From Betaproteobacteria bacterium (lineage in GTDB: Bacteria; Pseudomonadota; Gammaproteobacteria; Burkholderiales; SG8-41): 48,234 bases of DNA. Position numbers and translations under genes: made by a program. Below the pieces are notes generated by a model. It had not been told where the DNA came from. It made no database searches and saw nothing but the letters and a program-made list of their open reading frames with translations. Position 1 is the first letter of the stretch. Each line of letters begins with the position of its first letter. Below are positions 1 to 48,234 of the stretch, piece after piece. Location: positions 1-48,234 of the forward strand of contig JANPOH010000542.1 of the NCBI GenBank assembly GCA_031427895.1, written 5' to 3'.

Positions 1-305
1 GGTTGCACAGCAAGCCGCATGCCCATCGCCTTGAGCAACACTCGCAAACTTTTGAGTTCAGGATTGCCACGAGGCGAAAGCGTCCGGTACAAGGACGTAG
101 CATTAAGACTCGTTGTTTGCGCCAGCTTGGGAATGCCGCCAAACGCCTCGGCCATGCGGCGCAGTGCAAGCAGCAGCTCCTGCTGATCGCCATCTTCGAG
201 TACGGCATTGAGATATTCCGCCGCGAACTCGGGATCGTCGCGAAAGCTCGCTATCGTCGCTTCTTCATGGATGCGATAGGGTAATGTTTTTTGCCTGGCT
301 TTCAT
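1..305 (-). CDS. HigA-like addiction-module antidote / HTH DNA-binding protein (3' end cut by window edge)
   Basis: Not in the ORF track because it runs off the window. Manual minus-strand translation from ATG 305-303 gives MKARQKTLPYRIHEEATIASFRDDPEFAAEYLNAVLEDGDQQELLLALRRMAEAFGGIPKLAQTTSLNATSLYRTLSPRGNPELKSLRVLLKAMGMRLAVQ. This fits the antidote-protein pattern (YL...LEDGD...AL..IA.A.G...LA..T.L...SLYR.LS..GNP......VL.A.G..L). GGAG lies about 8 nt upstream of the ATG. Confidence 0.7.
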   Translation of the reverse strand, partial: MKARQKTLPYRIHEEATIASFRDDPEFAAEYLNAVLEDGDQQELLLALRRMAEAFGGIPKLAQTTSLNATSLYRTLSPRGNPELKSLRVLLKAMGMRLAVQ

Positions 306-348
306 GACAATCTCCGTTGGTAATCTTCCCAACACTTCACCATGCGTA

Positions 349-663
349 TCATGGAAACCGCATCCGCTGATGGACGACTCTTGAAATCAGGACGTTGTCC
401 CCGCTCACTCGATACACAATCGTAAACGGAAAACGCGTTAGCACCAATTCCCGATGCGAAGTAGTCACGCGACGCTTACCCAACAACGGGTCGGACTCAA
501 GCAGAGACGCACGCTGCCTGATGTGGGCGATTACCGCGTCTGCGGCAGACTGATTGTCTCTCGCAATGTAGTCTTCAATGTCCAGCAGGTCGTGAGCCGA
601 CCGCCGCGACCACTCAAGCCGCTTTTTTTGCTTTGCCGACACGCTTGGCTCGCTGTTTTGCAA
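349..663 (-). CDS. parE: type II toxin, ParE/RelE family
   Basis: ORF track 349..663 (TTG start; alternative in-frame GTG at 642). The product RLEWSRRSAHDLLDIEDYIARDNQSAADAVIAHIRQRASLLESDPLLGKRR..RELVLTRFPFTIVYRVSGDNVLISRVVHQR has the ParE plasmid-stabilisation pattern. Its 5' end overlaps the upstream RHH gene, as is usual for TA pairs. Confidence 0.8.
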   Translation of the reverse strand: MQNSEPSVSAKQKKRLEWSRRSAHDLLDIEDYIARDNQSAADAVIAHIRQRASLLESDPLLGKRRVTTSHRELVLTRFPFTIVYRVSGDNVLISRVVHQRMRFP

Positions 664-871
664 CGGCAGCGAAAACCTGTTCAGTCGTCATCAACCGACC
701 GACCGCTATATCCGCATCACCTACTGCAATCGCACGCTCTTTCCATTCAAGGTACTGTAAATGCTCCGCGATGGCCTTGCGCGCAATCGTGGAAGGCGCG
801 ATACCTTGATCAATCGAAGCTCGTTCGAGGCGAGCGGCGAGCGGTTTGGGCAGCTTGACGATGTCGTTCAT
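614..871 (-). CDS. ribbon-helix-helix (CopG/ParD-like) antitoxin
   Basis: Lies inside ORF 614..1048. Start placed at ATG 871-869 (MNDIVKLPKPLAARLERASIDQGIAPSTIARKAIAEHLQYLEW...) because GGAGGAG lies 6 nt upstream. The longer N-terminus is only the read-through of a REP-like palindrome. RHH-like beta-strand plus two helices, positioned directly upstream of parE. Confidence 0.75.
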   Translation of the reverse strand: MNDIVKLPKPLAARLERASIDQGIAPSTIARKAIAEHLQYLEWKERAIAVGDADIAVGRLMTTEQVFAAVAKQRAKRVGKAKKAA

Positions 872-959
872 GTCTTTCTCCTCCGTAGGCTTCGCGATCA
901 TTTTAGCAGGTAGCGCTGAGAGAAATCGAAGAGATACCCCTCTCGACACTGCGTTATGG

Positions 960-979
960 ATTCCCGCCTGCGCGGGAAT
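960..979. repeat. REP-like palindromic unit ATTCCCGC-CTGC-GCGGGAAT
   Basis: Perfect 8-bp stem with a 4-nt loop, seen directly. Its spurious translations (PAQAGIH / RLRGNDG) are typical of a palindromic repeat that I recall from many proteobacterial intergenic regions. Single copy in this window. Confidence 0.5.
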
Positions 980-1054
980 GACGGGTGGAGATATCCCGAA
1001 TCCTCGGTCGATGCGGCGACAAAAGCACGGCTCGCACTTCGCGCGCATCTAACC

Positions 1055-1075
1055 TTCACTTCACCCTCATTTCAC
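1055..1075. repeat. TTCAC-rich short repeat (TTCACTTCACCCTCATTTCAC)
   Basis: Three TTCAC units at 1055, 1060 and 1071, overlapping the stop codon of the NHL gene. Shares the 12-mer TTCACCCTCATT with the phased repeat at 11190-11229. Confidence 0.6.
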
Positions 1076-2039
1076 CTTCCTCAGCTTCTGCAACGACCGC
1101 AAGTCAGCCGGTATCGGCTCATCCGGATGCGTAGCAGGCCAATCGGTAAAACTCACCTCGCCCACGTAAATATCGCCGTGCCGGTCGAGCGCCACGCCGT
1201 GCGGGGCGATGAATTTGCCGGTGACGTTGCCGGGGCCGTCCTGCCCGCCGAGGCGCGAGAGCACCGCGCCTTTTTTATCAACGATGCTGATGCGCGGGCC
1301 GATGTTCGGATGCAAGCGGTTGACGCGCGCGCCGGAGCCGAGTTCGCCGATGATGAATTCCGGCTGCGCGCCCGGACTCCCCAGATTGCAGAACAGGCCG
1401 CACGGCCGGTGCATGTTGTTCCACTGCGCTTCGTATTTGCCATTACCATCGAACACCTGCACGCGGTGGTTTTCGCGGTCGGCTACATACACCCAGCCGT
1501 CGCGGTCGGTGACGATGTTATGCACGATGTTGAACTGGCCGGGGTCGGTGCCCGGCTCGCCCCATGATTTGATCAGTTTACCGTCGGGCGAGTATTTGTG
1601 CACCTTGGCGTTGCCGTAACCATCCGACACATAGATGTCGCCGGTGGGTGACAGCGCGGTGTGCGTGCAGCGGTGAAACGGCAGTCCGCTCATATACGGC
1701 GTGGGTTTGCCGGGGGTGCCGATCTCCATGAGGATTTTGCCCATCGTCGTGCATTTGCGCACCACGTGGCCGCCGTCGTCGGTGAGGTACAGCGTGTCGT
1801 CGGCGTCTATGTGCAGGCCGTGCGCGCGCGGGTACTGGCCTTCGCCCCACGAGCGCAAAAAAATTGCCGTCGCGATCAAACACCATCATCGGATGTTCGC
1901 CGCGGTTGAACACGTAGACTTGATCTTTGCTGTCGGTGGCGACCGCGCCTACGTCCTTGAACGACCAGCCGTCGGGCAACTTGGCCCAGTTGTCGATGAC
2001 TTCGTAACGGTATTCTCCACTGCCGAGAATGACTGACAT
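1067..2039 (-). pseudogene. NHL-repeat beta-propeller protein (peptidyl-alpha-hydroxyglycine lyase-like), interrupted by a +1 frameshift in a homopolymer
   Basis: The N-terminal part sits in ORF 1578..2039 (MSVILGSGEYRYEVIDNWAKLPDGWSFKDVGAVATDSKDQVYVFNRGEHPMMVFDRDGNF). The rest sits in ORF 1067..1879 (FLRSWGEGQYPRAHGLHIDADDTLYLTDDGGH...YVADRENHRVQVFDGNGKY...). The two frames join at the A7 run at 1857-1863. Removing one base restores DGNFLRSWGEGQ. RBS AGGGAGAG precedes ATG 2039. Confidence 0.8.
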
Positions 2040-2169
2040 AGCGCTCTCCCTGTTGATTGATGCGGACGCACTGGTGCGTTGGTTCTTTGCATTGTAACGA
2101 ACTCAGGCTACAGTCCTGCCATGCAAAATGCGTGACGAGCACCTGCTGCCACCATTTGTTGAGTTATCA

Positions 2170-2185
2170 TAAGTATTTGATTTTA
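2170..2185 (+). repeat. AT-rich dispersed repeat copy (core TAAGTATTTGTTTTTA)
   Basis: TAAGTATTTGATTTTA, 1 mismatch to the core. Followed by the T-rich tail TTGACTTTTTTATAATTTAATTTCCCGGA. Lies in the divergent spacer, 42 nt upstream of the Bug gene ATG at 2228. Confidence 0.85.
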
Positions 2186-2227
2186 TTGACTTTTTTATAA
2201 TTTAATTTCCCGGATACATTCTACCCA

Positions 2228-3199
2228 ATGAAAACCGCCTTCAGTGCTTCGATCAAAACGTTGTGCAGCGTCGCGTGGCTGCTGGTGATGGGAAACGCGC
2301 TCGCGCAAACCTTCCCTGCCAAAGCCATACGCATCATCGTGCCGGCGGCGCCGGGTGGCGGCACGGATATTCTGTCGCGGCTGTTGAGCGCGAAGCTGAC
2401 TGAAAACCTCGGGCAAACCATGATTATCGAAAATCGCGCCGGGGCTTCCACCAATATCGGCACGGAGTTGGTGGCGCGCGCCGCACCGGATGGTTACACC
2501 GTGTTGATGGCCACCACGCCGCACGCGATCAATCCGAGCCTGTTTGCCAAGCTCAACTTCGATCCGGTGCGTGATTTCACCATGATCAGCCAATTGGCGT
2601 TGACGCAGAACGTGCTGCTCACGCATCCGTCACTGCCGGTAAGTAACGTGAAAGAATTTGTAGCGCTGGCGAAAACGCGCCCAGGCCAACTGACGGCCGG
2701 CACCTCCGGCGGCACATCGGCATTTCTCGCGGTTGAAATGTTGCGCTCGGCGGCGAAGATTGACGTGCTCAATATCCCCTACAAAGGCGCGGGGCTGGCG
2801 TTGAACGACATTATCGCGGGCCATTTGCAGTTTCAGGTGAACACCACGCTCGCCACGATACAGTTTATCCAGTCAGGCAAACTGCGCGCCATCGCCACCT
2901 GCGGCGCGAAACGCACCACCACGTTGCCGCAAGTACCGACCGTCGCCGAAACTATTCCGGGTTTTGAATCCAGCGGCTGGTATGCGCTGATGGGGCCGGC
3001 CGGCATGCCGCGCGACGTGGTGCTTAAACTGCACGCGGCGTTCAGCAAATCGATACAGTCACCCGATATCGCGCGGCGCCTGACAGAGCAAGGCGTTGAC
3101 ATCGTTGCGGGTTCGCCCGATGAGCTGACCCGCCTGATGCCGCTGGAAATCAATAAATGGGCGGCGGCGGTAAAAGCGTCGGGCGCGAAAGGTAACTAA
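2228..3199 (+). CDS. Bug/TctC-family tripartite tricarboxylate transporter substrate-binding protein
   Basis: ORF track. Signal peptide followed by FPAKAIRIIVPAAPGGGTDILSRLLSAKL...GYTVLMATTP...NIPYKGAGLALNDIIAGHLQF...GWYALMGPAGMP...EINKWAAAVKASGAK, the hallmark Bug/TctC pattern. Confidence 0.9.
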   Translation: MKTAFSASIKTLCSVAWLLVMGNALAQTFPAKAIRIIVPAAPGGGTDILSRLLSAKLTENLGQTMIIENRAGASTNIGTELVARAAPDGYTVLMATTPHAINPSLFAKLNFDPVRDFTMISQLALTQNVLLTHPSLPVSNVKEFVALAKTRPGQLTAGTSGGTSAFLAVEMLRSAAKIDVLNIPYKGAGLALNDIIAGHLQFQVNTTLATIQFIQSGKLRAIATCGAKRTTTLPQVPTVAETIPGFESSGWYALMGPAGMPRDVVLKLHAAFSKSIQSPDIARRLTEQGVDIVAGSPDELTRLMPLEINKWAAAVKASGAKGN

Positions 3200-3205
3200 C
3201 GGGAA

Positions 3206-3697
3206 CTAAAACGTCTGGTATTTCGCCGTCGCCAACAGGCGTGTTATCTCTGTTTTCAGAGCTGCCACATCGTCGTCGGTGAGCGGCTGCAACGGTGCCT
3301 GCGCCTTGAACGCCTGCGCGGTGAGCGGCAACGCAAGATACTGCCCATAGGGTTGCAACGTCGCGCTGCGCGCGCGGCCATACAAATGCACATGCAACTC
3401 ATGGCGCCAGTTGCCGTTATCCTGATAGTTGATTCTGCCGATGTCGATGCCGCGTTGGGTAAGCACGGTTTTCATCGCCGCGCCCGCCACCATGGTCAGC
3501 TTCATCAACTCCACGGCGCGTTCACGATCAAGCTGCGTGCGATCTTCCACCGCCACCCTGGGATTGATAATCAAATGCCCGCCGTCGCCGCGCGATACAT
3601 GCGGATGCTCCGGTGTAAGAATGGTGAAATGTTGCGATTCAACGATAAGCATATTATTTGCGCCGTTGCGGCATTGCGTATCAATCGGATTAATCAT
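3206..3697 (-). CDS. HIT-like domain protein
   Basis: ORF track, ATG start 3 nt after the BNR gene stop. ...MLIVESQHFTILTPEHPHVSRGDGGHLIINPR...GRINYQDNGNWRHELHVHLYGR resembles HIT-family hydrolases, but the histidine triad is imperfect (H-E-L-H-V-H). Confidence 0.55.
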   Translation of the reverse strand: MINPIDTQCRNGANNMLIVESQHFTILTPEHPHVSRGDGGHLIINPRVAVEDRTQLDRERAVELMKLTMVAGAAMKTVLTQRGIDIGRINYQDNGNWRHELHVHLYGRARSATLQPYGQYLALPLTAQAFKAQAPLQPLTDDDVAALKTEITRLLATAKYQTF

Positions 3698-3700
3698 GCG

Positions 3701-4798
3701 CTAACTGCACGCCACCGCGTAAACATCATGCACGCCGGGCGGCAGGCGATATTCACTCCACGAGGTGCCCGCGTCCTGCGTGCCGAACACCTGCCCCGCG
3801 CGCGTCACGCTGTAGACCTGCTTCGCGTCGCGCGGATGCACGCACACCGACATCAGCGTGGATTCGGCCTTGATGCCGTGATCGATGCGTTTCCAGGTCT
3901 GCGCCAAATCATCGCTGCGATACAGCGAGCCGTCCTTGCTGAACGCCGCCGGCGACAGGCACGCATACATCACGCGCGCATCGTGCGGCGACACAATCAC
4001 GTCGCGGCAGTAGGTGAGTGGTGAAAAGCGCCCGATCTCGATGTCGCGCCACGTCGCGCCGCGATCATCGCTGCGAAACACGCCCATGCGGATGGCGAGA
4101 AACGAGGTATCCGGCGCGCACGCGCTGATCGCCAGCGCGTGCGAATCAAGCATGCCTTCGCAATGGCCGCAGTGGCGGCCGCCGACATTGCTTTGATAAC
4201 GCGGCTGCTCGGCGAATTTCATCAGCGACGCCGATTTATCCGTCCACGTCTCGCCGCCGTCGGCGCTGTGGATCACGCCGCTGACTTCGAGCGCGGCGTA
4301 GACGTCGTCGGGCCGGTTTGGATCGGCGGTGATGCGTATGGTGCGCGTATCAAACCCTTCGCGCTCGCAATGCGCGGGCGATTTTGCGTTCGGCAGGCGG
4401 TGCCAGTTGTCGCCGCCATCAAGGCTGCGATACAGCGCCACCGGCGCGGTGCCCGCGTACAAAATGTTGTGCCGCGTGGGGTGTATCGAGAGGGTCCAGA
4501 TCGCCGCGTCGCGATCCGGAAAGCCGAGTTTCTCCCAATGGTCGCCGCCGTCGATGCTGCGGTACGGGCCATCCTGCGTGCCGATGTAAATCACCTCCGG
4601 GTTGGTCGGGTGAACCACCATCGCGCGCACGTCGGCGTTTTCCGGCAAGCCGTTGGTGAGGGATTCCCATTCGTTACCACTGCCACCGCCCGCCTCCTGC
4701 GGATAGCGCCGGTATAAACCGCCAATCACTTTGGCGCCCGTTCTCAACACCGAATACCCCGCGCCCGCGAACAGGCGCGTCTTGTTTCCGGTTGCCAT
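3701..4798 (-). CDS. BNR/Asp-box repeat beta-propeller protein
   Basis: ORF track. Six S/T-x-D-x-G-x-(T/H)-W Asp-boxes: SIDGGDHW, SLDGGDNW, SADGGETW, SDDRGATW, SDDLAQTW, TQDAGTSW. Confidence 0.8.
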   Translation of the reverse strand: MATGNKTRLFAGAGYSVLRTGAKVIGGLYRRYPQEAGGGSGNEWESLTNGLPENADVRAMVVHPTNPEVIYIGTQDGPYRSIDGGDHWEKLGFPDRDAAIWTLSIHPTRHNILYAGTAPVALYRSLDGGDNWHRLPNAKSPAHCEREGFDTRTIRITADPNRPDDVYAALEVSGVIHSADGGETWTDKSASLMKFAEQPRYQSNVGGRHCGHCEGMLDSHALAISACAPDTSFLAIRMGVFRSDDRGATWRDIEIGRFSPLTYCRDVIVSPHDARVMYACLSPAAFSKDGSLYRSDDLAQTWKRIDHGIKAESTLMSVCVHPRDAKQVYSVTRAGQVFGTQDAGTSWSEYRLPPGVHDVYAVACS

Positions 4799-4818
4799 AT
4801 ATACGCCCCAATGTTTCG

Positions 4819-4834
4819 TAAGTATTTGTTTTTA
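4819..4834 (+). repeat. AT-rich dispersed repeat copy (core TAAGTATTTGTTTTTA)
   Basis: Exact 16-mer, followed by CTGTGTTTTTTAAAATGCC. Fills the 45-nt spacer between the Bug gene stop (4844) and the BNR gene start (4798), antisense to both. Confidence 0.9.
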
Positions 4835-4843
4835 CTGTGTTTT

Positions 4844-5842
4844 TTAAAATGCCTTAATGCCTTGCCGCTGTATCAACGGCTGCCATTTCTTTTTTTCAGC
4901 GACGAGATATGCCGTCAATTGCGCCGGCTCGCCACCCGCGATATTAATGCCGGATTGCGACACTGCTTTGCGGTACTCAGGTTCCTGAAAGATGGCGTTG
5001 ATGTCGCGATTGACCGCAGCAATGATTTGCGCGGGCGTGCCCGCCGCCACGAACACGCCATGCGGCACGCCGGAATAAAAATTCGCGATGCCGCCTTCGT
5101 CGAACGTCGGCACCTCCGGCAACGCCGCGGCGCGCGACTTGCTCGCAATGCCGAGACCGCGCGCGCGCCCGCCGCGTATGTGACCCAGTGCCGATGCGCC
5201 GTTGTCGAACAGCATCTGAATTTCGTCGCCCAGCATTGCCACGATCGCGGGGGCCGCGCCCTTGTAGGGCACATGTACGATGTCGATGCCGACCACGCTC
5301 TTGAATAACTCCCCCGCCAGATGCAGCGATGTGCCCTGCCCGCCGGAACCGAAATTCACCTTGCCCGGCTGCGCTTTGGCGTGCGCGATGAGTTCGGATA
5401 ACTTCGTCGCGCGAAACGCCGCGCTGACCAGCAGAATGTGCGGCGTATCGCTCACCAGTATCACCGGCGCGAAATCGCGCTCCGCGTTAAACGGCAGCGA
5501 CGCGTAGAGCAGCGGGTTGGTCACCAATATCGGCAGCGAGGCGAAAAACAGCGTGTAACCGTCACGCTCGCTGTTGGCCACCGCCTGCGCCGCCGAATTG
5601 CCCGCGCCGCCCGCGATGTTATGCACGATAACCGGCTGTTTCCAGCGGTTATTCAGGCGCTCCGCCAGCCGCCGCGCGGCGAGGTCGGCGCCGCCTCCCG
5701 CGGCAAAAGGCGCGATGAGGCGCACCGGGCGCACGGGATAGTCCTGCGCGCTTGAAATCGCGGCATAACCGAGCACCGCCCCCGCCAGCAAACTTGTCGC
5801 TATGCGTTTTCGTTTTCGTTGATGCGCGCCTGCTGACAACAT
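4844..5842 (-). CDS. Bug/TctC-family substrate-binding protein
   Basis: ORF track 4844..5869 (TTG). ATG at 5842 is preferred because AGAGGAG lies about 8 nt upstream. ...YPVRPVRLIAPFAAGGGADLAARRLAERL...GYTLFFASLP...HVPYKGAAPAIVAMLGDEIQM...AEKKKWQPLIQRQGIKAF. Confidence 0.9.
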   Translation of the reverse strand: MLSAGAHQRKRKRIATSLLAGAVLGYAAISSAQDYPVRPVRLIAPFAAGGGADLAARRLAERLNNRWKQPVIVHNIAGGAGNSAAQAVANSERDGYTLFFASLPILVTNPLLYASLPFNAERDFAPVILVSDTPHILLVSAAFRATKLSELIAHAKAQPGKVNFGSGGQGTSLHLAGELFKSVVGIDIVHVPYKGAAPAIVAMLGDEIQMLFDNGASALGHIRGGRARGLGIASKSRAAALPEVPTFDEGGIANFYSGVPHGVFVAAGTPAQIIAAVNRDINAIFQEPEYRKAVSQSGINIAGGEPAQLTAYLVAEKKKWQPLIQRQGIKAF

Positions 5843-5944
5843 CGGCTGTGCTCCTCTGGATTTTCTCAACCCGCAGGGTAAGCAGCCAGCGCCACCCGGT
5901 CAAGCCGCAGCCGAGAGCGCGGCGCATCGAAGCCTCGGCGTACA

Positions 5945-6667
5945 ATGCCGCGCATGCCCAAAACCATACGCGCCATCACTTTTGACCTCGACGACACGCT
6001 GTGGCCATCCGCGCCTACGCTGGTGCGCGCGGAGCAACGCGCCCATGCGTGGCTTGCTGAACACGCGCCCGCCGTCGCCGCCCCGTGGCCGATAGACAAG
6101 CTGCGCGAACTGCGGCTGTCGATCTACCGCCAGCACCCCGAGCTGCATCACGATTTTCTGCGGATACGGCGCATGGCCATGCACGCGGCGTTCGAGCAGG
6201 CGGGTTTAACCGGCACGGCGGCGGCTGAACTGATCGAGCGTGTGCTCGAGGTATTCATGACCGCGCGCAATGAGGTCGATCTCTACCCCGATGTGCGCGA
6301 CAGCCTCGCGCGGCTCGCGCGCCGCCTGCCGCTGGCCTCGCTCACCAACGGCAACGCCGATATCGCGCGCGTCGGCATCGGCCATTTTTTCAGGGCCGCG
6401 ATATCCGCGCACGCGCATGGCGTGAGCAAACCCGACCCGGCGCTATTTCACATCGCCTGCCGCGCGTTGGGGTTTGCACCCGATGAAGTCCTGCATGTCG
6501 GCGACGACATGACGCTCGACGTGCGCGGCGCGCGGGATGCGGGCATGCAGACGCTGTGGATCAATCGCACGGCGGCTGCCTGGGAAGGCGGCGACACGCC
6601 CAATACCGTGAATGATTTGCCGGGAGTGGAGCGCTGGCTGGGGACCAACGCAAGAATACTCGTGTAG
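5945..6667 (+). CDS. HAD-superfamily hydrolase (subfamily IA-like)
   Basis: ORF track. Motif I ITFDLDDTLW, motif with SLTNGN, C-terminal HVGDDMTLDVRGARDAGM. Confidence 0.85.
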   Translation: MPRMPKTIRAITFDLDDTLWPSAPTLVRAEQRAHAWLAEHAPAVAAPWPIDKLRELRLSIYRQHPELHHDFLRIRRMAMHAAFEQAGLTGTAAAELIERVLEVFMTARNEVDLYPDVRDSLARLARRLPLASLTNGNADIARVGIGHFFRAAISAHAHGVSKPDPALFHIACRALGFAPDEVLHVGDDMTLDVRGARDAGMQTLWINRTAAAWEGGDTPNTVNDLPGVERWLGTNARILV

Positions 6668-6699
6668 CATAGACGGGAAACCCGCTTACCGGAGATCCC

Positions 6700-8229
6700 G
6701 TGTCCCATTCCCCCCTTATCCGAAATGCGATATGCCGCCGCACGGCAGGCGCCGTAATGGTCTTGCTGGCCTTGCTGGCGCTCGCACCCATGACCAGCGC
6801 CGCGCAGCCGTCCGCGCGTGGCGAAGCGCGGGCGCAGCTCGTGGCGCTGGCGCTGGCCGGCAAAGTCGCCGATATCGAGCACGCGATGCAAAGCGCCCAA
6901 GAGGCGTTTGAGCGCGATCCAACAGAGATTCACCGCATTGGCGGGCTGCTCGACGGTATCGAGGACAAACGCCTGCCGTTTTACGACATCGAGCGACAGC
7001 TCGATCAATGGGTTGCACGCGCGCCGAAATCCTACGCCGCGCGTCTGCTGCGCGGGCATTATCTGGGCGTTGCCGCCGGACGCGCGCGCGGCACGGCCTG
7101 GGCGCGAAAAACCAGCGAAGCCCAATTCGCCAAAATGCGCGAACTGCACGCGCGCTCTCGCACCGATCTGCAGGCGGCCATCGAAACCGCCCGCGTGCCC
7201 CTGCACGCGCGCGTGCGCCTGATGTGGAACGCGCTAGTGGGTGGTCAACGCCAGTTGTTTCGCGAGCAATACGAATTGGCGCTGGCGCACTCGCCAGGCA
7301 ACCTCAGGCTGCGACGGGTCTGGATGGCCTCGCTGGAGCCGCGCTGGGGTGGTAGCCATGAGGCGATGGATCGCTACGCCGCCGAAAGCGCCACCGCATT
7401 GACGCCGGCGCAAGCCGCCGAATTAAAGGCGGCGTCGCTAAGCGATCAAGCCTCCATGCTCAACAGCGCGCAACAATACGACGAAGCGGTGCAAAAATGG
7501 AGCGCAGCGCTCCTGATCTCGAATAGCGCCTCGTTTTACTCGTCGCGCGCCGAACCGCTGGCACGGCTGGGCCGCGTACAGGAAGCGCTCGATGATCTGC
7601 AAACGGCGTTCAAGAGCGATGATTTTATTCTCACGCACGCAGCGCACGCGCTGACGATCATCGGACGCAAGCACCCGCAGCTTGCGGGGGTTCATGATCT
7701 GATGGAAAAGGCGCTGCAACAGCATCCCGACGAGGCCGACCTGCTCAATCTGCGCGGGTTCCGCTTGCAGCAAAGCGGCGACCAGCGGCGCGCGTATCAG
7801 GACTATCGCGCGGCGGCTGAAACCGGAGACGCTTGGGCGGAAACCATGGTCGGCAAATTTCTTTTTAACGGTTTCGGCGGCGTGCCGGTCAACCGGGAAG
7901 AAGGCTTGATCTGGTTAAAACGCGCAGCCGCCAAAGGCGAATCGAATGCCCAGTTAAGCGTGGTGCAGGCGCTGGAGGCCATGGGGCGGCAAGGCGAAAT
8001 CGCCGCCGCACGCGCCGAATTCCAGCAAGCCGACCAACGCACCTTCGGTGAAAAAGTGTCCGCGCAATCACGCGAAGCGTTCGCCGATCCCAAGGAATAT
8101 CTGCTGCGTAAGGCCGCCACGCTATGGGCGGAACACGGCATCTATCTTGTTCTATACGTTCTGGTGCTTGCCTTGGGCATGTTGATCGTAACTCGAAAGA
8201 AGAAACCGCCCCCTGACGCCGCTGCTTGA
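6700..8229 (+). CDS. TPR/Sel1-repeat protein with N-terminal signal peptide and C-terminal membrane anchor
   Basis: ORF track (GTG start). Signal-like RRTAGAVMVLLALLALAPMTSAAQP. Sel1-type repeat GDAWAETMVGKFLFNGFGGVPVNREEGLIWLKRAAAKGESNAQ. Hydrophobic C-terminal helix GIYLVLYVLVLALGMLIV followed by TRKKKPPP. Confidence 0.7.
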   Translation: MSHSPLIRNAICRRTAGAVMVLLALLALAPMTSAAQPSARGEARAQLVALALAGKVADIEHAMQSAQEAFERDPTEIHRIGGLLDGIEDKRLPFYDIERQLDQWVARAPKSYAARLLRGHYLGVAAGRARGTAWARKTSEAQFAKMRELHARSRTDLQAAIETARVPLHARVRLMWNALVGGQRQLFREQYELALAHSPGNLRLRRVWMASLEPRWGGSHEAMDRYAAESATALTPAQAAELKAASLSDQASMLNSAQQYDEAVQKWSAALLISNSASFYSSRAEPLARLGRVQEALDDLQTAFKSDDFILTHAAHALTIIGRKHPQLAGVHDLMEKALQQHPDEADLLNLRGFRLQQSGDQRRAYQDYRAAAETGDAWAETMVGKFLFNGFGGVPVNREEGLIWLKRAAAKGESNAQLSVVQALEAMGRQGEIAAARAEFQQADQRTFGEKVSAQSREAFADPKEYLLRKAATLWAEHGIYLVLYVLVLALGMLIVTRKKKPPPDAAA

Positions 8230-8283
8230 GCCTTCTGTGTTTCCCTGCACCCAAAAATATCTGCCCAGCCCGCCGCCGCGGGG

Positions 8284-8961
8284 CTACTGCCGCTCACCCG
8301 CGCGCCACAACCCCGGCAAATCCGCGACACTCTCGATCAGATAGTCATGCGGCTCGCGCGCCAGTTGCTCACGCGTGTGCGCCCCGGACAGCACGCCCAC
8401 GTTTACCGCCACGCGGGCGTTGTGCGCGGCCTGTAAATCGGACACCGTGTCGCCGACGTTGAGCACGTGGCGCACGTTCGCCGTGCCGGTGAGTTCCATC
8501 GCGCGAAATATCATGTACGGCGCGGGACGGCCCTGCGCTACGTCGTCGTTGCAGATCACCGCATTGGCCATGTCGCGCCAGCCCAGTGCGTCGAGCAGCA
8601 GCGTGGTGATGTCGCGGTCAAAGCCGGTGTTGAGCACGAGCTTGATGCCGCGCTGGCGCAGCCACGCAAAGGTTTCCACCGCGCCGGCCACCGGCTGGGC
8701 TTCGCGGGTGAACACGCGCTGTAAATGAGATTTAAAAGACGCGTACACCGCCTCCACGCGCGCCGCGTCGCTGCCGTACTTCGGCGCGATCAGCGTGGCG
8801 ATGGCTTCGCGCTTGGATGCACCGCGCACGGCGCTGATTTGTTGCGCCGAGGCTTCGACGCCATGATCGCTGAGCGCGGCTTCAAAGGCGCGTGCGACTT
8901 CGCCGCTGTCCTTGACCGTGGTGCCCGCCATGTCGCACACCACCAGCGTGATGTCTTTCAT
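8284..8961 (-). CDS. phosphonatase-like HAD hydrolase
   Basis: ORF track. LVVCDMAGTTV (DxAGT nucleophile motif typical of the PhnX-like subfamily), LNTGF, NVGDTVSDLQAAHNA. Its start shares base 8961 with the stop of the upstream gene. Confidence 0.8.
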   Translation of the reverse strand: MKDITLVVCDMAGTTVKDSGEVARAFEAALSDHGVEASAQQISAVRGASKREAIATLIAPKYGSDAARVEAVYASFKSHLQRVFTREAQPVAGAVETFAWLRQRGIKLVLNTGFDRDITTLLLDALGWRDMANAVICNDDVAQGRPAPYMIFRAMELTGTANVRHVLNVGDTVSDLQAAHNARVAVNVGVLSGAHTREQLAREPHDYLIESVADLPGLWRAGERQ

Positions 8962-9638
8962 CAGTCGAAGTCCAGCATGCCCGCCGACACCAGCCGGTTC
9001 TCGACCCGCTGCACGCTACGGAAGGATTTGACGATCTGTTCAGCCCTGGTGACCACCTCGGGCTTTTCCGGCGTGCCCTCGAGCATCACCACGCTGTCGC
9101 GCACGCTGACGCGGATGTTGATGCCGCGCACCAGAAGTTTGCCGTCTACACTTTCGATCAGCGCGCCGGGTGAAAATTCCTGCCGCAGGGCCTCGGCGAT
9201 TTGCCGCAGCAGCACCGGATCGGCAACCGGCGCGCTGCTGGTTTGAGGCTTCGTCACTGCGGCGACCGGCGCGCCGTGCACCACGGCCGGTGCCGTCTTG
9301 ATGACCAGACTGTCTTGATAACCGGTGCGCGCGAGGATGTAATCGACGGCGGCTTTCACGTCGCCGTCGGTCAGGTTGGCGAAGCCGCCCCTGGGGCCCA
9401 TCGCGGAATTAGGCACGCCCTTGATGCCGCCTTCGTGCATGGCGGTGCGGCCCCGCTGCCAGCGCGGCTCCCAATCCGCGCGATGCGTCACACGCGGCGC
9501 ATTGCCCGCACCGCTGTCGTGACACACATTGCAGGTGGCTTTGTAGACGGCTTCGCCGGACGCGGCATGGCCATTCACTGCCGCCCCCATCACCAATGCA
9601 AGAATAACGTAACTATTTGTTTTTATTATGTTTTTCAT
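8961..9638 (-). CDS. cytochrome c5-family domain fused to a C-terminal BON domain (secreted)
   Basis: ORF track. Signal peptide, haem site CNVCH, Met ligand region NSAMGPRGG, and DGDVKAAVDYIL as in cytochrome c5. The C-terminal 80 aa (VRGINIRVSVRDSVVMLEGTPEKPEVVTRAEQIVKSFRSVQRVENRLV) has the BON pattern. ATGA overlap with the upstream hydrolase gene. Confidence 0.8.
   Translation of the reverse strand: MKNIIKTNSYVILALVMGAAVNGHAASGEAVYKATCNVCHDSGAGNAPRVTHRADWEPRWQRGRTAMHEGGIKGVPNSAMGPRGGFANLTDGDVKAAVDYILARTGYQDSLVIKTAPAVVHGAPVAAVTKPQTSSAPVADPVLLRQIAEALRQEFSPGALIESVDGKLLVRGINIRVSVRDSVVMLEGTPEKPEVVTRAEQIVKSFRSVQRVENRLVSAGMLDFD
9610..9625 (+). repeat. AT-rich dispersed repeat copy (core TAAGTATTTGTTTTTA)
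   Basis: TAACTATTTGTTTTTA, 1 mismatch, followed by TTATGTTTTTCATTTGCC. Lies antisense inside the first 11 codons (MKNIIKTNSYV) of the cytochrome gene, next to the stop of the hydrolase gene. Confidence 0.85.
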
Positions 9639-10429
9639 TTGCCACTCAACAGAAACGCCATCAAGTCCCGGTTAAATTGTTCCGCGCGCGTGGTGGTGAA
9701 CGAGTGCCCGCCGCCTTGGCTCATGATGAGTTTCGCGCCGGGAATGGTGCGCGCCAGCGCTGCGGAAAAATAACTCGGTGTGATGAAATCGCTGTCGCTG
9801 CCCATCACCAGCGTTTCGGCTTTGATGTTCGGCAAACCCGCGCGACGATCAAATTTCAACAGCGCATTGATGCGCCCGACCGACACTTCCACCGGCGAGG
9901 ATTTTGTCGGCGCACGCGCCCGCTCCGCTTCGATCTCCGCGTCGTGGGCGTTGACGTAATCGGGCGAATACAAAAACAGCGGATGAAACTGCGAATGCAA
10001 ATCGGGGCCCGCCTGCAAGTACATGTCGCGCCGCGCATGAAACAAGCGCCGGAACCACGGGTCACAATGCGTCCAGGTGCTGCACAGCGCGAGCTTCATC
10101 ACGCGCGCCGGATGCTCTATCGCAATGGTCTGGCCAATCGCGCCGCCGGTGGACATGCCTACAATATGCGCGCGCGCGATGTTCAGCACATCCATCAGGC
10201 CGATGAGCTCCTCGGCCATCTGATCGACGGAAAATTCGCGCTGAATGCGGTCGCTGCCGCCGACGCCGCGCTGATCGTAGGTAATCACGCGAAAGTGTTG
10301 CGAGAACAGCGGCACTTGCGGCGCCCAATAGCGACCGACGCCGTTTAACCCGCTGACGAAAATCAGCGGCTCGCCCCGGCCCGCGTCCTCGTAATGAATT
10401 TCTCCGTCTGCTACGGCTGCTGTCGGCAT
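9635..10429 (-). CDS. alpha/beta-fold hydrolase, RutD-like
   Basis: ORF track 9635..10468; ATG at 10429 preferred (MPTAAVADGEIHYEDAGRGEPLIFVSGLNGVGRYW...). Nucleophile elbow GMSTGG. HPLFLYSPDYV...RINALLKFD parallels E. coli RutD (PLFLYPADW...RLNALKRAD) from memory. Confidence 0.8.
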   Translation of the reverse strand: MPTAAVADGEIHYEDAGRGEPLIFVSGLNGVGRYWAPQVPLFSQHFRVITYDQRGVGGSDRIQREFSVDQMAEELIGLMDVLNIARAHIVGMSTGGAIGQTIAIEHPARVMKLALCSTWTHCDPWFRRLFHARRDMYLQAGPDLHSQFHPLFLYSPDYVNAHDAEIEAERARAPTKSSPVEVSVGRINALLKFDRRAGLPNIKAETLVMGSDSDFITPSYFSAALARTIPGAKLIMSQGGGHSFTTTRAEQFNRDLMAFLLSGK

Positions 10430-10437
10430 GGTCTGTC

Positions 10438-10587
10438 CTATTCTGTTTTGCACGCGAGCATCGCGCACAAGTCGGCCACGTCCGGCGAGGCCAGCCGCTC
10501 CAGATGATCGAGCATTTCAATCACCTGCGAGAGTTTCGGTTCGGCTAGCCGCACGGCGATGGACAGAGTTGCGTTGTCGGATTTCAT
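10438..10587 (-). CDS. small hypothetical protein (49 aa)
   Basis: Inside ORF 10438..10659. ATG at 10587 gives MKSDNATLSIAVRLAEPKLSQVIEMLDHLERLASPDVADLCAMLACKTE. The stop lies 8 nt before the hydrolase start, which suggests coupling. No family recognised. Confidence 0.3.
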   Translation of the reverse strand: MKSDNATLSIAVRLAEPKLSQVIEMLDHLERLASPDVADLCAMLACKTE

Positions 10588-10676
10588 GGCGATGGTGAGT
10601 GAGGTTTGGTGGTGGTCAGGGTGATTATAATGGCAACATTGTTTTTTCCCGGAACGCACAAATCACAAAAGCACAA

Positions 10677-11154
10677 ATGCAACGCGCGACCTTGCTGATA
10701 CTTGCGGCCTGCTTATGCGCGCCCGCCTTCGCGCCGGCGTATCCCGTGAAACGCATTGAAGTGGTGGCGGCGGGGGACGCCGCCAAGAACTACGTGCATC
10801 AAAAAAAAGGCGGCGCCCACGTGCTGTATGTGGAAAGCAATCGCATATTTCAGAACAAGATTCTTGGCGCCACGGCGCTCGGCGTAGACGACTTTGTGCC
10901 GCTGGCGCGGCTGGTGACCGAGTATCGGGTGTGGGTGGTGCGCGCCGATGCGCCGCAGCACGGCGCGAGGTGCGCGCGTTCCGGGACGAACGCCTCGGCA
11001 AGCTGATGGAAACCGAAGCCTGGAAAAAGTGCTGGCGCAATACGGCTGGGCGGATGCGTTCTCGGATTCGGCAACGTTTCGCAAGGAATTCGAAGCCGAA
11101 CGCGAGGTGGCCGAGAAGCTGCTGCGGCAATTGGGGTTCGCGAAGCCCCTCTGA
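10677..11154 (+). pseudogene. Bug/TctC-family gene remnant (internal deletion plus two frameshifts)
   Basis: Three frames each carry pieces. Signal peptide and DFVPLARLVTEYRVWVVRADAP sit in frame of 10599..11006. VRAFRDERLGKLMETEAWKK sits in frame of 10931..11167. VLAQYGWADAFSDSATFRKEFEAEREVAEKLLRQLGF sits in frame of 10948..11154, and is the typical TctC C-terminus. Total length is about half a normal TctC. Confidence 0.65.
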
Positions 11155-11189
11155 ACGTCGGAACTGATTTATCATCGCGCACGGATATC

Positions 11190-11229
11190 CATTCACTTCC
11201 ATTCACCCTCATTCACTTTCATTCACCTA
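11190..11229. repeat. four tandem 10-bp units CATTCACNNN
   Basis: CATTCACTTC CATTCACCCT CATTCACTTT CATTCACCTA, exactly 10-bp phased. Ends 10 nt before the FKBP gene ATG at 11239. Confidence 0.85.
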
Positions 11230-11238
11230 TTTCTCATC

Positions 11239-11727
11239 ATGAACAAATCGCTTTCCACGCATCGCACAACCGCCTTTGTTAACCGCATCCTCGCCGCCGC
11301 CGTGGTCAGCGGCCTGCTCATGGCCGGGGCAACCCCAGTCATGGCGCAGGCCCATCCTGACGCCACGCTTGCGGCAGCCGCCAAGGAACCCGGCGCCAAA
11401 GTCACCGCCAGCGGCCTGGTCATCCGCATGCTCAAGGAAGGCACGGGCGCACAGCCCACCGCGGCATCCACGGTGCGGGTGCATTACAAGGGCGCATTTC
11501 CCGACGGCAAAGAGATCGACAGCTCGTACAAACGCGGCGAGCCGATTGAGTTTCCGCTGAGCGGCGTAATCAAGTGCTGGACCGAGGGCGTCGCGCTGAT
11601 GAAGGTTGGCGGCACGGCAAAGCTCACCTGCCCGTCGTCGATAGCCTATGGCGCGCGTGGCGCCGGCGGCGTGATCCCGCCGAACGCCACGCTGGTTTTT
11701 GACGTGGATCTGTTGGGAGTTCGCTGA
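11239..11727 (+). CDS. FKBP-type peptidyl-prolyl cis-trans isomerase (periplasmic)
   Basis: ORF track. Signal peptide, then VRVHYKGAFPDGKEIDSSYKRGEPIEFPLSGVIKCWTEGVALMKVGGTAKLTCPSSIAYGARGAGGVIPPNATLVFDVDLLGV, a canonical FKBP domain. Confidence 0.9.
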   Translation: MNKSLSTHRTTAFVNRILAAAVVSGLLMAGATPVMAQAHPDATLAAAAKEPGAKVTASGLVIRMLKEGTGAQPTAASTVRVHYKGAFPDGKEIDSSYKRGEPIEFPLSGVIKCWTEGVALMKVGGTAKLTCPSSIAYGARGAGGVIPPNATLVFDVDLLGVR

Positions 11728-11778
11728 GCCGGCAGGCGTACGTTACTCGGCCGGCAGGCGTACGCTACTCGGCCAGCC
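11728..11778. repeat. 22-bp tandem direct repeat (2 copies plus a 7-bp partial)
   Basis: GCCGGCAGGCGTACGTTACTCG (11728-11749) and GCCGGCAGGCGTACGCTACTCG (11750-11771), 21/22 identical, then GCCAGCC. Begins immediately after the FKBP stop codon. Confidence 0.85.
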
Positions 11779-12128
11779 TGTGCTTGCCTAACGTCCACCC
11801 CGGCCTGGCGAGGTGTTTTTCCGCCACCGCAATCGGTTCTTCCACCAGCGGCGTGGCAAGGCTGTCGTTCCAGCGATTGAAAAACCCGAAGAAGCTCACC
11901 AACGCGGTGATCTCGACGATCTGGCCGTCGTCCCGGTGTTTCTTGAGCGCGCCGGGGTGATTGCCCTGCGCCATGTCGTAATAAAATTTCGCCAACTCGT
12001 GTTTGAAGCCGTTGGGCAATTTGGTCTTGAGGTCTTTGAGCGCGCGCTCTTCGCGCTCGAAGCGCGACACCAGGAACGGCGTGACGCCGCCGCTGTGCGA
12101 GAAAATCCATTTGCTATCCGGAATAGTT
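11765..12128 (-). pseudogene. chimeric remnant: amidohydrolase-2-like C-terminal fragment fused in frame to a CMD/AhpD-like C-terminal fragment
   Basis: Part of ORF 11765..12175, whose listed start lies inside the acyl-CoA synthetase gene. KWIFSHSGGVTPFLVSRFE...LPNGFKHELAKFYYDMAQGNHPGAL resembles the end of amidohydrolase-2 enzymes. DDGQIVEITALVSFFGFFNRWNDSLATPLVEEP...GWTLGKH resembles the end of carboxymuconolactone-decarboxylase-family proteins. Neither part is full length. Confidence 0.45.
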
Positions 12129-12131
12129 ACA

Positions 12132-13712
12132 TTATTTTTTCTGTGACGCCTGTAACGCCGCCACCGCCATTTCACGCAATTTGGCTTTTTGTATTTTGTT
12201 GCCGTTCGCGCTCGGCGTAAACGGAAATGCAGCTATGGGCAACACGTGGTGCGGCACCTTGTAGTTGGCGATCTGATTTTTGCAGTGCGCGATCAGCGCC
12301 GCTTCATCAACCGCGTTGCCGCTCGCGGGCAGTACAAACGCCACCGGCACCGGCCCGCGCGGGCCGTCGATACCCACCACCTGACTCGCTGCCACCGCGG
12401 GGTGCGCGTCGAGCACGGCTTCGATTTCCATCGGGTTCACCAAAAAGCCCGACAGCCGCAGTACGTCGCCGATGCGCGACAGGAACACAAAGTCGCCTTC
12501 GGCCACGGCGTAACCGAGATCGCCGCTTTTGAAAAAACCGTCTTCGGTAAACGCCGCGGCGGTGGCCTCCGGGTTGCCGTAGTAACCCATCAGCCCGCTC
12601 GGCCCTTTGAACTCAAGTTCGCCCGGCTCGCCGTGCGGCAATATTTTCCCGCTCTCGGTATGGCGCGCGCGCACCTGCGTGGCTTGGGTCACCAGTTTGC
12701 CGCCGCCGATCTCACGTTGCGCGGGCGGGGCGTCCAGCGGCTGATGCGACAGCACCGCCTGCATTTCGCTGGAGCCGTACACCGCCACCATCGTCAGCCC
12801 GCGCGCCTGCGCGGGCGCGGCCTGCCCCGCGCGCACGCCGATCACCATCCGCACGCTCGGATACGGCATCGGTTTCGCCGACGCCGCCAGCAGTTGCGCC
12901 ACGATGTCGCCGGTGGCCGGGAAATGCGTGACTTTGTGCGTGCGTATCGCATGCGCCGCCGCCTGCGCTTCAAAGGTGGGGATCATCACCACGGTGCGCC
13001 CGCCCGCCAGCGGACTCAGTGCGTGACTCATGCCGAAGGTGCCGCACATCGGCACGGTCAGCAGCGTGACCGCGCCCGCATCGCCGTAACCGAATCCGCG
13101 CGCCGCTTCCGCTGCGTGGCTCGCCATCGACGCCTGATGATGCAGCACGAATTTCGGCAGTTTGGTGGTGCCGCTGGTGGTGAACACGAGGCAGCCCAGA
13201 TCAGGGCGGGCGTGATCGCGCGCGTACGGCGCGCTTGCGGCGAGCACACGATACGGCTTTGCTTTGTGTCCGAGCACGGTGCGCGGCGGCGCCGCTGCGT
13301 CTTCGTCGTAAGCGACGATCGCGGTCAACCCCTTTAACGCATCCGCGCCTGCGTCATGCAGAATGCCCTCGAAATCGATGCCGCGATATCCCGGCCAGTA
13401 CACCAGCACTTTCGCACCGGAACGCCCTACGATATCCGCCACTTCGCTGGAGCGAAAGCGCGTATTGACCGCCACCACGATGGCACCCAGCCGCGCACAG
13501 GCAAAAAACAGGGCCAGCCACGCCGGTACATTGGGCAGCCAGACGGCCACGCGGTCGCCTTCGCGCACACCGAGTTCATGCAGGCCTTGCGCGACGCGCC
13601 GGCTTTCGTCTTCGAGCGCGGCGGCGCTGACGGGCCGGTCGCGATCAATAACCGCCGTGCCGCCCGCCGCCACGCGACGCGCGAGCAATTCGGTTAACGT
13701 TTGCGGATTCAT
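12132..13712 (-). CDS. AMP-dependent synthetase/ligase (acyl-CoA synthetase family)
   Basis: ORF track, 526 aa. AMP-binding motif FTTSGTTKLPK. GEPGELEFKGPSGLMGYYGNPEATAAAF...FKSGDLGY...GRIGD-like region. C-terminal lysine in NGNKIQK. Confidence 0.9.
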   Translation of the reverse strand: MNPQTLTELLARRVAAGGTAVIDRDRPVSAAALEDESRRVAQGLHELGVREGDRVAVWLPNVPAWLALFFACARLGAIVVAVNTRFRSSEVADIVGRSGAKVLVYWPGYRGIDFEGILHDAGADALKGLTAIVAYDEDAAAPPRTVLGHKAKPYRVLAASAPYARDHARPDLGCLVFTTSGTTKLPKFVLHHQASMASHAAEAARGFGYGDAGAVTLLTVPMCGTFGMSHALSPLAGGRTVVMIPTFEAQAAAHAIRTHKVTHFPATGDIVAQLLAASAKPMPYPSVRMVIGVRAGQAAPAQARGLTMVAVYGSSEMQAVLSHQPLDAPPAQREIGGGKLVTQATQVRARHTESGKILPHGEPGELEFKGPSGLMGYYGNPEATAAAFTEDGFFKSGDLGYAVAEGDFVFLSRIGDVLRLSGFLVNPMEIEAVLDAHPAVAASQVVGIDGPRGPVPVAFVLPASGNAVDEAALIAHCKNQIANYKVPHHVLPIAAFPFTPSANGNKIQKAKLREMAVAALQASQKK

Positions 13713-13834
13713 TCTGCTTTCATTCCCACGGAGTTGACCAGTTTGCCGTAGCGCGCCAGTGCGGATTTAATCATCTCGCCCAAGTGTTGCGGCGTGCCCG
13801 CTTCCGGCTCGTACCCTTGCACCGCCAGCACGGG
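13709..13834 (-). pseudogene. C-terminal remnant of a Bug/TctC-family gene
   Basis: Below the ORF-track length cut-off. Manual translation gives ...VLAVQGYEPEAGTPQHLGEMIKSALARYGKLVNSVGMKAE*, the canonical TctC C-terminus (G.EP...TP..F...IK.E.A.W.K.V...G.K.E). No N-terminal 280 aa and no start codon. Its TGA overlaps the ATG of the acyl-CoA synthetase gene. Confidence 0.6.
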
Positions 13835-13908
13835 ATAGGCCGAAACCGCCTGCTGCGCGTGGCTCGCGGCGGCGAATCTGCCACTGGCGACAGAACAAAA
13901 ATTTCCTT

Positions 13909-13924
13909 TAAAAACAAATGCTTA
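13909..13924 (-). repeat. AT-rich dispersed repeat copy (core TAAGTATTTGTTTTTA)
   Basis: Minus strand reads TAAGCATTTGTTTTTA, 1 mismatch, followed by AAGGAAATTTTTGTTCTG. Lies between the pirin stop (13934) and the Bug remnant. Confidence 0.85.
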
Positions 13925-13933
13925 TGTAACATA

Positions 13934-14794
13934 TTACCCTGTAAGCACGCCGCGCTGATAATCGTGCACGGCTTGTTCGACTTCTTCGCGCGTGTTCATC
14001 ACGAACGGGCCGTACTGCACCACCGGCTCTTTGATCGGCTTGCCGGCGAGCATTAAAAAGCGCGCCGGTCCGTTGTCGGCGGTGACGGTGATTTGATCGC
14101 CCGCGGACAACACGCCCGCGCTTTGTGTTGGCAGCGTGCGGGCGTTGTTGACTTCGCCCACCCGCACCGCGCCTTCATAAAGGTAGATGAACGCGCTGTA
14201 GTCCTCGCGCAGGTAATAGTGAAACGACGAGCCGTTGGGCAATTCGACATCGAGGTAACACGGGTCGGTGCCGTGGCCGGTAATCACGCCGTCGGTCGTA
14301 ACACCGGCCACGTTGATGGAACCCGCGATGATTTTCGCGGTGCCGCCCTCGGCCAGCGTCACTTGCGGAATTTCGTGCGGCTCGATATCGCGGTACCACG
14401 CCGGTTTCATTTTCTCGGCGGCGGGCAAATTCACCCACAACTGAAAGCCGCGCATGCGGCCTTCGGTCTGCTGCGGCATTTCGGAATGGATGATGCCGCG
14501 CCCCGCGGTCATCCACTGCGCGCCGCCGCTTTTCAGATCACCCTTGTTGCCCATGTGATCTTCGTGCAGTAAATGACCATCCAACATATACGTCACTGTC
14601 TCGAAGCCGCGATGCGGATGCGCCGGAAAACCCGCGATGTAGTCATCCGGGTTGTCGGTCGAAAACTCGTCGAGCAGCAAAAACGGATCGACATAAAGCC
14701 CTTGCCGGCTGCCCAGACTGCGGCGCAGCTTGACGCCCGCGCCGTCGGACGTGGGCACGGAGGGAATCACCTGTTGCAGGGTGCGCACACTCAT
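13934..14794 (-). CDS. pirin-family protein
   Basis: ORF track 13934..14854; ATG at 14794 (MSVRTLQQVIP...) lies 4 nt after the upstream Bug stop. GFPAHPHRGFETVTYMLDGHLLHEDHMGN...AQWMTAGRGIIHSEMP is the pirin cupin signature. Confidence 0.9.
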   Translation of the reverse strand: MSVRTLQQVIPSVPTSDGAGVKLRRSLGSRQGLYVDPFLLLDEFSTDNPDDYIAGFPAHPHRGFETVTYMLDGHLLHEDHMGNKGDLKSGGAQWMTAGRGIIHSEMPQQTEGRMRGFQLWVNLPAAEKMKPAWYRDIEPHEIPQVTLAEGGTAKIIAGSINVAGVTTDGVITGHGTDPCYLDVELPNGSSFHYYLREDYSAFIYLYEGAVRVGEVNNARTLPTQSAGVLSAGDQITVTADNGPARFLMLAGKPIKEPVVQYGPFVMNTREEVEQAVHDYQRGVLTG

Positions 14795-14798
14795 TGTG

Positions 14799-15812
14799 TT
14801 ATTCCGCCTTGATGTTGGCGGCGCGTGCGATTTTGGTGAAGTTGGCGACTTCATCCATCACGATTTTGTCGAACTCGCCCGGCGTGGTCGGCTTCGGCTC
14901 CAGGCCGATGGCTTGCCAGCGCTGTTTTACCTCTGCGTCGCCAAGGATGCGGCGTATCTCGGCGTTCAACTTGTTGACGATGGCTTTGGGCACTTGTGCC
15001 GAGGTCAGCACGCCGAACCACAAATCCGCACGAAAGCCCGGCACGCCCGCTTCGGCCAGCGTAGGCATATCGGGCAACAGCGCGTCGCGCTGCGACGACG
15101 ACACGCCCAGCCCAACTACGCGGCCTTCTTTCACCATATTGAGCGCATTGGCGATCGGCGACATAAACAACTGCACGCGCCCGCTGATGGTTTCGGTCAG
15201 CGCTTCGGGGATGCCCTTGAACGGCACGTGCATGATGTTGATCGCGGCAGCCGCCTTGAACTGCTCGGCGGCGAAATGCGATCCGCTGCCCACGCCCGCC
15301 GAGGAGAAATTCAATTGGCCCGGCTTGGCTTTCGCCGCCGCGAGGAAATCTTTCAGCGTCTTCGCACCCAGCGCGGGCGCGGCCACCAACAAATATTTGG
15401 ACACCGCCGTCTGCGTAATCCCTGACAAATCCTTGGTCGTATCGTATGGCAATTTGGCATAGATGGCCGGACTGACCGCATGCGCCGACGATACCGACAG
15501 CAGCGTGTATCCATCCGGGTTGGCGGTGGCGGCCAGATTAGCGCCCACCGTGCCGCCCGCGCCGGGACGGTTATCAACGATCACCTGCTGCTTCCATGAC
15601 TCGGTGAGTTTTTGCGCGAGGTAACGCGCGGTGATGTCGGGGCCGCCGCCCGGCGTGAAGCCGATGATGATGCGGATCGGCTTACGCGGATACTCGTTGG
15701 CGCTTGCATTTGCCTTTGTTGCCTTTGCGGCATCCTGCTCCGCGTGCGCGGCGGTCATCAGCAACGCCAGCGGCAGCACCGCAACGATCCATTTCAAACG
15801 GCGACACGACAT
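14799..15812 (-). CDS. Bug/TctC-family substrate-binding protein
   Basis: ORF track. Signal peptide, then YPRKPIRIIIGFTPGGGPDITARYLAQKL...GYTLLSVSSAH...HVPFKGIPEALTETISGRVQL...FTKIARAANIKAE. Confidence 0.9.
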   Translation of the reverse strand: MSCRRLKWIVAVLPLALLMTAAHAEQDAAKATKANASANEYPRKPIRIIIGFTPGGGPDITARYLAQKLTESWKQQVIVDNRPGAGGTVGANLAATANPDGYTLLSVSSAHAVSPAIYAKLPYDTTKDLSGITQTAVSKYLLVAAPALGAKTLKDFLAAAKAKPGQLNFSSAGVGSGSHFAAEQFKAAAAINIMHVPFKGIPEALTETISGRVQLFMSPIANALNMVKEGRVVGLGVSSSQRDALLPDMPTLAEAGVPGFRADLWFGVLTSAQVPKAIVNKLNAEIRRILGDAEVKQRWQAIGLEPKPTTPGEFDKIVMDEVANFTKIARAANIKAE

Positions 15813-15865
15813 AGAGCACCCCGCTATTCGGTTCAGACAGCTGCAAATTTTATCACTGCATCGCC

Positions 15866-16024
15866 ATGCGTCTGGCGGTGAGCTACGGCGCGCATGTATT
15901 CATACCCGCCGCCTTCGGCGCGCTGGGCGCGGCCGTTGGCCTGCAACCGATATTCTGGCTCTGCGCGACGGCGCTAATGAGCGGCTCGGCGATGAACGCG
16001 AAGCAGGCCGGGAAAATAATATAA
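15866..16024 (+). pseudogene. C-terminal fragment of an MFS transporter paralog
   Basis: Below the ORF-track cut-off. Manual translation gives MRLAVSYGAHVFIPAAFGALGAAVGLQPIFWLCATALMSGSAMNAKQAGKII*. It aligns by eye with the C-terminus of the convergent MFS pseudogene (VAHLFIPLFFGSLGTAFGFAPVFVSNAAMLAAGGVL). Confidence 0.4.
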
Positions 16025-16037
16025 GTATCTGTTTTTA
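16022..16037 (+). repeat. AT-rich dispersed repeat copy (core TAAGTATTTGTTTTTA)
   Basis: TAAGTATCTGTTTTTA, 1 mismatch, followed by TTGGCTATTTTATGGATTATTTTTGATCCGG. Sits exactly between the two convergent MFS fragments and covers both stop codons. Confidence 0.85.
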
Positions 16038-16046
16038 TTGGCTATT

Positions 16047-16701
16047 TTATGGATTATTTTTGATCCGGTTCTTGCGCTGCAACAACACCCCGCCCGCCGC
16101 CAGCATCGCCGCGTTCGACACAAACACCGGCGCGAAGCCGAACGCCGTGCCGAGGCTGCCGAAAAACAACGGGATAAACAGGTGCGCGACGTTGTTGACC
16201 ATCACCCTGATCCCCGCGGCTTCGGAGGTTCTGCCCGCAGGCGCCAGGACGTAGATCAGTGACATCGACATCGGCTGGCCGCTGCCCACGCCGATGCCCA
16301 GAATGAACGCGGCCAGCGCCAGCAGCCACGGGTTGGCAAAAAACGGAAACAGCACGAAGGAGAACGCGGCGATGAAGGTGGCCAGCGCGAAAGTGGCAAG
16401 CACCGCGCCGATCACCGAGGCGGACAATCCCAGCGAGTGCCCGTAGATCGGAAAATAAAACTGGAACAAATCCCACGCCGGCGGTGCCTGCCATCATCGG
16501 CCCGCGCGGCCCCAGCCGGTCGGCGAGGCGGCCCGCATAGATGGCAAAGAGCAGCGGGCAGATCGCGTACAGCGCCATCAGCACGCCGATGGAAAACTGG
16601 CTCGCCCCCAGCTCCAGCGCATACAGCGACATCACCATGCGGCTGCCGCTAAAGCACGCATGATTCAGCAGGCACAGCAGCGCGATCAGGTAGATGGGCA
16701 T
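16047..16701 (-). pseudogene. MFS transporter remnant (internal deletion of several TM helices plus frame change)
   Basis: The N-terminal helices sit in the frame of ORF 16054..16791, from ATG 16701 (MPIYLIALLCLLNHACFSGSRMVMSLYALELGASQFSIGVLMALYAICPLLFAIYAGRLADRLGPRGPMMAG). The C-terminal half sits in the frame of ORF 16047..16469 (FQFYFPIYGHSLGLSASVIGAVL...). The junction is near 16470-16490. Total length is about 217 codons versus about 400 for an intact MFS protein. Confidence 0.7.
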
Positions 16702-16721
16702 GAATTCCGCGCGGCGGCGCG

Positions 16722-17705
16722 TTAGTTGCTGATCGATGCGCCGATCGAAAGGTAGTGTATGGAAAACAATTGTTCCGCATCCGTCCAGCAATGCGCGGCG
16801 GTAAACCCGGCGTCGCGCGCAAGCTGCTGGAATTCTTCAACCGAATACTTGCAGGAATTTTCGGTATGTATGGTCTCGCCCGCACTGAAGTGAAAGGCCT
16901 GTCCCGCCACGCTGACCTGCTGCTCGCGCAGGCTGCGTAGATGCATTTCGATGCGTCCTTCGCTTTCGTCGTAGAACGCATGATGCTCGAAGGCGCCCAC
17001 GCCGAAGTTGCCGTTCAGCTCGCGGTTGATGCGCGTCAGCAGATTCAGATTGAATGCGGCGGTCACGCCTTGCGCGTCGTTGTAGGCCGCATGCAGGCGC
17101 GCGGGGTCTTTTTTCAGATCAACGCCCACCAGCATGGCGCCGCCCGGCCCGGCGACAGCATGCACGTGGCGCAGAAAGGCCAGCGCCTCCGGCCGGGTGA
17201 AATTGCCGATGGTTGAACCAGGAAAATAAATCACGCGCCGCAGCGGCTGTACGCCCTCGATCGTCGGCAACGGCAACGGGCGTGCGTAGTCGGCGCACAC
17301 CGCCGCCACGCGCACGCCCGGATAGGCCGCCGCCAGTTCCCCCGCGCAATGCCGCAAGGCGGTGCGCGAGATGTCGATGGCCATGTACGCCACCGGCGCC
17401 AGCGCCTCGATCAGCACGCGCGTTTTGCGCCCGGAACCGGCGCCGTATTCGATCAGCAGACATTGCGGCCCCAGCACGCGCGCCATCTCGGCGGCGCCGG
17501 CCTGCATCATCGCCAGTTCGGTGCGGGTGGGGTAGTACTCGGGCAGCGCGCAGATGGCTTCGAATAATTCGCTGCCGCGCGCATCGTAAAAATATTTGGG
17601 CGGCAGCCATTTGCGCGGCTGGGCCAGCCCGCTCAACACGTCGCCGCGCAGATTTTCAGTATCGGGATGAAGATCGTGAAACAGGAAGTCGGTGCGCGAG
17701 GGCAT
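16722..17705 (-). CDS. egtD: L-histidine N-alpha-methyltransferase (EgtD family)
   Basis: ORF track. KWLPPKYFYDARGSELFEAICALPEYYPTRTE, EYGAGSGRKTR, YFPGSTIGNF, AYNDAQGVTAAFNLNLL and IHTENSCKYS match the EgtD/DUF2260 methyltransferase pattern. Confidence 0.8.
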   Translation of the reverse strand: MPSRTDFLFHDLHPDTENLRGDVLSGLAQPRKWLPPKYFYDARGSELFEAICALPEYYPTRTELAMMQAGAAEMARVLGPQCLLIEYGAGSGRKTRVLIEALAPVAYMAIDISRTALRHCAGELAAAYPGVRVAAVCADYARPLPLPTIEGVQPLRRVIYFPGSTIGNFTRPEALAFLRHVHAVAGPGGAMLVGVDLKKDPARLHAAYNDAQGVTAAFNLNLLTRINRELNGNFGVGAFEHHAFYDESEGRIEMHLRSLREQQVSVAGQAFHFSAGETIHTENSCKYSVEEFQQLARDAGFTAAHCWTDAEQLFSIHYLSIGASISN

Positions 17706-17756
17706 GGTGCGGGCGGTGAGAGTTGCAACCGCGCGAGCCTAACACGAGGCCAGGAT

Positions 17757-18737
17757 TTAGCCGGCGTGCATCCGCCCGGCGTGGTATTCGATCCATTTTC
17801 GGATGCGATTGGCGTCGCCGGAGCGGCTCAGGCGCCCCCACGAATCGAGCAGCACGATCACCACCGGCGCGCCCGCGATCACCGTTTGCATCACCAGGCA
17901 GCGGCCTGCTTCGCGGATGTAACCCGTTTTGGACAACTCGATGTTCCACTCCGGGCTGGGAATCAAGGCGTTGGTATTGCGAAATTCCAGCGTGCGGCCG
18001 CTGACGGTTTGCACGGCGTAGCCGTTGCCGGTGGAATACTGCCGGATCAACGGGTACTGATGAGCGGCGCTCACCAGCTTCGCCAGATCCTGCGCCGTGG
18101 ACACGTTGCCGCTGGACAACCCCGTACTATCGACAAACGAACTGTGCATCATGTCGAGGGTGATCGCCTTGAGGTTCATTTCGCGCACAAACGCGGCGGC
18201 GCCGCCGGGGTAGGCGCGCGCCAGCGCCGATGCGGTGCGGTTTTCCGAGGACATCAATGCCAGCCGCAGCATTTCATCACGAGTGAGCATGGTGCCGATC
18301 TGCAAACGCGAGCCGGTGTTCTTGACGTGATCGAGATCGTCTTCTGTCAGGACTATCGATTCATCGAGCGGCAATTTGGCATCGAGCACCACCATCGCGG
18401 TCATCAACTTGGTGATCGAGGCGATGGGCGCCACGGCACTGACGTTCTTGTTGTAAATCACGCTGCCGCTTTGCATATTCACCACCAGCGCGGCGCTGGA
18501 TTGAATATCCAGCACGTCGGGATTAAAGACTTCGGGCGGGGGCGGCGCGGCACGTTTTACCACGCGCACGTTTTTGCCGGGGCGTGCCACGGCGCGCGGC
18601 GCGGCCTTGGCGGCAGGTTTCGCGGCAGGCTTGGCCTTGGTAGCCACCGTGGTCAGCTTGCCATCCGCTTGGCGCGCCACGGCGTGACCGCTCACCCCAA
18701 AAACGCATAGCAGCAACACGAAACAGAACCGGATCAC
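17757..18737 (-). CDS. pbpG: D-alanyl-D-alanine endopeptidase (PBP7/PbpG-like, S11 family)
   Basis: ORF track (GTG start). Signal peptide and Ala/Lys/Pro-rich linker. Active-site motifs SITK, SENR and KTGY in the correct order and spacing. Confidence 0.85.
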   Translation of the reverse strand: MIRFCFVLLLCVFGVSGHAVARQADGKLTTVATKAKPAAKPAAKAAPRAVARPGKNVRVVKRAAPPPPEVFNPDVLDIQSSAALVVNMQSGSVIYNKNVSAVAPIASITKLMTAMVVLDAKLPLDESIVLTEDDLDHVKNTGSRLQIGTMLTRDEMLRLALMSSENRTASALARAYPGGAAAFVREMNLKAITLDMMHSSFVDSTGLSSGNVSTAQDLAKLVSAAHQYPLIRQYSTGNGYAVQTVSGRTLEFRNTNALIPSPEWNIELSKTGYIREAGRCLVMQTVIAGAPVVIVLLDSWGRLSRSGDANRIRKWIEYHAGRMHAG

Positions 18738-18759
18738 CTTGCCTCCGAAAGCATAATGT

Positions 18760-18775
18760 CCTGTAAAAATACAGG
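18760..18775. promoter_or_regulatory. perfect palindrome CCTGTA-AAAA-TACAGG in a divergent promoter region
   Basis: Seen directly, 23 nt upstream of the pbpG start and 109 nt upstream of the response-regulator start. Candidate operator only; no cognate factor is known to me. Confidence 0.25.
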
Positions 18776-18883
18776 GTTACAGCACTTAATTCAAGTATTT
18801 TCGGTGTGGCGTTTTCGGTAATTGCTCCGAATACACTGGATTGGCGGACATCGGGCCATTTCACGCGGTGTTATCCTTGCCGT

Positions 18884-19555
18884 ATGCGTATCTTGATTGC
18901 AGAAGACGACCCCGTATTGGCCGACGGCCTCACCCGTTCGCTGCGCCAGGGCGAATATGCGGTTGACTGCGTGAACAACGGCGTTGATGCCGATCACGCA
19001 TTGTCCTCGCAGGTTTATGATCTGGCTATTCTGGATCTCGGCCTGCCGCGGCTGGACGGGTTCGAGGTGTTAAAGCGGCTGCGGCGGCGCGCCTCGGCCA
19101 TACCGGTGCTGATATTGACCGCGCGCGACGCGCTGATGGATCGCGTGCGCGGTCTTGATCTGGGCGCCGACGACTATATGACCAAGCCGTTCGAACTGCC
19201 CGAACTGGAAGCACGGGTGCGCGCGTTGATCCGGCGCGGACAGACCGGCGGCGGCTCGACGATATCGCACGGGAAATTGAAGCTCGACACCGCAGGGCGG
19301 CGCGTGACGGTGGACGAGCAGCCGCTCGAGCTATCGGCGCGCGAACTGGGCATGCTTGAAATATTGATGATGCGCTCCGGCAGAGTGGTCAGCAAAGATC
19401 AGTTGACGGAGAAACTCTACAGTTGGGACAAGGATGTCGGCGCCAACGCGATTGAAGTGTGCGTGCATCGCCTGCGTAAGAAAATCGAACCCGCCGGCGT
19501 GACCATACGCACCATCCGCGGTCTCGGCTATTTGCTCGAGAAAGAGTCCGTGTGA
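18884..19555 (+). CDS. OmpR-family response regulator (TctD/QseB-like)
   Basis: Inside ORF 18806..19555; ATG at 18884 gives MRILIAEDDPVLADGL.... Phospho-acceptor context ILDLGLPRLDG, KPF, and winged helix IRTIRGLGYLL. The stop overlaps the kinase GTG (GTGA). Confidence 0.9.
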   Translation: MRILIAEDDPVLADGLTRSLRQGEYAVDCVNNGVDADHALSSQVYDLAILDLGLPRLDGFEVLKRLRRRASAIPVLILTARDALMDRVRGLDLGADDYMTKPFELPELEARVRALIRRGQTGGGSTISHGKLKLDTAGRRVTVDEQPLELSARELGMLEILMMRSGRVVSKDQLTEKLYSWDKDVGANAIEVCVHRLRKKIEPAGVTIRTIRGLGYLLEKESV

Positions 19556-20940
19556 GCGCACGCACCACGTTACGCCGCCAGGTGCTGGCGTGGGTGTCCA
19601 TTCCGCTCGGCATACTGTGGCTGGTCAGCGCGTTCAGCGACTACGACATCGCCAAACGTTTTGTCACCGTGGCCTACGACCGCGCGCTGCTCGAGTCGGC
19701 GCTGGATATCGGACGCCAGATAAAAGTGCTGCGCGGGCGCGTGTACGTGGATTTGCCCGAAGTGGTGGTGCAGATGCTGCGCACGCGCGAGTCAGGCCAG
19801 TTTTATTATCTGGTCACCGGGCCGGATAACGAATACATCACCGGCGAGCCGGATCTCAAGCCCTCGAAAACCACGCCGTCGGGACAAGCGGCCTACTACA
19901 ACGACACCTACCGCGATCAGGCGATTCGCGTCGCGGTCATCAATTTGCCGGTGGAAACGGAAGAAGTGCGCGGCCAGGTCACGGTGCAGGTCGCCGAGAC
20001 GCTGTCACCGCGCACCGATCTGCTGCGCGAGGTGTTGTTGAGAATGGCGCTACCGCAGGCGCTGCTGGCGATTCTGGCCGGCGTGGTGATCTGGTTCGCC
20101 GTCGCCCGCGGGCTCGCGCCGCTGGCCGCCCTGCGACGTGAGATCGAACAGCGCTCGCATCGCGATCTATCCGCGCTGTCGGTCGCCAATGTGCCGGCCG
20201 AGGTGCGCCCGCTGGTCGAATCGACCAACAGTTTGCTGCAACGCCTGAGTACGGTGCTGTCCGCGCAACAGCGCTTTATCGCCGATGCCGCGCACCAGTT
20301 ACGCACGCCCATCGCGGGCCTGCGTACCCAGACCGAGCTGGCCCGCCGGCAGACCTCGCCCGCCGACGTGCAAACCGCGCTGGCGCAACTGCAAACCGCC
20401 GCCGAACGCACCACCCACCTGGTCAATCAACTGCTGTCGCTGGCACGCGCGGAACCGGCGGCGGCACACGCGCAACCGACGGAACAACTCGACCTCGGCG
20501 CGCTGGCGCGCGAGGTCACCACTGAATGCGTGCCGCCGGCGCTGGCGCGCGGGATCGACCTCGGTTTCGAAGGCGAAGACGGCCTGCCGTTGATCGCGGG
20601 CGACGCCTTTCTGCTGCGCGAGATGCTCGCCAACCTCATCCATAATGCGATCCGCTACACCCAGCCGGGCGGGCACGTGACCGTGCGCGCGTCGTACGAA
20701 CACGCAAGCAGTCATCTGCTGCTGTGCGTGGAGGACAACGGCCCCGGCATTCCAGAGGCCGAACGCGAAGCGGTGCTGGAGCGCTTTCATCGCGTGCTGG
20801 GCACGGGGGTGGAGGGCGCCGGATTGGGACTGTCCATCGCGCGCGACATCGTGACGCGCCACGGCGGGCAGATTCGCCTGTTGTCCGGCAAGGACAATCA
20901 GGGCACGCTGGCGCGGGTGACGCTGCCAGTGTCAGCCTGA
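19552..20940 (+). CDS. two-component sensor histidine kinase (TctE-like N-terminal sensor domain)
   Basis: ORF track. N-terminal LAWVSIPLGILWLVSAFSDYDIAKRFVTVAYDRALLESALDI resembles the 2CSK_N domain. H-box FIADAAHQLRTPIAGL, N-box NLIHNAIRYT, G-boxes DNGPGI and GAGLGLSIA. Confidence 0.9.
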   Translation: MSARTTLRRQVLAWVSIPLGILWLVSAFSDYDIAKRFVTVAYDRALLESALDIGRQIKVLRGRVYVDLPEVVVQMLRTRESGQFYYLVTGPDNEYITGEPDLKPSKTTPSGQAAYYNDTYRDQAIRVAVINLPVETEEVRGQVTVQVAETLSPRTDLLREVLLRMALPQALLAILAGVVIWFAVARGLAPLAALRREIEQRSHRDLSALSVANVPAEVRPLVESTNSLLQRLSTVLSAQQRFIADAAHQLRTPIAGLRTQTELARRQTSPADVQTALAQLQTAAERTTHLVNQLLSLARAEPAAAHAQPTEQLDLGALAREVTTECVPPALARGIDLGFEGEDGLPLIAGDAFLLREMLANLIHNAIRYTQPGGHVTVRASYEHASSHLLLCVEDNGPGIPEAEREAVLERFHRVLGTGVEGAGLGLSIARDIVTRHGGQIRLLSGKDNQGTLARVTLPVSA

Positions 20941-20951
20941 AACCGTTCAGG
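20936..20951. terminator. short hairpin CCTGAA-ACCG-TTCAGG shared by two convergent stop codons
   Basis: 6-bp stem seen directly, spanning the kinase TGA (20938-20940) and the ABC gene TGA (20947-20949). No U-tract, so terminator function is doubtful. Confidence 0.25.
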
Positions 20952-22776
20952 CCCGGGTAGCGTCTTTTTGCTCTTCCTGTTGCTGCAGCGCCCACATCTG
21001 GGCGTAAACGCCGGCGCGCTCCAGCAACTCACGATGGGCGCCGCGCTCAATGATGCGCCCATGATCCATCACCAGTATCTGATCGGCGTCCATCACGGTG
21101 GACAGGCGGTGCGCGATCACCAGCGTGGTGTGTCCGCGCGCGATGCGTTCGAGTTCTTCCTGTATGGCGTTTTCCGATTTGGAATCCAGCGCCGAGGTGG
21201 CTTCGTCAAAAATCAGAATGCGCGGATTTTTCAGAATCGCGCGCGCGATGGCCACGCGCTGCTTTTCGCCGCCCGATAACTTCAGCCCACGCTCGCCCAC
21301 CGGCGATTCGTACCCTTCCGGCAGACTTTCGATGAAGTCATGGATGTGCGCCGCGCGCGCCGCCTCCAGCACTTCTTCCCGCGCGGCGCTGGTGCGGCCA
21401 TAGTGTATGTTGTAGTAAATGGTGTCGTTAAACAGCACGGTGTCCTGCGGCACGATGCCGATGGCGGCGCGCAAGCTGCTCTGCCGCACCTCGCGAATGT
21501 CGGCATTGTTTACGTGTACGGCGCCGCCGTTCACGTCATAAAAACGATACAGCAACCGCGCCAGCGTCGATTTGCCGGAGCCGCTGTGCCCCACCACCGC
21601 CACCTTGTGACCCGCCGGTATTTCAAAGCTCACGTCAAACAGGATTTGCCGTTCGGGCTCGTAGCTGAAATTCACGTGCTCAAACCGCACGGTCGCGGGC
21701 GCGTCGTCCAGCGGCTGCGCGCCGGGCTTGTCCTGAATTTCACGGTTTTCCTCAAGCAGGCGAAACATGCGATCCATGTCGATCAGTGATTGCTTGATCT
21801 CGCGATAGGCCATGCCGAGGAAATTCAGCGGGATATAGAGTTGGATCAACAACGCGTTCACCAGCACCAGATCACCCAGCGTCAGCGTTTTCGCCGCCAC
21901 GCCCTGCGCGGCGAACACCATCAGCGTGGTGGCGGCAACCGCGATAATCGCGCTCTGGCCGATGTTGAGCCCGCCCAGCGAGGCCTCGGTTTTTACCGCC
22001 GCCGCTTCGTAGCTGGTGAGATTGGCGTCGTAGCGTTGCGCCTCGAACGCTTCGTTATTGAAATATTTGACGGTCTCGTAATTGAGCAGGCTATCGACGG
22101 CGCGCGTATTGGCCTTCGAGTCCAGCTCGTTGGCGCGACGGCGAATCGCGGTGCGCCATTCGGTGATCGAAATCGTGAACACGATATACGCTGCTACCGC
22201 GCCGAACGTGACCGCGACGAAGCGCCAGTCAAAGCGCGCGAACAGCACCGCCGCCACCAGTAGAAACTCCAGGATCACCGGAATAATCGAAAACAGCATG
22301 AACGACAGCAGCGTGGAAATGCCGCGCGTGCCGCGCTCGATGTCGCGCGTCATGCCGCCGGTTTGCCGGTTCAAATGAAACCGCAGCGACAAGCTGTGCA
22401 GGTGGCGGAACACGTCCAGCGCGACACGGCGCACCGCGCGCTGCGCGACGCGCACGAACACCATGTCGCGCAATTCGGCGAACAGCGTATTGGCAAAGCG
22501 CAGCACGCCATACGCCACCAGCAGCACTATCGGCACGGCAAGCACCTGCTGCGCGGGCGTCAGATCATCGACGATGCCCTTCATCAACAGCGGCACGCCG
22601 ACGTTGGCGAGCTTGGCGGCCACCAGAAAACTCAGCGCGATCGCGACGCGGCCTTTGTATTCCCACAAAAACGGCAACAGCGTGGGCACCACGCGCCATT
22701 CGTTGCGCGCGTGCGATTTGCCGCCGGTCGCCGGTGCCGGAGCGGCATCGGCGCCAGCGTGGCCGTGAGCGCTCAT
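20947..22776 (-). CDS. ABC transporter permease/ATPase fusion, Atm1/ABCB7-type exporter
   Basis: ORF track, 609 aa. Six-helix TMD followed by an NBD with Walker A GHSGSGKST, signature LSGGEKQR and Walker B ILIFDEATSALD. The N-terminal LWEYKGRVAIALSFLVAAKLANVGVPLLMKGIVD resembles Atm1/AtmA-type exporters. Confidence 0.9.
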   Translation of the reverse strand: MSAHGHAGADAAPAPATGGKSHARNEWRVVPTLLPFLWEYKGRVAIALSFLVAAKLANVGVPLLMKGIVDDLTPAQQVLAVPIVLLVAYGVLRFANTLFAELRDMVFVRVAQRAVRRVALDVFRHLHSLSLRFHLNRQTGGMTRDIERGTRGISTLLSFMLFSIIPVILEFLLVAAVLFARFDWRFVAVTFGAVAAYIVFTISITEWRTAIRRRANELDSKANTRAVDSLLNYETVKYFNNEAFEAQRYDANLTSYEAAAVKTEASLGGLNIGQSAIIAVAATTLMVFAAQGVAAKTLTLGDLVLVNALLIQLYIPLNFLGMAYREIKQSLIDMDRMFRLLEENREIQDKPGAQPLDDAPATVRFEHVNFSYEPERQILFDVSFEIPAGHKVAVVGHSGSGKSTLARLLYRFYDVNGGAVHVNNADIREVRQSSLRAAIGIVPQDTVLFNDTIYYNIHYGRTSAAREEVLEAARAAHIHDFIESLPEGYESPVGERGLKLSGGEKQRVAIARAILKNPRILIFDEATSALDSKSENAIQEELERIARGHTTLVIAHRLSTVMDADQILVMDHGRIIERGAHRELLERAGVYAQMWALQQQEEQKDATRA

Positions 22777-22827
22777 GGTCGCCGCCCGCGGTTGCGGTTG
22801 AGAAGGGTCATATTATTATATTCTCAA

Positions 22828-22843
22828 TAAAAACAAATAGTTA
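22828..22843 (-). repeat. AT-rich dispersed repeat copy (core TAAGTATTTGTTTTTA)
   Basis: Minus strand reads TAACTATTTGTTTTTA, 1 mismatch, followed by TTGAGAATATAATAATATGACCC. Overlaps the EEP gene stop codon (22841-22843) and lies 51 nt upstream of the ABC gene ATG, in sense orientation. Confidence 0.85.
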
Positions 22844-23620
22844 CAATAAACTTAAGTCACACGTCAAGGCACGATGATCGGAACTGTGGCGCCATCCCCG
22901 GCCGCGCTGCACGCTGGCCCCGCGCACGCGAAAGCCTCGGACATAAATGCGGTCCAGCCGCAGCAAAGGCAAGAGCGCCGGGAAACTGAGCGCGGGCCTG
23001 CCGCCATCCGCCTCGAACACTTCCTGCATGTTCAGCGGATGCGCGAACTCGTGGGCGGCGCGATGCCGCCAGTGCCAGTCGTTAAAATCACCCGCCACGA
23101 TCAGCGGCGCATTCGCGGGCACCATGCGTTCGACCCGTTGGCGCAGATGCTCCAGTTGACGACCGCGCCCGCGCGCGGTCAACGCCAGATGCACGCACAC
23201 GCAGTGCAGCGGCTCGGGCCAGCCCGGCACGCCGATTTCGGCGTGCAACAAGCCGCGGCTTTCAAAACGATGGGAGGATACGTCCTGATTTTCCCAACGC
23301 AATATTGCAAAGCGGGAGAGTATCGCGTTGCCGTGGTCGCCGCCGTCATACACCGCGTTGCGTCCGTAGGCGTGATCCTGCCACACCTCGTCGGCAAGAA
23401 ACTCGTGCTGCGCCTGGCTCGGCCAGTTGCCGTGCCGCAGGGCGTGGGCGTCATGCCGGCCCGACACTTCATGCAAAAAAACAATATCCGCTTGCAGCGC
23501 GCGCTACAGCTCGCGCAGCGCATGGATCACCAGGCGGCGGTTGAAAATCGACAGCCCCTTGTGAATGTTGAAGGTCGCGACGCGCAGTTGTCCGGCGGGC
23601 GCCGGGTTGTTGCCGTGCAT
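22841..23620 (-). pseudogene. endonuclease/exonuclease/phosphatase (EEP) family gene interrupted by an in-frame TAG
   Basis: ORF track 22841..23476 covers only the distal part (HEVSGRH...AGDFNDW...SDHRALTCDLSLL). The same frame continues upstream to ATG 23620 (MHGNNPAPAGQLRVATFNIHKGLSIFNRRLVIHALREL*RALQADIVFLHEV). That stretch is the conserved EEP N-terminus (TFN.H.G...ADIV.LQEV) and contains TAG at 23506-23504. Confidence 0.75.
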
Positions 23621-23621
23621 T

Positions 23622-23657
23622 TACAAAAACGGCGTGCTGCGCGCGCGGCACGCTGTT
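23622..23657 (-). terminator. putative intrinsic terminator downstream of nadA
   Basis: Minus strand reads AACAGCGTGC-CGCGCGCGCA-GCACGCCGTT followed by TTTTTGTAA. GC-rich stem with one mismatch and a U-tract, 17 nt after the nadA stop. The U-tract runs straight into the EEP ATG. Confidence 0.45.
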
Positions 23658-23673
23658 GCCGAAACAAAAAATT

Positions 23674-24780
23674 TCAGGAAACCGCCAGCATGCGATCCAG
23701 CGTGATGCGCGCGAGATCGGCATCGCGTTGCGGCACTTTGATCTGATTAACCACTTTGCCGGCCACCAGGTTTTCAAGCGTCCACGCCAGATGTTGCGGG
23801 TCGATGCGCGCCATGGTCGAACACATGCACACGGTGGGCGCCATGAACTGCACCACCTTGCCCTGCGGCTTGAATTCGTCGGCGATGCGGTTCACCAAAT
23901 TCAGTTCGGTGCCCACCAGCCAGCGCGTGCCGGGCGCGCTCGCCGCGATGGTTTTGATGATGTAGTCGGTGGAGCCGACGTAATCGGAAAGTTTGCACAC
24001 CTCGAAATTGCATTCGGGGTGACTGATGACCGCGCCGGTCGGGTTTTGCTGCCGCCAGCGCAGAATGTGCGACGCCTGAAACATCTGATGCACCGAGCAA
24101 TGACCTTTCCACAGCAACACCTTAGCCATCTTGATCTGCTGCACGGTCAGACCGCCCATCGGCAGATCGGGATCCCACACCAGCATTTCCGCCAGCGGGA
24201 TATCCATCAGATAGCCGGTCCAGCGGCCAAGGTGCTGGTCAGGGAAGAACAGCACTTTTTCGCGGCGCGCAAACGCCCATTGCAGGATTTGCCGCGCATT
24301 GCTGGAGGTGCAGACGATGCCGCCGTGCTCGCCGCAAAACGCCTTGAGATCAGCCGCGGAATTGATATAGGTGATCGGCGTGATGGTTTCGTCGGGATTC
24401 AACACTTCACCGATTTCACGCCACGCGCGCTCGACCTTGGTCAAATTGGCCATGTCGGCCATTGAGCAGCCCGCGCTCATGTCCGGCAGGATGACGGTCT
24501 GCGTCGGCTTGGACACGATGTCGGCGACTTCGGCCATGAAATGCACGCCGCAGAACACCAGGTAATCGGCAGCGGTGCGCGAAGCGAGTTTCGATAAGCC
24601 CAGCGAATCACCCACCAGATCGGCGTGACGATACACGTCGGCGCGCTGGTAGTGGTGGCCCAAAATCACCGCGCGCTTGCCCAGCGCCTTTTTGGCGGCA
24701 AGGATGCGCGGCAGGCAATCGTCGTCGGCCAGTGGCTTGTAACTGTCAAATTTGATCGTATTTACAGCGCTCGTTTCCAT
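23674..24780 (-). CDS. nadA: quinolinate synthase
   Basis: ORF track 23674..24804; ATG at 24780 (METSAVNTIKF...). ILGHHYQRADV, FCGVHFMAE, DMSAGCSMADM, TYINSAADLKA, VCTSSNA, HPECNFEV, VGTELNLV and the conserved Cys in MCSTM fit NadA. Confidence 0.9.
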   Translation of the reverse strand: METSAVNTIKFDSYKPLADDDCLPRILAAKKALGKRAVILGHHYQRADVYRHADLVGDSLGLSKLASRTAADYLVFCGVHFMAEVADIVSKPTQTVILPDMSAGCSMADMANLTKVERAWREIGEVLNPDETITPITYINSAADLKAFCGEHGGIVCTSSNARQILQWAFARREKVLFFPDQHLGRWTGYLMDIPLAEMLVWDPDLPMGGLTVQQIKMAKVLLWKGHCSVHQMFQASHILRWRQQNPTGAVISHPECNFEVCKLSDYVGSTDYIIKTIAASAPGTRWLVGTELNLVNRIADEFKPQGKVVQFMAPTVCMCSTMARIDPQHLAWTLENLVAGKVVNQIKVPQRDADLARITLDRMLAVS

Positions 24781-24932
24781 GATGCCCTTTCGCTTTTCTC
24801 GCAAAGCAAAATGTCGGGGGAGCCGAGAAAGATATCACATTAAGACTCGTTTTCCAGCGCACAATTCCCATATCTGGAATCACTACATAATATGCGAACG
24901 CACATGCGGTTTACCGCAAGAGCGGTGAAATA

Positions 24933-24965
24933 GGGGGCTTAAAGGGGGCTTAAAGGTGACTTAAC
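24933..24965. repeat. 11-bp tandem repeat, 3 units
   Basis: GGGGGCTTAAA GGGGGCTTAAA GGTGACTTAAC, seen directly. Lies 23 nt downstream of the nudB stop, in the nudB-nadA spacer. Confidence 0.8.
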
Positions 24966-24987
24966 CCTTTCCGCCTTTCTTCAACGT

Positions 24988-25431
24988 TCAACGCGCTCTT
25001 TCAGGAAGCTCGCGAATCGCCGCCGCATTGCTCCAGGAAAATGCCTTTTCCGCTGCTTCTTTCCAGGGCAGCCAGACGTATTGCAAATGCTCTTTCGGCG
25101 CCAGCGTCACCGGCAGCGGGCCCGGCACTTCGAGGCTGAACACGTGCTCCTGATTGTGCGTGGTGCCGGGCGGGTAACGACCGCTCCAGCGCGAAAATAT
25201 CTCGAATTGATTCTGCTTGTTCCAGTTACACAGCGGATATCGCCGCGCGTCGATGCCGGTTTCCTCGCTCACTTCGCGCACCGCCGTGGCTTCCAGCGGC
25301 TCGTCTTCGGCATCCAGGCTGCCGGTGACGGATTGCCAGAAGCCGGGACGATCCGCGCGCTCGATCAGCAACACCTGGAGGTCGGGGGTGTGGATTACCA
25401 CCAATACCGAAATCGGGATTTTGTAGACCAA
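24988..25431 (-). CDS. nudB: dihydroneopterin triphosphate diphosphatase (Nudix)
   Basis: ORF track. ISVLVVIHTPDLQVLLIERADRPGFWQSVTGSLDAEDEPLEATAVREVSEETGI (Nudix box) and FSWSNAAAIREL parallel E. coli NudB. Located near aspS, as in E. coli. Confidence 0.8.
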   Translation of the reverse strand: MVYKIPISVLVVIHTPDLQVLLIERADRPGFWQSVTGSLDAEDEPLEATAVREVSEETGIDARRYPLCNWNKQNQFEIFSRWSGRYPPGTTHNQEHVFSLEVPGPLPVTLAPKEHLQYVWLPWKEAAEKAFSWSNAAAIRELPERAR

Positions 25432-25442
25432 AACCTTGCCGC

Positions 25443-25883
25443 CTAACGCACTTGCGATGTCAGCGGCAATGTCAGCGCAGGCAAATCCTTGGCGTCGTCC
25501 ACCAGCACGAAAAAGGGCGTGTCCCGACCCTTCCAGAACTCAGCCGCTTCGGCCAGCACGTCGAGCGCGGTTTGATAATCGCTGGCGGCGGCAGCAGCAA
25601 ATTTTTCGGCGCCCGCGATGTGCAGCACATAACCTTGGCCGTCCAACCAATTGAAATCACGCAGGCAATCCGCCAGCGCATCCCAGTTGCCACCGAAGTA
25701 CGACGGCAGTTTTAACTGTTTCGCGCACACCGCGAGAAATTGTTTTTTGTTTGCCGCAGCCTGTAGCGGCAGGTCCAGCCAAAGCAGCCCTGCCGTGCCG
25801 GCCTGCTTGCGAAACGCATCCACGGACGCCGGGGCGCGGTAGATGCCGGAACGTTTGGGGGTGATACCCGGGGCCGCGCTCAT
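25443..25883 (-). CDS. barstar-family ribonuclease inhibitor
   Basis: ORF track. LKLPSYFGGNWDALADCLRDFNWL...YVLHIAGAE is the barstar pattern (..FG.N.DAL.DCL.D). ATGA overlap with the upstream RNase gene. Confidence 0.8.
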   Translation of the reverse strand: MSAAPGITPKRSGIYRAPASVDAFRKQAGTAGLLWLDLPLQAAANKKQFLAVCAKQLKLPSYFGGNWDALADCLRDFNWLDGQGYVLHIAGAEKFAAAAASDYQTALDVLAEAAEFWKGRDTPFFVLVDDAKDLPALTLPLTSQVR

Positions 25884-26281
25884 GGCACTATCCGTTTGAA
25901 TGTTTTGTAGTGATCTTCGCTATAGTATTTTTCGCCGTCCTTGCCGGTGACGATGCGCCGCGCGCCGCGATGTTTGACGCCCGGCGTCTTAACGGTGAAC
26001 TCGCGGTAGTAGCCGCGATCCTTAAGCGGCAAAATTTTCTCGAAATTGCTGAACACGATACCGTCGCGATCATGCGGATACGGCCCGCCTTTTTCGATCA
26101 GCTTGAGCGTCTCGCGGGCTTCGGTCGGCAAATCCTTGACCGCGATATCGGCCAGTGCGCGCTGTATGCGCTGCGGCTGCGTCGCCCCCTCGCGCTGCGC
26201 GGACGCAGGCACCGGCGACAACAGCAGCGCCGCAGCCCAAATAACACCTAAGTATTTGATAATGTTCAATATTTTTTTCAC
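25880..26281 (-). CDS. secreted guanyl-specific ribonuclease (barnase/RNase Sa family)
   Basis: ORF track (GTG start). Signal peptide ending PASA. TLKLIEKGGPYPHDRDGIVFSNFEKILPLKDRGYYREFTVKTPGVKHRGARRIVTG...YYSEDHYKTFKRI matches the microbial RNase fold motifs (GGPFPY.RDG..F.N....LP....GYYRE.TV.TPG...RG.RRIV.....YYT.DHY..F..I). Confidence 0.8.
   Translation of the reverse strand: MKKILNIIKYLGVIWAAALLLSPVPASAQREGATQPQRIQRALADIAVKDLPTEARETLKLIEKGGPYPHDRDGIVFSNFEKILPLKDRGYYREFTVKTPGVKHRGARRIVTGKDGEKYYSEDHYKTFKRIVP
26249..26264 (+). repeat. AT-rich dispersed repeat, degenerate copy
   Basis: TAAGTATTTGATAATG: first 10 nt exact, 4 mismatches after, followed by TTCAATATTTTTTTCAC. Lies antisense within the first 12 codons (MKKILNIIKYLG) of the RNase gene. 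Confidence 0.65.
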
Positions 26282-26348
26282 GAATCAATGCCTCGCGTAG
26301 TCACTTTTTTGTTTAACGCGCAGAGCGCTGTGCCAGATGACCCGTCGT

Positions 26349-28133
26349 TCATGCCGCAGGCATTTCGGCTTTACGCAGCCGGATATGCAGTTCACGCAAC
26401 TGCTTCTCGTCCACCACGTTCGGCGCCTGCGTCAGCAGACATTGCGCGCGCTGGGTTTTCGGGAACGCAATCACGCCGCGTATCGATTCCGCGCCCGCCA
26501 TCATGGTGACGATGCGATCCAGCCCGAAGGCGATTCCGCCGTGCGGCGGCGCGCCGTACTGCAGGGCCTTGAGCAGGAAACCGAATTTTGCGTCGGCCTC
26601 TTCGGCATGGATGCCCAGCGCGGTGAACACCTTGGATTGCACATCCTGACGATGGATACGCACCGAGCCGCCGCCGATTTCCCAGCCGTTCAACACCATG
26701 TCGTGCGCGATGGCGCGCGCGGCGCCGGGATTCGATTCGAGCAGGTCTTCGTGACCCGCCGCCGGCGAGGTGAACGGATGATGCATGGCGTTCCAGCGCT
26801 TGCCTTCTTCGTCCCACTCAAACATGGGGAAGTCGAGCACCCACAGCGGCTTCCAGCCTTTTTCGGCGAAGCCGCGCTCGTGCCCGATTTTTGCGCGCAG
26901 CGCGCCCAAGGCTTCATTCACCACCTTGGCTTTGTCCGCGCCGAAGAAAATCAGGTCGCCGTTTTTCGCGCCGGAACGTTCGATCGCCGCCTTCAACGCC
27001 GCCTCCGACAAATTCTTGACGATGGGCGATTGCAGTCCAGTCTCGTTCAACTGGGTGACATCGTTGATCTTGATGTACGCCAGCCCCTTGGCGCCGTAAA
27101 TTTTGCTGAACTCGGTGTAGGCATCGATCTCGCCGCGCGTGAGCGTGGCGCCGCCCGGCACCAGCAAGCCGGCGACGCGACCGCCCGGCGTGTTGGCCGG
27201 GCCGGAGAACACTTTGAATGCCACATCCTTCATCGCATCGGTCAGCTCGGTCAGCTTCAACGGCACGCGCATATCGGGCTTGTCGGAACCGTATAGCGAC
27301 ATCGCCTCGTCAAAGGCGATGCGCGGAAACGGCTGCGGTAAGTCGACGTTCAACACCTCTTTGAACACGCTGCAAATCATCGCCTCCATCATATCGGTGA
27401 TTTCCAACTGCGTGAGGAACGAGGTCTCGATATCGATCTGCGTGAATTCCGGCTGCCGGTCGGCGCGCAGGTCTTCATCGCGAAAGCAGCGTACGATCTG
27501 GTAGTAGCGGTCAAAGCCCGACACCATCAGCATTTGCTTGAACAACTGCGGCGATTGCGGCAAAGCGAAAAATTCGCCCGCATGCACCCGCGACGGCACC
27601 AGGTAGTCGCGCGCGCCTTCTGGCGTGGAGCGCGTGAGCATCGGGGTCTCGATGTCGATAAAACCGAGCTTGTCCAGATGGTTACGCACCGCCATCGCGG
27701 TGCGGTAACGCAGCCGCATGTTCTTTTGCATGGCCGGACGGCGCAGATCGAGAAAGCGATACTCAAGACGCACGTTTTCCGACAACGATTCGTCGTCCAT
27801 CATGAATGGCGGCGTGAGCGATGGATTCAGAATTTCCATCGACTGCGCCAGCATTTCGATCTCGCCGCTGACGAGGTTGGCGTTGACCGTGCCTTCGGGA
27901 CGCGGGCGCACCTTGCCGGTGATGCTCACCACGAATTCGTTACGCAGCGTCTCGGCGGTCTTGAAGGTGGCCGCGTTGTCCGGGTCGCAGACGATTTGTA
28001 CCAGGCCTTCACGGTCGCGCAAATCGATGAAGATAACGCCGCCGTGGTCGCGGCGCCGATGCACCCAGCCCTGTACCGTCACGACTTGTCCCAGATGTTT
28101 GCGGCTCACCAGCCCGCAGTATTCGCTACGCAT
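26349..28133 (-). CDS. aspS: aspartate--tRNA ligase
   Basis: ORF track, 594 aa. MRSEYCG...[57 protein letters not shown] and [12 protein letters not shown] are class II AspRS signatures. Confidence 0.95.
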
Positions 28134-28172
28134 GATTATTTAAACCTGAAAAAATCGGATGAAAGGATTGTG

Positions 28173-28865
28173 CTACTCGTTCGCCGCGCGCGGTTTGGCC
28201 GATGCCGTATTTTCCAATACCCCCGCCTCGCGGCCTTTGCCGGCCTTGCGCCCCTTAACGCTGGCGTCCGTGGTCACCACGCCCATCGATATGATGTATT
28301 TCAGGGCTTCATCGATGCTCATGTCGAGCTCGATCACTTCGGAGCGTTTGACGAAGAAATAAAACCCATTCACCGGGCTCGGCGTGGTCGGGATAAATAC
28401 GGCCACGTGCTCCTCGGAAAACTGACTCAGCAAATCGCCCGGCACATTGGTCTGCAACGCCAGTGACCACGCCTGCGGATGCGGATAACGCACCAGCAGC
28501 ACTTTGCGAAAGGCGTGGCCTGACCCGGAAAACAAGGTGTCGCTGACCTGCTTGACCGCCTTGTAGATGGAATTGACCACCGGGATGCGTAACAGCACGC
28601 CCTCCCAAAACGCCACCAGTTTCTGGCCGATAAAGTTCGCCGCCAGCACGCCAGTGAGCAACACCACCGCCAGCGTGAGTATGACGCCCAATCCGGGAAT
28701 ATGAATGCCGAGCCAGCTTTCGGTGCGTAACGCCATCGGCAGCAGCAGCAGCGTTTGATCCATGGTGCTCACCAACAGGTTTAGCACCCACAAGGTAATC
28801 ACCAGCGGCACCCAGATCAGCAGGCCGGTAATCATGTAACGCTTGAAAAAACTCTTTTTTGGCAT
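28173..28865 (-). CDS. DUF502-family membrane protein
   Basis: ORF track. FFKRYMITGLLIWVPLVITLWVLNLLV...IPGLGVILTLAVVLLTGVLAANFIGQKL...IPVVNSIYKAVKQV...IPTTPSPVNGFYFFV matches the DUF502 pattern. Confidence 0.85.
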   Translation of the reverse strand: MPKKSFFKRYMITGLLIWVPLVITLWVLNLLVSTMDQTLLLLPMALRTESWLGIHIPGLGVILTLAVVLLTGVLAANFIGQKLVAFWEGVLLRIPVVNSIYKAVKQVSDTLFSGSGHAFRKVLLVRYPHPQAWSLALQTNVPGDLLSQFSEEHVAVFIPTTPSPVNGFYFFVKRSEVIELDMSIDEALKYIISMGVVTTDASVKGRKAGKGREAGVLENTASAKPRAANE

Positions 28866-28911
28866 GGGAGTCGATACGACCGGTTACGCAAATTTCATGG
28901 CGAAATCAGGA

Positions 28912-28940
28912 TCGACCGGGCGTCATTTGCGCCCGGTCGA
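28912..28940 (-). terminator. strong hairpin (11-bp stem) downstream of the zinc-ribbon gene
   Basis: TCGACCGGGCG-TCATTTG-CGCCCGGTCGA, seen directly, 79 nt after the stop at 29019. Only a weak U-rich tail follows on the minus strand, so its function (terminator or processing site) is uncertain. Confidence 0.35.
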
Positions 28941-29018
28941 ATCAAGCCGAACAAAGCCACACAAAGAGCATAACGCGCACCTGCCGTCATCGTTACACCG
29001 TGTCGCGCGACGATCGAA

Positions 29019-29396
29019 TCAATTCGTGCTGGTGGTGGACGGCGCGGGCGTGCTGGTTGCGGCGGGTGTGCTGGCAGCCGCACTGGGTGCGCTCGGCGCA
29101 CTGGCCTCGGCGGTGCTTTTTTCAGTCTTGGCCGATTCGGACGAAGTAGAGGAAATCTTGGTATCTACTTGTTTTGAATCCGTTTTTTTCAGAGCGGCCG
29201 CGGTGTGGCTGCCGCCGGTTTTGAAATCGGTCGCGTACCAGCCGCCGCCCTTCAACTGAAATCCGGCGGCGGTGACCATTTTGCTGAAGGTCGCCTTTTT
29301 GCACTCAGGGCAATCGGTCAGCAGCGCATCACTCATGCGCTGAATATATTCCTTTTGAAAACCACAACTGTCGCAACGATATTCGTAAATCGGCAT
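29019..29396 (-). CDS. FmdB-family zinc-ribbon protein with a low-complexity Ser/Thr/Ala/Pro tail
   Basis: ORF track. MPIYEYRCDSCGFQKEYIQRMSDALLTDCPECKK has the CxxC...CxxC FmdB signature. Confidence 0.85.
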   Translation of the reverse strand: MPIYEYRCDSCGFQKEYIQRMSDALLTDCPECKKATFSKMVTAAGFQLKGGGWYATDFKTGGSHTAAALKKTDSKQVDTKISSTSSESAKTEKSTAEASAPSAPSAAASTPAATSTPAPSTTSTN

Positions 29397-29654
29397 GGCA
29401 AATAACTCTCTAGTAACACCCTAATTGCGCGGTAAATTACGCTACAAAATGCGAAAAAACTATTATACACCAAGCGGTTAGCGCAATTTAGCGCGCGGCG
29501 GACCAATCCGCCCGGAGGCACCGCGAGCGACCGCATAAGCCACTCCGGGCGCGCCAGGCCGGGCAGCGGCGACAGCGCAGGCAACCGGGCGGCGACCGGA
29601 GTTAAGTCACGCGCTCAACACGCGACATCCGACGCCAGACTCCCCACAACCCCA

Positions 29655-30122
29655 TCAAAACGGAATATCGTCGTCCATTTCATCAAAGCCGCCGCCCTTT
29701 TTCGCGGGCGGCCGCTTTTCGCCGCTGGGCGCGACACTGCCGCCACCGGCACTCGCTGCCGCAGGTTCGCGCGCCATGTTTTCCGCGCCGCCGCGACTGC
29801 CCAACAGTTGCATGCGGTCGCCGACGATCTCGGTGGTGAATCGATCCTGGCCTTCTTTGTCCTGCCACTTGCGGGTGCGAATACGGCCTTCGATATAGAC
29901 TGGCGAACCTTTTTTCAGGTACTCACCGGCGATCTCTGCCTGCCGGCCAAAAAATGAGATGCGATGCCACTCGGTGTGCTCCTGCTTGGCGCCGCTTTTG
30001 TCTTTGAAGGTTTCCGTGGTGGCCATGGTGAAGTTGGCCACGGCATCGCCGTTCGGCAAATAGCGCGTCTCCGGGTCTTTTCCAAGGTTGCCGATGAGAA
30101 TAACTTTGTTAACTGATGCCAT
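29655..30122 (-). CDS. ssb: single-stranded DNA-binding protein
   Basis: ORF track. [37 protein letters not shown]...[34 protein letters not shown] and the acidic tip DDDIPF. Confidence 0.95.
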
Positions 30123-30140
30123 GGTTGACTCCTGAATGAA

Positions 30141-31376
30141 TTATCGTACCGGCTCGCCGTCCGTCTGGGAAATGGTCGTTTTGCCACGCGGCAACGGCAC
30201 CTGCATGCCCATCGTGAGTATAAGCCAGATCGCCAGCAGGATTGCGCCCGGCACTACGATGCCGGTCAAGCCCCAATGGCTGTATAAGAAGCCGCCCGCC
30301 GCCGCGCCCGCGAAGGCGCCGAGAAACTGCACGCTGCTGTAGACGCCTATCGCCGCGCCCTTGAGCTCGCGCGGCGCAATGCGCGACACCAGCGACGGCA
30401 GCATCGCTTCGAGCACATTGAACGGGGTAAAAAATATCAATAAAAACAAGGTGATTTCCCATACCCCGCCAATCAGCCACGGCATCGCCAACTGCACCAG
30501 CAACAATAAAGCCACCGATGCCACGAACCAGCCTTTCAATTTGCGCGGGTCGGCATGCGATCCCATCACGGCAGGCGCCATCAGCACAAACGAGATCAAC
30601 ATCACCGGGAGGTAGATTTTCCAGTGCTGGTTAAGCGGCATGCCGGCGTCGCGCAAGGCAAACGGCACGGCAATAAACAGCGCCATCAGCACCGCATGCA
30701 GCACGAAGATGCCCCAGTTCAGACGCGCGAGTTGCGGGTCGGCCAGCACGATCTTGAAATCCGCCAGTAAGGTGGAGCTCCGCTGCGAGATTGCAGGGAA
30801 CGCCGGCTGCGGCGGAACAATACGCCATATCACGCCCATGGCGCCGATGGCGAGTACGCCGGTCAGCGCAAAGATGCCGGGCACGCCGATCAGTTGATTA
30901 AGCCACGGCGCCGCCGCCAGCGATAGCGCGAAGACCAGACCAATGGTGGAGCCGATCATCGCCATCGATTTGGTGCGATGTTCTTCGCGCGTGAGGTCGG
31001 AGGCCAACGCCATCACGGCGGCGGAAATCGCGCCCGCGCCTTGCAGCACGCGGCCCAGAATCACCACGTAAATGTTCGGCGCGGCAGCAGCCACAAAACT
31101 GCCCACCGCGAACAAAATCAGACCGAAATACATCACCGGCTTGCGTCCGATGCGATCCGACCACCAGCCAAACGGAATTTGCAGAATTGCCTGCGTCAGC
31201 CCGTAAGCGCCGATGGCGATACCGGCCAACACGAGGCTGCCGCCGGGCAGGGTTTCGGCGTAGATGGCGAATACCGGCAGGATGACGAACATGCCGAATA
31301 ATCGCAGGCCAAATACGCTGGCGAGCGCAAGACTTGCCCGCAGTTCCAGCGCGCTCATGCGATTAGACAATGACAT
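30141..31376 (-). CDS. MFS transporter
   Basis: ORF track, 411 aa with about 12 hydrophobic helices. [11 protein letters not shown] is the MFS loop 2-3 motif. Sits between ssb and uvrA. Confidence 0.85.
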
Positions 31377-31433
31377 GGAAAAACAGCTAGGGAATTGAAT
31401 CGAAAGGCGGGTATATTAGCAGGTTTACATTTG

Positions 31434-34364
31434 ATGACTGGTTGCAAATTGTCTACTAGCGCTAATATCGACCCCAAGGTTATTTCTCTGCCAACCACGG
31501 CGCGTGCCAGCACGGATAAGTCGTCTGCGGGCACGCCCGCGAAAAGCGGCGATTACATCCGCGTGCGTGGTGCGCGCACGCACAATCTGAAGAACATTAA
31601 TCTCGATCTGCCGCGCAATCAGCTTGTGGTGATTACCGGTTTGTCGGGCTCCGGGAAATCCTCTCTCGCGTTTGATACGCTGTACGCGGAAGGCCAGCGC
31701 CGCTATGTTGAATCGCTGTCGGCGTATGCGCGGCAGTTTCTGCAAATCATGGAAAAGCCGGATGTCGATCTGATCGACGGGTTGTCACCGGCGATTTCTA
31801 TCGAGCAAAAAGCCACCAACCACAACCCGCGTTCGACAGTCGGCACCATCACTGAAATCCATGACTACCTGCGTTTGCTGTTCGCTCGCGTCGGCGACCC
31901 GCATTGCCCGGATCATGGCAAGCCCCTGCAAGCGCAAAGCGTGGCGCAGATGGTTGACCATGTGCTCACGCTGCCCGCCGACACGCGCGTGATGGTCGTG
32001 GCGCCGCTGATCGCGGGGCGCAAAGGCGAACAGGCCGATTTGTTTGACGAGCTGCGCGCGCAGGGTTTCGCGCGGCTTCGCATCGATGGGCAGGTGTATG
32101 AAATCGATAATCTGCCGAAGCTGAAAAAGAATTTCAAGCACACGGTGGATGTCATCGTCGATCGGCTCAAGGTGCGCGACGATGCCAAACAGCGGCTCGC
32201 CGAATCCTTCGAGACCGCGTTGCGCCACGCCGATGGCCGCGCGCTGGCGGTGGAGATGGACAGCGGCAAGGAACATTTGTTTTCGGCCAAGTTTGCATGC
32301 CCGCTGTGCAGCTACTCTTTACCGGAGCTTGAGCCGCGTCTGTTCTCTTTCAACAATCCGATGGGCGCATGCCCACGCTGCGACGGTATCGGCACGGTGA
32401 GTTTTTTCGACCCCAAACGGGTGGTCGCGTTTCCGGATCTGTCGCTGGCCTCGGGTGCCATTAAAGGCTGGGACCGGCGCAATCAGTTTTTCTACGAGAT
32501 GCTGCAAAGTCTGGCGGAGCATTACGGCTTTAATCTTGAAACACCGTACCACGAGCTTACCGATGAGGTGAAAACCACGGTGCTAAACGGCTCGGGCACG
32601 GAGAAAATCGCCTTCAACTATGCCGGCGAGCGCGGCAAAACCATTGTTCGCGAACATGCGTTCGAGGGCGTGATTCCCAATCTGGAGCGTCGCTCGCGTG
32701 AAACCGATTCGGTGCTGGTGCGTGAAGAACTCGCGAAGTATTTGAACACGCAGGCGTGCCCGGATTGCGCCGGCACACGGCTGCGGCGCGAAGCGCGTCA
32801 CGTCACGGTCGGCAAGAAAAATATTCATGAAATCAGCAATTTATCGCTGGATTCAGCGGTACGCTTTTTCGCCACCATCGATATCACCGGCTCCAAGCGC
32901 GCTATCGCCGACAAAATCGTGCATGAAATCGGCAACCGTTTGCAGTTTCTGGTCAACGTGGGGCTCGACTATCTGTCGCTGGATCGTGCGGCGGATACCT
33001 TGTCCGGCGGCGAGGCGCAGCGCATACGCCTCGCCAGCCAGATCGGGTCGGGATTAACCGGCGTTATGTATGTGCTGGACGAACCATCGATAGGCCTGCA
33101 TCAACGCGATAATCATCGTCTGATCGAAACCCTCAAACGCTTGCGCGACATCGGTAACTCGGTGATCGTGGTCGAGCACGATCAGGAAGCCATCCTGTGC
33201 GCGGACTACGTTGTCGATATGGGGTTGGGGGCGGGCGTGCATGGCGGCTGTGTCATCGCCGAGGGCACGGCGGCGGAAGTCTGCGCGCACGCGGAATCGC
33301 TGACGGGACAATATCTGTCGGGTCGCCGCGGCATCGCCGTGCCCGCGCTGCGCCACCCCGTGAACGAGAAGCGCCAACTGATCGTGCAGGGCGCTGCGGG
33401 CAACAATCTGAAGAATGTGACGGTCGGTATTCCCGTGGGTCTGTTCGTCTGCATCACCGGCGTTTCGGGTTCAGGCAAATCCACGTTGATTAACGACACG
33501 CTCTACACGGCCGCCGCGCAACACCTCTACGGTAGCGCGACCGAACCCGCGGCGCATGAAAGCATCACCGGGCTGGAGTTCTTCGACAAAGTGGTCAATG
33601 TCGATCAAAGCCCGATAGGCCGCACGCCTCGCTCCAATCCGGCAACCTATACCGGCTTGTTCACGCCGATTCGGGATTTGTTCGCGGGCGTGCCTGCCGC
33701 GCGTGAACGCGGCTACGGCGCGGGGCGGTTTTCTTTCAACGTCAAGGGCGGCCGCTGTGAAGCCTGTCAGGGCGACGGCATGCTCAAGGTGGAAATGCAC
33801 TTTCTTCCCGACGTTTACGTGCCCTGTGACGTGTGCCACGGCAAGCGCTACAACCGCGAGACGCTGCAAATTCTCTATAAGGGCAAGAACATCACCGAAG
33901 TGCTGGAGATGACAGTCGAGTACGCCACGGATTTTTTCAGCGCAGTGCCCGCCATCTCGCGCAAACTGCAAACACTGCTCGACGTGGGCTTGGGTTACAT
34001 CAAGCTCGGGCAAAGCGCGATTACCCTGTCGGGCGGAGAAGCCCAGCGCGTGAAGCTTGCGCTGGAACTGTCCAAGCGCGACACGGGGCGTACGCTGTAC
34101 ATCCTCGATGAACCCACCACGGGGCTGCATTTTTACGACATCGATTTATTGCTGCGCGTGCTGCACCGGCTGCGCGATCACGGCAACACGATCGTGGTTA
34201 TCGAACACAATCTCGATGTCATCAAGACAGCGGACTGGATCATCGACTTGGGACCCGAGGGCGGCAACGGCGGCGGGCGCATACTGGTCGAGGGCACCCC
34301 GGAAACCGTGGCCCGCCACGACGGGGGCCATACCGCCCGCTACCTCAAGGCCCTACTCCCGTGA
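31434..34364 (+). CDS. uvrA: excinuclease ABC subunit A
   Basis: ORF track 31395..34364 (TTG); first ATG at 31434. The start is uncertain, because conserved UvrA begins at [14 protein letters not shown] about 45 codons later. [35 protein letters not shown], zinc modules CPLC...CPRCDG and CPDC, and a second Walker [11 protein letters not shown]. Confidence 0.95.
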
Positions 34365-35635
34365 TGTCGCCGCGTGATCTGTTGCTGGGCAGCTTTCAGG
34401 CCGCGCTGTCGGCGGCCGATCCGCTGAAAATCGTCGGCGCACATTTGCCCAATCCGCCGAAGGGCCGCACCTTGGTGGTGGGCGCTGGCAAAGCGGCAGC
34501 GTCCATGGCGCTGGCCGTCGAGCAACGCTGGCCCGCGGATGCGCCACTCGATGGACTGGTCATCACGCGCTACCAGCACGGGCTGCTCACCAATCGCATC
34601 ATCGTGATCGAAGCAGGACATCCGGTGCCAGATGAGGCGGGCGAAAAAGCGGCGCGGGAAATCCTGCGGCGGGTAAAGGCGCTCACCGCACAGGATTTGC
34701 TACTGGTGCTGCTGTCGGGCGGCGGCTCCAGCCTGCTCACCGTGCCCGCCGATGGCATCACCATCGATGATATAAAGCATCTTACAAAACAACTACTTAT
34801 GTCAGGAGCACCGATCCAGGATATGAATGTGGTGCGTAAGCATCTGTCCGCGATTCAGGGCGGCAGGTTGGCGGCCGCTTGCCGCGCACCAGTAACAGCA
34901 TTGATTATTTCGGATGTCACGGGCGACGATCCAACACACATTGCGTCGGGTCCCTGTGCGCCTGACACCAGCACGTTTCAGGACGCACTTGATGTCATCA
35001 AACGCTTTCGCCTCGCGGCGCCCGCAGCCATTACCGCCCACCTCGCGCGCGGCGCGGCAGCGGAGATTCCTGAAACAGCCAAGCCGGGTGAACGGCTTTT
35101 TTCGCGCGTTGAAAACCGGGTGATTGCAACGGCGCATGCCTCGTTGCAGGCAGCGGCGGCGTTTTTTCAAACACACGGCATTCAGGCCGCGATTCTGGGC
35201 GACTCGGTCACTGGAGAAGCGCGTGAAACAGCCAAAGTCTACGGCGCACTGGCTCGCGAAGTGCGGAGGCACGGCGCACCGTGGCGCGCGCCGGTCGCAT
35301 TGATCTCCGGCGGAGAATGCACAGTCACGGTAAAAGGCCATGGGCGCGGCGGACGCTGCGCTGAGTTTCTGCTGTCGCTTGCGGTGGATATGCAAGGTGC
35401 CGAAAGCATCCACGCGCTGGCGTGCGACACCGACGGCATTGACGGCTCTGAAGACAACGCGGGCGCGGTACTCGCACCCGACACTTTGCAGCGCGCGGCG
35501 CAAAAGCAGATCAACGCACAAGCCATGCTCAATGACAACGACGGCTATGGTTTTTTTAATGCGCTCGGCGATCTGGTCATCACCGGCCCCACGCGCACCA
35601 ACGTCAACGATTACCGCGTGTTGCTCGTGCTGTAG
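34361..35635 (+). CDS. glycerate 2-kinase / hydroxypyruvate reductase-like (DUF4147 + MOFRL)
   Basis: ORF track (GTG 34361 or ATG 34364, overlapping the uvrA TGA). [65 protein letters not shown] and [10 protein letters not shown] fit the family. Confidence 0.85.
34784..34799 (-). repeat. possible degenerate AT-rich repeat copy inside a CDS
   Basis: Minus strand reads TAAGTAGTTGTTTTGT, 3 mismatches. It lies in a locally AT-rich patch that encodes the conserved [12 protein letters not shown] of glycerate kinase, so it may be coincidental. Confidence 0.3.
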
Positions 35636-35697
35636 GCGAAAGCCGTTCCATCCGTGGCGCATCAGCGCATCAGCGCCTCAATAGCCCGACTAGCGCG

Positions 35698-35732
35698 AAA
35701 AAAAGCCGGCTGGTACAAACCGCCGGCTTTTT
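35698..35732. terminator. bidirectional intrinsic terminator between glycerate kinase and rplQ
   Basis: AAAAAAAGCCGGC-TGGTACAAACC-GCCGGCTTTTT: GC stem flanked by an A-tract and a T-tract, so it reads as hairpin plus U-run on both strands. Lies between convergent genes ending at 35635 and 35753. Confidence 0.7.
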
Positions 35733-35752
35733 ACTTTTGCGGCAGCGGTTGT

Positions 35753-36163
35753 CTACACTGCGGCTTCTGCCTTCGCGCCCTGTTCAACCAGAACCGCACT
35801 GGCTTCCGGACGATCCACCAACTCGATAAAGGCCATTGGCGCGTTATCGCCTTTGCGGAATCCGAATTTCAGAATACGCAGATAACCCCCATTGCGCTTG
35901 GCGTAACGCGGGCCAATCTCCGCGAACAGCTTGGTCACATTATCGCGATCACGCAGGCGATTAAACGCCAACCGACGATTGGCAAGCGATGGCGATTTTC
36001 CGAGCGTGATGATGGGTTCGACAACACGACGTAATTCCTTGGCCTTGGGCAACGTTGTTTTGATTGCCTCGTGCTTGAGCAAAGAGTTCGCCATGTTACG
36101 CAGCATCGCCAAACGATGGCTGCTGGTGCGATTGAGCTTTCGTAATCCGTGACCGTGACGCAT
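35753..36163 (-). CDS. rplQ: 50S ribosomal protein L17
   Basis: ORF track. [50 protein letters not shown]...; last gene of the alpha operon. Confidence 0.95.
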
Positions 36164-36165
36164 GA

Positions 36166-36181
36166 TAATTCCTTGTTTTTC
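36166..36181 (+). repeat. possible degenerate AT-rich repeat copy
   Basis: TAATTCCTTGTTTTTC, 12/16 match to the core, in the 30-nt rpoA-rplQ spacer, antisense to the operon. Confidence 0.3.
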
Positions 36182-36193
36182 TAGCGAGCCGAC

Positions 36194-37174
36194 TTAGAGC
36201 TTTTCCAGCCCGGCGGGCGGCCAGTTCTCCAGCTTCATGCCTAAAGTAAGGCCACGCGAAGCCAGAACTTCCTTGATTTCATTAAGCGACTTGCGGCCCA
36301 GATTGGGCGTCTTGAGCAGCTCGGTCTCCGAGCGCTGAATCAGATCGCCGATGTAATAGATGTTTTCGGCCTTCAGGCAATTCGCCGAGCGCACGGTAAG
36401 CTCCAGATCGTCCACGGGACGCAGCAACACCGGATCAACCTGGGTGGCGCGCTTCTCTTCGATCAGCGCCGGCGTGCCGGTGAGATCGGCGAATACCGAC
36501 AACTGCTCCACCATGATGCGTGCCGCGTACCGCACGGCTTCTTCAGGATCAATCGCGCCGTTGGTCTCGATATCCATGATGAGTTTGTCGAGATCGGTGC
36601 GCTGTTCAACACGCGCCGATTCCACCGAGTAGGTCACACGCCGCACTGGACTGAACGACGCATCCAGCAGTATGTTGCCTACGGTGCGCCCCTCTTCTTC
36701 CAGCGCCTTGCGGCTGGTCGCGGCAATATAACCGCGGCCTTTTTCGACTTTGATCTGCAATTCGATCTTGCCGCCCGCCGCGAGGCGCGCAATAACGTGA
36801 TCGGGGTTGATGATTTCCACATCGTGCATCGGCTCGATGTCGCCGGCGGTCACCAAACCTTCGCCGGACTTCTTGAGAACCAGCGTCGCCTCGTCGCGGT
36901 TGTGCAACTTAAGCACCACGCCTTTGAGGTTGAGCAAAATATCGACAACATCTTCCTGCACGCCATCAAGGGTTGAGTATTCGTGCAATACGCCGGAGAT
37001 GCTGACTTCGGTTGCCGCATAACCCGGCATGGACGATAGCAGCGTGCGCCGCAGTGCATTGCCCAAGGTATGGCCGTAGCCGCGCTCGAACGGCTCCATG
37101 GTGAGCCGTGCGTGATGCGTCGAAAGGTTCTGAACGTCGATGATACGAGGCCTCAGAAGTGCAGTGCTGGACAT
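36194..37174 (-). CDS. rpoA: DNA-directed RNA polymerase subunit alpha
   Basis: ORF track. ...[32 protein letters not shown]...[48 protein letters not shown]. Confidence 0.95.
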
Positions 37175-37188
37175 AATAATGGCGCCCC

Positions 37189-37233
37189 TTCGGTAACTTC
37201 GGTAAATTCGGTAAATTCGCTAATGTCGCTAAT
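37189..37233. repeat. 9-bp tandem repeat, 5 units, in the rpsD-rpoA spacer
   Basis: Plus strand reads TTCGGTAAC TTCGGTAAA TTCGGTAAA TTCGCTAAT GTCGCTAAT, seen directly. It fills most of the 65-nt intergenic spacer. Confidence 0.85.
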
Positions 37234-37239
37234 GCGTGA

Positions 37240-37866
37240 TTACTTGGAGTAAAGCTCGACCACGAGCGATTCATTGATACTGGACGGTAGCTCCGAACGC
37301 TGTGGACGCGCCTTGAACGTGCCTTTCAACGCTTTGCCGTCGACTTCCAGCCACTCCGCGCGTCCACGCGACTCAGCCGCCTCGCTGGCCGCCTTGATAC
37401 GCAACTGCGCCTTGGATGCCTCGGCTACTTCAATCACGTCGCCGGGTTTGCACTGAAAGGACGGAATATTCACACGCTTGCCGTTCACGAGTATGGAGTT
37501 GTGACGCACGATCTGGCGCGCTTCGGTGCGCGAGGCGCCGAATCCCATGCGGAACGTCACGGTATCCAGGCGGCACTCAAGCAATTGCAGCAGCGCCTCG
37601 CCGGTCACGCCTTTGCTCGCCGATGCTTTCGCATAGAACAGCCGGAACTGGCGTTCGAGCATGCCGTAAATACGGCGGATTTTCTGCTTTTCGCGCAGTT
37701 GCACGCCATAGCCTGACAAGCGAGCCTGCTTCTGGCCGTGTTGTCCGGGCGGGTAATTGCGGCGCTCAATAGCGCACTTGTCGGTGAAACACTTTTCGCC
37801 CTTGAGGAACAACTTCTCGCCCTCACGGCGGCACTGCCTGCACTTCGCATCGAGATTCCTTGCCAC
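37240..37866 (-). CDS. rpsD: 30S ribosomal protein S4
   Basis: ORF track. [36 protein letters not shown]...[16 protein letters not shown]... Confidence 0.95.
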
Positions 37867-37878
37867 GGTGGGATCTCC

Positions 37879-38268
37879 TTAGACTCGTCTCTTTTTCGGA
37901 GGACGGCAGCCGTTATGCGGCACCGGCGTCACATCCGAAATACTGGTTATTTTAAAACCCACGGCATTCAGCGCCCGCACCGCGGATTCGCGACCCGGGC
38001 CGGGGCCCTTGATACGTACTTCCAAATTTTTTACGCCGCATTCCACCGCGAGCTTGCCGCACTGCTCTGCGGCGATCTGCGCGGCAAACGGCGTAGATTT
38101 GCGCGATCCCTTGAAGCCGTTGCTGCCGGACGTCGCCCACGCCAGCGCGTTGCCTTGCCGGTCGGTAATCGTCACGATCGTATTGTTGAATGACGCGTGT
38201 ACGTGGGCAATGCCCTCGGCGACATTCTTCTTGACCTTCTTGCGCACTCGCGTGCTTGCTTTTGCCAT
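37879..38268 (-). CDS. rpsK: 30S ribosomal protein S11
   Basis: ORF track. ...[46 protein letters not shown]...[18 protein letters not shown]. Confidence 0.95.
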
Positions 38269-38307
38269 AGTGAATCGCTACCTCTGATAACGTAGACCGT
38301 TCCCGAC

Positions 38308-38685
38308 TTAAACCGTAGTACCCTTTTGCAACTTGACCGCCGCCTTGCGCGGCCCCTTGCGCGTGCGTGCATTGGTGCGTGTGCGCTGTCCGCGAACCGG
38401 CAAGCCGGCACGATGCCGCTTGCCGCGCCAAGTGCCCAGATCCATCAAGCGCTTGATGTTCATGGACACCTCACGGCGCAGGTCGCCTTCGGTCGCGACC
38501 TTCGCCACCTGCTCGCGCAGCTTGTCCATTTCCGTATCAGACAAGTCTTTCATCTTGCGCGTGGTCTCAATGCCCGCCGCCGTGCAAATCTTGCGCGCGC
38601 GGCTGCGACCGACACCGTAAATCGCGGTTAACGCGATTTCAGCATGCTGATGATTCGGAATATTAACGCCACCAATACGGGCCAT
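38308..38685 (-). CDS. rpsM: 30S ribosomal protein S13
   Basis: ORF track. [34 protein letters not shown]...RRLMDLG-type motif [35 protein letters not shown]. Confidence 0.95.
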
Positions 38686-38703
38686 GCGACGACTCCACTA
38701 ACC

Positions 38704-38719
38704 TAAGTATTTGTTTTTA
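38704..38719 (+). repeat. AT-rich dispersed repeat copy (core TAAGTATTTGTTTTTA)
   Basis: Exact 16-mer, followed by AACAAGAAAACCC. Occupies the 49-nt rpmJ-rpsM spacer, antisense to the operon. Confidence 0.9.
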
Positions 38720-38734
38720 AACAAGAAAACCCAA

Positions 38735-38848
38735 TTAACCCTGGCGCTGTTTATGCCGCGGATCCTTGCAGATCACGCGCACAACGCGCTTACGTTTCAC
38801 AACTTTGCAGTTGCGGCACATCCGCTTTACCGATGCCTGCACTTTCAT
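38735..38848 (-). CDS. rpmJ: 50S ribosomal protein L36
   Basis: Below the ORF-track cut-off. Manual translation gives [42 protein letters not shown] lies 7 nt upstream of the ATG. Confidence 0.9.
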
Positions 38849-38884
38849 TTTCCGGCTCCTGATCTATCTAGTACTGCGTTTGCA

Positions 38885-39103
38885 TCACTTCGCGCGAAAC
38901 ACAATGCGCCCGCGCGTTAAATCGTAAGGCGTCAACTCCACTGTCACTTTGTCGCCAGGCAGAATGCGTATGTAGTGCATGTGCATCTTTCCGGAAATAC
39001 GACCCGCTACAACGTGGCCGTTCTCGAGCTTCACTATAAAGGTCGCATTCGGCAGGGTTTCTTCGATCTCCCCCTGCATCTGTATGGTTTCCTCTTTTGC
39101 CAT
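38885..39103 (-). CDS. infA: translation initiation factor IF-1
   Basis: Inside ORF 38885..39127; ATG at 39103 gives [72 protein letters not shown]. Confidence 0.95.
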
Positions 39104-39104
39104 T

Positions 39105-40433
39105 CTAGCGCGTCGGGAACATTCCACCTTTGAAGTTGGCCTTCTTCAACAAACTCTCATACTGGTGAGACATTATGTAGGCTTGCACCTGCGCCATAAA
39201 ATCCATCGTCACCACCACAATAATCAGCAATGACGTACCGCCAAAATAAAACGGCACTTTCTTCCACACAATCAGCAATTCCGGCAACAGGCACACCAGC
39301 GTCACGTAAATCGCGCCAGCCAGCGTCAGGCGCAGCGTAATCTTTTCGATATGCCGCGCGGTCTGATCGCCCGGCCGTATACCCGGCACGAACGCGCCGC
39401 TTTTCTTGAGGTTGTCCGCGGTTTCCTTGGGGTTGAACACCAGCGCCGTGTAGAAAAAACAGAAGAAGATAATCGCCGACGCGTAGATCACCGTGTAAAT
39501 CGGCTGGCCGGGTTGCAGCGTTGAAGCGACATCCTTGACCCACGTCACCCCCGACGACGTACTGTCGCCGAACCAGCTCACGATGGTCGCCGGAAACAGA
39601 ATGATGGACGACGCAAAAATGGGCGGAATCACACCAGACATATTGAGCTTCAATGGCAAATGCGAACTTTGCCCGCCATATACTTTCCGGCCCACCTGCC
39701 GCTTGGCGTAGTTCACCAGTATCTTGCGCTGCCCCCGCTCCACGAAACAAACAAACGCCGTCACACCGATAACCAGCGTGCCAATAAACAACGCTACCGG
39801 AATTGACATGGCCCCCGTGCGCACGAGTTCAAGAGAGCCGCCCACCGCCGAGGGGAGACCCGCGGCAATACCGGCAAAAATGATCAGCGAAATGCCGTTG
39901 CCGATGCCGCGCTCGGTAATCTGCTCGCCCAGCCACATCAGGAACATGGTGCCGGTTGTCAGCGTCACCATCGCCGTCAGACGGAAGGCCAGTCCCGGAT
40001 CAAGCACCAGCCCGCGCTGGCTTTCTAGGCCAATCGCAATCGCTATGCTCTGAAACACGGCCAGCCCCGCGGTGCCATAGCGCGTGTACTGCGTAATCTT
40101 GCGGCGGCCCGACTCGCCTTCTTTTTTCAACGCTTCCAGCGTGGGCGACGCCACGGTCATCAACTGCATGATGATCGACGCCGAAATATACGGCATGATG
40201 CCTAACGCGAAAATCGAGAATCGCTCCAGCGCACCGCCGGAAAACATATTGAACATGTCGAGCACGCCGCCGCGTTGCTCTTTGAAAAGATCTGCGAGCA
40301 CCAACTGATCAATGCCCGGCACTGGAATAAATGATCCGATGCGGAACACGATCAACGCGCCGATCAAAAACAGGAGGCGACGTTTAAGGTCGCCCAGTTT
40401 TCCCGACGCCAGCATGGATTTATTAACAGCCAA
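39105..40433 (-). CDS. secY: preprotein translocase subunit SecY
   Basis: ORF track (TTG start; alternative ATG at 40415). [30 protein letters not shown]...; 10 TM helices. Confidence 0.95.
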
Positions 40434-40470
40434 GATTAGGTCCTAAGTCCTATATCGCAATCAGAGACGG

Positions 40471-40926
40471 TCAAGCCTGAACTTTGGCTGCGGGCAGCTC
40501 TATGCTGCCGCCGACCTTTTCAATAGCGGCGCGCGCGCCCTTGGTCACGCCCAAGCCCTTCAACACGACTTTTCGCTCTATCGATCCCGCGAAAAAGACC
40601 TTGGCGCGGATCGCAGCGATTGGAGCAAGCCCCGCCTGCTTGAGTACCGCCAGATCAATAATGTCAGCGCTTAATTTCTGAATGTCACCCAAACGGACTT
40701 CTGCGGTGCTGCCCGCCATGGGCGACTGGAATCCACGCTTCGGCAGACGGCGATGCAGCGGCATCTGACCGCCCTCGAAACCGACCTTGTGATAGCCGCC
40801 GGCCCGCGCTTTTTGACCTTTATGGCCACGCCCGGCGGTTTTTCCCAATCCGCAACCCGTTCCGCGACCCACACGCTTCGAGGAGTGCTTGGAGCCAGAT
40901 GCCGGCTTAATCGTGTTCAATCGCAT
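40471..40926 (-). CDS. rplO: 50S ribosomal protein L15
   Basis: ORF track. [44 protein letters not shown]... Confidence 0.95.
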
Positions 40927-40955
40927 GACAGATACCTTTACATTACCCGTGGAGA

Positions 40956-41141
40956 CTAGGCTCCAACCTTCACCAGATACGACACTTTGTTAATCATGCC
41001 GCGATTCTCCGGCGTATCAATGACTTCAACCGTGTGGTTGATACGACGCAATCCGAGGCCGCGCACGCACATGCGGTGATCGCCCTTGGTGCCGATCAAA
41101 CTTCTGATCAGCGTTACTTTTATTTTCTTGCCGTCGGCCAT
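40956..41141 (-). CDS. rpmD: 50S ribosomal protein L30
   Basis: Inside ORF 40956..41198; ATG at 41141 gives [61 protein letters not shown]. Confidence 0.95.
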
Positions 41142-41154
41142 AAATTTCCCCGAG

Positions 41155-41682
41155 TTACCCCGTGACTTCTTCCACTGATTTGCCGCGCTTGGCGGCAATC
41201 TCGGAAGGGGTATTCATTCTTGTCAATCCGTCGATCGTGGCACGGACGACGTTATAAGGATTGGTCGACCCCAAGCACTTCGCCAGGATATTGGTCACGC
41301 CCATTACCTCCAGCACCGCACGCACCGGACCGCCGGCGATAATTCCCGTGCCTTCCGAGGCCGGCTGCATGAACACCTTTGCCGCACCATGACGACCAAT
41401 CACCGTATGTTGCAGGGTGCCGTTCTTCAACTGCACCTTGACCATCTTGCGACGCGCCTCTTCCATCGCCTTTTGCACTGCCACTGGAACTTCGCGAGAC
41501 TTGCCCTTGCCCATGCCTATACTGCCATCACCGTCACCCACCACGGTTAACGCAGCGAAGCCCATGATGCGACCACCCTTTACTACCTTGGTCACGCGAT
41601 TGATCGCCACCATTTTTTCACGCAGGCCATCGCCGCGCTCTTCATTGCCGGTCTGCATCTTGGATGCTTGCATCTTCGCCAT
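41155..41682 (-). CDS. rpsE: 30S ribosomal protein S5
   Basis: ORF track. ...[53 protein letters not shown]... Confidence 0.95.
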
Positions 41683-41703
41683 GGGAGATTCCTAGTCCTG
41701 ATC

Positions 41704-42060
41704 CTAAAACTTGAGTCCGGCTTCACGCGCGGCTTCCGCCAGCGCCTTTACACGGCCATGAAAACGGTATCCTGAGCGGTCAAAGGCGACCGTTTCAACC
41801 CCCGCCTTTTTCGCCTTTTCAGCAATCAACTTTCCGACCACCGAAGCAGCCTTGACGTTCCCGCCGTTTTTCAACTCGGTACGCAAGGTTTTTTCCGCGG
41901 ACGACGCACTGGCGAGAACCTTGCCGCCGGAAGCATCGATGATCTGCGCGTAGATGTGCGTGTTCGAACGATTCACCGTGAGCCGAACCACTTTGAGCTC
42001 GGCTATCTTCGCGCGCGTCCGGCGCGAACGGCGCAAACGTGATTGTTTCTTTTCTATCAT
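41704..42060 (-). CDS. rplR: 50S ribosomal protein L18
   Basis: ORF track. ...[29 protein letters not shown]...[28 protein letters not shown]. Confidence 0.95.
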
Positions 42061-42082
42061 GGCTTACTTGACTCCTGCCCGC

Positions 42083-42616
42083 CTACTTCTTCTTGGTCTC
42101 TTTGAGCACAATCTGCTCACCCACATAACGCACGCCCTTTCCCTTGTAGGGCTCGGGACTGCGATAGGCGCGAATATCCGCTGCGACCTGCCCCACCTGC
42201 TGACGGTCAGCACCTTTGATAATAATTTCCGTCTGCGTCGGCGTTTCCGCCTTGACACCCGCCGGCAACTGATGCACCACCGGGTGTGAAAAACCCAGTG
42301 TCAAGTTGAGCTTGTCGCCTTGCGCCTGCGCACGGTAGCCGACGCCCACCAGCGCGAGTTTTTTCTCAAACCCCTTCGACACGCCGGTCACCATATTCGA
42401 CACCAGCGAACGCATGGTGCCGGACATCGCGTTGGCCTGATTGGACGCGCCGTTAACCGTGAACTCAAGCCGGTTTTCGACGCGCGCCACCTGCACATCC
42501 TTGGATAATTTGCGCGACAATACCCCTAACGGCCCCTTGACGTAAATTTCCGTCGCGTTGAGCGTGACGTCCACTTTATCGGGGATGATCACGGGATTAT
42601 TTGCTACTCTGGACAT
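42083..42616 (-). CDS. rplF: 50S ribosomal protein L6
   Basis: ORF track. [31 protein letters not shown]...[24 protein letters not shown]...YKGKGVRY. Confidence 0.95.
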
Positions 42617-42634
42617 AAGATACTCCGTTTCCCG

Positions 42635-43030
42635 TTAGGCCACGATGCAAAGCACTTCACCACCGACGCCCATGCCGCGCGCCTTGCGATCAGTCATTAC
42701 ACCCTTGGACGTCGAGACTATCGCGACACCGAGCCCGTTCATCACAACTGGAATTTGCGTGCTCGGCTTGTAAATACGCAACCCCGGACGACTCACGCGC
42801 TCGATCTTCTCGATAACCGGGCGCCCGGCGTAATATTTAAGACCAATATCCAAGTGCGCCTTACCATCCTGATTGCGAATGGCGAAGTCCTCGATATAGC
42901 CTTCATCTTTGAGCACCTTGGCAATGGCCGCCTTCAGCTTGCTCATCGGCATCACTACCGATTGTTTTTCCGACTGCTGCGCATTACGAATGCGCGTAAG
43001 CATATCGGCGACCGGATCACTCATACTCAT
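42635..43030 (-). CDS. rpsH: 30S ribosomal protein S8
   Basis: ORF track. [49 protein letters not shown]... Confidence 0.95.
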
Positions 43031-43125
43031 GCAATCTTCTCCCGCTTCCTGGTATTAAATACGCACCAGCTATCCAAATTGCGTTTTACTTACGATTGAA
43101 TACTTACGTTGTTACGCCGTACCGT

Positions 43126-43431
43126 TTACCAGCTCGCTTTGATAATGCCGGGAATTTCCCCGCGCATCGCGATATCACGCAGCTTCCCGCGCGCCAGCCC
43201 AAACTTGCGAAACACCCCGCGCGGACGACCGGTCAGCGCGCACCGGTTACGCACCCGCACCGGACTCGAATTGCGCGGCAACTTTTGCAGCTTTAACCGC
43301 GCATCGTAACGCTCTTCCGGCGACAGCGACAGATTGTTCGCTGCGTCCTGCAGCGCTTTACGCTTACCCGCGAACTTCTTCACCGTTTCGCGGCGCTGTT
43401 CGTTGCGGTTAATCACTGATTTCTTTGCCAT
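43126..43431 (-). CDS. rpsN: 30S ribosomal protein S14 (long form)
   Basis: Inside ORF 43126..43506; ATG at 43431 gives [27 protein letters not shown]...[41 protein letters not shown]. Confidence 0.95.
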
Positions 43432-43453
43432 AAGATAAGACCCTCTGACTCTC

Positions 43454-44149
43454 TCAGTTCCGGAACGGAAATTTAAACGCGGCCAACAATGCCCTTGCCT
43501 CATCATCCGTCTTGGCCGTGGTTGAAATGGTGATGTTCATGCCGCGAATCGCATCGATCTTGTCATACTCGATCTCGGGAAAAATGATCTGCTCCTTGAC
43601 GCCCATGTTGTAATTACCCATGCCGTCGAAGCTGCGCGCGGAAATACCGCGAAAATCGCGAATACGCGGCATTGCCACGTTCACCAGCCGGTCAAGAAAA
43701 TCATACATGCGCGTGCCACGCATCGTGACCTTGCAGCCGATAGGATAGTTCTCACGAATCTTGAACGACGCAATCGCCTTGCGAGACTTTGTCACCAGCG
43801 GTTTCTGCCCGGCGATTTTGGTCATGTCCGCCACTGCGTTATCCATGATCTTTTTGTCCGCAACGGCTTCGCCAACGCCCATATTGAGAACGATCTTGTC
43901 GATACGCGGAACCTGCATCACCGATTTGTAACCAAACTTCTGCGTCAGATCCTTCACCACGGTATCGCGGTAGAAGGCGCCGAGGCGCGCGGGGCCCGCC
44001 GGCTTGGCACCGGGCCGAACAACCGGCCTGGACGCCCCAGAATCGTTGGCCGCAGACTTGGCCTTTTTCTCGCTGCGCGACTCACCCTTCGGCTCACCCT
44101 TGGGTTCGCGGGCAGGCTTCGCCTTCTTATCTTCTTTCTTTTCGCTCAT
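43454..44149 (-). CDS. rplE: 50S ribosomal protein L5 with a 52-aa Lys/Glu/Pro-rich N-terminal extension
   Basis: ORF track, 231 aa. The conserved L5 core starts at [42 protein letters not shown]. It is preceded in frame by [53 protein letters not shown]. The ATG overlaps the rplX stop (ATGA). No ATG, GTG or TTG is in frame near the canonical start position. Confidence 0.85.
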
Positions 44150-44460
44150 ACGTCCACCACTTCACCATTGGACTTGAAATACCGAACACGCTTACCGCCG
44201 TCGATTTCCTTGATGCCAACGCGATCCGATTTTTGCGTAGCCGGGTTGTACAAGGCGATATTCGAAACATGAAGCGGCATTTCCTTTTCGATAATGCCCC
44301 CGGTTGTATTCTTCGTCGGGTTCGGACGCTCGTGCTTCTTCACCCTGTTCACGCCCTCGACCAGCACGCGACTTTCGTCAACCCGCAGCACGGTTCCGCG
44401 CTTGCCTTTGTCGCGCCCAGTTATGACGATTACATCGTCGCCCTTCTTGATCTTCTTCAT
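44146..44460 (-). CDS. rplX: 50S ribosomal protein L24
   Basis: ORF track. [27 protein letters not shown]... Confidence 0.95.
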
Positions 44461-44470
44461 ATCACGTTCC

Positions 44471-44839
44471 TCAAATAACTTCGGGGGCGAGTGACACGAT
44501 CTTCATGAAACGTTCGGTACGTAACTCGCGCGTCACCGGTCCGAATATGCGAGTCCCTATCGGCTCCAGCTTCGCATTGAGCAGCACCGCCGCATTAGAA
44601 TCAAATTTCACCAGCGAACCATCCGAACGGCGCACGCCCTTAGCCGTACGCACAACCACGGCGTCGTATACCTCGCCCTTTTTGACTCGGCCACGCGGCG
44701 CGGCATCGCGAATGCTGACCTTAATCAGGTCGCCAATACCTGCGTAACGCCGCTTTGAGCCGCCCAACACCTTGATGCACATGACAGCGCGAGCGCCGGT
44801 GTTGTCAGCAACGTCCAATACGGATTGCATCTGAATCAT
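44471..44839 (-). CDS. rplN: 50S ribosomal protein L14
   Basis: ORF track. [46 protein letters not shown]... Confidence 0.95.
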
Positions 44840-44991
44840 AGTTTGCTTCTCGCTTTAACTTCTTCCCCAACTTGATTCGCTTGCCGGTTGCCCGAAGCGC
44901 CGAATCAGTATTGAGGCCCGTAGGGGCTGATGCGCCTTGTGCTTTTATTCTGCGTGAAAATCAACAGAAAACAAGGCTATGTAAACCGCTA

Positions 44992-45020
44992 ATTATAACT
45001 GAACAATTCAATCCTGCAAA
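44992..45020 (-). promoter_or_regulatory. candidate sigma70 promoter of the spc operon
   Basis: Minus strand reads TTTGCA (45020-45015), a 17-nt spacer, then TATAAT (44997-44992). Lies in the 231-nt rpsQ-rplN spacer, where E. coli places the spc promoter. Pattern match only. Confidence 0.4.
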
Positions 45021-45070
45021 GCTAAATAACCAAATTACTAACCAGCGACCACCCAGCAACCAACCGTCAA

Positions 45071-45346
45071 TTAAACCGCGCGGGATTTTTCCACGAGATT
45101 GATGACGCGCCAAGCCTTGGTTTTGGCGATCGGGCGGCATTCCTCGATGGTGACGGTATCCCCCTCGTGAAACTCATTTTTTTCGTCATGCGCGTGATAC
45201 TTTTTCGAGCGCGTGATGAATTTACCGTACAGCTCGTGCTTAACACGCCGCTCAACCAGGACAGTAACCGTCTTAGCCATTTTGTCGCTGACCACTCGGC
45301 CAGTTAGCGTGCGCTTGTTGGCGCTATCATTACCAATGTCGCTCAT
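45071..45346 (-). CDS. rpsQ: 30S ribosomal protein S17
   Basis: ORF track. ...[70 protein letters not shown]. Confidence 0.95.
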
Positions 45347-45352
45347 ACTGTT

Positions 45353-45544
45353 CTACCCGTTTCCTTTTTCAGTCAGCAAGGTACGCACACGCGCAATATC
45401 GCGCCGCGTCTTGTGTATCTGGCTGGTGTTAGAAAGCTGCTGTGTTGCCTTCTGCATACGCAATGAAAACTGCGCCTTCAGCAACGACTGCAACTCCTGT
45501 TTCAATTCATCCGCGGACTTCCCGCGCAGTTCGCTTACCTTCAT
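45353..45544 (-). CDS. rpmC: 50S ribosomal protein L29
   Basis: ORF track. [57 protein letters not shown]. Confidence 0.95.
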
Positions 45545-45547
45545 GGC

Positions 45548-45964
45548 CTAGCCTCCCACCTGACGATGCACAAATGTGGTCGCAATGGGCAACTTGGCCG
45601 CAGCCAGCCGAAAGGCTTCCTTCGCGGTAACCTCGTTAACCCCGTCCATTTCGTACAACACTTTACCCGGCTGAATCTCAGCGACCCAATACTCCGGATT
45701 CCCCTTGCCGTTGCCCATACGCACTTCGGCCGGCTTGCGTGATATCGGCTTGTCCGGGAATATGCGTATCCAGATACGACCGCCACGCTTGATATGGCGT
45801 GTCATCGCGCGGCGTGCCGCCTCAATTTGGCGCGCGGTCAACCGACCGCGACCGGTAGCCTTCAGGCCAAAATCACCAAAGCTGACTTTGGCGCCACGGG
45901 TCGCAATGCCTTTATTGCGGCCCTTTTGTTCTTTGCGATACTTACGTCTGGATGGCTGTAGCAC
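45548..45964 (-). CDS. rplP: 50S ribosomal protein L16
   Basis: ORF track (GTG start, AGGAG 7 nt upstream). [36 protein letters not shown]... Confidence 0.95.
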
Positions 45965-46679
45965 GTTTCACTCCTGGCTTGCGCGGTTTCCTCGCGGGTG
46001 GCGGGGTATCGGATGGGCCGCCGCCGGGCACGTTCGCCGGCTGCTCGTTCTTGCCCAACACTTCGCCCTGATATACCCACACCTTGATGCCGATGATCCC
46101 GTAGGTGGTCTTGGCTTCTGCAACGCCGTATTGAATACCGGCGCGCAACGTATGCAGCGGCACGCGGCCTTCGCGGTACCACTCGGTACGAGCGATTTCA
46201 ATGCCATTCAAACGTCCGGCGCTCATGATCTTGATGCCCTGTGCACCAAGGCGCATCGCATTGGTAATGGCACGCTTCATTGCGCGGCGGAACATGATAC
46301 GCTTTTGCAATTGCTGGGAAATAGAATCGGCGATCAGTTGCGCGTCCAGTTCGGGCTTGCGAACCTCTTCGATATTGACGTGCACCGGCACGTGCAGCAT
46401 TTTCTGCAACTGCGCCTTCAGCGACTCGATATCCTCGCCCTTCTTGCCGATCACCACGCCCGGACGCGCGCTGTAGATCGTGATCCGCGCATTCTTCGCG
46501 GGACGCTCGATAACGACGCGCGAAACGGCGGCATGTGAAAGCTTCTGCTTGAGGTATTCACGGACTTTCAAGTCTTCGAGCAGCATGCCGGGAAAATGCT
46601 TGCTATTGGCGTACCAGCGGGAAGCCCAGTCGCGTGTGACTGCAAGACGAAAACCCGTTGGATGTATTTTTTGACCCAT
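45942..46679 (-). CDS. rpsC: 30S ribosomal protein S3 (extended Pro/Lys-rich C-terminus overlapping rplP by 23 nt)
   Basis: ORF track. [29 protein letters not shown]...; the tail is [37 protein letters not shown]. Confidence 0.95.
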
Positions 46680-46681
46680 GA

Positions 46682-47020
46682 CTAGTTCCTTCCGTCGCCG
46701 AGCGTCAGATAAATATGGCAGGAGTGCTTGAGCACCCGCATTCCGCGGCCCTTGGCGCGCGCATGAAATCGCTTTAGCACGGGGCCTTTCTCCACGAATA
46801 TGCTGGTGATTTTCAGCTCGTCGATATCCGCGCCATCATTGTGCTCGGCGTTGGCTATCGCCGACTCAAGCACCTTGCGAATAATAGTTGCGCCTTTTTT
46901 GGGCGAGAACTGGAGAATATTTAGTGCATTCTCCACTGCCTGCCCGCGAATCAGATCAGCCACCAGACGGCCTTTCTGGGCTGATAGCCTGACGCCACGC
47001 AGTTTTGCTGTTGTTTGCAT
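46682..47020 (-). CDS. rplV: 50S ribosomal protein L22
   Basis: ORF track. [44 protein letters not shown]... Confidence 0.95.
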
Positions 47021-47044
47021 TACGCTCTCCGTTTCCTTGGCTGC

Positions 47045-47356
47045 TTACTTGGCGGATGAGGGTGTCGGCGCGGATTTTTTGTCCGCTGTCGCTCCGCCCG
47101 CCTTGGAGTGCCCCTTGAACGTCCGCGTGTGCGAAAACTCGCCAAGCTTGTGCCCAACCATGTTCTCGGTGATATACACGGGTATATGCTGCTTGCCGTT
47201 ATGCACCGCTATTGTCAGCCCGATAAAATCCGGCAACACCGTTGAACGGCGTGACCATGTTTTGATCGGGCGCTTGTCGGATACCGCGCGCGCCGTCTCC
47301 ACCTTGTGCATCAGGTGATGATCGACGAACGGGCCTTTCTTGATCGAACGTGCCAT
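47045..47356 (-). CDS. rpsS: 30S ribosomal protein S19
   Basis: ORF track. [20 protein letters not shown]...[49 protein letters not shown]. Confidence 0.95.
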
Positions 47357-47374
47357 ATCTACCCCTTATTCCTG

Positions 47375-48208
47375 TTACGCCGAGGCTTTGGAGTTGCGCC
47401 GGCGAACAATCATGCTGTTCGTGCGTTTGACTTTGCGAGTCTTATAGCCCTTGCACATCACGCCCCAAGGACTGACCGGTGCCTGTGCCGCTGCGGTTCT
47501 GCCCTCGCCGCCGCCGTGCGGGTGGTCAATCGGATTCATTGCCACGCCACGAACCGTCGGACGCACACCACGCCAGCGCACGCGCCCAGCCTTGCCGATG
47601 GACTCCAGCGAATGTTCTTCGTTACCCACTTCGCCGATGGTGGCACGGCAGTTCACATGCACTTTGCGAATCTCGCCCGAGCGCAGGCGCAATTGTGCGT
47701 AGTCGCCTTCGCGCGCCAGCAATTGCACCGAGGTGCCGGCGGAGCGAGCCAGTTGTGCGCCCTTGCCCGGCATCATCTCGACGCAGCAAATAGTGCTGCC
47801 GACGGGAACATTGCGTAACGGCAGCGCATTACCCGGCTTGATCGGCGCTTCGGCCCCGGATACCAACTGCGCCCCCGCCGCCAGACCCTTGGTTGCGATA
47901 ACGTACGCTCGCTCGCCATCCGCATAACACAACAAGGCCAGATGCGCGCTGCGGTTGGGATCATATTCAATCCGCTCAACCTTGGCGACAATACCGTCTT
48001 TGTTACGACGGAAATCGACCATGCGATAGTGTTGCTTGTGGCCACCGCCTTGATGACGCATGGTGATGCGACCGTGCTGATTACGCCCCGCTTTCTTGGA
48101 TTGACTGTCCAGAAGAGACGCCACCGGCTTGCCTTTGTGCAGGCCCGGCGTCACCACCTTGACTAATCCGCGACGTCCGGGAGAAGTCGGTTTGACTTTG
48201 ACTAGCAT
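47375..48208 (-). CDS. rplB: 50S ribosomal protein L2
   Basis: ORF track. ...KPTSPGRRG...GGGHKQHYR...[34 protein letters not shown]...[18 protein letters not shown]. Confidence 0.95.
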
Positions 48209-48234
48209 TACTTGTTCTCCCCTTCGGCAAAATT
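48208..48234 (-). CDS. rplW: 50S ribosomal protein L23, last 8 codons only (5' part outside the window)
   Basis: Minus strand reads ...NFAEGENK*, with the TAA overlapping the rplB ATG (TAATG). The call rests on conserved gene order (rplW precedes rplB) and the L23-like ending; too short to verify independently. Confidence 0.5.

Follow-up and report, generated by a model that had tools for sequence, protein, structure and literature searches.

What is the short AT-rich word that recurs through GC-rich Burkholderiales DNA, and what keeps it there? The question is raised by a 48,234-nucleotide stretch (the window), for which an earlier note had offered four explanations and chosen none: a mobile element or its scar, a recombination or insertion hot spot, a binding site for a nucleoid-associated protein or global regulator, and an uptake-signal-like sequence. 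The last of these fits more of the features tested here than any other. The mobile, hot-spot, and global-regulator readings lose ground, and a nucleoid protein is kept as a rival.

The word and its copies in the window

The word consists of a 16-nt AT-rich core, TAAGTATTTGTTTTTA, and a short T-rich tail. Seven copies with at most one mismatch lie where they had been reported (2170+, 4819+, 9610+, 13909-, 16022+, 22828-, and 38704+), and raising the tolerance to ≤3 mismatches adds a sole further match in the window, at 34784 (-). Near-perfect copies prevail, as four are exact (with G or C allowed at the fourth base), three carry one mismatch, and intermediates are few. The claim of far fewer than one chance match holds, since dinucleotide shuffles of the window gave 0.00 matches at ≤1 mismatch and 0.07 at ≤3 mismatches, compared with seven observed. 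First-order Markov models, one trained on the window's spacers only and one on 17 AT-rich islands only, which contain the copies themselves, produced no match with ≤1 mismatch in 1000 simulations, whereas six were observed. The word is therefore commoner than a composition-matched model of AT-rich spacers predicts, and the refutation proposed on that ground fails.

Degenerate copies were tested by scanning the window with a position matrix built from other genomes only, for which 0.31 matches above 12 bits are expected per window. Of those proposed earlier, 26249 (+) and 34784 (-) were borne out at 30.9 and 15.4 bits, while 36166, 43099, and 12118 are not supported as members because each scores <8 bits; 36166 was rejected as a copy since its position is the conserved rplQ ribosome-binding region. 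The same scan added 30431-30449 (-) and a weak candidate at 29162 (+). The copies are as follows, with nhmmer E-values taken from an independent profile:

2161..2198, plus strand: full element with core 2170-2185, TAAGTATTTGATTTTA, and a TTGA-type tail, in a divergent spacer upstream of a TctC gene (E=7.7e-5; 53.1 bits)
4810..4847, plus strand: full element with exact core 4819-4834, taking up most of the 45-nt spacer between the TctC stop and the BNR-repeat protein start in tandem minus-strand genes (E=9.2e-5; 48.1 bits)
9601..9638, plus strand: full element with core 9610-9625
13896..13933, minus strand: full element with core 13909-13924, TAAGCATTTGTTTTTA, and an AA-type tail, abutting the pirin stop codon
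16013..16050, plus strand: full element with core 16022-16037, adjoining the 3' end of an MFS gene (E=4.8e-5; 51.6 bits)
22815..22852, minus strand: full element with core 22828-22843, in the spacer that leads from an exo/endonuclease/phosphatase-family stop codon to an ABC transporter start codon (53.4 bits)
26240..26277, plus strand: degenerate copy TAAGTATTTGATAATG with a T-rich tail (30.9 bits)
29162..29177, plus strand: weak candidate TATCTACTTGTTTTGA with a T tail, of uncertain membership, in a zinc-ribbon protein's low-complexity Lys/Ser/Thr tail (23.6 bits)
30431..30449, minus strand: exact 19-nt match to the tail and the right half of the core, TTGTTTTTATTGATATTTT, in an MFS transporter (0.00 expected)
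34766..34810, minus strand: coding-embedded copy, core 34784-34799 with 3 mismatches, in the glycerate kinase/MOFRL gene (15.4 bits)
38695..38732, plus strand: exact core 38704-38719 in the 49 nt between rpmJ and rpsM, its AA-type tail, TTGTTTTTAAACAAG, being palindromic in part

Alignment of 87 copies delimits the unit as a sharply bordered AT island, about 38 bp long and set in random flanks, running from a weak AT-rich head through the 16-bp core to (TTGA|AAnr)wtwTTTT, and the T-tracts beside the core are helically spaced. All 16 core positions, G9 included, are conserved base by base, and about a third of copies are without the TTGA tail. Two details of the earlier description need correction: the conserved part of the tail spans about 13 nt (to +29) instead of 20-30 nt, and a CCGG(A) tail end lies outside the family because columns past +29 carry no information in the 87 aligned copies. 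The exclusion of REPs and terminators was correct, as the word has no hairpin symmetry or foldable dyad, and Rfam holds no family that matches it. Read from the sequence, the bases at the two ends of the core make up a weak dyad, TAA-N10-TTA, and the reverse complement holds (AAN)n triplets. The variants TATATG and TATTTG occur side by side in the same metagenome-assembled genomes (MAGs), among which no clear genome-specific dialects were seen. A single-site palindromic variant occurs in L045, and an unsystematic look noticed no close inverted pairs of full copies.

Placement, polarity, and signals read in one direction

The word occurs at a density of about one copy per 4-8 kb. As had been claimed, it favors gene boundaries, with 80 of the 87 copies intergenic, uses both strands, and keeps no constant distance from start codons in the 87-copy set. 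Orientation is evenly split, 39:39 in each case, against both gene direction and local GC skew; where the skew is clear the strands divide 34:30, in a test on 8-kb windows that a weak replication bias could escape. Counts of head and tail facing gene starts and ends are 34/36/41/39, and the element sits in 21% of spacers between tandem genes, 19% of those between convergent genes, and 16% of those between divergent ones. Some spacers are hardly more than the element itself.

These data bear on a transcription signal, be it a promoter or UP element, a global-regulator operator, or a protein-dependent terminator or insulator at operon borders. An AT-rich island at gene borders within GC-rich DNA would suit such a role, a weak sigma-70-like match (16044-16016) coincides in part with one copy, and another copy occupies the rpmJ-rpsM spacer, which in E. 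coli holds the spc terminator and the alpha-operon promoter. However, orientation relative to flanking genes is random, convergent spacers bear the word as often as divergent ones, start-codon distances are not fixed, and some copies lie mid-gene. Promoter-like overlap was found in one of five copies in the first 20 kb, where promoter-like matches were rarer than in shuffles. The neighboring genes are functionally unrelated, with no enrichment of TctC (15/145 vs. 40/419). A transcription signal is thus improbable, and a global regulator in particular is unlikely, as all spacer types and both orientations are used equally and genes also carry copies.

An element acting in RNA, such as an unstructured A/U-rich translation leader, an Hfq/S1 stretch, or an RNase E site in polycistronic mRNAs, might be expected from the many copies 8-30 nt 5' of start codons in tandem gene pairs, the (AAN)n triplets, and the unstructured sequence. 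Yet either strand is transcribed equally often, 16% of copies lie in convergent spacers with no gene downstream, and base-specific conservation at 16 positions including G9 is superfluous for A/U-richness. Together with the absence of a matching Rfam family, this makes an RNA role very improbable.

The word could also be a recombination, repair, or packaging signal, either Chi-like (RecBCD/AddAB-type) or a packaging start of the gene-transfer-agent (GTA) kind. Chi is kept at the DNA level in E. coli, including within genes, as the word is, and the spacing in the window is roughly 4 kb. On the other hand, Chi and KOPS are strongly co-oriented with replication, whereas the word is evenly split; known Chi sites span 5-8 bp compared with 16 bp plus a tail, none of the loci holds GTA or phage genes, and GC-rich viral contigs are virtually free of the word (they account for just 2 of 120 matches on viral contigs). 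We regard this role as distinctly unlikely.

Conservation and copies written into genes

The word was found in about 30 species-level Betaproteobacteria/Burkholderiales MAGs with GC contents of 55-69%, often on several contigs each. Orthologous junctions keep their copies in lineages with 74-82% nucleotide identity, and core identity at orthologous copies is 0.85 compared with 0.62 at near-synonymous third positions. The copy at 9601..9638 has orthologs in L132 and L133, and that at 13896..13933 in L131, L132, and L133, with none in L134. The rpmJ-rpsM copy has orthologs in L125 and L256 and degenerate ones in L122 and L257. The copy at 26240..26277 overlaps the first codons (signal peptide) of a barnase-like ribonuclease and has its counterpart at this position in L256 and L257. 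The L17/glycerate-kinase spacer carries the element in L125 and L256 and is empty in the window and L257, although the boundaries of this filled/empty pair are not clean.

Several copies are spelled within genes. A scan of 14,235 codons found only two patches of A/T-ending codons (AT3), and both coincide with the word. One is the copy at 9601..9638, whose reverse complement translates as the n-region of a cytochrome c signal peptide (MKNIIKTNSY...). The glycerate kinase/MOFRL copy consists of 15 consecutive A/T-ending codons, at about codons 134-148, in a gene with a GC3 of 0.68; the patch also occurs in L257, and L125 and L256 encode the same peptide with GC-ending codons and no indel. At 30431..30449, the right half is spelled by rare TTA/ATA codons in the transmembrane segment LFLLIFF of the MFS transporter, and L125, L256, and L257 show a similar T-rich codon choice there. 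Synonymous codon resampling gave 0.43 expected core matches compared with 8 seen, and 0.2 right-half matches compared with 5. The in-gene copies arose by substitution, without indel; therefore, together with the resampling result, the element is a DNA-level signal kept by selection or drive.

A miniature non-autonomous element, or its scar, with a transposase encoded elsewhere would account for near-identical dispersed copies at gene junctions, for spacers that are little else, and for presence/absence between related lineages, as at the L17/glycerate-kinase spacer. It is contradicted by the lack of terminal inverted repeats (as the earlier note had observed), target duplication, or any conserved body past about 38 bp. 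Moreover, inverted pairs of copies enclose ordinary metabolic genes, coding-embedded copies keep the protein and show no indel, orthologous copies are better conserved than synonymous sites, which a decaying scar would not be, the filled/empty pair lacks clean boundaries, and the same core persists across genomes of 55-69% GC. This reading is largely refuted and retains a slight probability. Nothing supports an insertion hot spot, as no IS or transposase was found beside or between copies at the loci examined. The word is neither a promoter nor a terminator, and it is no REP, MITE, or RNA element. It is best explained as read in double-stranded DNA, independently of transcription and replication direction, and as kept chromosome-wide in an uncultured Burkholderiales clade instead of being copied in as a mobile unit.

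A proposed uptake-signal analogue and comparison with known systems

Our best guess, by analogy and held tentatively, is that the word is a counterpart of the DNA-uptake signals USS and DUS. The 16-bp core would be bound by a putative receptor on the cell surface, part of the competence/type IV pilus machinery, and the flanking T-tracts may ease DNA bending for entry. Cells would preferentially take up and recombine relatives' fragments bearing the word, so mutations toward it would spread where tolerated, such as in short spacers, around stop and start codons, in signal peptides and transmembrane helices, and at codon positions where a change is synonymous or conservative. The uptake bias, the receptor, host competence, and the role of the T-tracts are what we infer, and selection that favors sites bound by an intracellular protein fits all observations equally well.

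The main rival, only slightly less probable, is an array of sites for a putative abundant, highly sequence-specific DNA-binding protein; architectural or nucleoid-associated proteins, loop or domain anchors, and topoisomerase/condensin loading sites are candidate types. If a site were needed every few kb, junction sites would be kept and genes used where a spacer is missing. Consistent with such an array are the sharp, footprint-sized island with its T-tracts, the lack of polarity relative to genes or GC skew, conservation of orthologous positions above the synonymous level, and the weak dyad at the core ends. Copies in the window are also more evenly spaced than chance would give (CV 0.40; internal intervals, P=0.003; P=0.02-0.03 with end gaps counted), which counts for an uptake signal too, and coding-embedded copies fall within 26.2-38.7 kb, a 12-kb stretch without a strong (0-1 mismatch) copy. 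However, by-eye comparison with published consensus sequences shows that the IHF consensus WATCAANNNNTTR fails, its obligatory TTR reading AAC in the word, that Fis, Lrp, and H-NS motifs fit poorly, and that no known nucleoid consensus matches. The information in the word is far more than about 500 binding sites per genome need, and tight binding in a ribosomal-protein operon and within genes would obstruct RNA polymerase.

Other dispersed elements share part of this profile. Like REP/BIME of Enterobacteria and Pseudomonas, the word probably has hundreds of short copies of about 35 bp, mostly in spacers and particularly at gene 3' ends; E. coli REP/BIME are bound by architectural proteins (gyrase, IHF). 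REPs, however, are imperfect hairpin-folding palindromes moved by RAYT transposases, whereas the word has no foldable dyad and also enters genes by substitution. Chi and KOPS are likewise short words kept genome-wide, genes included, by DNA-level selection, but they span 8 bp and are strongly skewed to one replication strand. IHF-binding dispersed elements (E. coli RIP/BIME-1, Neisseria Correia) resemble it as asymmetric, AT-rich sites some 35 bp long, and the word has an A/T tract beside TATCAA (the TTGATA tail read in reverse complement) as IHF sites do; unlike RIP/BIME-1 and Correia, it lacks a surrounding repeat body, and about a third of its copies lack the TTGA tail.

The closest known systems are the Pasteurellaceae USS, whose 9-bp core is joined by two AT-rich tracts, and the 10-12 bp DUS found in Neisseriaceae. 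The word differs from them in being AT-only in a 60% GC genome, which to our knowledge is without precedent for an uptake word, known uptake cores being G+C-containing words in AT-moderate genomes. It also has a 16-bp core as opposed to 9-12 bp, a density 4-8 times lower than in the best-known USS/DUS genomes, a sequence unrelated to any USS/DUS dialect, and an uncultured host clade. About half of known uptake sequences lie in terminator hairpins, often as inverted pairs (10.1101/2025.10.24.684340), whereas the word forms no hairpin and no close inverted pairs of full copies were noticed. Among known classes, it is uptake sequences that pair sharing across a family with embedding in genes at the codon level (10.1101/2025.10.24.684340; PMC2817400). 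Like USS and DUS, the word is specific, asymmetric, hugely over-represented, and clade-wide; it occurs on both strands with no polarity under the tests applied here, is conserved at orthologous positions, and is embedded in codons, and, like Haemophilus USS, its core is followed by less conserved AT/T tracts. We know of DNA-uptake signal sequences in just two bacterial families so far, and the word behaves like them in uncultured, GC-rich Burkholderiales beyond those two.

Abundance and anatomy of the AT-rich word

The window is a complete metagenomic contig of 48,234 bp with a GC content of ~60%, and its ribosomal proteins and RpoA find matches only in MAG and metagenome records named Burkholderiales or Betaproteobacteria; its source is an uncultured bacterium of the Burkholderiales (Betaproteobacteria). 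The minus strand carries the S10-spc-alpha ribosomal gene cluster at ~36–48 kb, and the rest of the window holds ordinary metabolic and transport genes, including several TctC ("Bug") receptors. The following copies of the word are discussed here:

2170, plus strand: copy with 0–1 mismatch
4819, plus strand: copy with 0–1 mismatch
9610, plus strand: copy with 0–1 mismatch
13909, minus strand: copy with 0–1 mismatch
16022, plus strand: copy with 0–1 mismatch
22828, minus strand: copy with 0–1 mismatch
26249, plus strand: degenerate copy at a barnase-like gene
30431–30449, minus strand: right half of the core and tail, inside an MFS gene
34784, minus strand: copy with 3 mismatches
38704, plus strand: copy with 0–1 mismatch

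The seven copies of TAAGTATTTGTTTTTA with 0–1 mismatch lie at the positions and on the strands described in the earlier note (0.00 expected from shuffles), and the copy at 34784, which had been called degenerate, emerges as the eighth at 3 mismatches (0.07 expected from shuffles). The suspected excess over composition-matched AT-rich spacers is real: whether a Markov model was trained on the window spacers or on just the 17 AT-rich islands, copies included, 1000 simulations yielded no copy at ≤1 mismatch, where 6 were observed. A position matrix derived from other genomes alone scored 11 window copies at >12 bits (null expectation 0.31), and gave 21 matches in 162 kb of loci fetched via proteins and not via the motif. 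The density of the word is one per 4–8 kb, which extrapolates to a few hundred per genome. A scan of the window found no tRNA and no Rfam family at the gathering threshold.

Alignment of 87 copies delimits an AT island with sharp borders at –9 and +29 (~38 bp), consisting of a weakly AT-rich head, a 16-bp core (TAAsTATTTGTTTTTA), and a tail closing with a run of T. This tail occurs in two forms, TTGAwtTTTT (62%) and AAnrwtwTTT (32%), and those of the AA type (GTTTTTAAAC...) may be incomplete half-sites in inverted orientation. Among the 87 copies, no column outside this interval is conserved or carries any information, so there is no larger repeat body, and the CCGG previously noticed at the end of several tails is not part of the family. 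The earlier statement that the element has no hairpin holds on folding, as five of the six sequences showed no advantage over shuffles (z of +0.1 to +1.5) and the sixth, one consensus strand (z = –3.5), forms only a weak 5-bp AT stem of –1.8 kcal/mol; minimum free energies range from –1.8 to –4.1 kcal/mol, and the imperfect-palindrome stem-loop of a REP element is absent. An unsystematic look noticed no close inverted pairs between full copies and one palindromic single-site variant, in locus L045 of another genome (3116–3143, TAAGTATTTGTTTTAAAACAATTATTTA), which matches the motif on both strands.

In a survey of one genome per GTDB species, the word was present in at least 118 stretches, approximately half of which are chance matches in AT-rich taxa. 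The others are contigs of 55–69% GC, with ~30 Betaproteobacteria, Burkholderiales, and Nitrosomonadales MAGs among the matches listed, often with several contigs per MAG. The word is also present in five relatives fetched through proteins, and no clear dialects were seen among the MAGs and relatives compared. Only 2 of 120 matches in viral contigs are GC-rich, the other 118 being chance matches in AT-rich phages, and a BLAST search of plasmids with a 40-nt consensus returned weak chance matches only. Single copies of the exact 16-mer occur in GC-rich genomes outside the clade, namely in two Mesorhizobium loci (L062 and L106), both without the typical tail, and in one Zoogloea locus (L069) with an AA-type start; these may be matches by chance, a conserved site of another kind, or DNA acquired by transfer. 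Several MAGs titled 'Bordetella parapertussis' (CAMB*/CAMD*; loci L013, L026, L031, L032, L044, L046, L081, L086, L104, and L127, one of them syntenic with the window) are environmental, metagenome-derived Burkholderiales of ~60% GC that carry the element, and the label of these records looks wrong.

Placement relative to genes and strands

Genes of the loci were predicted with a codon-usage model, and 80 of the 87 copies are intergenic, which agrees with the earlier impression that almost all lie at gene boundaries; many abut or overlap stop and start codons. In tandem gene pairs, 30 copies run along the genes and 25 against them, whereas 12 copies lie in convergent and 8 in divergent spacers. 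The overall orientation relative to genes is split 39:39, and heads and tails face gene starts and ends equally (34, 36, 41, and 39). The fraction of spacers carrying a copy is 21% for tandem, 19% for convergent, and 16% for divergent pairs, and the element constitutes approximately the whole spacer in convergent pairs, since the copy-bearing ones have a median length of 30 nt. The flanking genes are functionally unrelated to each other. Random orientation relative to genes and to GC skew, blindness to spacer type, unrelated flanking genes, and the ordinary genes between inverted copies argue against a promoter, operator, terminator, or RNA element dependent on one transcribed strand, as well as against a strongly polar word of the Chi/KOPS type and against IS ends.

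Several of these classes were also examined individually. A site for a global regulator, one of the hypotheses of the earlier note, or any other operator is made unlikely by the freedom of orientation and spacer type, and a sigma-70 promoter is ruled out by the occupied convergent spacers and the intragenic copies; a search for –35 and –10 hexamers, by eye in both orientations and by consensus scan, gave one weak match overlapping a copy. A Chi/KOPS-type polar word would require a strong replication-strand skew, which is missing (39:39 relative to local GC skew, and 34:30 where |GC skew| >0.03, with power limited by the 8-kb windows). The genes enclosed by inverted copies in loci L013 and L067 encode enoyl-CoA hydratase, TctC, PHP-domain, and Sua5-like proteins and no transposases, contrary to IS ends. 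Several copies touch TctC genes, yet these make up 15 of 145 adjacent genes compared to 40 of 419 in the background, which is equal. An IHF site (WATCAANNNNTTR plus an upstream A/T tract) does not fit, as the reverse complement of the element reads TATCAA-TAAA-AAC and therefore lacks the TTR of the IHF consensus, and ATCAA is missing from the AA-type tails. The Ter site of E. coli (TAAGTATGTTGT...) resembles the element in the first 7 bases alone, and its essential GTTGTAAC core is absent from the element; from our own comparison, the likeness was judged coincidental.

Within the window, the copies from 2170 to 38704 are ~3.7 kb apart, and the last 9.5 kb, with the ribosomal protein operons, has none. 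The intervals are more even than a random choice of gene junctions would give (CV 0.40; P = 0.003 for internal intervals, P = 0.03 with end gaps counted). A 12-kb stretch (26.2–38.7 kb) has no copy with 0–1 mismatch, and the coding-embedded copies fall there. This even spacing is suggestive only because it comes from a single window and the threshold was picked after seeing the data. The spacers of the window also hold short tandem repeats unrelated to the element:

11188–11227: 10/20-bp repeat of the CATTCAC type
11728–11774: 22-bp unit x2.1 between convergent genes
24932–24964: AGGGGGCTTAA x3
37189–37223: TTCGGTAAA x3.9, rpsD/rpoA

Orthologous junctions and copies inside genes

Syntenic DNA from five related lineages (loci L125, L131–L134, L256, and L257, fetched by protein look-ups) is 74–82% identical to the window at the nucleotide level across the conserved genes that were aligned with it.

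Orthologous junctions and their copies
rpmJ–rpsM junction: copy in the window, L125, and L256; degenerate in L122 and L257
pirin–TctC junction: copy in the window, L131, L132, and L133; missing in L134, where pirin runs into the following gene
hydrolase–cytochrome c junction: copy in the window, L132, and L133
start of the barnase-like gene: copy in the window, L256, and L257

The mean identity of the 16-bp core between lineages is 85%, compared to 62% at near-synonymous third codon positions of the adjacent genes, so the copies are under constraint and are not decaying scars. The earlier note had considered that orthologous spacers might simply hold ordinary conserved promoters without presence/absence polymorphism, but the orthologous copies show turnover. 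The convergent spacer between L17 and glycerate kinase is filled in L125 and L256, where the copy adjoins a conserved hairpin terminator, and is empty in the window and L257; comparison of the filled and empty forms revealed no clean borders. In an outgroup labelled Rhodocyclales (L135), 21.6 kb contained no strong copy (≤3 mismatches) and one weak matrix match (21 bits).

Some features of the window itself were noted at these loci. A canonical G+C-rich hairpin with flanking A and T runs at ~35690–35735, between rplQ and glycerate kinase, is a bidirectional intrinsic terminator that is conserved in L125. The spacer between pirin and acyl-CoA synthetase (13713–13933, 221 bp) is mostly GC-rich; L131–L133 have a TctC gene there, and in L134 pirin overlaps acyl-CoA synthetase. 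The window has apparently lost the TctC gene after pirin and kept the element that formerly preceded it. At 25443–26281 (minus strand), a barnase-like ribonuclease and a barstar inhibitor adjoin aspS, and the signal-peptide codons of the ribonuclease hold the degenerate copy, which is conserved in L256 and L257.

The most informative result is that copies also occur inside genes. The copy at 34784 is located mid-gene in glycerate kinase (MOFRL), where the window and L257 encode DDIK(H/N)(L/I)TKQLL(M/T)SGA through 15 consecutive A/T-ending codons that form the reverse complement of core and tail, whereas L125 and L256 encode the same peptide with the usual GC-ending codons. The alignment has no indel, and the GC3 of the gene is 0.68 overall. 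The MFS transporter contains an exact 19-nt match to the right half and tail (TTGTTTTTATTGATATTTT; 0.00 expected), likewise without indel, whose translation, LFLLIFF, is part of a transmembrane helix and draws on the rare codons TTA and ATA; the same spot has similarly T-rich codons in three relatives. Across all 14,235 predicted window codons, a density of at least 11 A/T-ending codons in 13 is reached in just two stretches, both of them copies of the element. When synonymous codons were resampled in 184 genes with the proteins fixed, the observed numbers of core matches at ≤3 mismatches (8) and of right-half matches (5) compared with expectations of 0.43 and 0.2, respectively. Together, the coding copies and the resampling indicate that selection or drive acts on the word as DNA and that point substitutions can create it, insertion being unnecessary. 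Elsewhere in the window, overlapping ORFs at 16047–16469 and 16054–16791 (minus strand) both match MFS_1, and reflect either a frameshift in an MFS transporter gene or a misassembly.

At gene starts, the element is translated within signal peptides in either orientation, for example in a cytochrome c (MKNIIKTNSY...) and a TctC protein (MKYKHLFLNIIF...). A leader peptide or small ORF (K-T-N-T/S-Y in the reverse complement, K-Y-L-F-L in the forward direction) was rejected, as frames, stops, and starts are inconsistent among copies, and the element is translated only where the signal peptide of a real gene overlaps a copy. The proposal of a miniature mobile element or its scar is also contradicted. 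Inspection of the aligned copies revealed neither terminal inverted repeats nor a target duplication, and a MITE is further at odds with the missing body, the indel-free coding copies, the ill-defined borders of the filled and empty L17 spacer, and the constraint at orthologous sites. One or more direct tests contradict each of the readings as a polar recombination signal, a mobile element, a transcription signal, or an RNA element.

Comparison with uptake sequences

By analogy, the element is provisionally classified as a genome-wide DNA signal word of the type of the uptake signals of Pasteurellaceae (USS) and Neisseriaceae (DUS). In the searchable literature, we found no description of this sequence, or of such an element in Betaproteobacteria outside Neisseriaceae; full-text searches with the 16-mer, its reverse complement, and sub-words returned unrelated primer matches only, and keyword searches on uptake sequences and intergenic repeats in Betaproteobacteria and Burkholderiales turned up none either. 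The features weighed here are a highly specific asymmetric word with T-tracts that recurs through a clade, shows neither polarity nor preference for a spacer type, is conserved at orthologous sites, enters genes through codon choice, occurs as near-perfect copies with much more information than a few hundred binding sites require, and is evenly spaced in the window. Like the element, the Haemophilus USS consists of a core followed by AT tracts. To our knowledge, no described class other than the uptake sequences of Pasteurellaceae and Neisseriaceae unites sharing across a family, embedding at the codon level, and absence of strand polarity, and for this reason an uptake-signal analogue is ranked first. 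This reading is only tentative because the density is lower than in known systems, the habit of forming terminator hairpins is missing, and we know of no precedent for an AT-only signal word in a GC-rich genome.

The same data would be explained nearly as well by an array of sites for an abundant and very specific DNA-binding protein, a reading that is likewise possible though somewhat improbable. If bound by such an intracellular protein, the word would be a new and unusually specific chromosome-organising site, ~4 kb apart in the window and one per 4–8 kb overall. Under either reading, binning and the recognition of DNA from this clade gain a strong marker from the word, which also illustrates that short DNA signals can locally override codon usage in GC-rich genomes.

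For the uptake-signal analogue, a clade-conserved, non-polar, codon-embedded word is the genomic footprint that a sequence-specific uptake system would leave, and because the word matches this footprint, the 16-mer provides a concrete, testable handle. It is possible, though somewhat improbable, that the word belongs to a third, independently evolved uptake-signal system. Such a system would be unprecedented in three ways, namely in lying outside Pasteurellaceae and Neisseriaceae, in occurring in free-living environmental bacteria (of lake, soil, and groundwater), and in using an AT-only word in a GC-rich genome. If so, a widespread uncultured clade of Burkholderiales would undergo sequence-selective natural transformation.

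Sequence-specific DNA uptake is known from only two families, both host-associated, and about half of the known uptake sequences form terminator hairpins or inverted pairs (10.1101/2025.10.24.684340). The element differs in this placement, as no terminator hairpin appeared on folding. Two reports describe uptake sequences as confined to particular families and as embedded in coding reading frames (10.1101/2025.10.24.684340; PMC2817400). The element resembles USS and DUS in being a specific short word far above compositional expectation (7 vs. 0.00), in being common to related species of one clade, albeit without clear dialects, and in occurring in both orientations independently of the direction of transcription and replication (39:39, at the limited power of 8-kb windows). 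As in those systems, its coding copies are fitted into genes through the choice of codons and amino acids (8 vs. 0.43).
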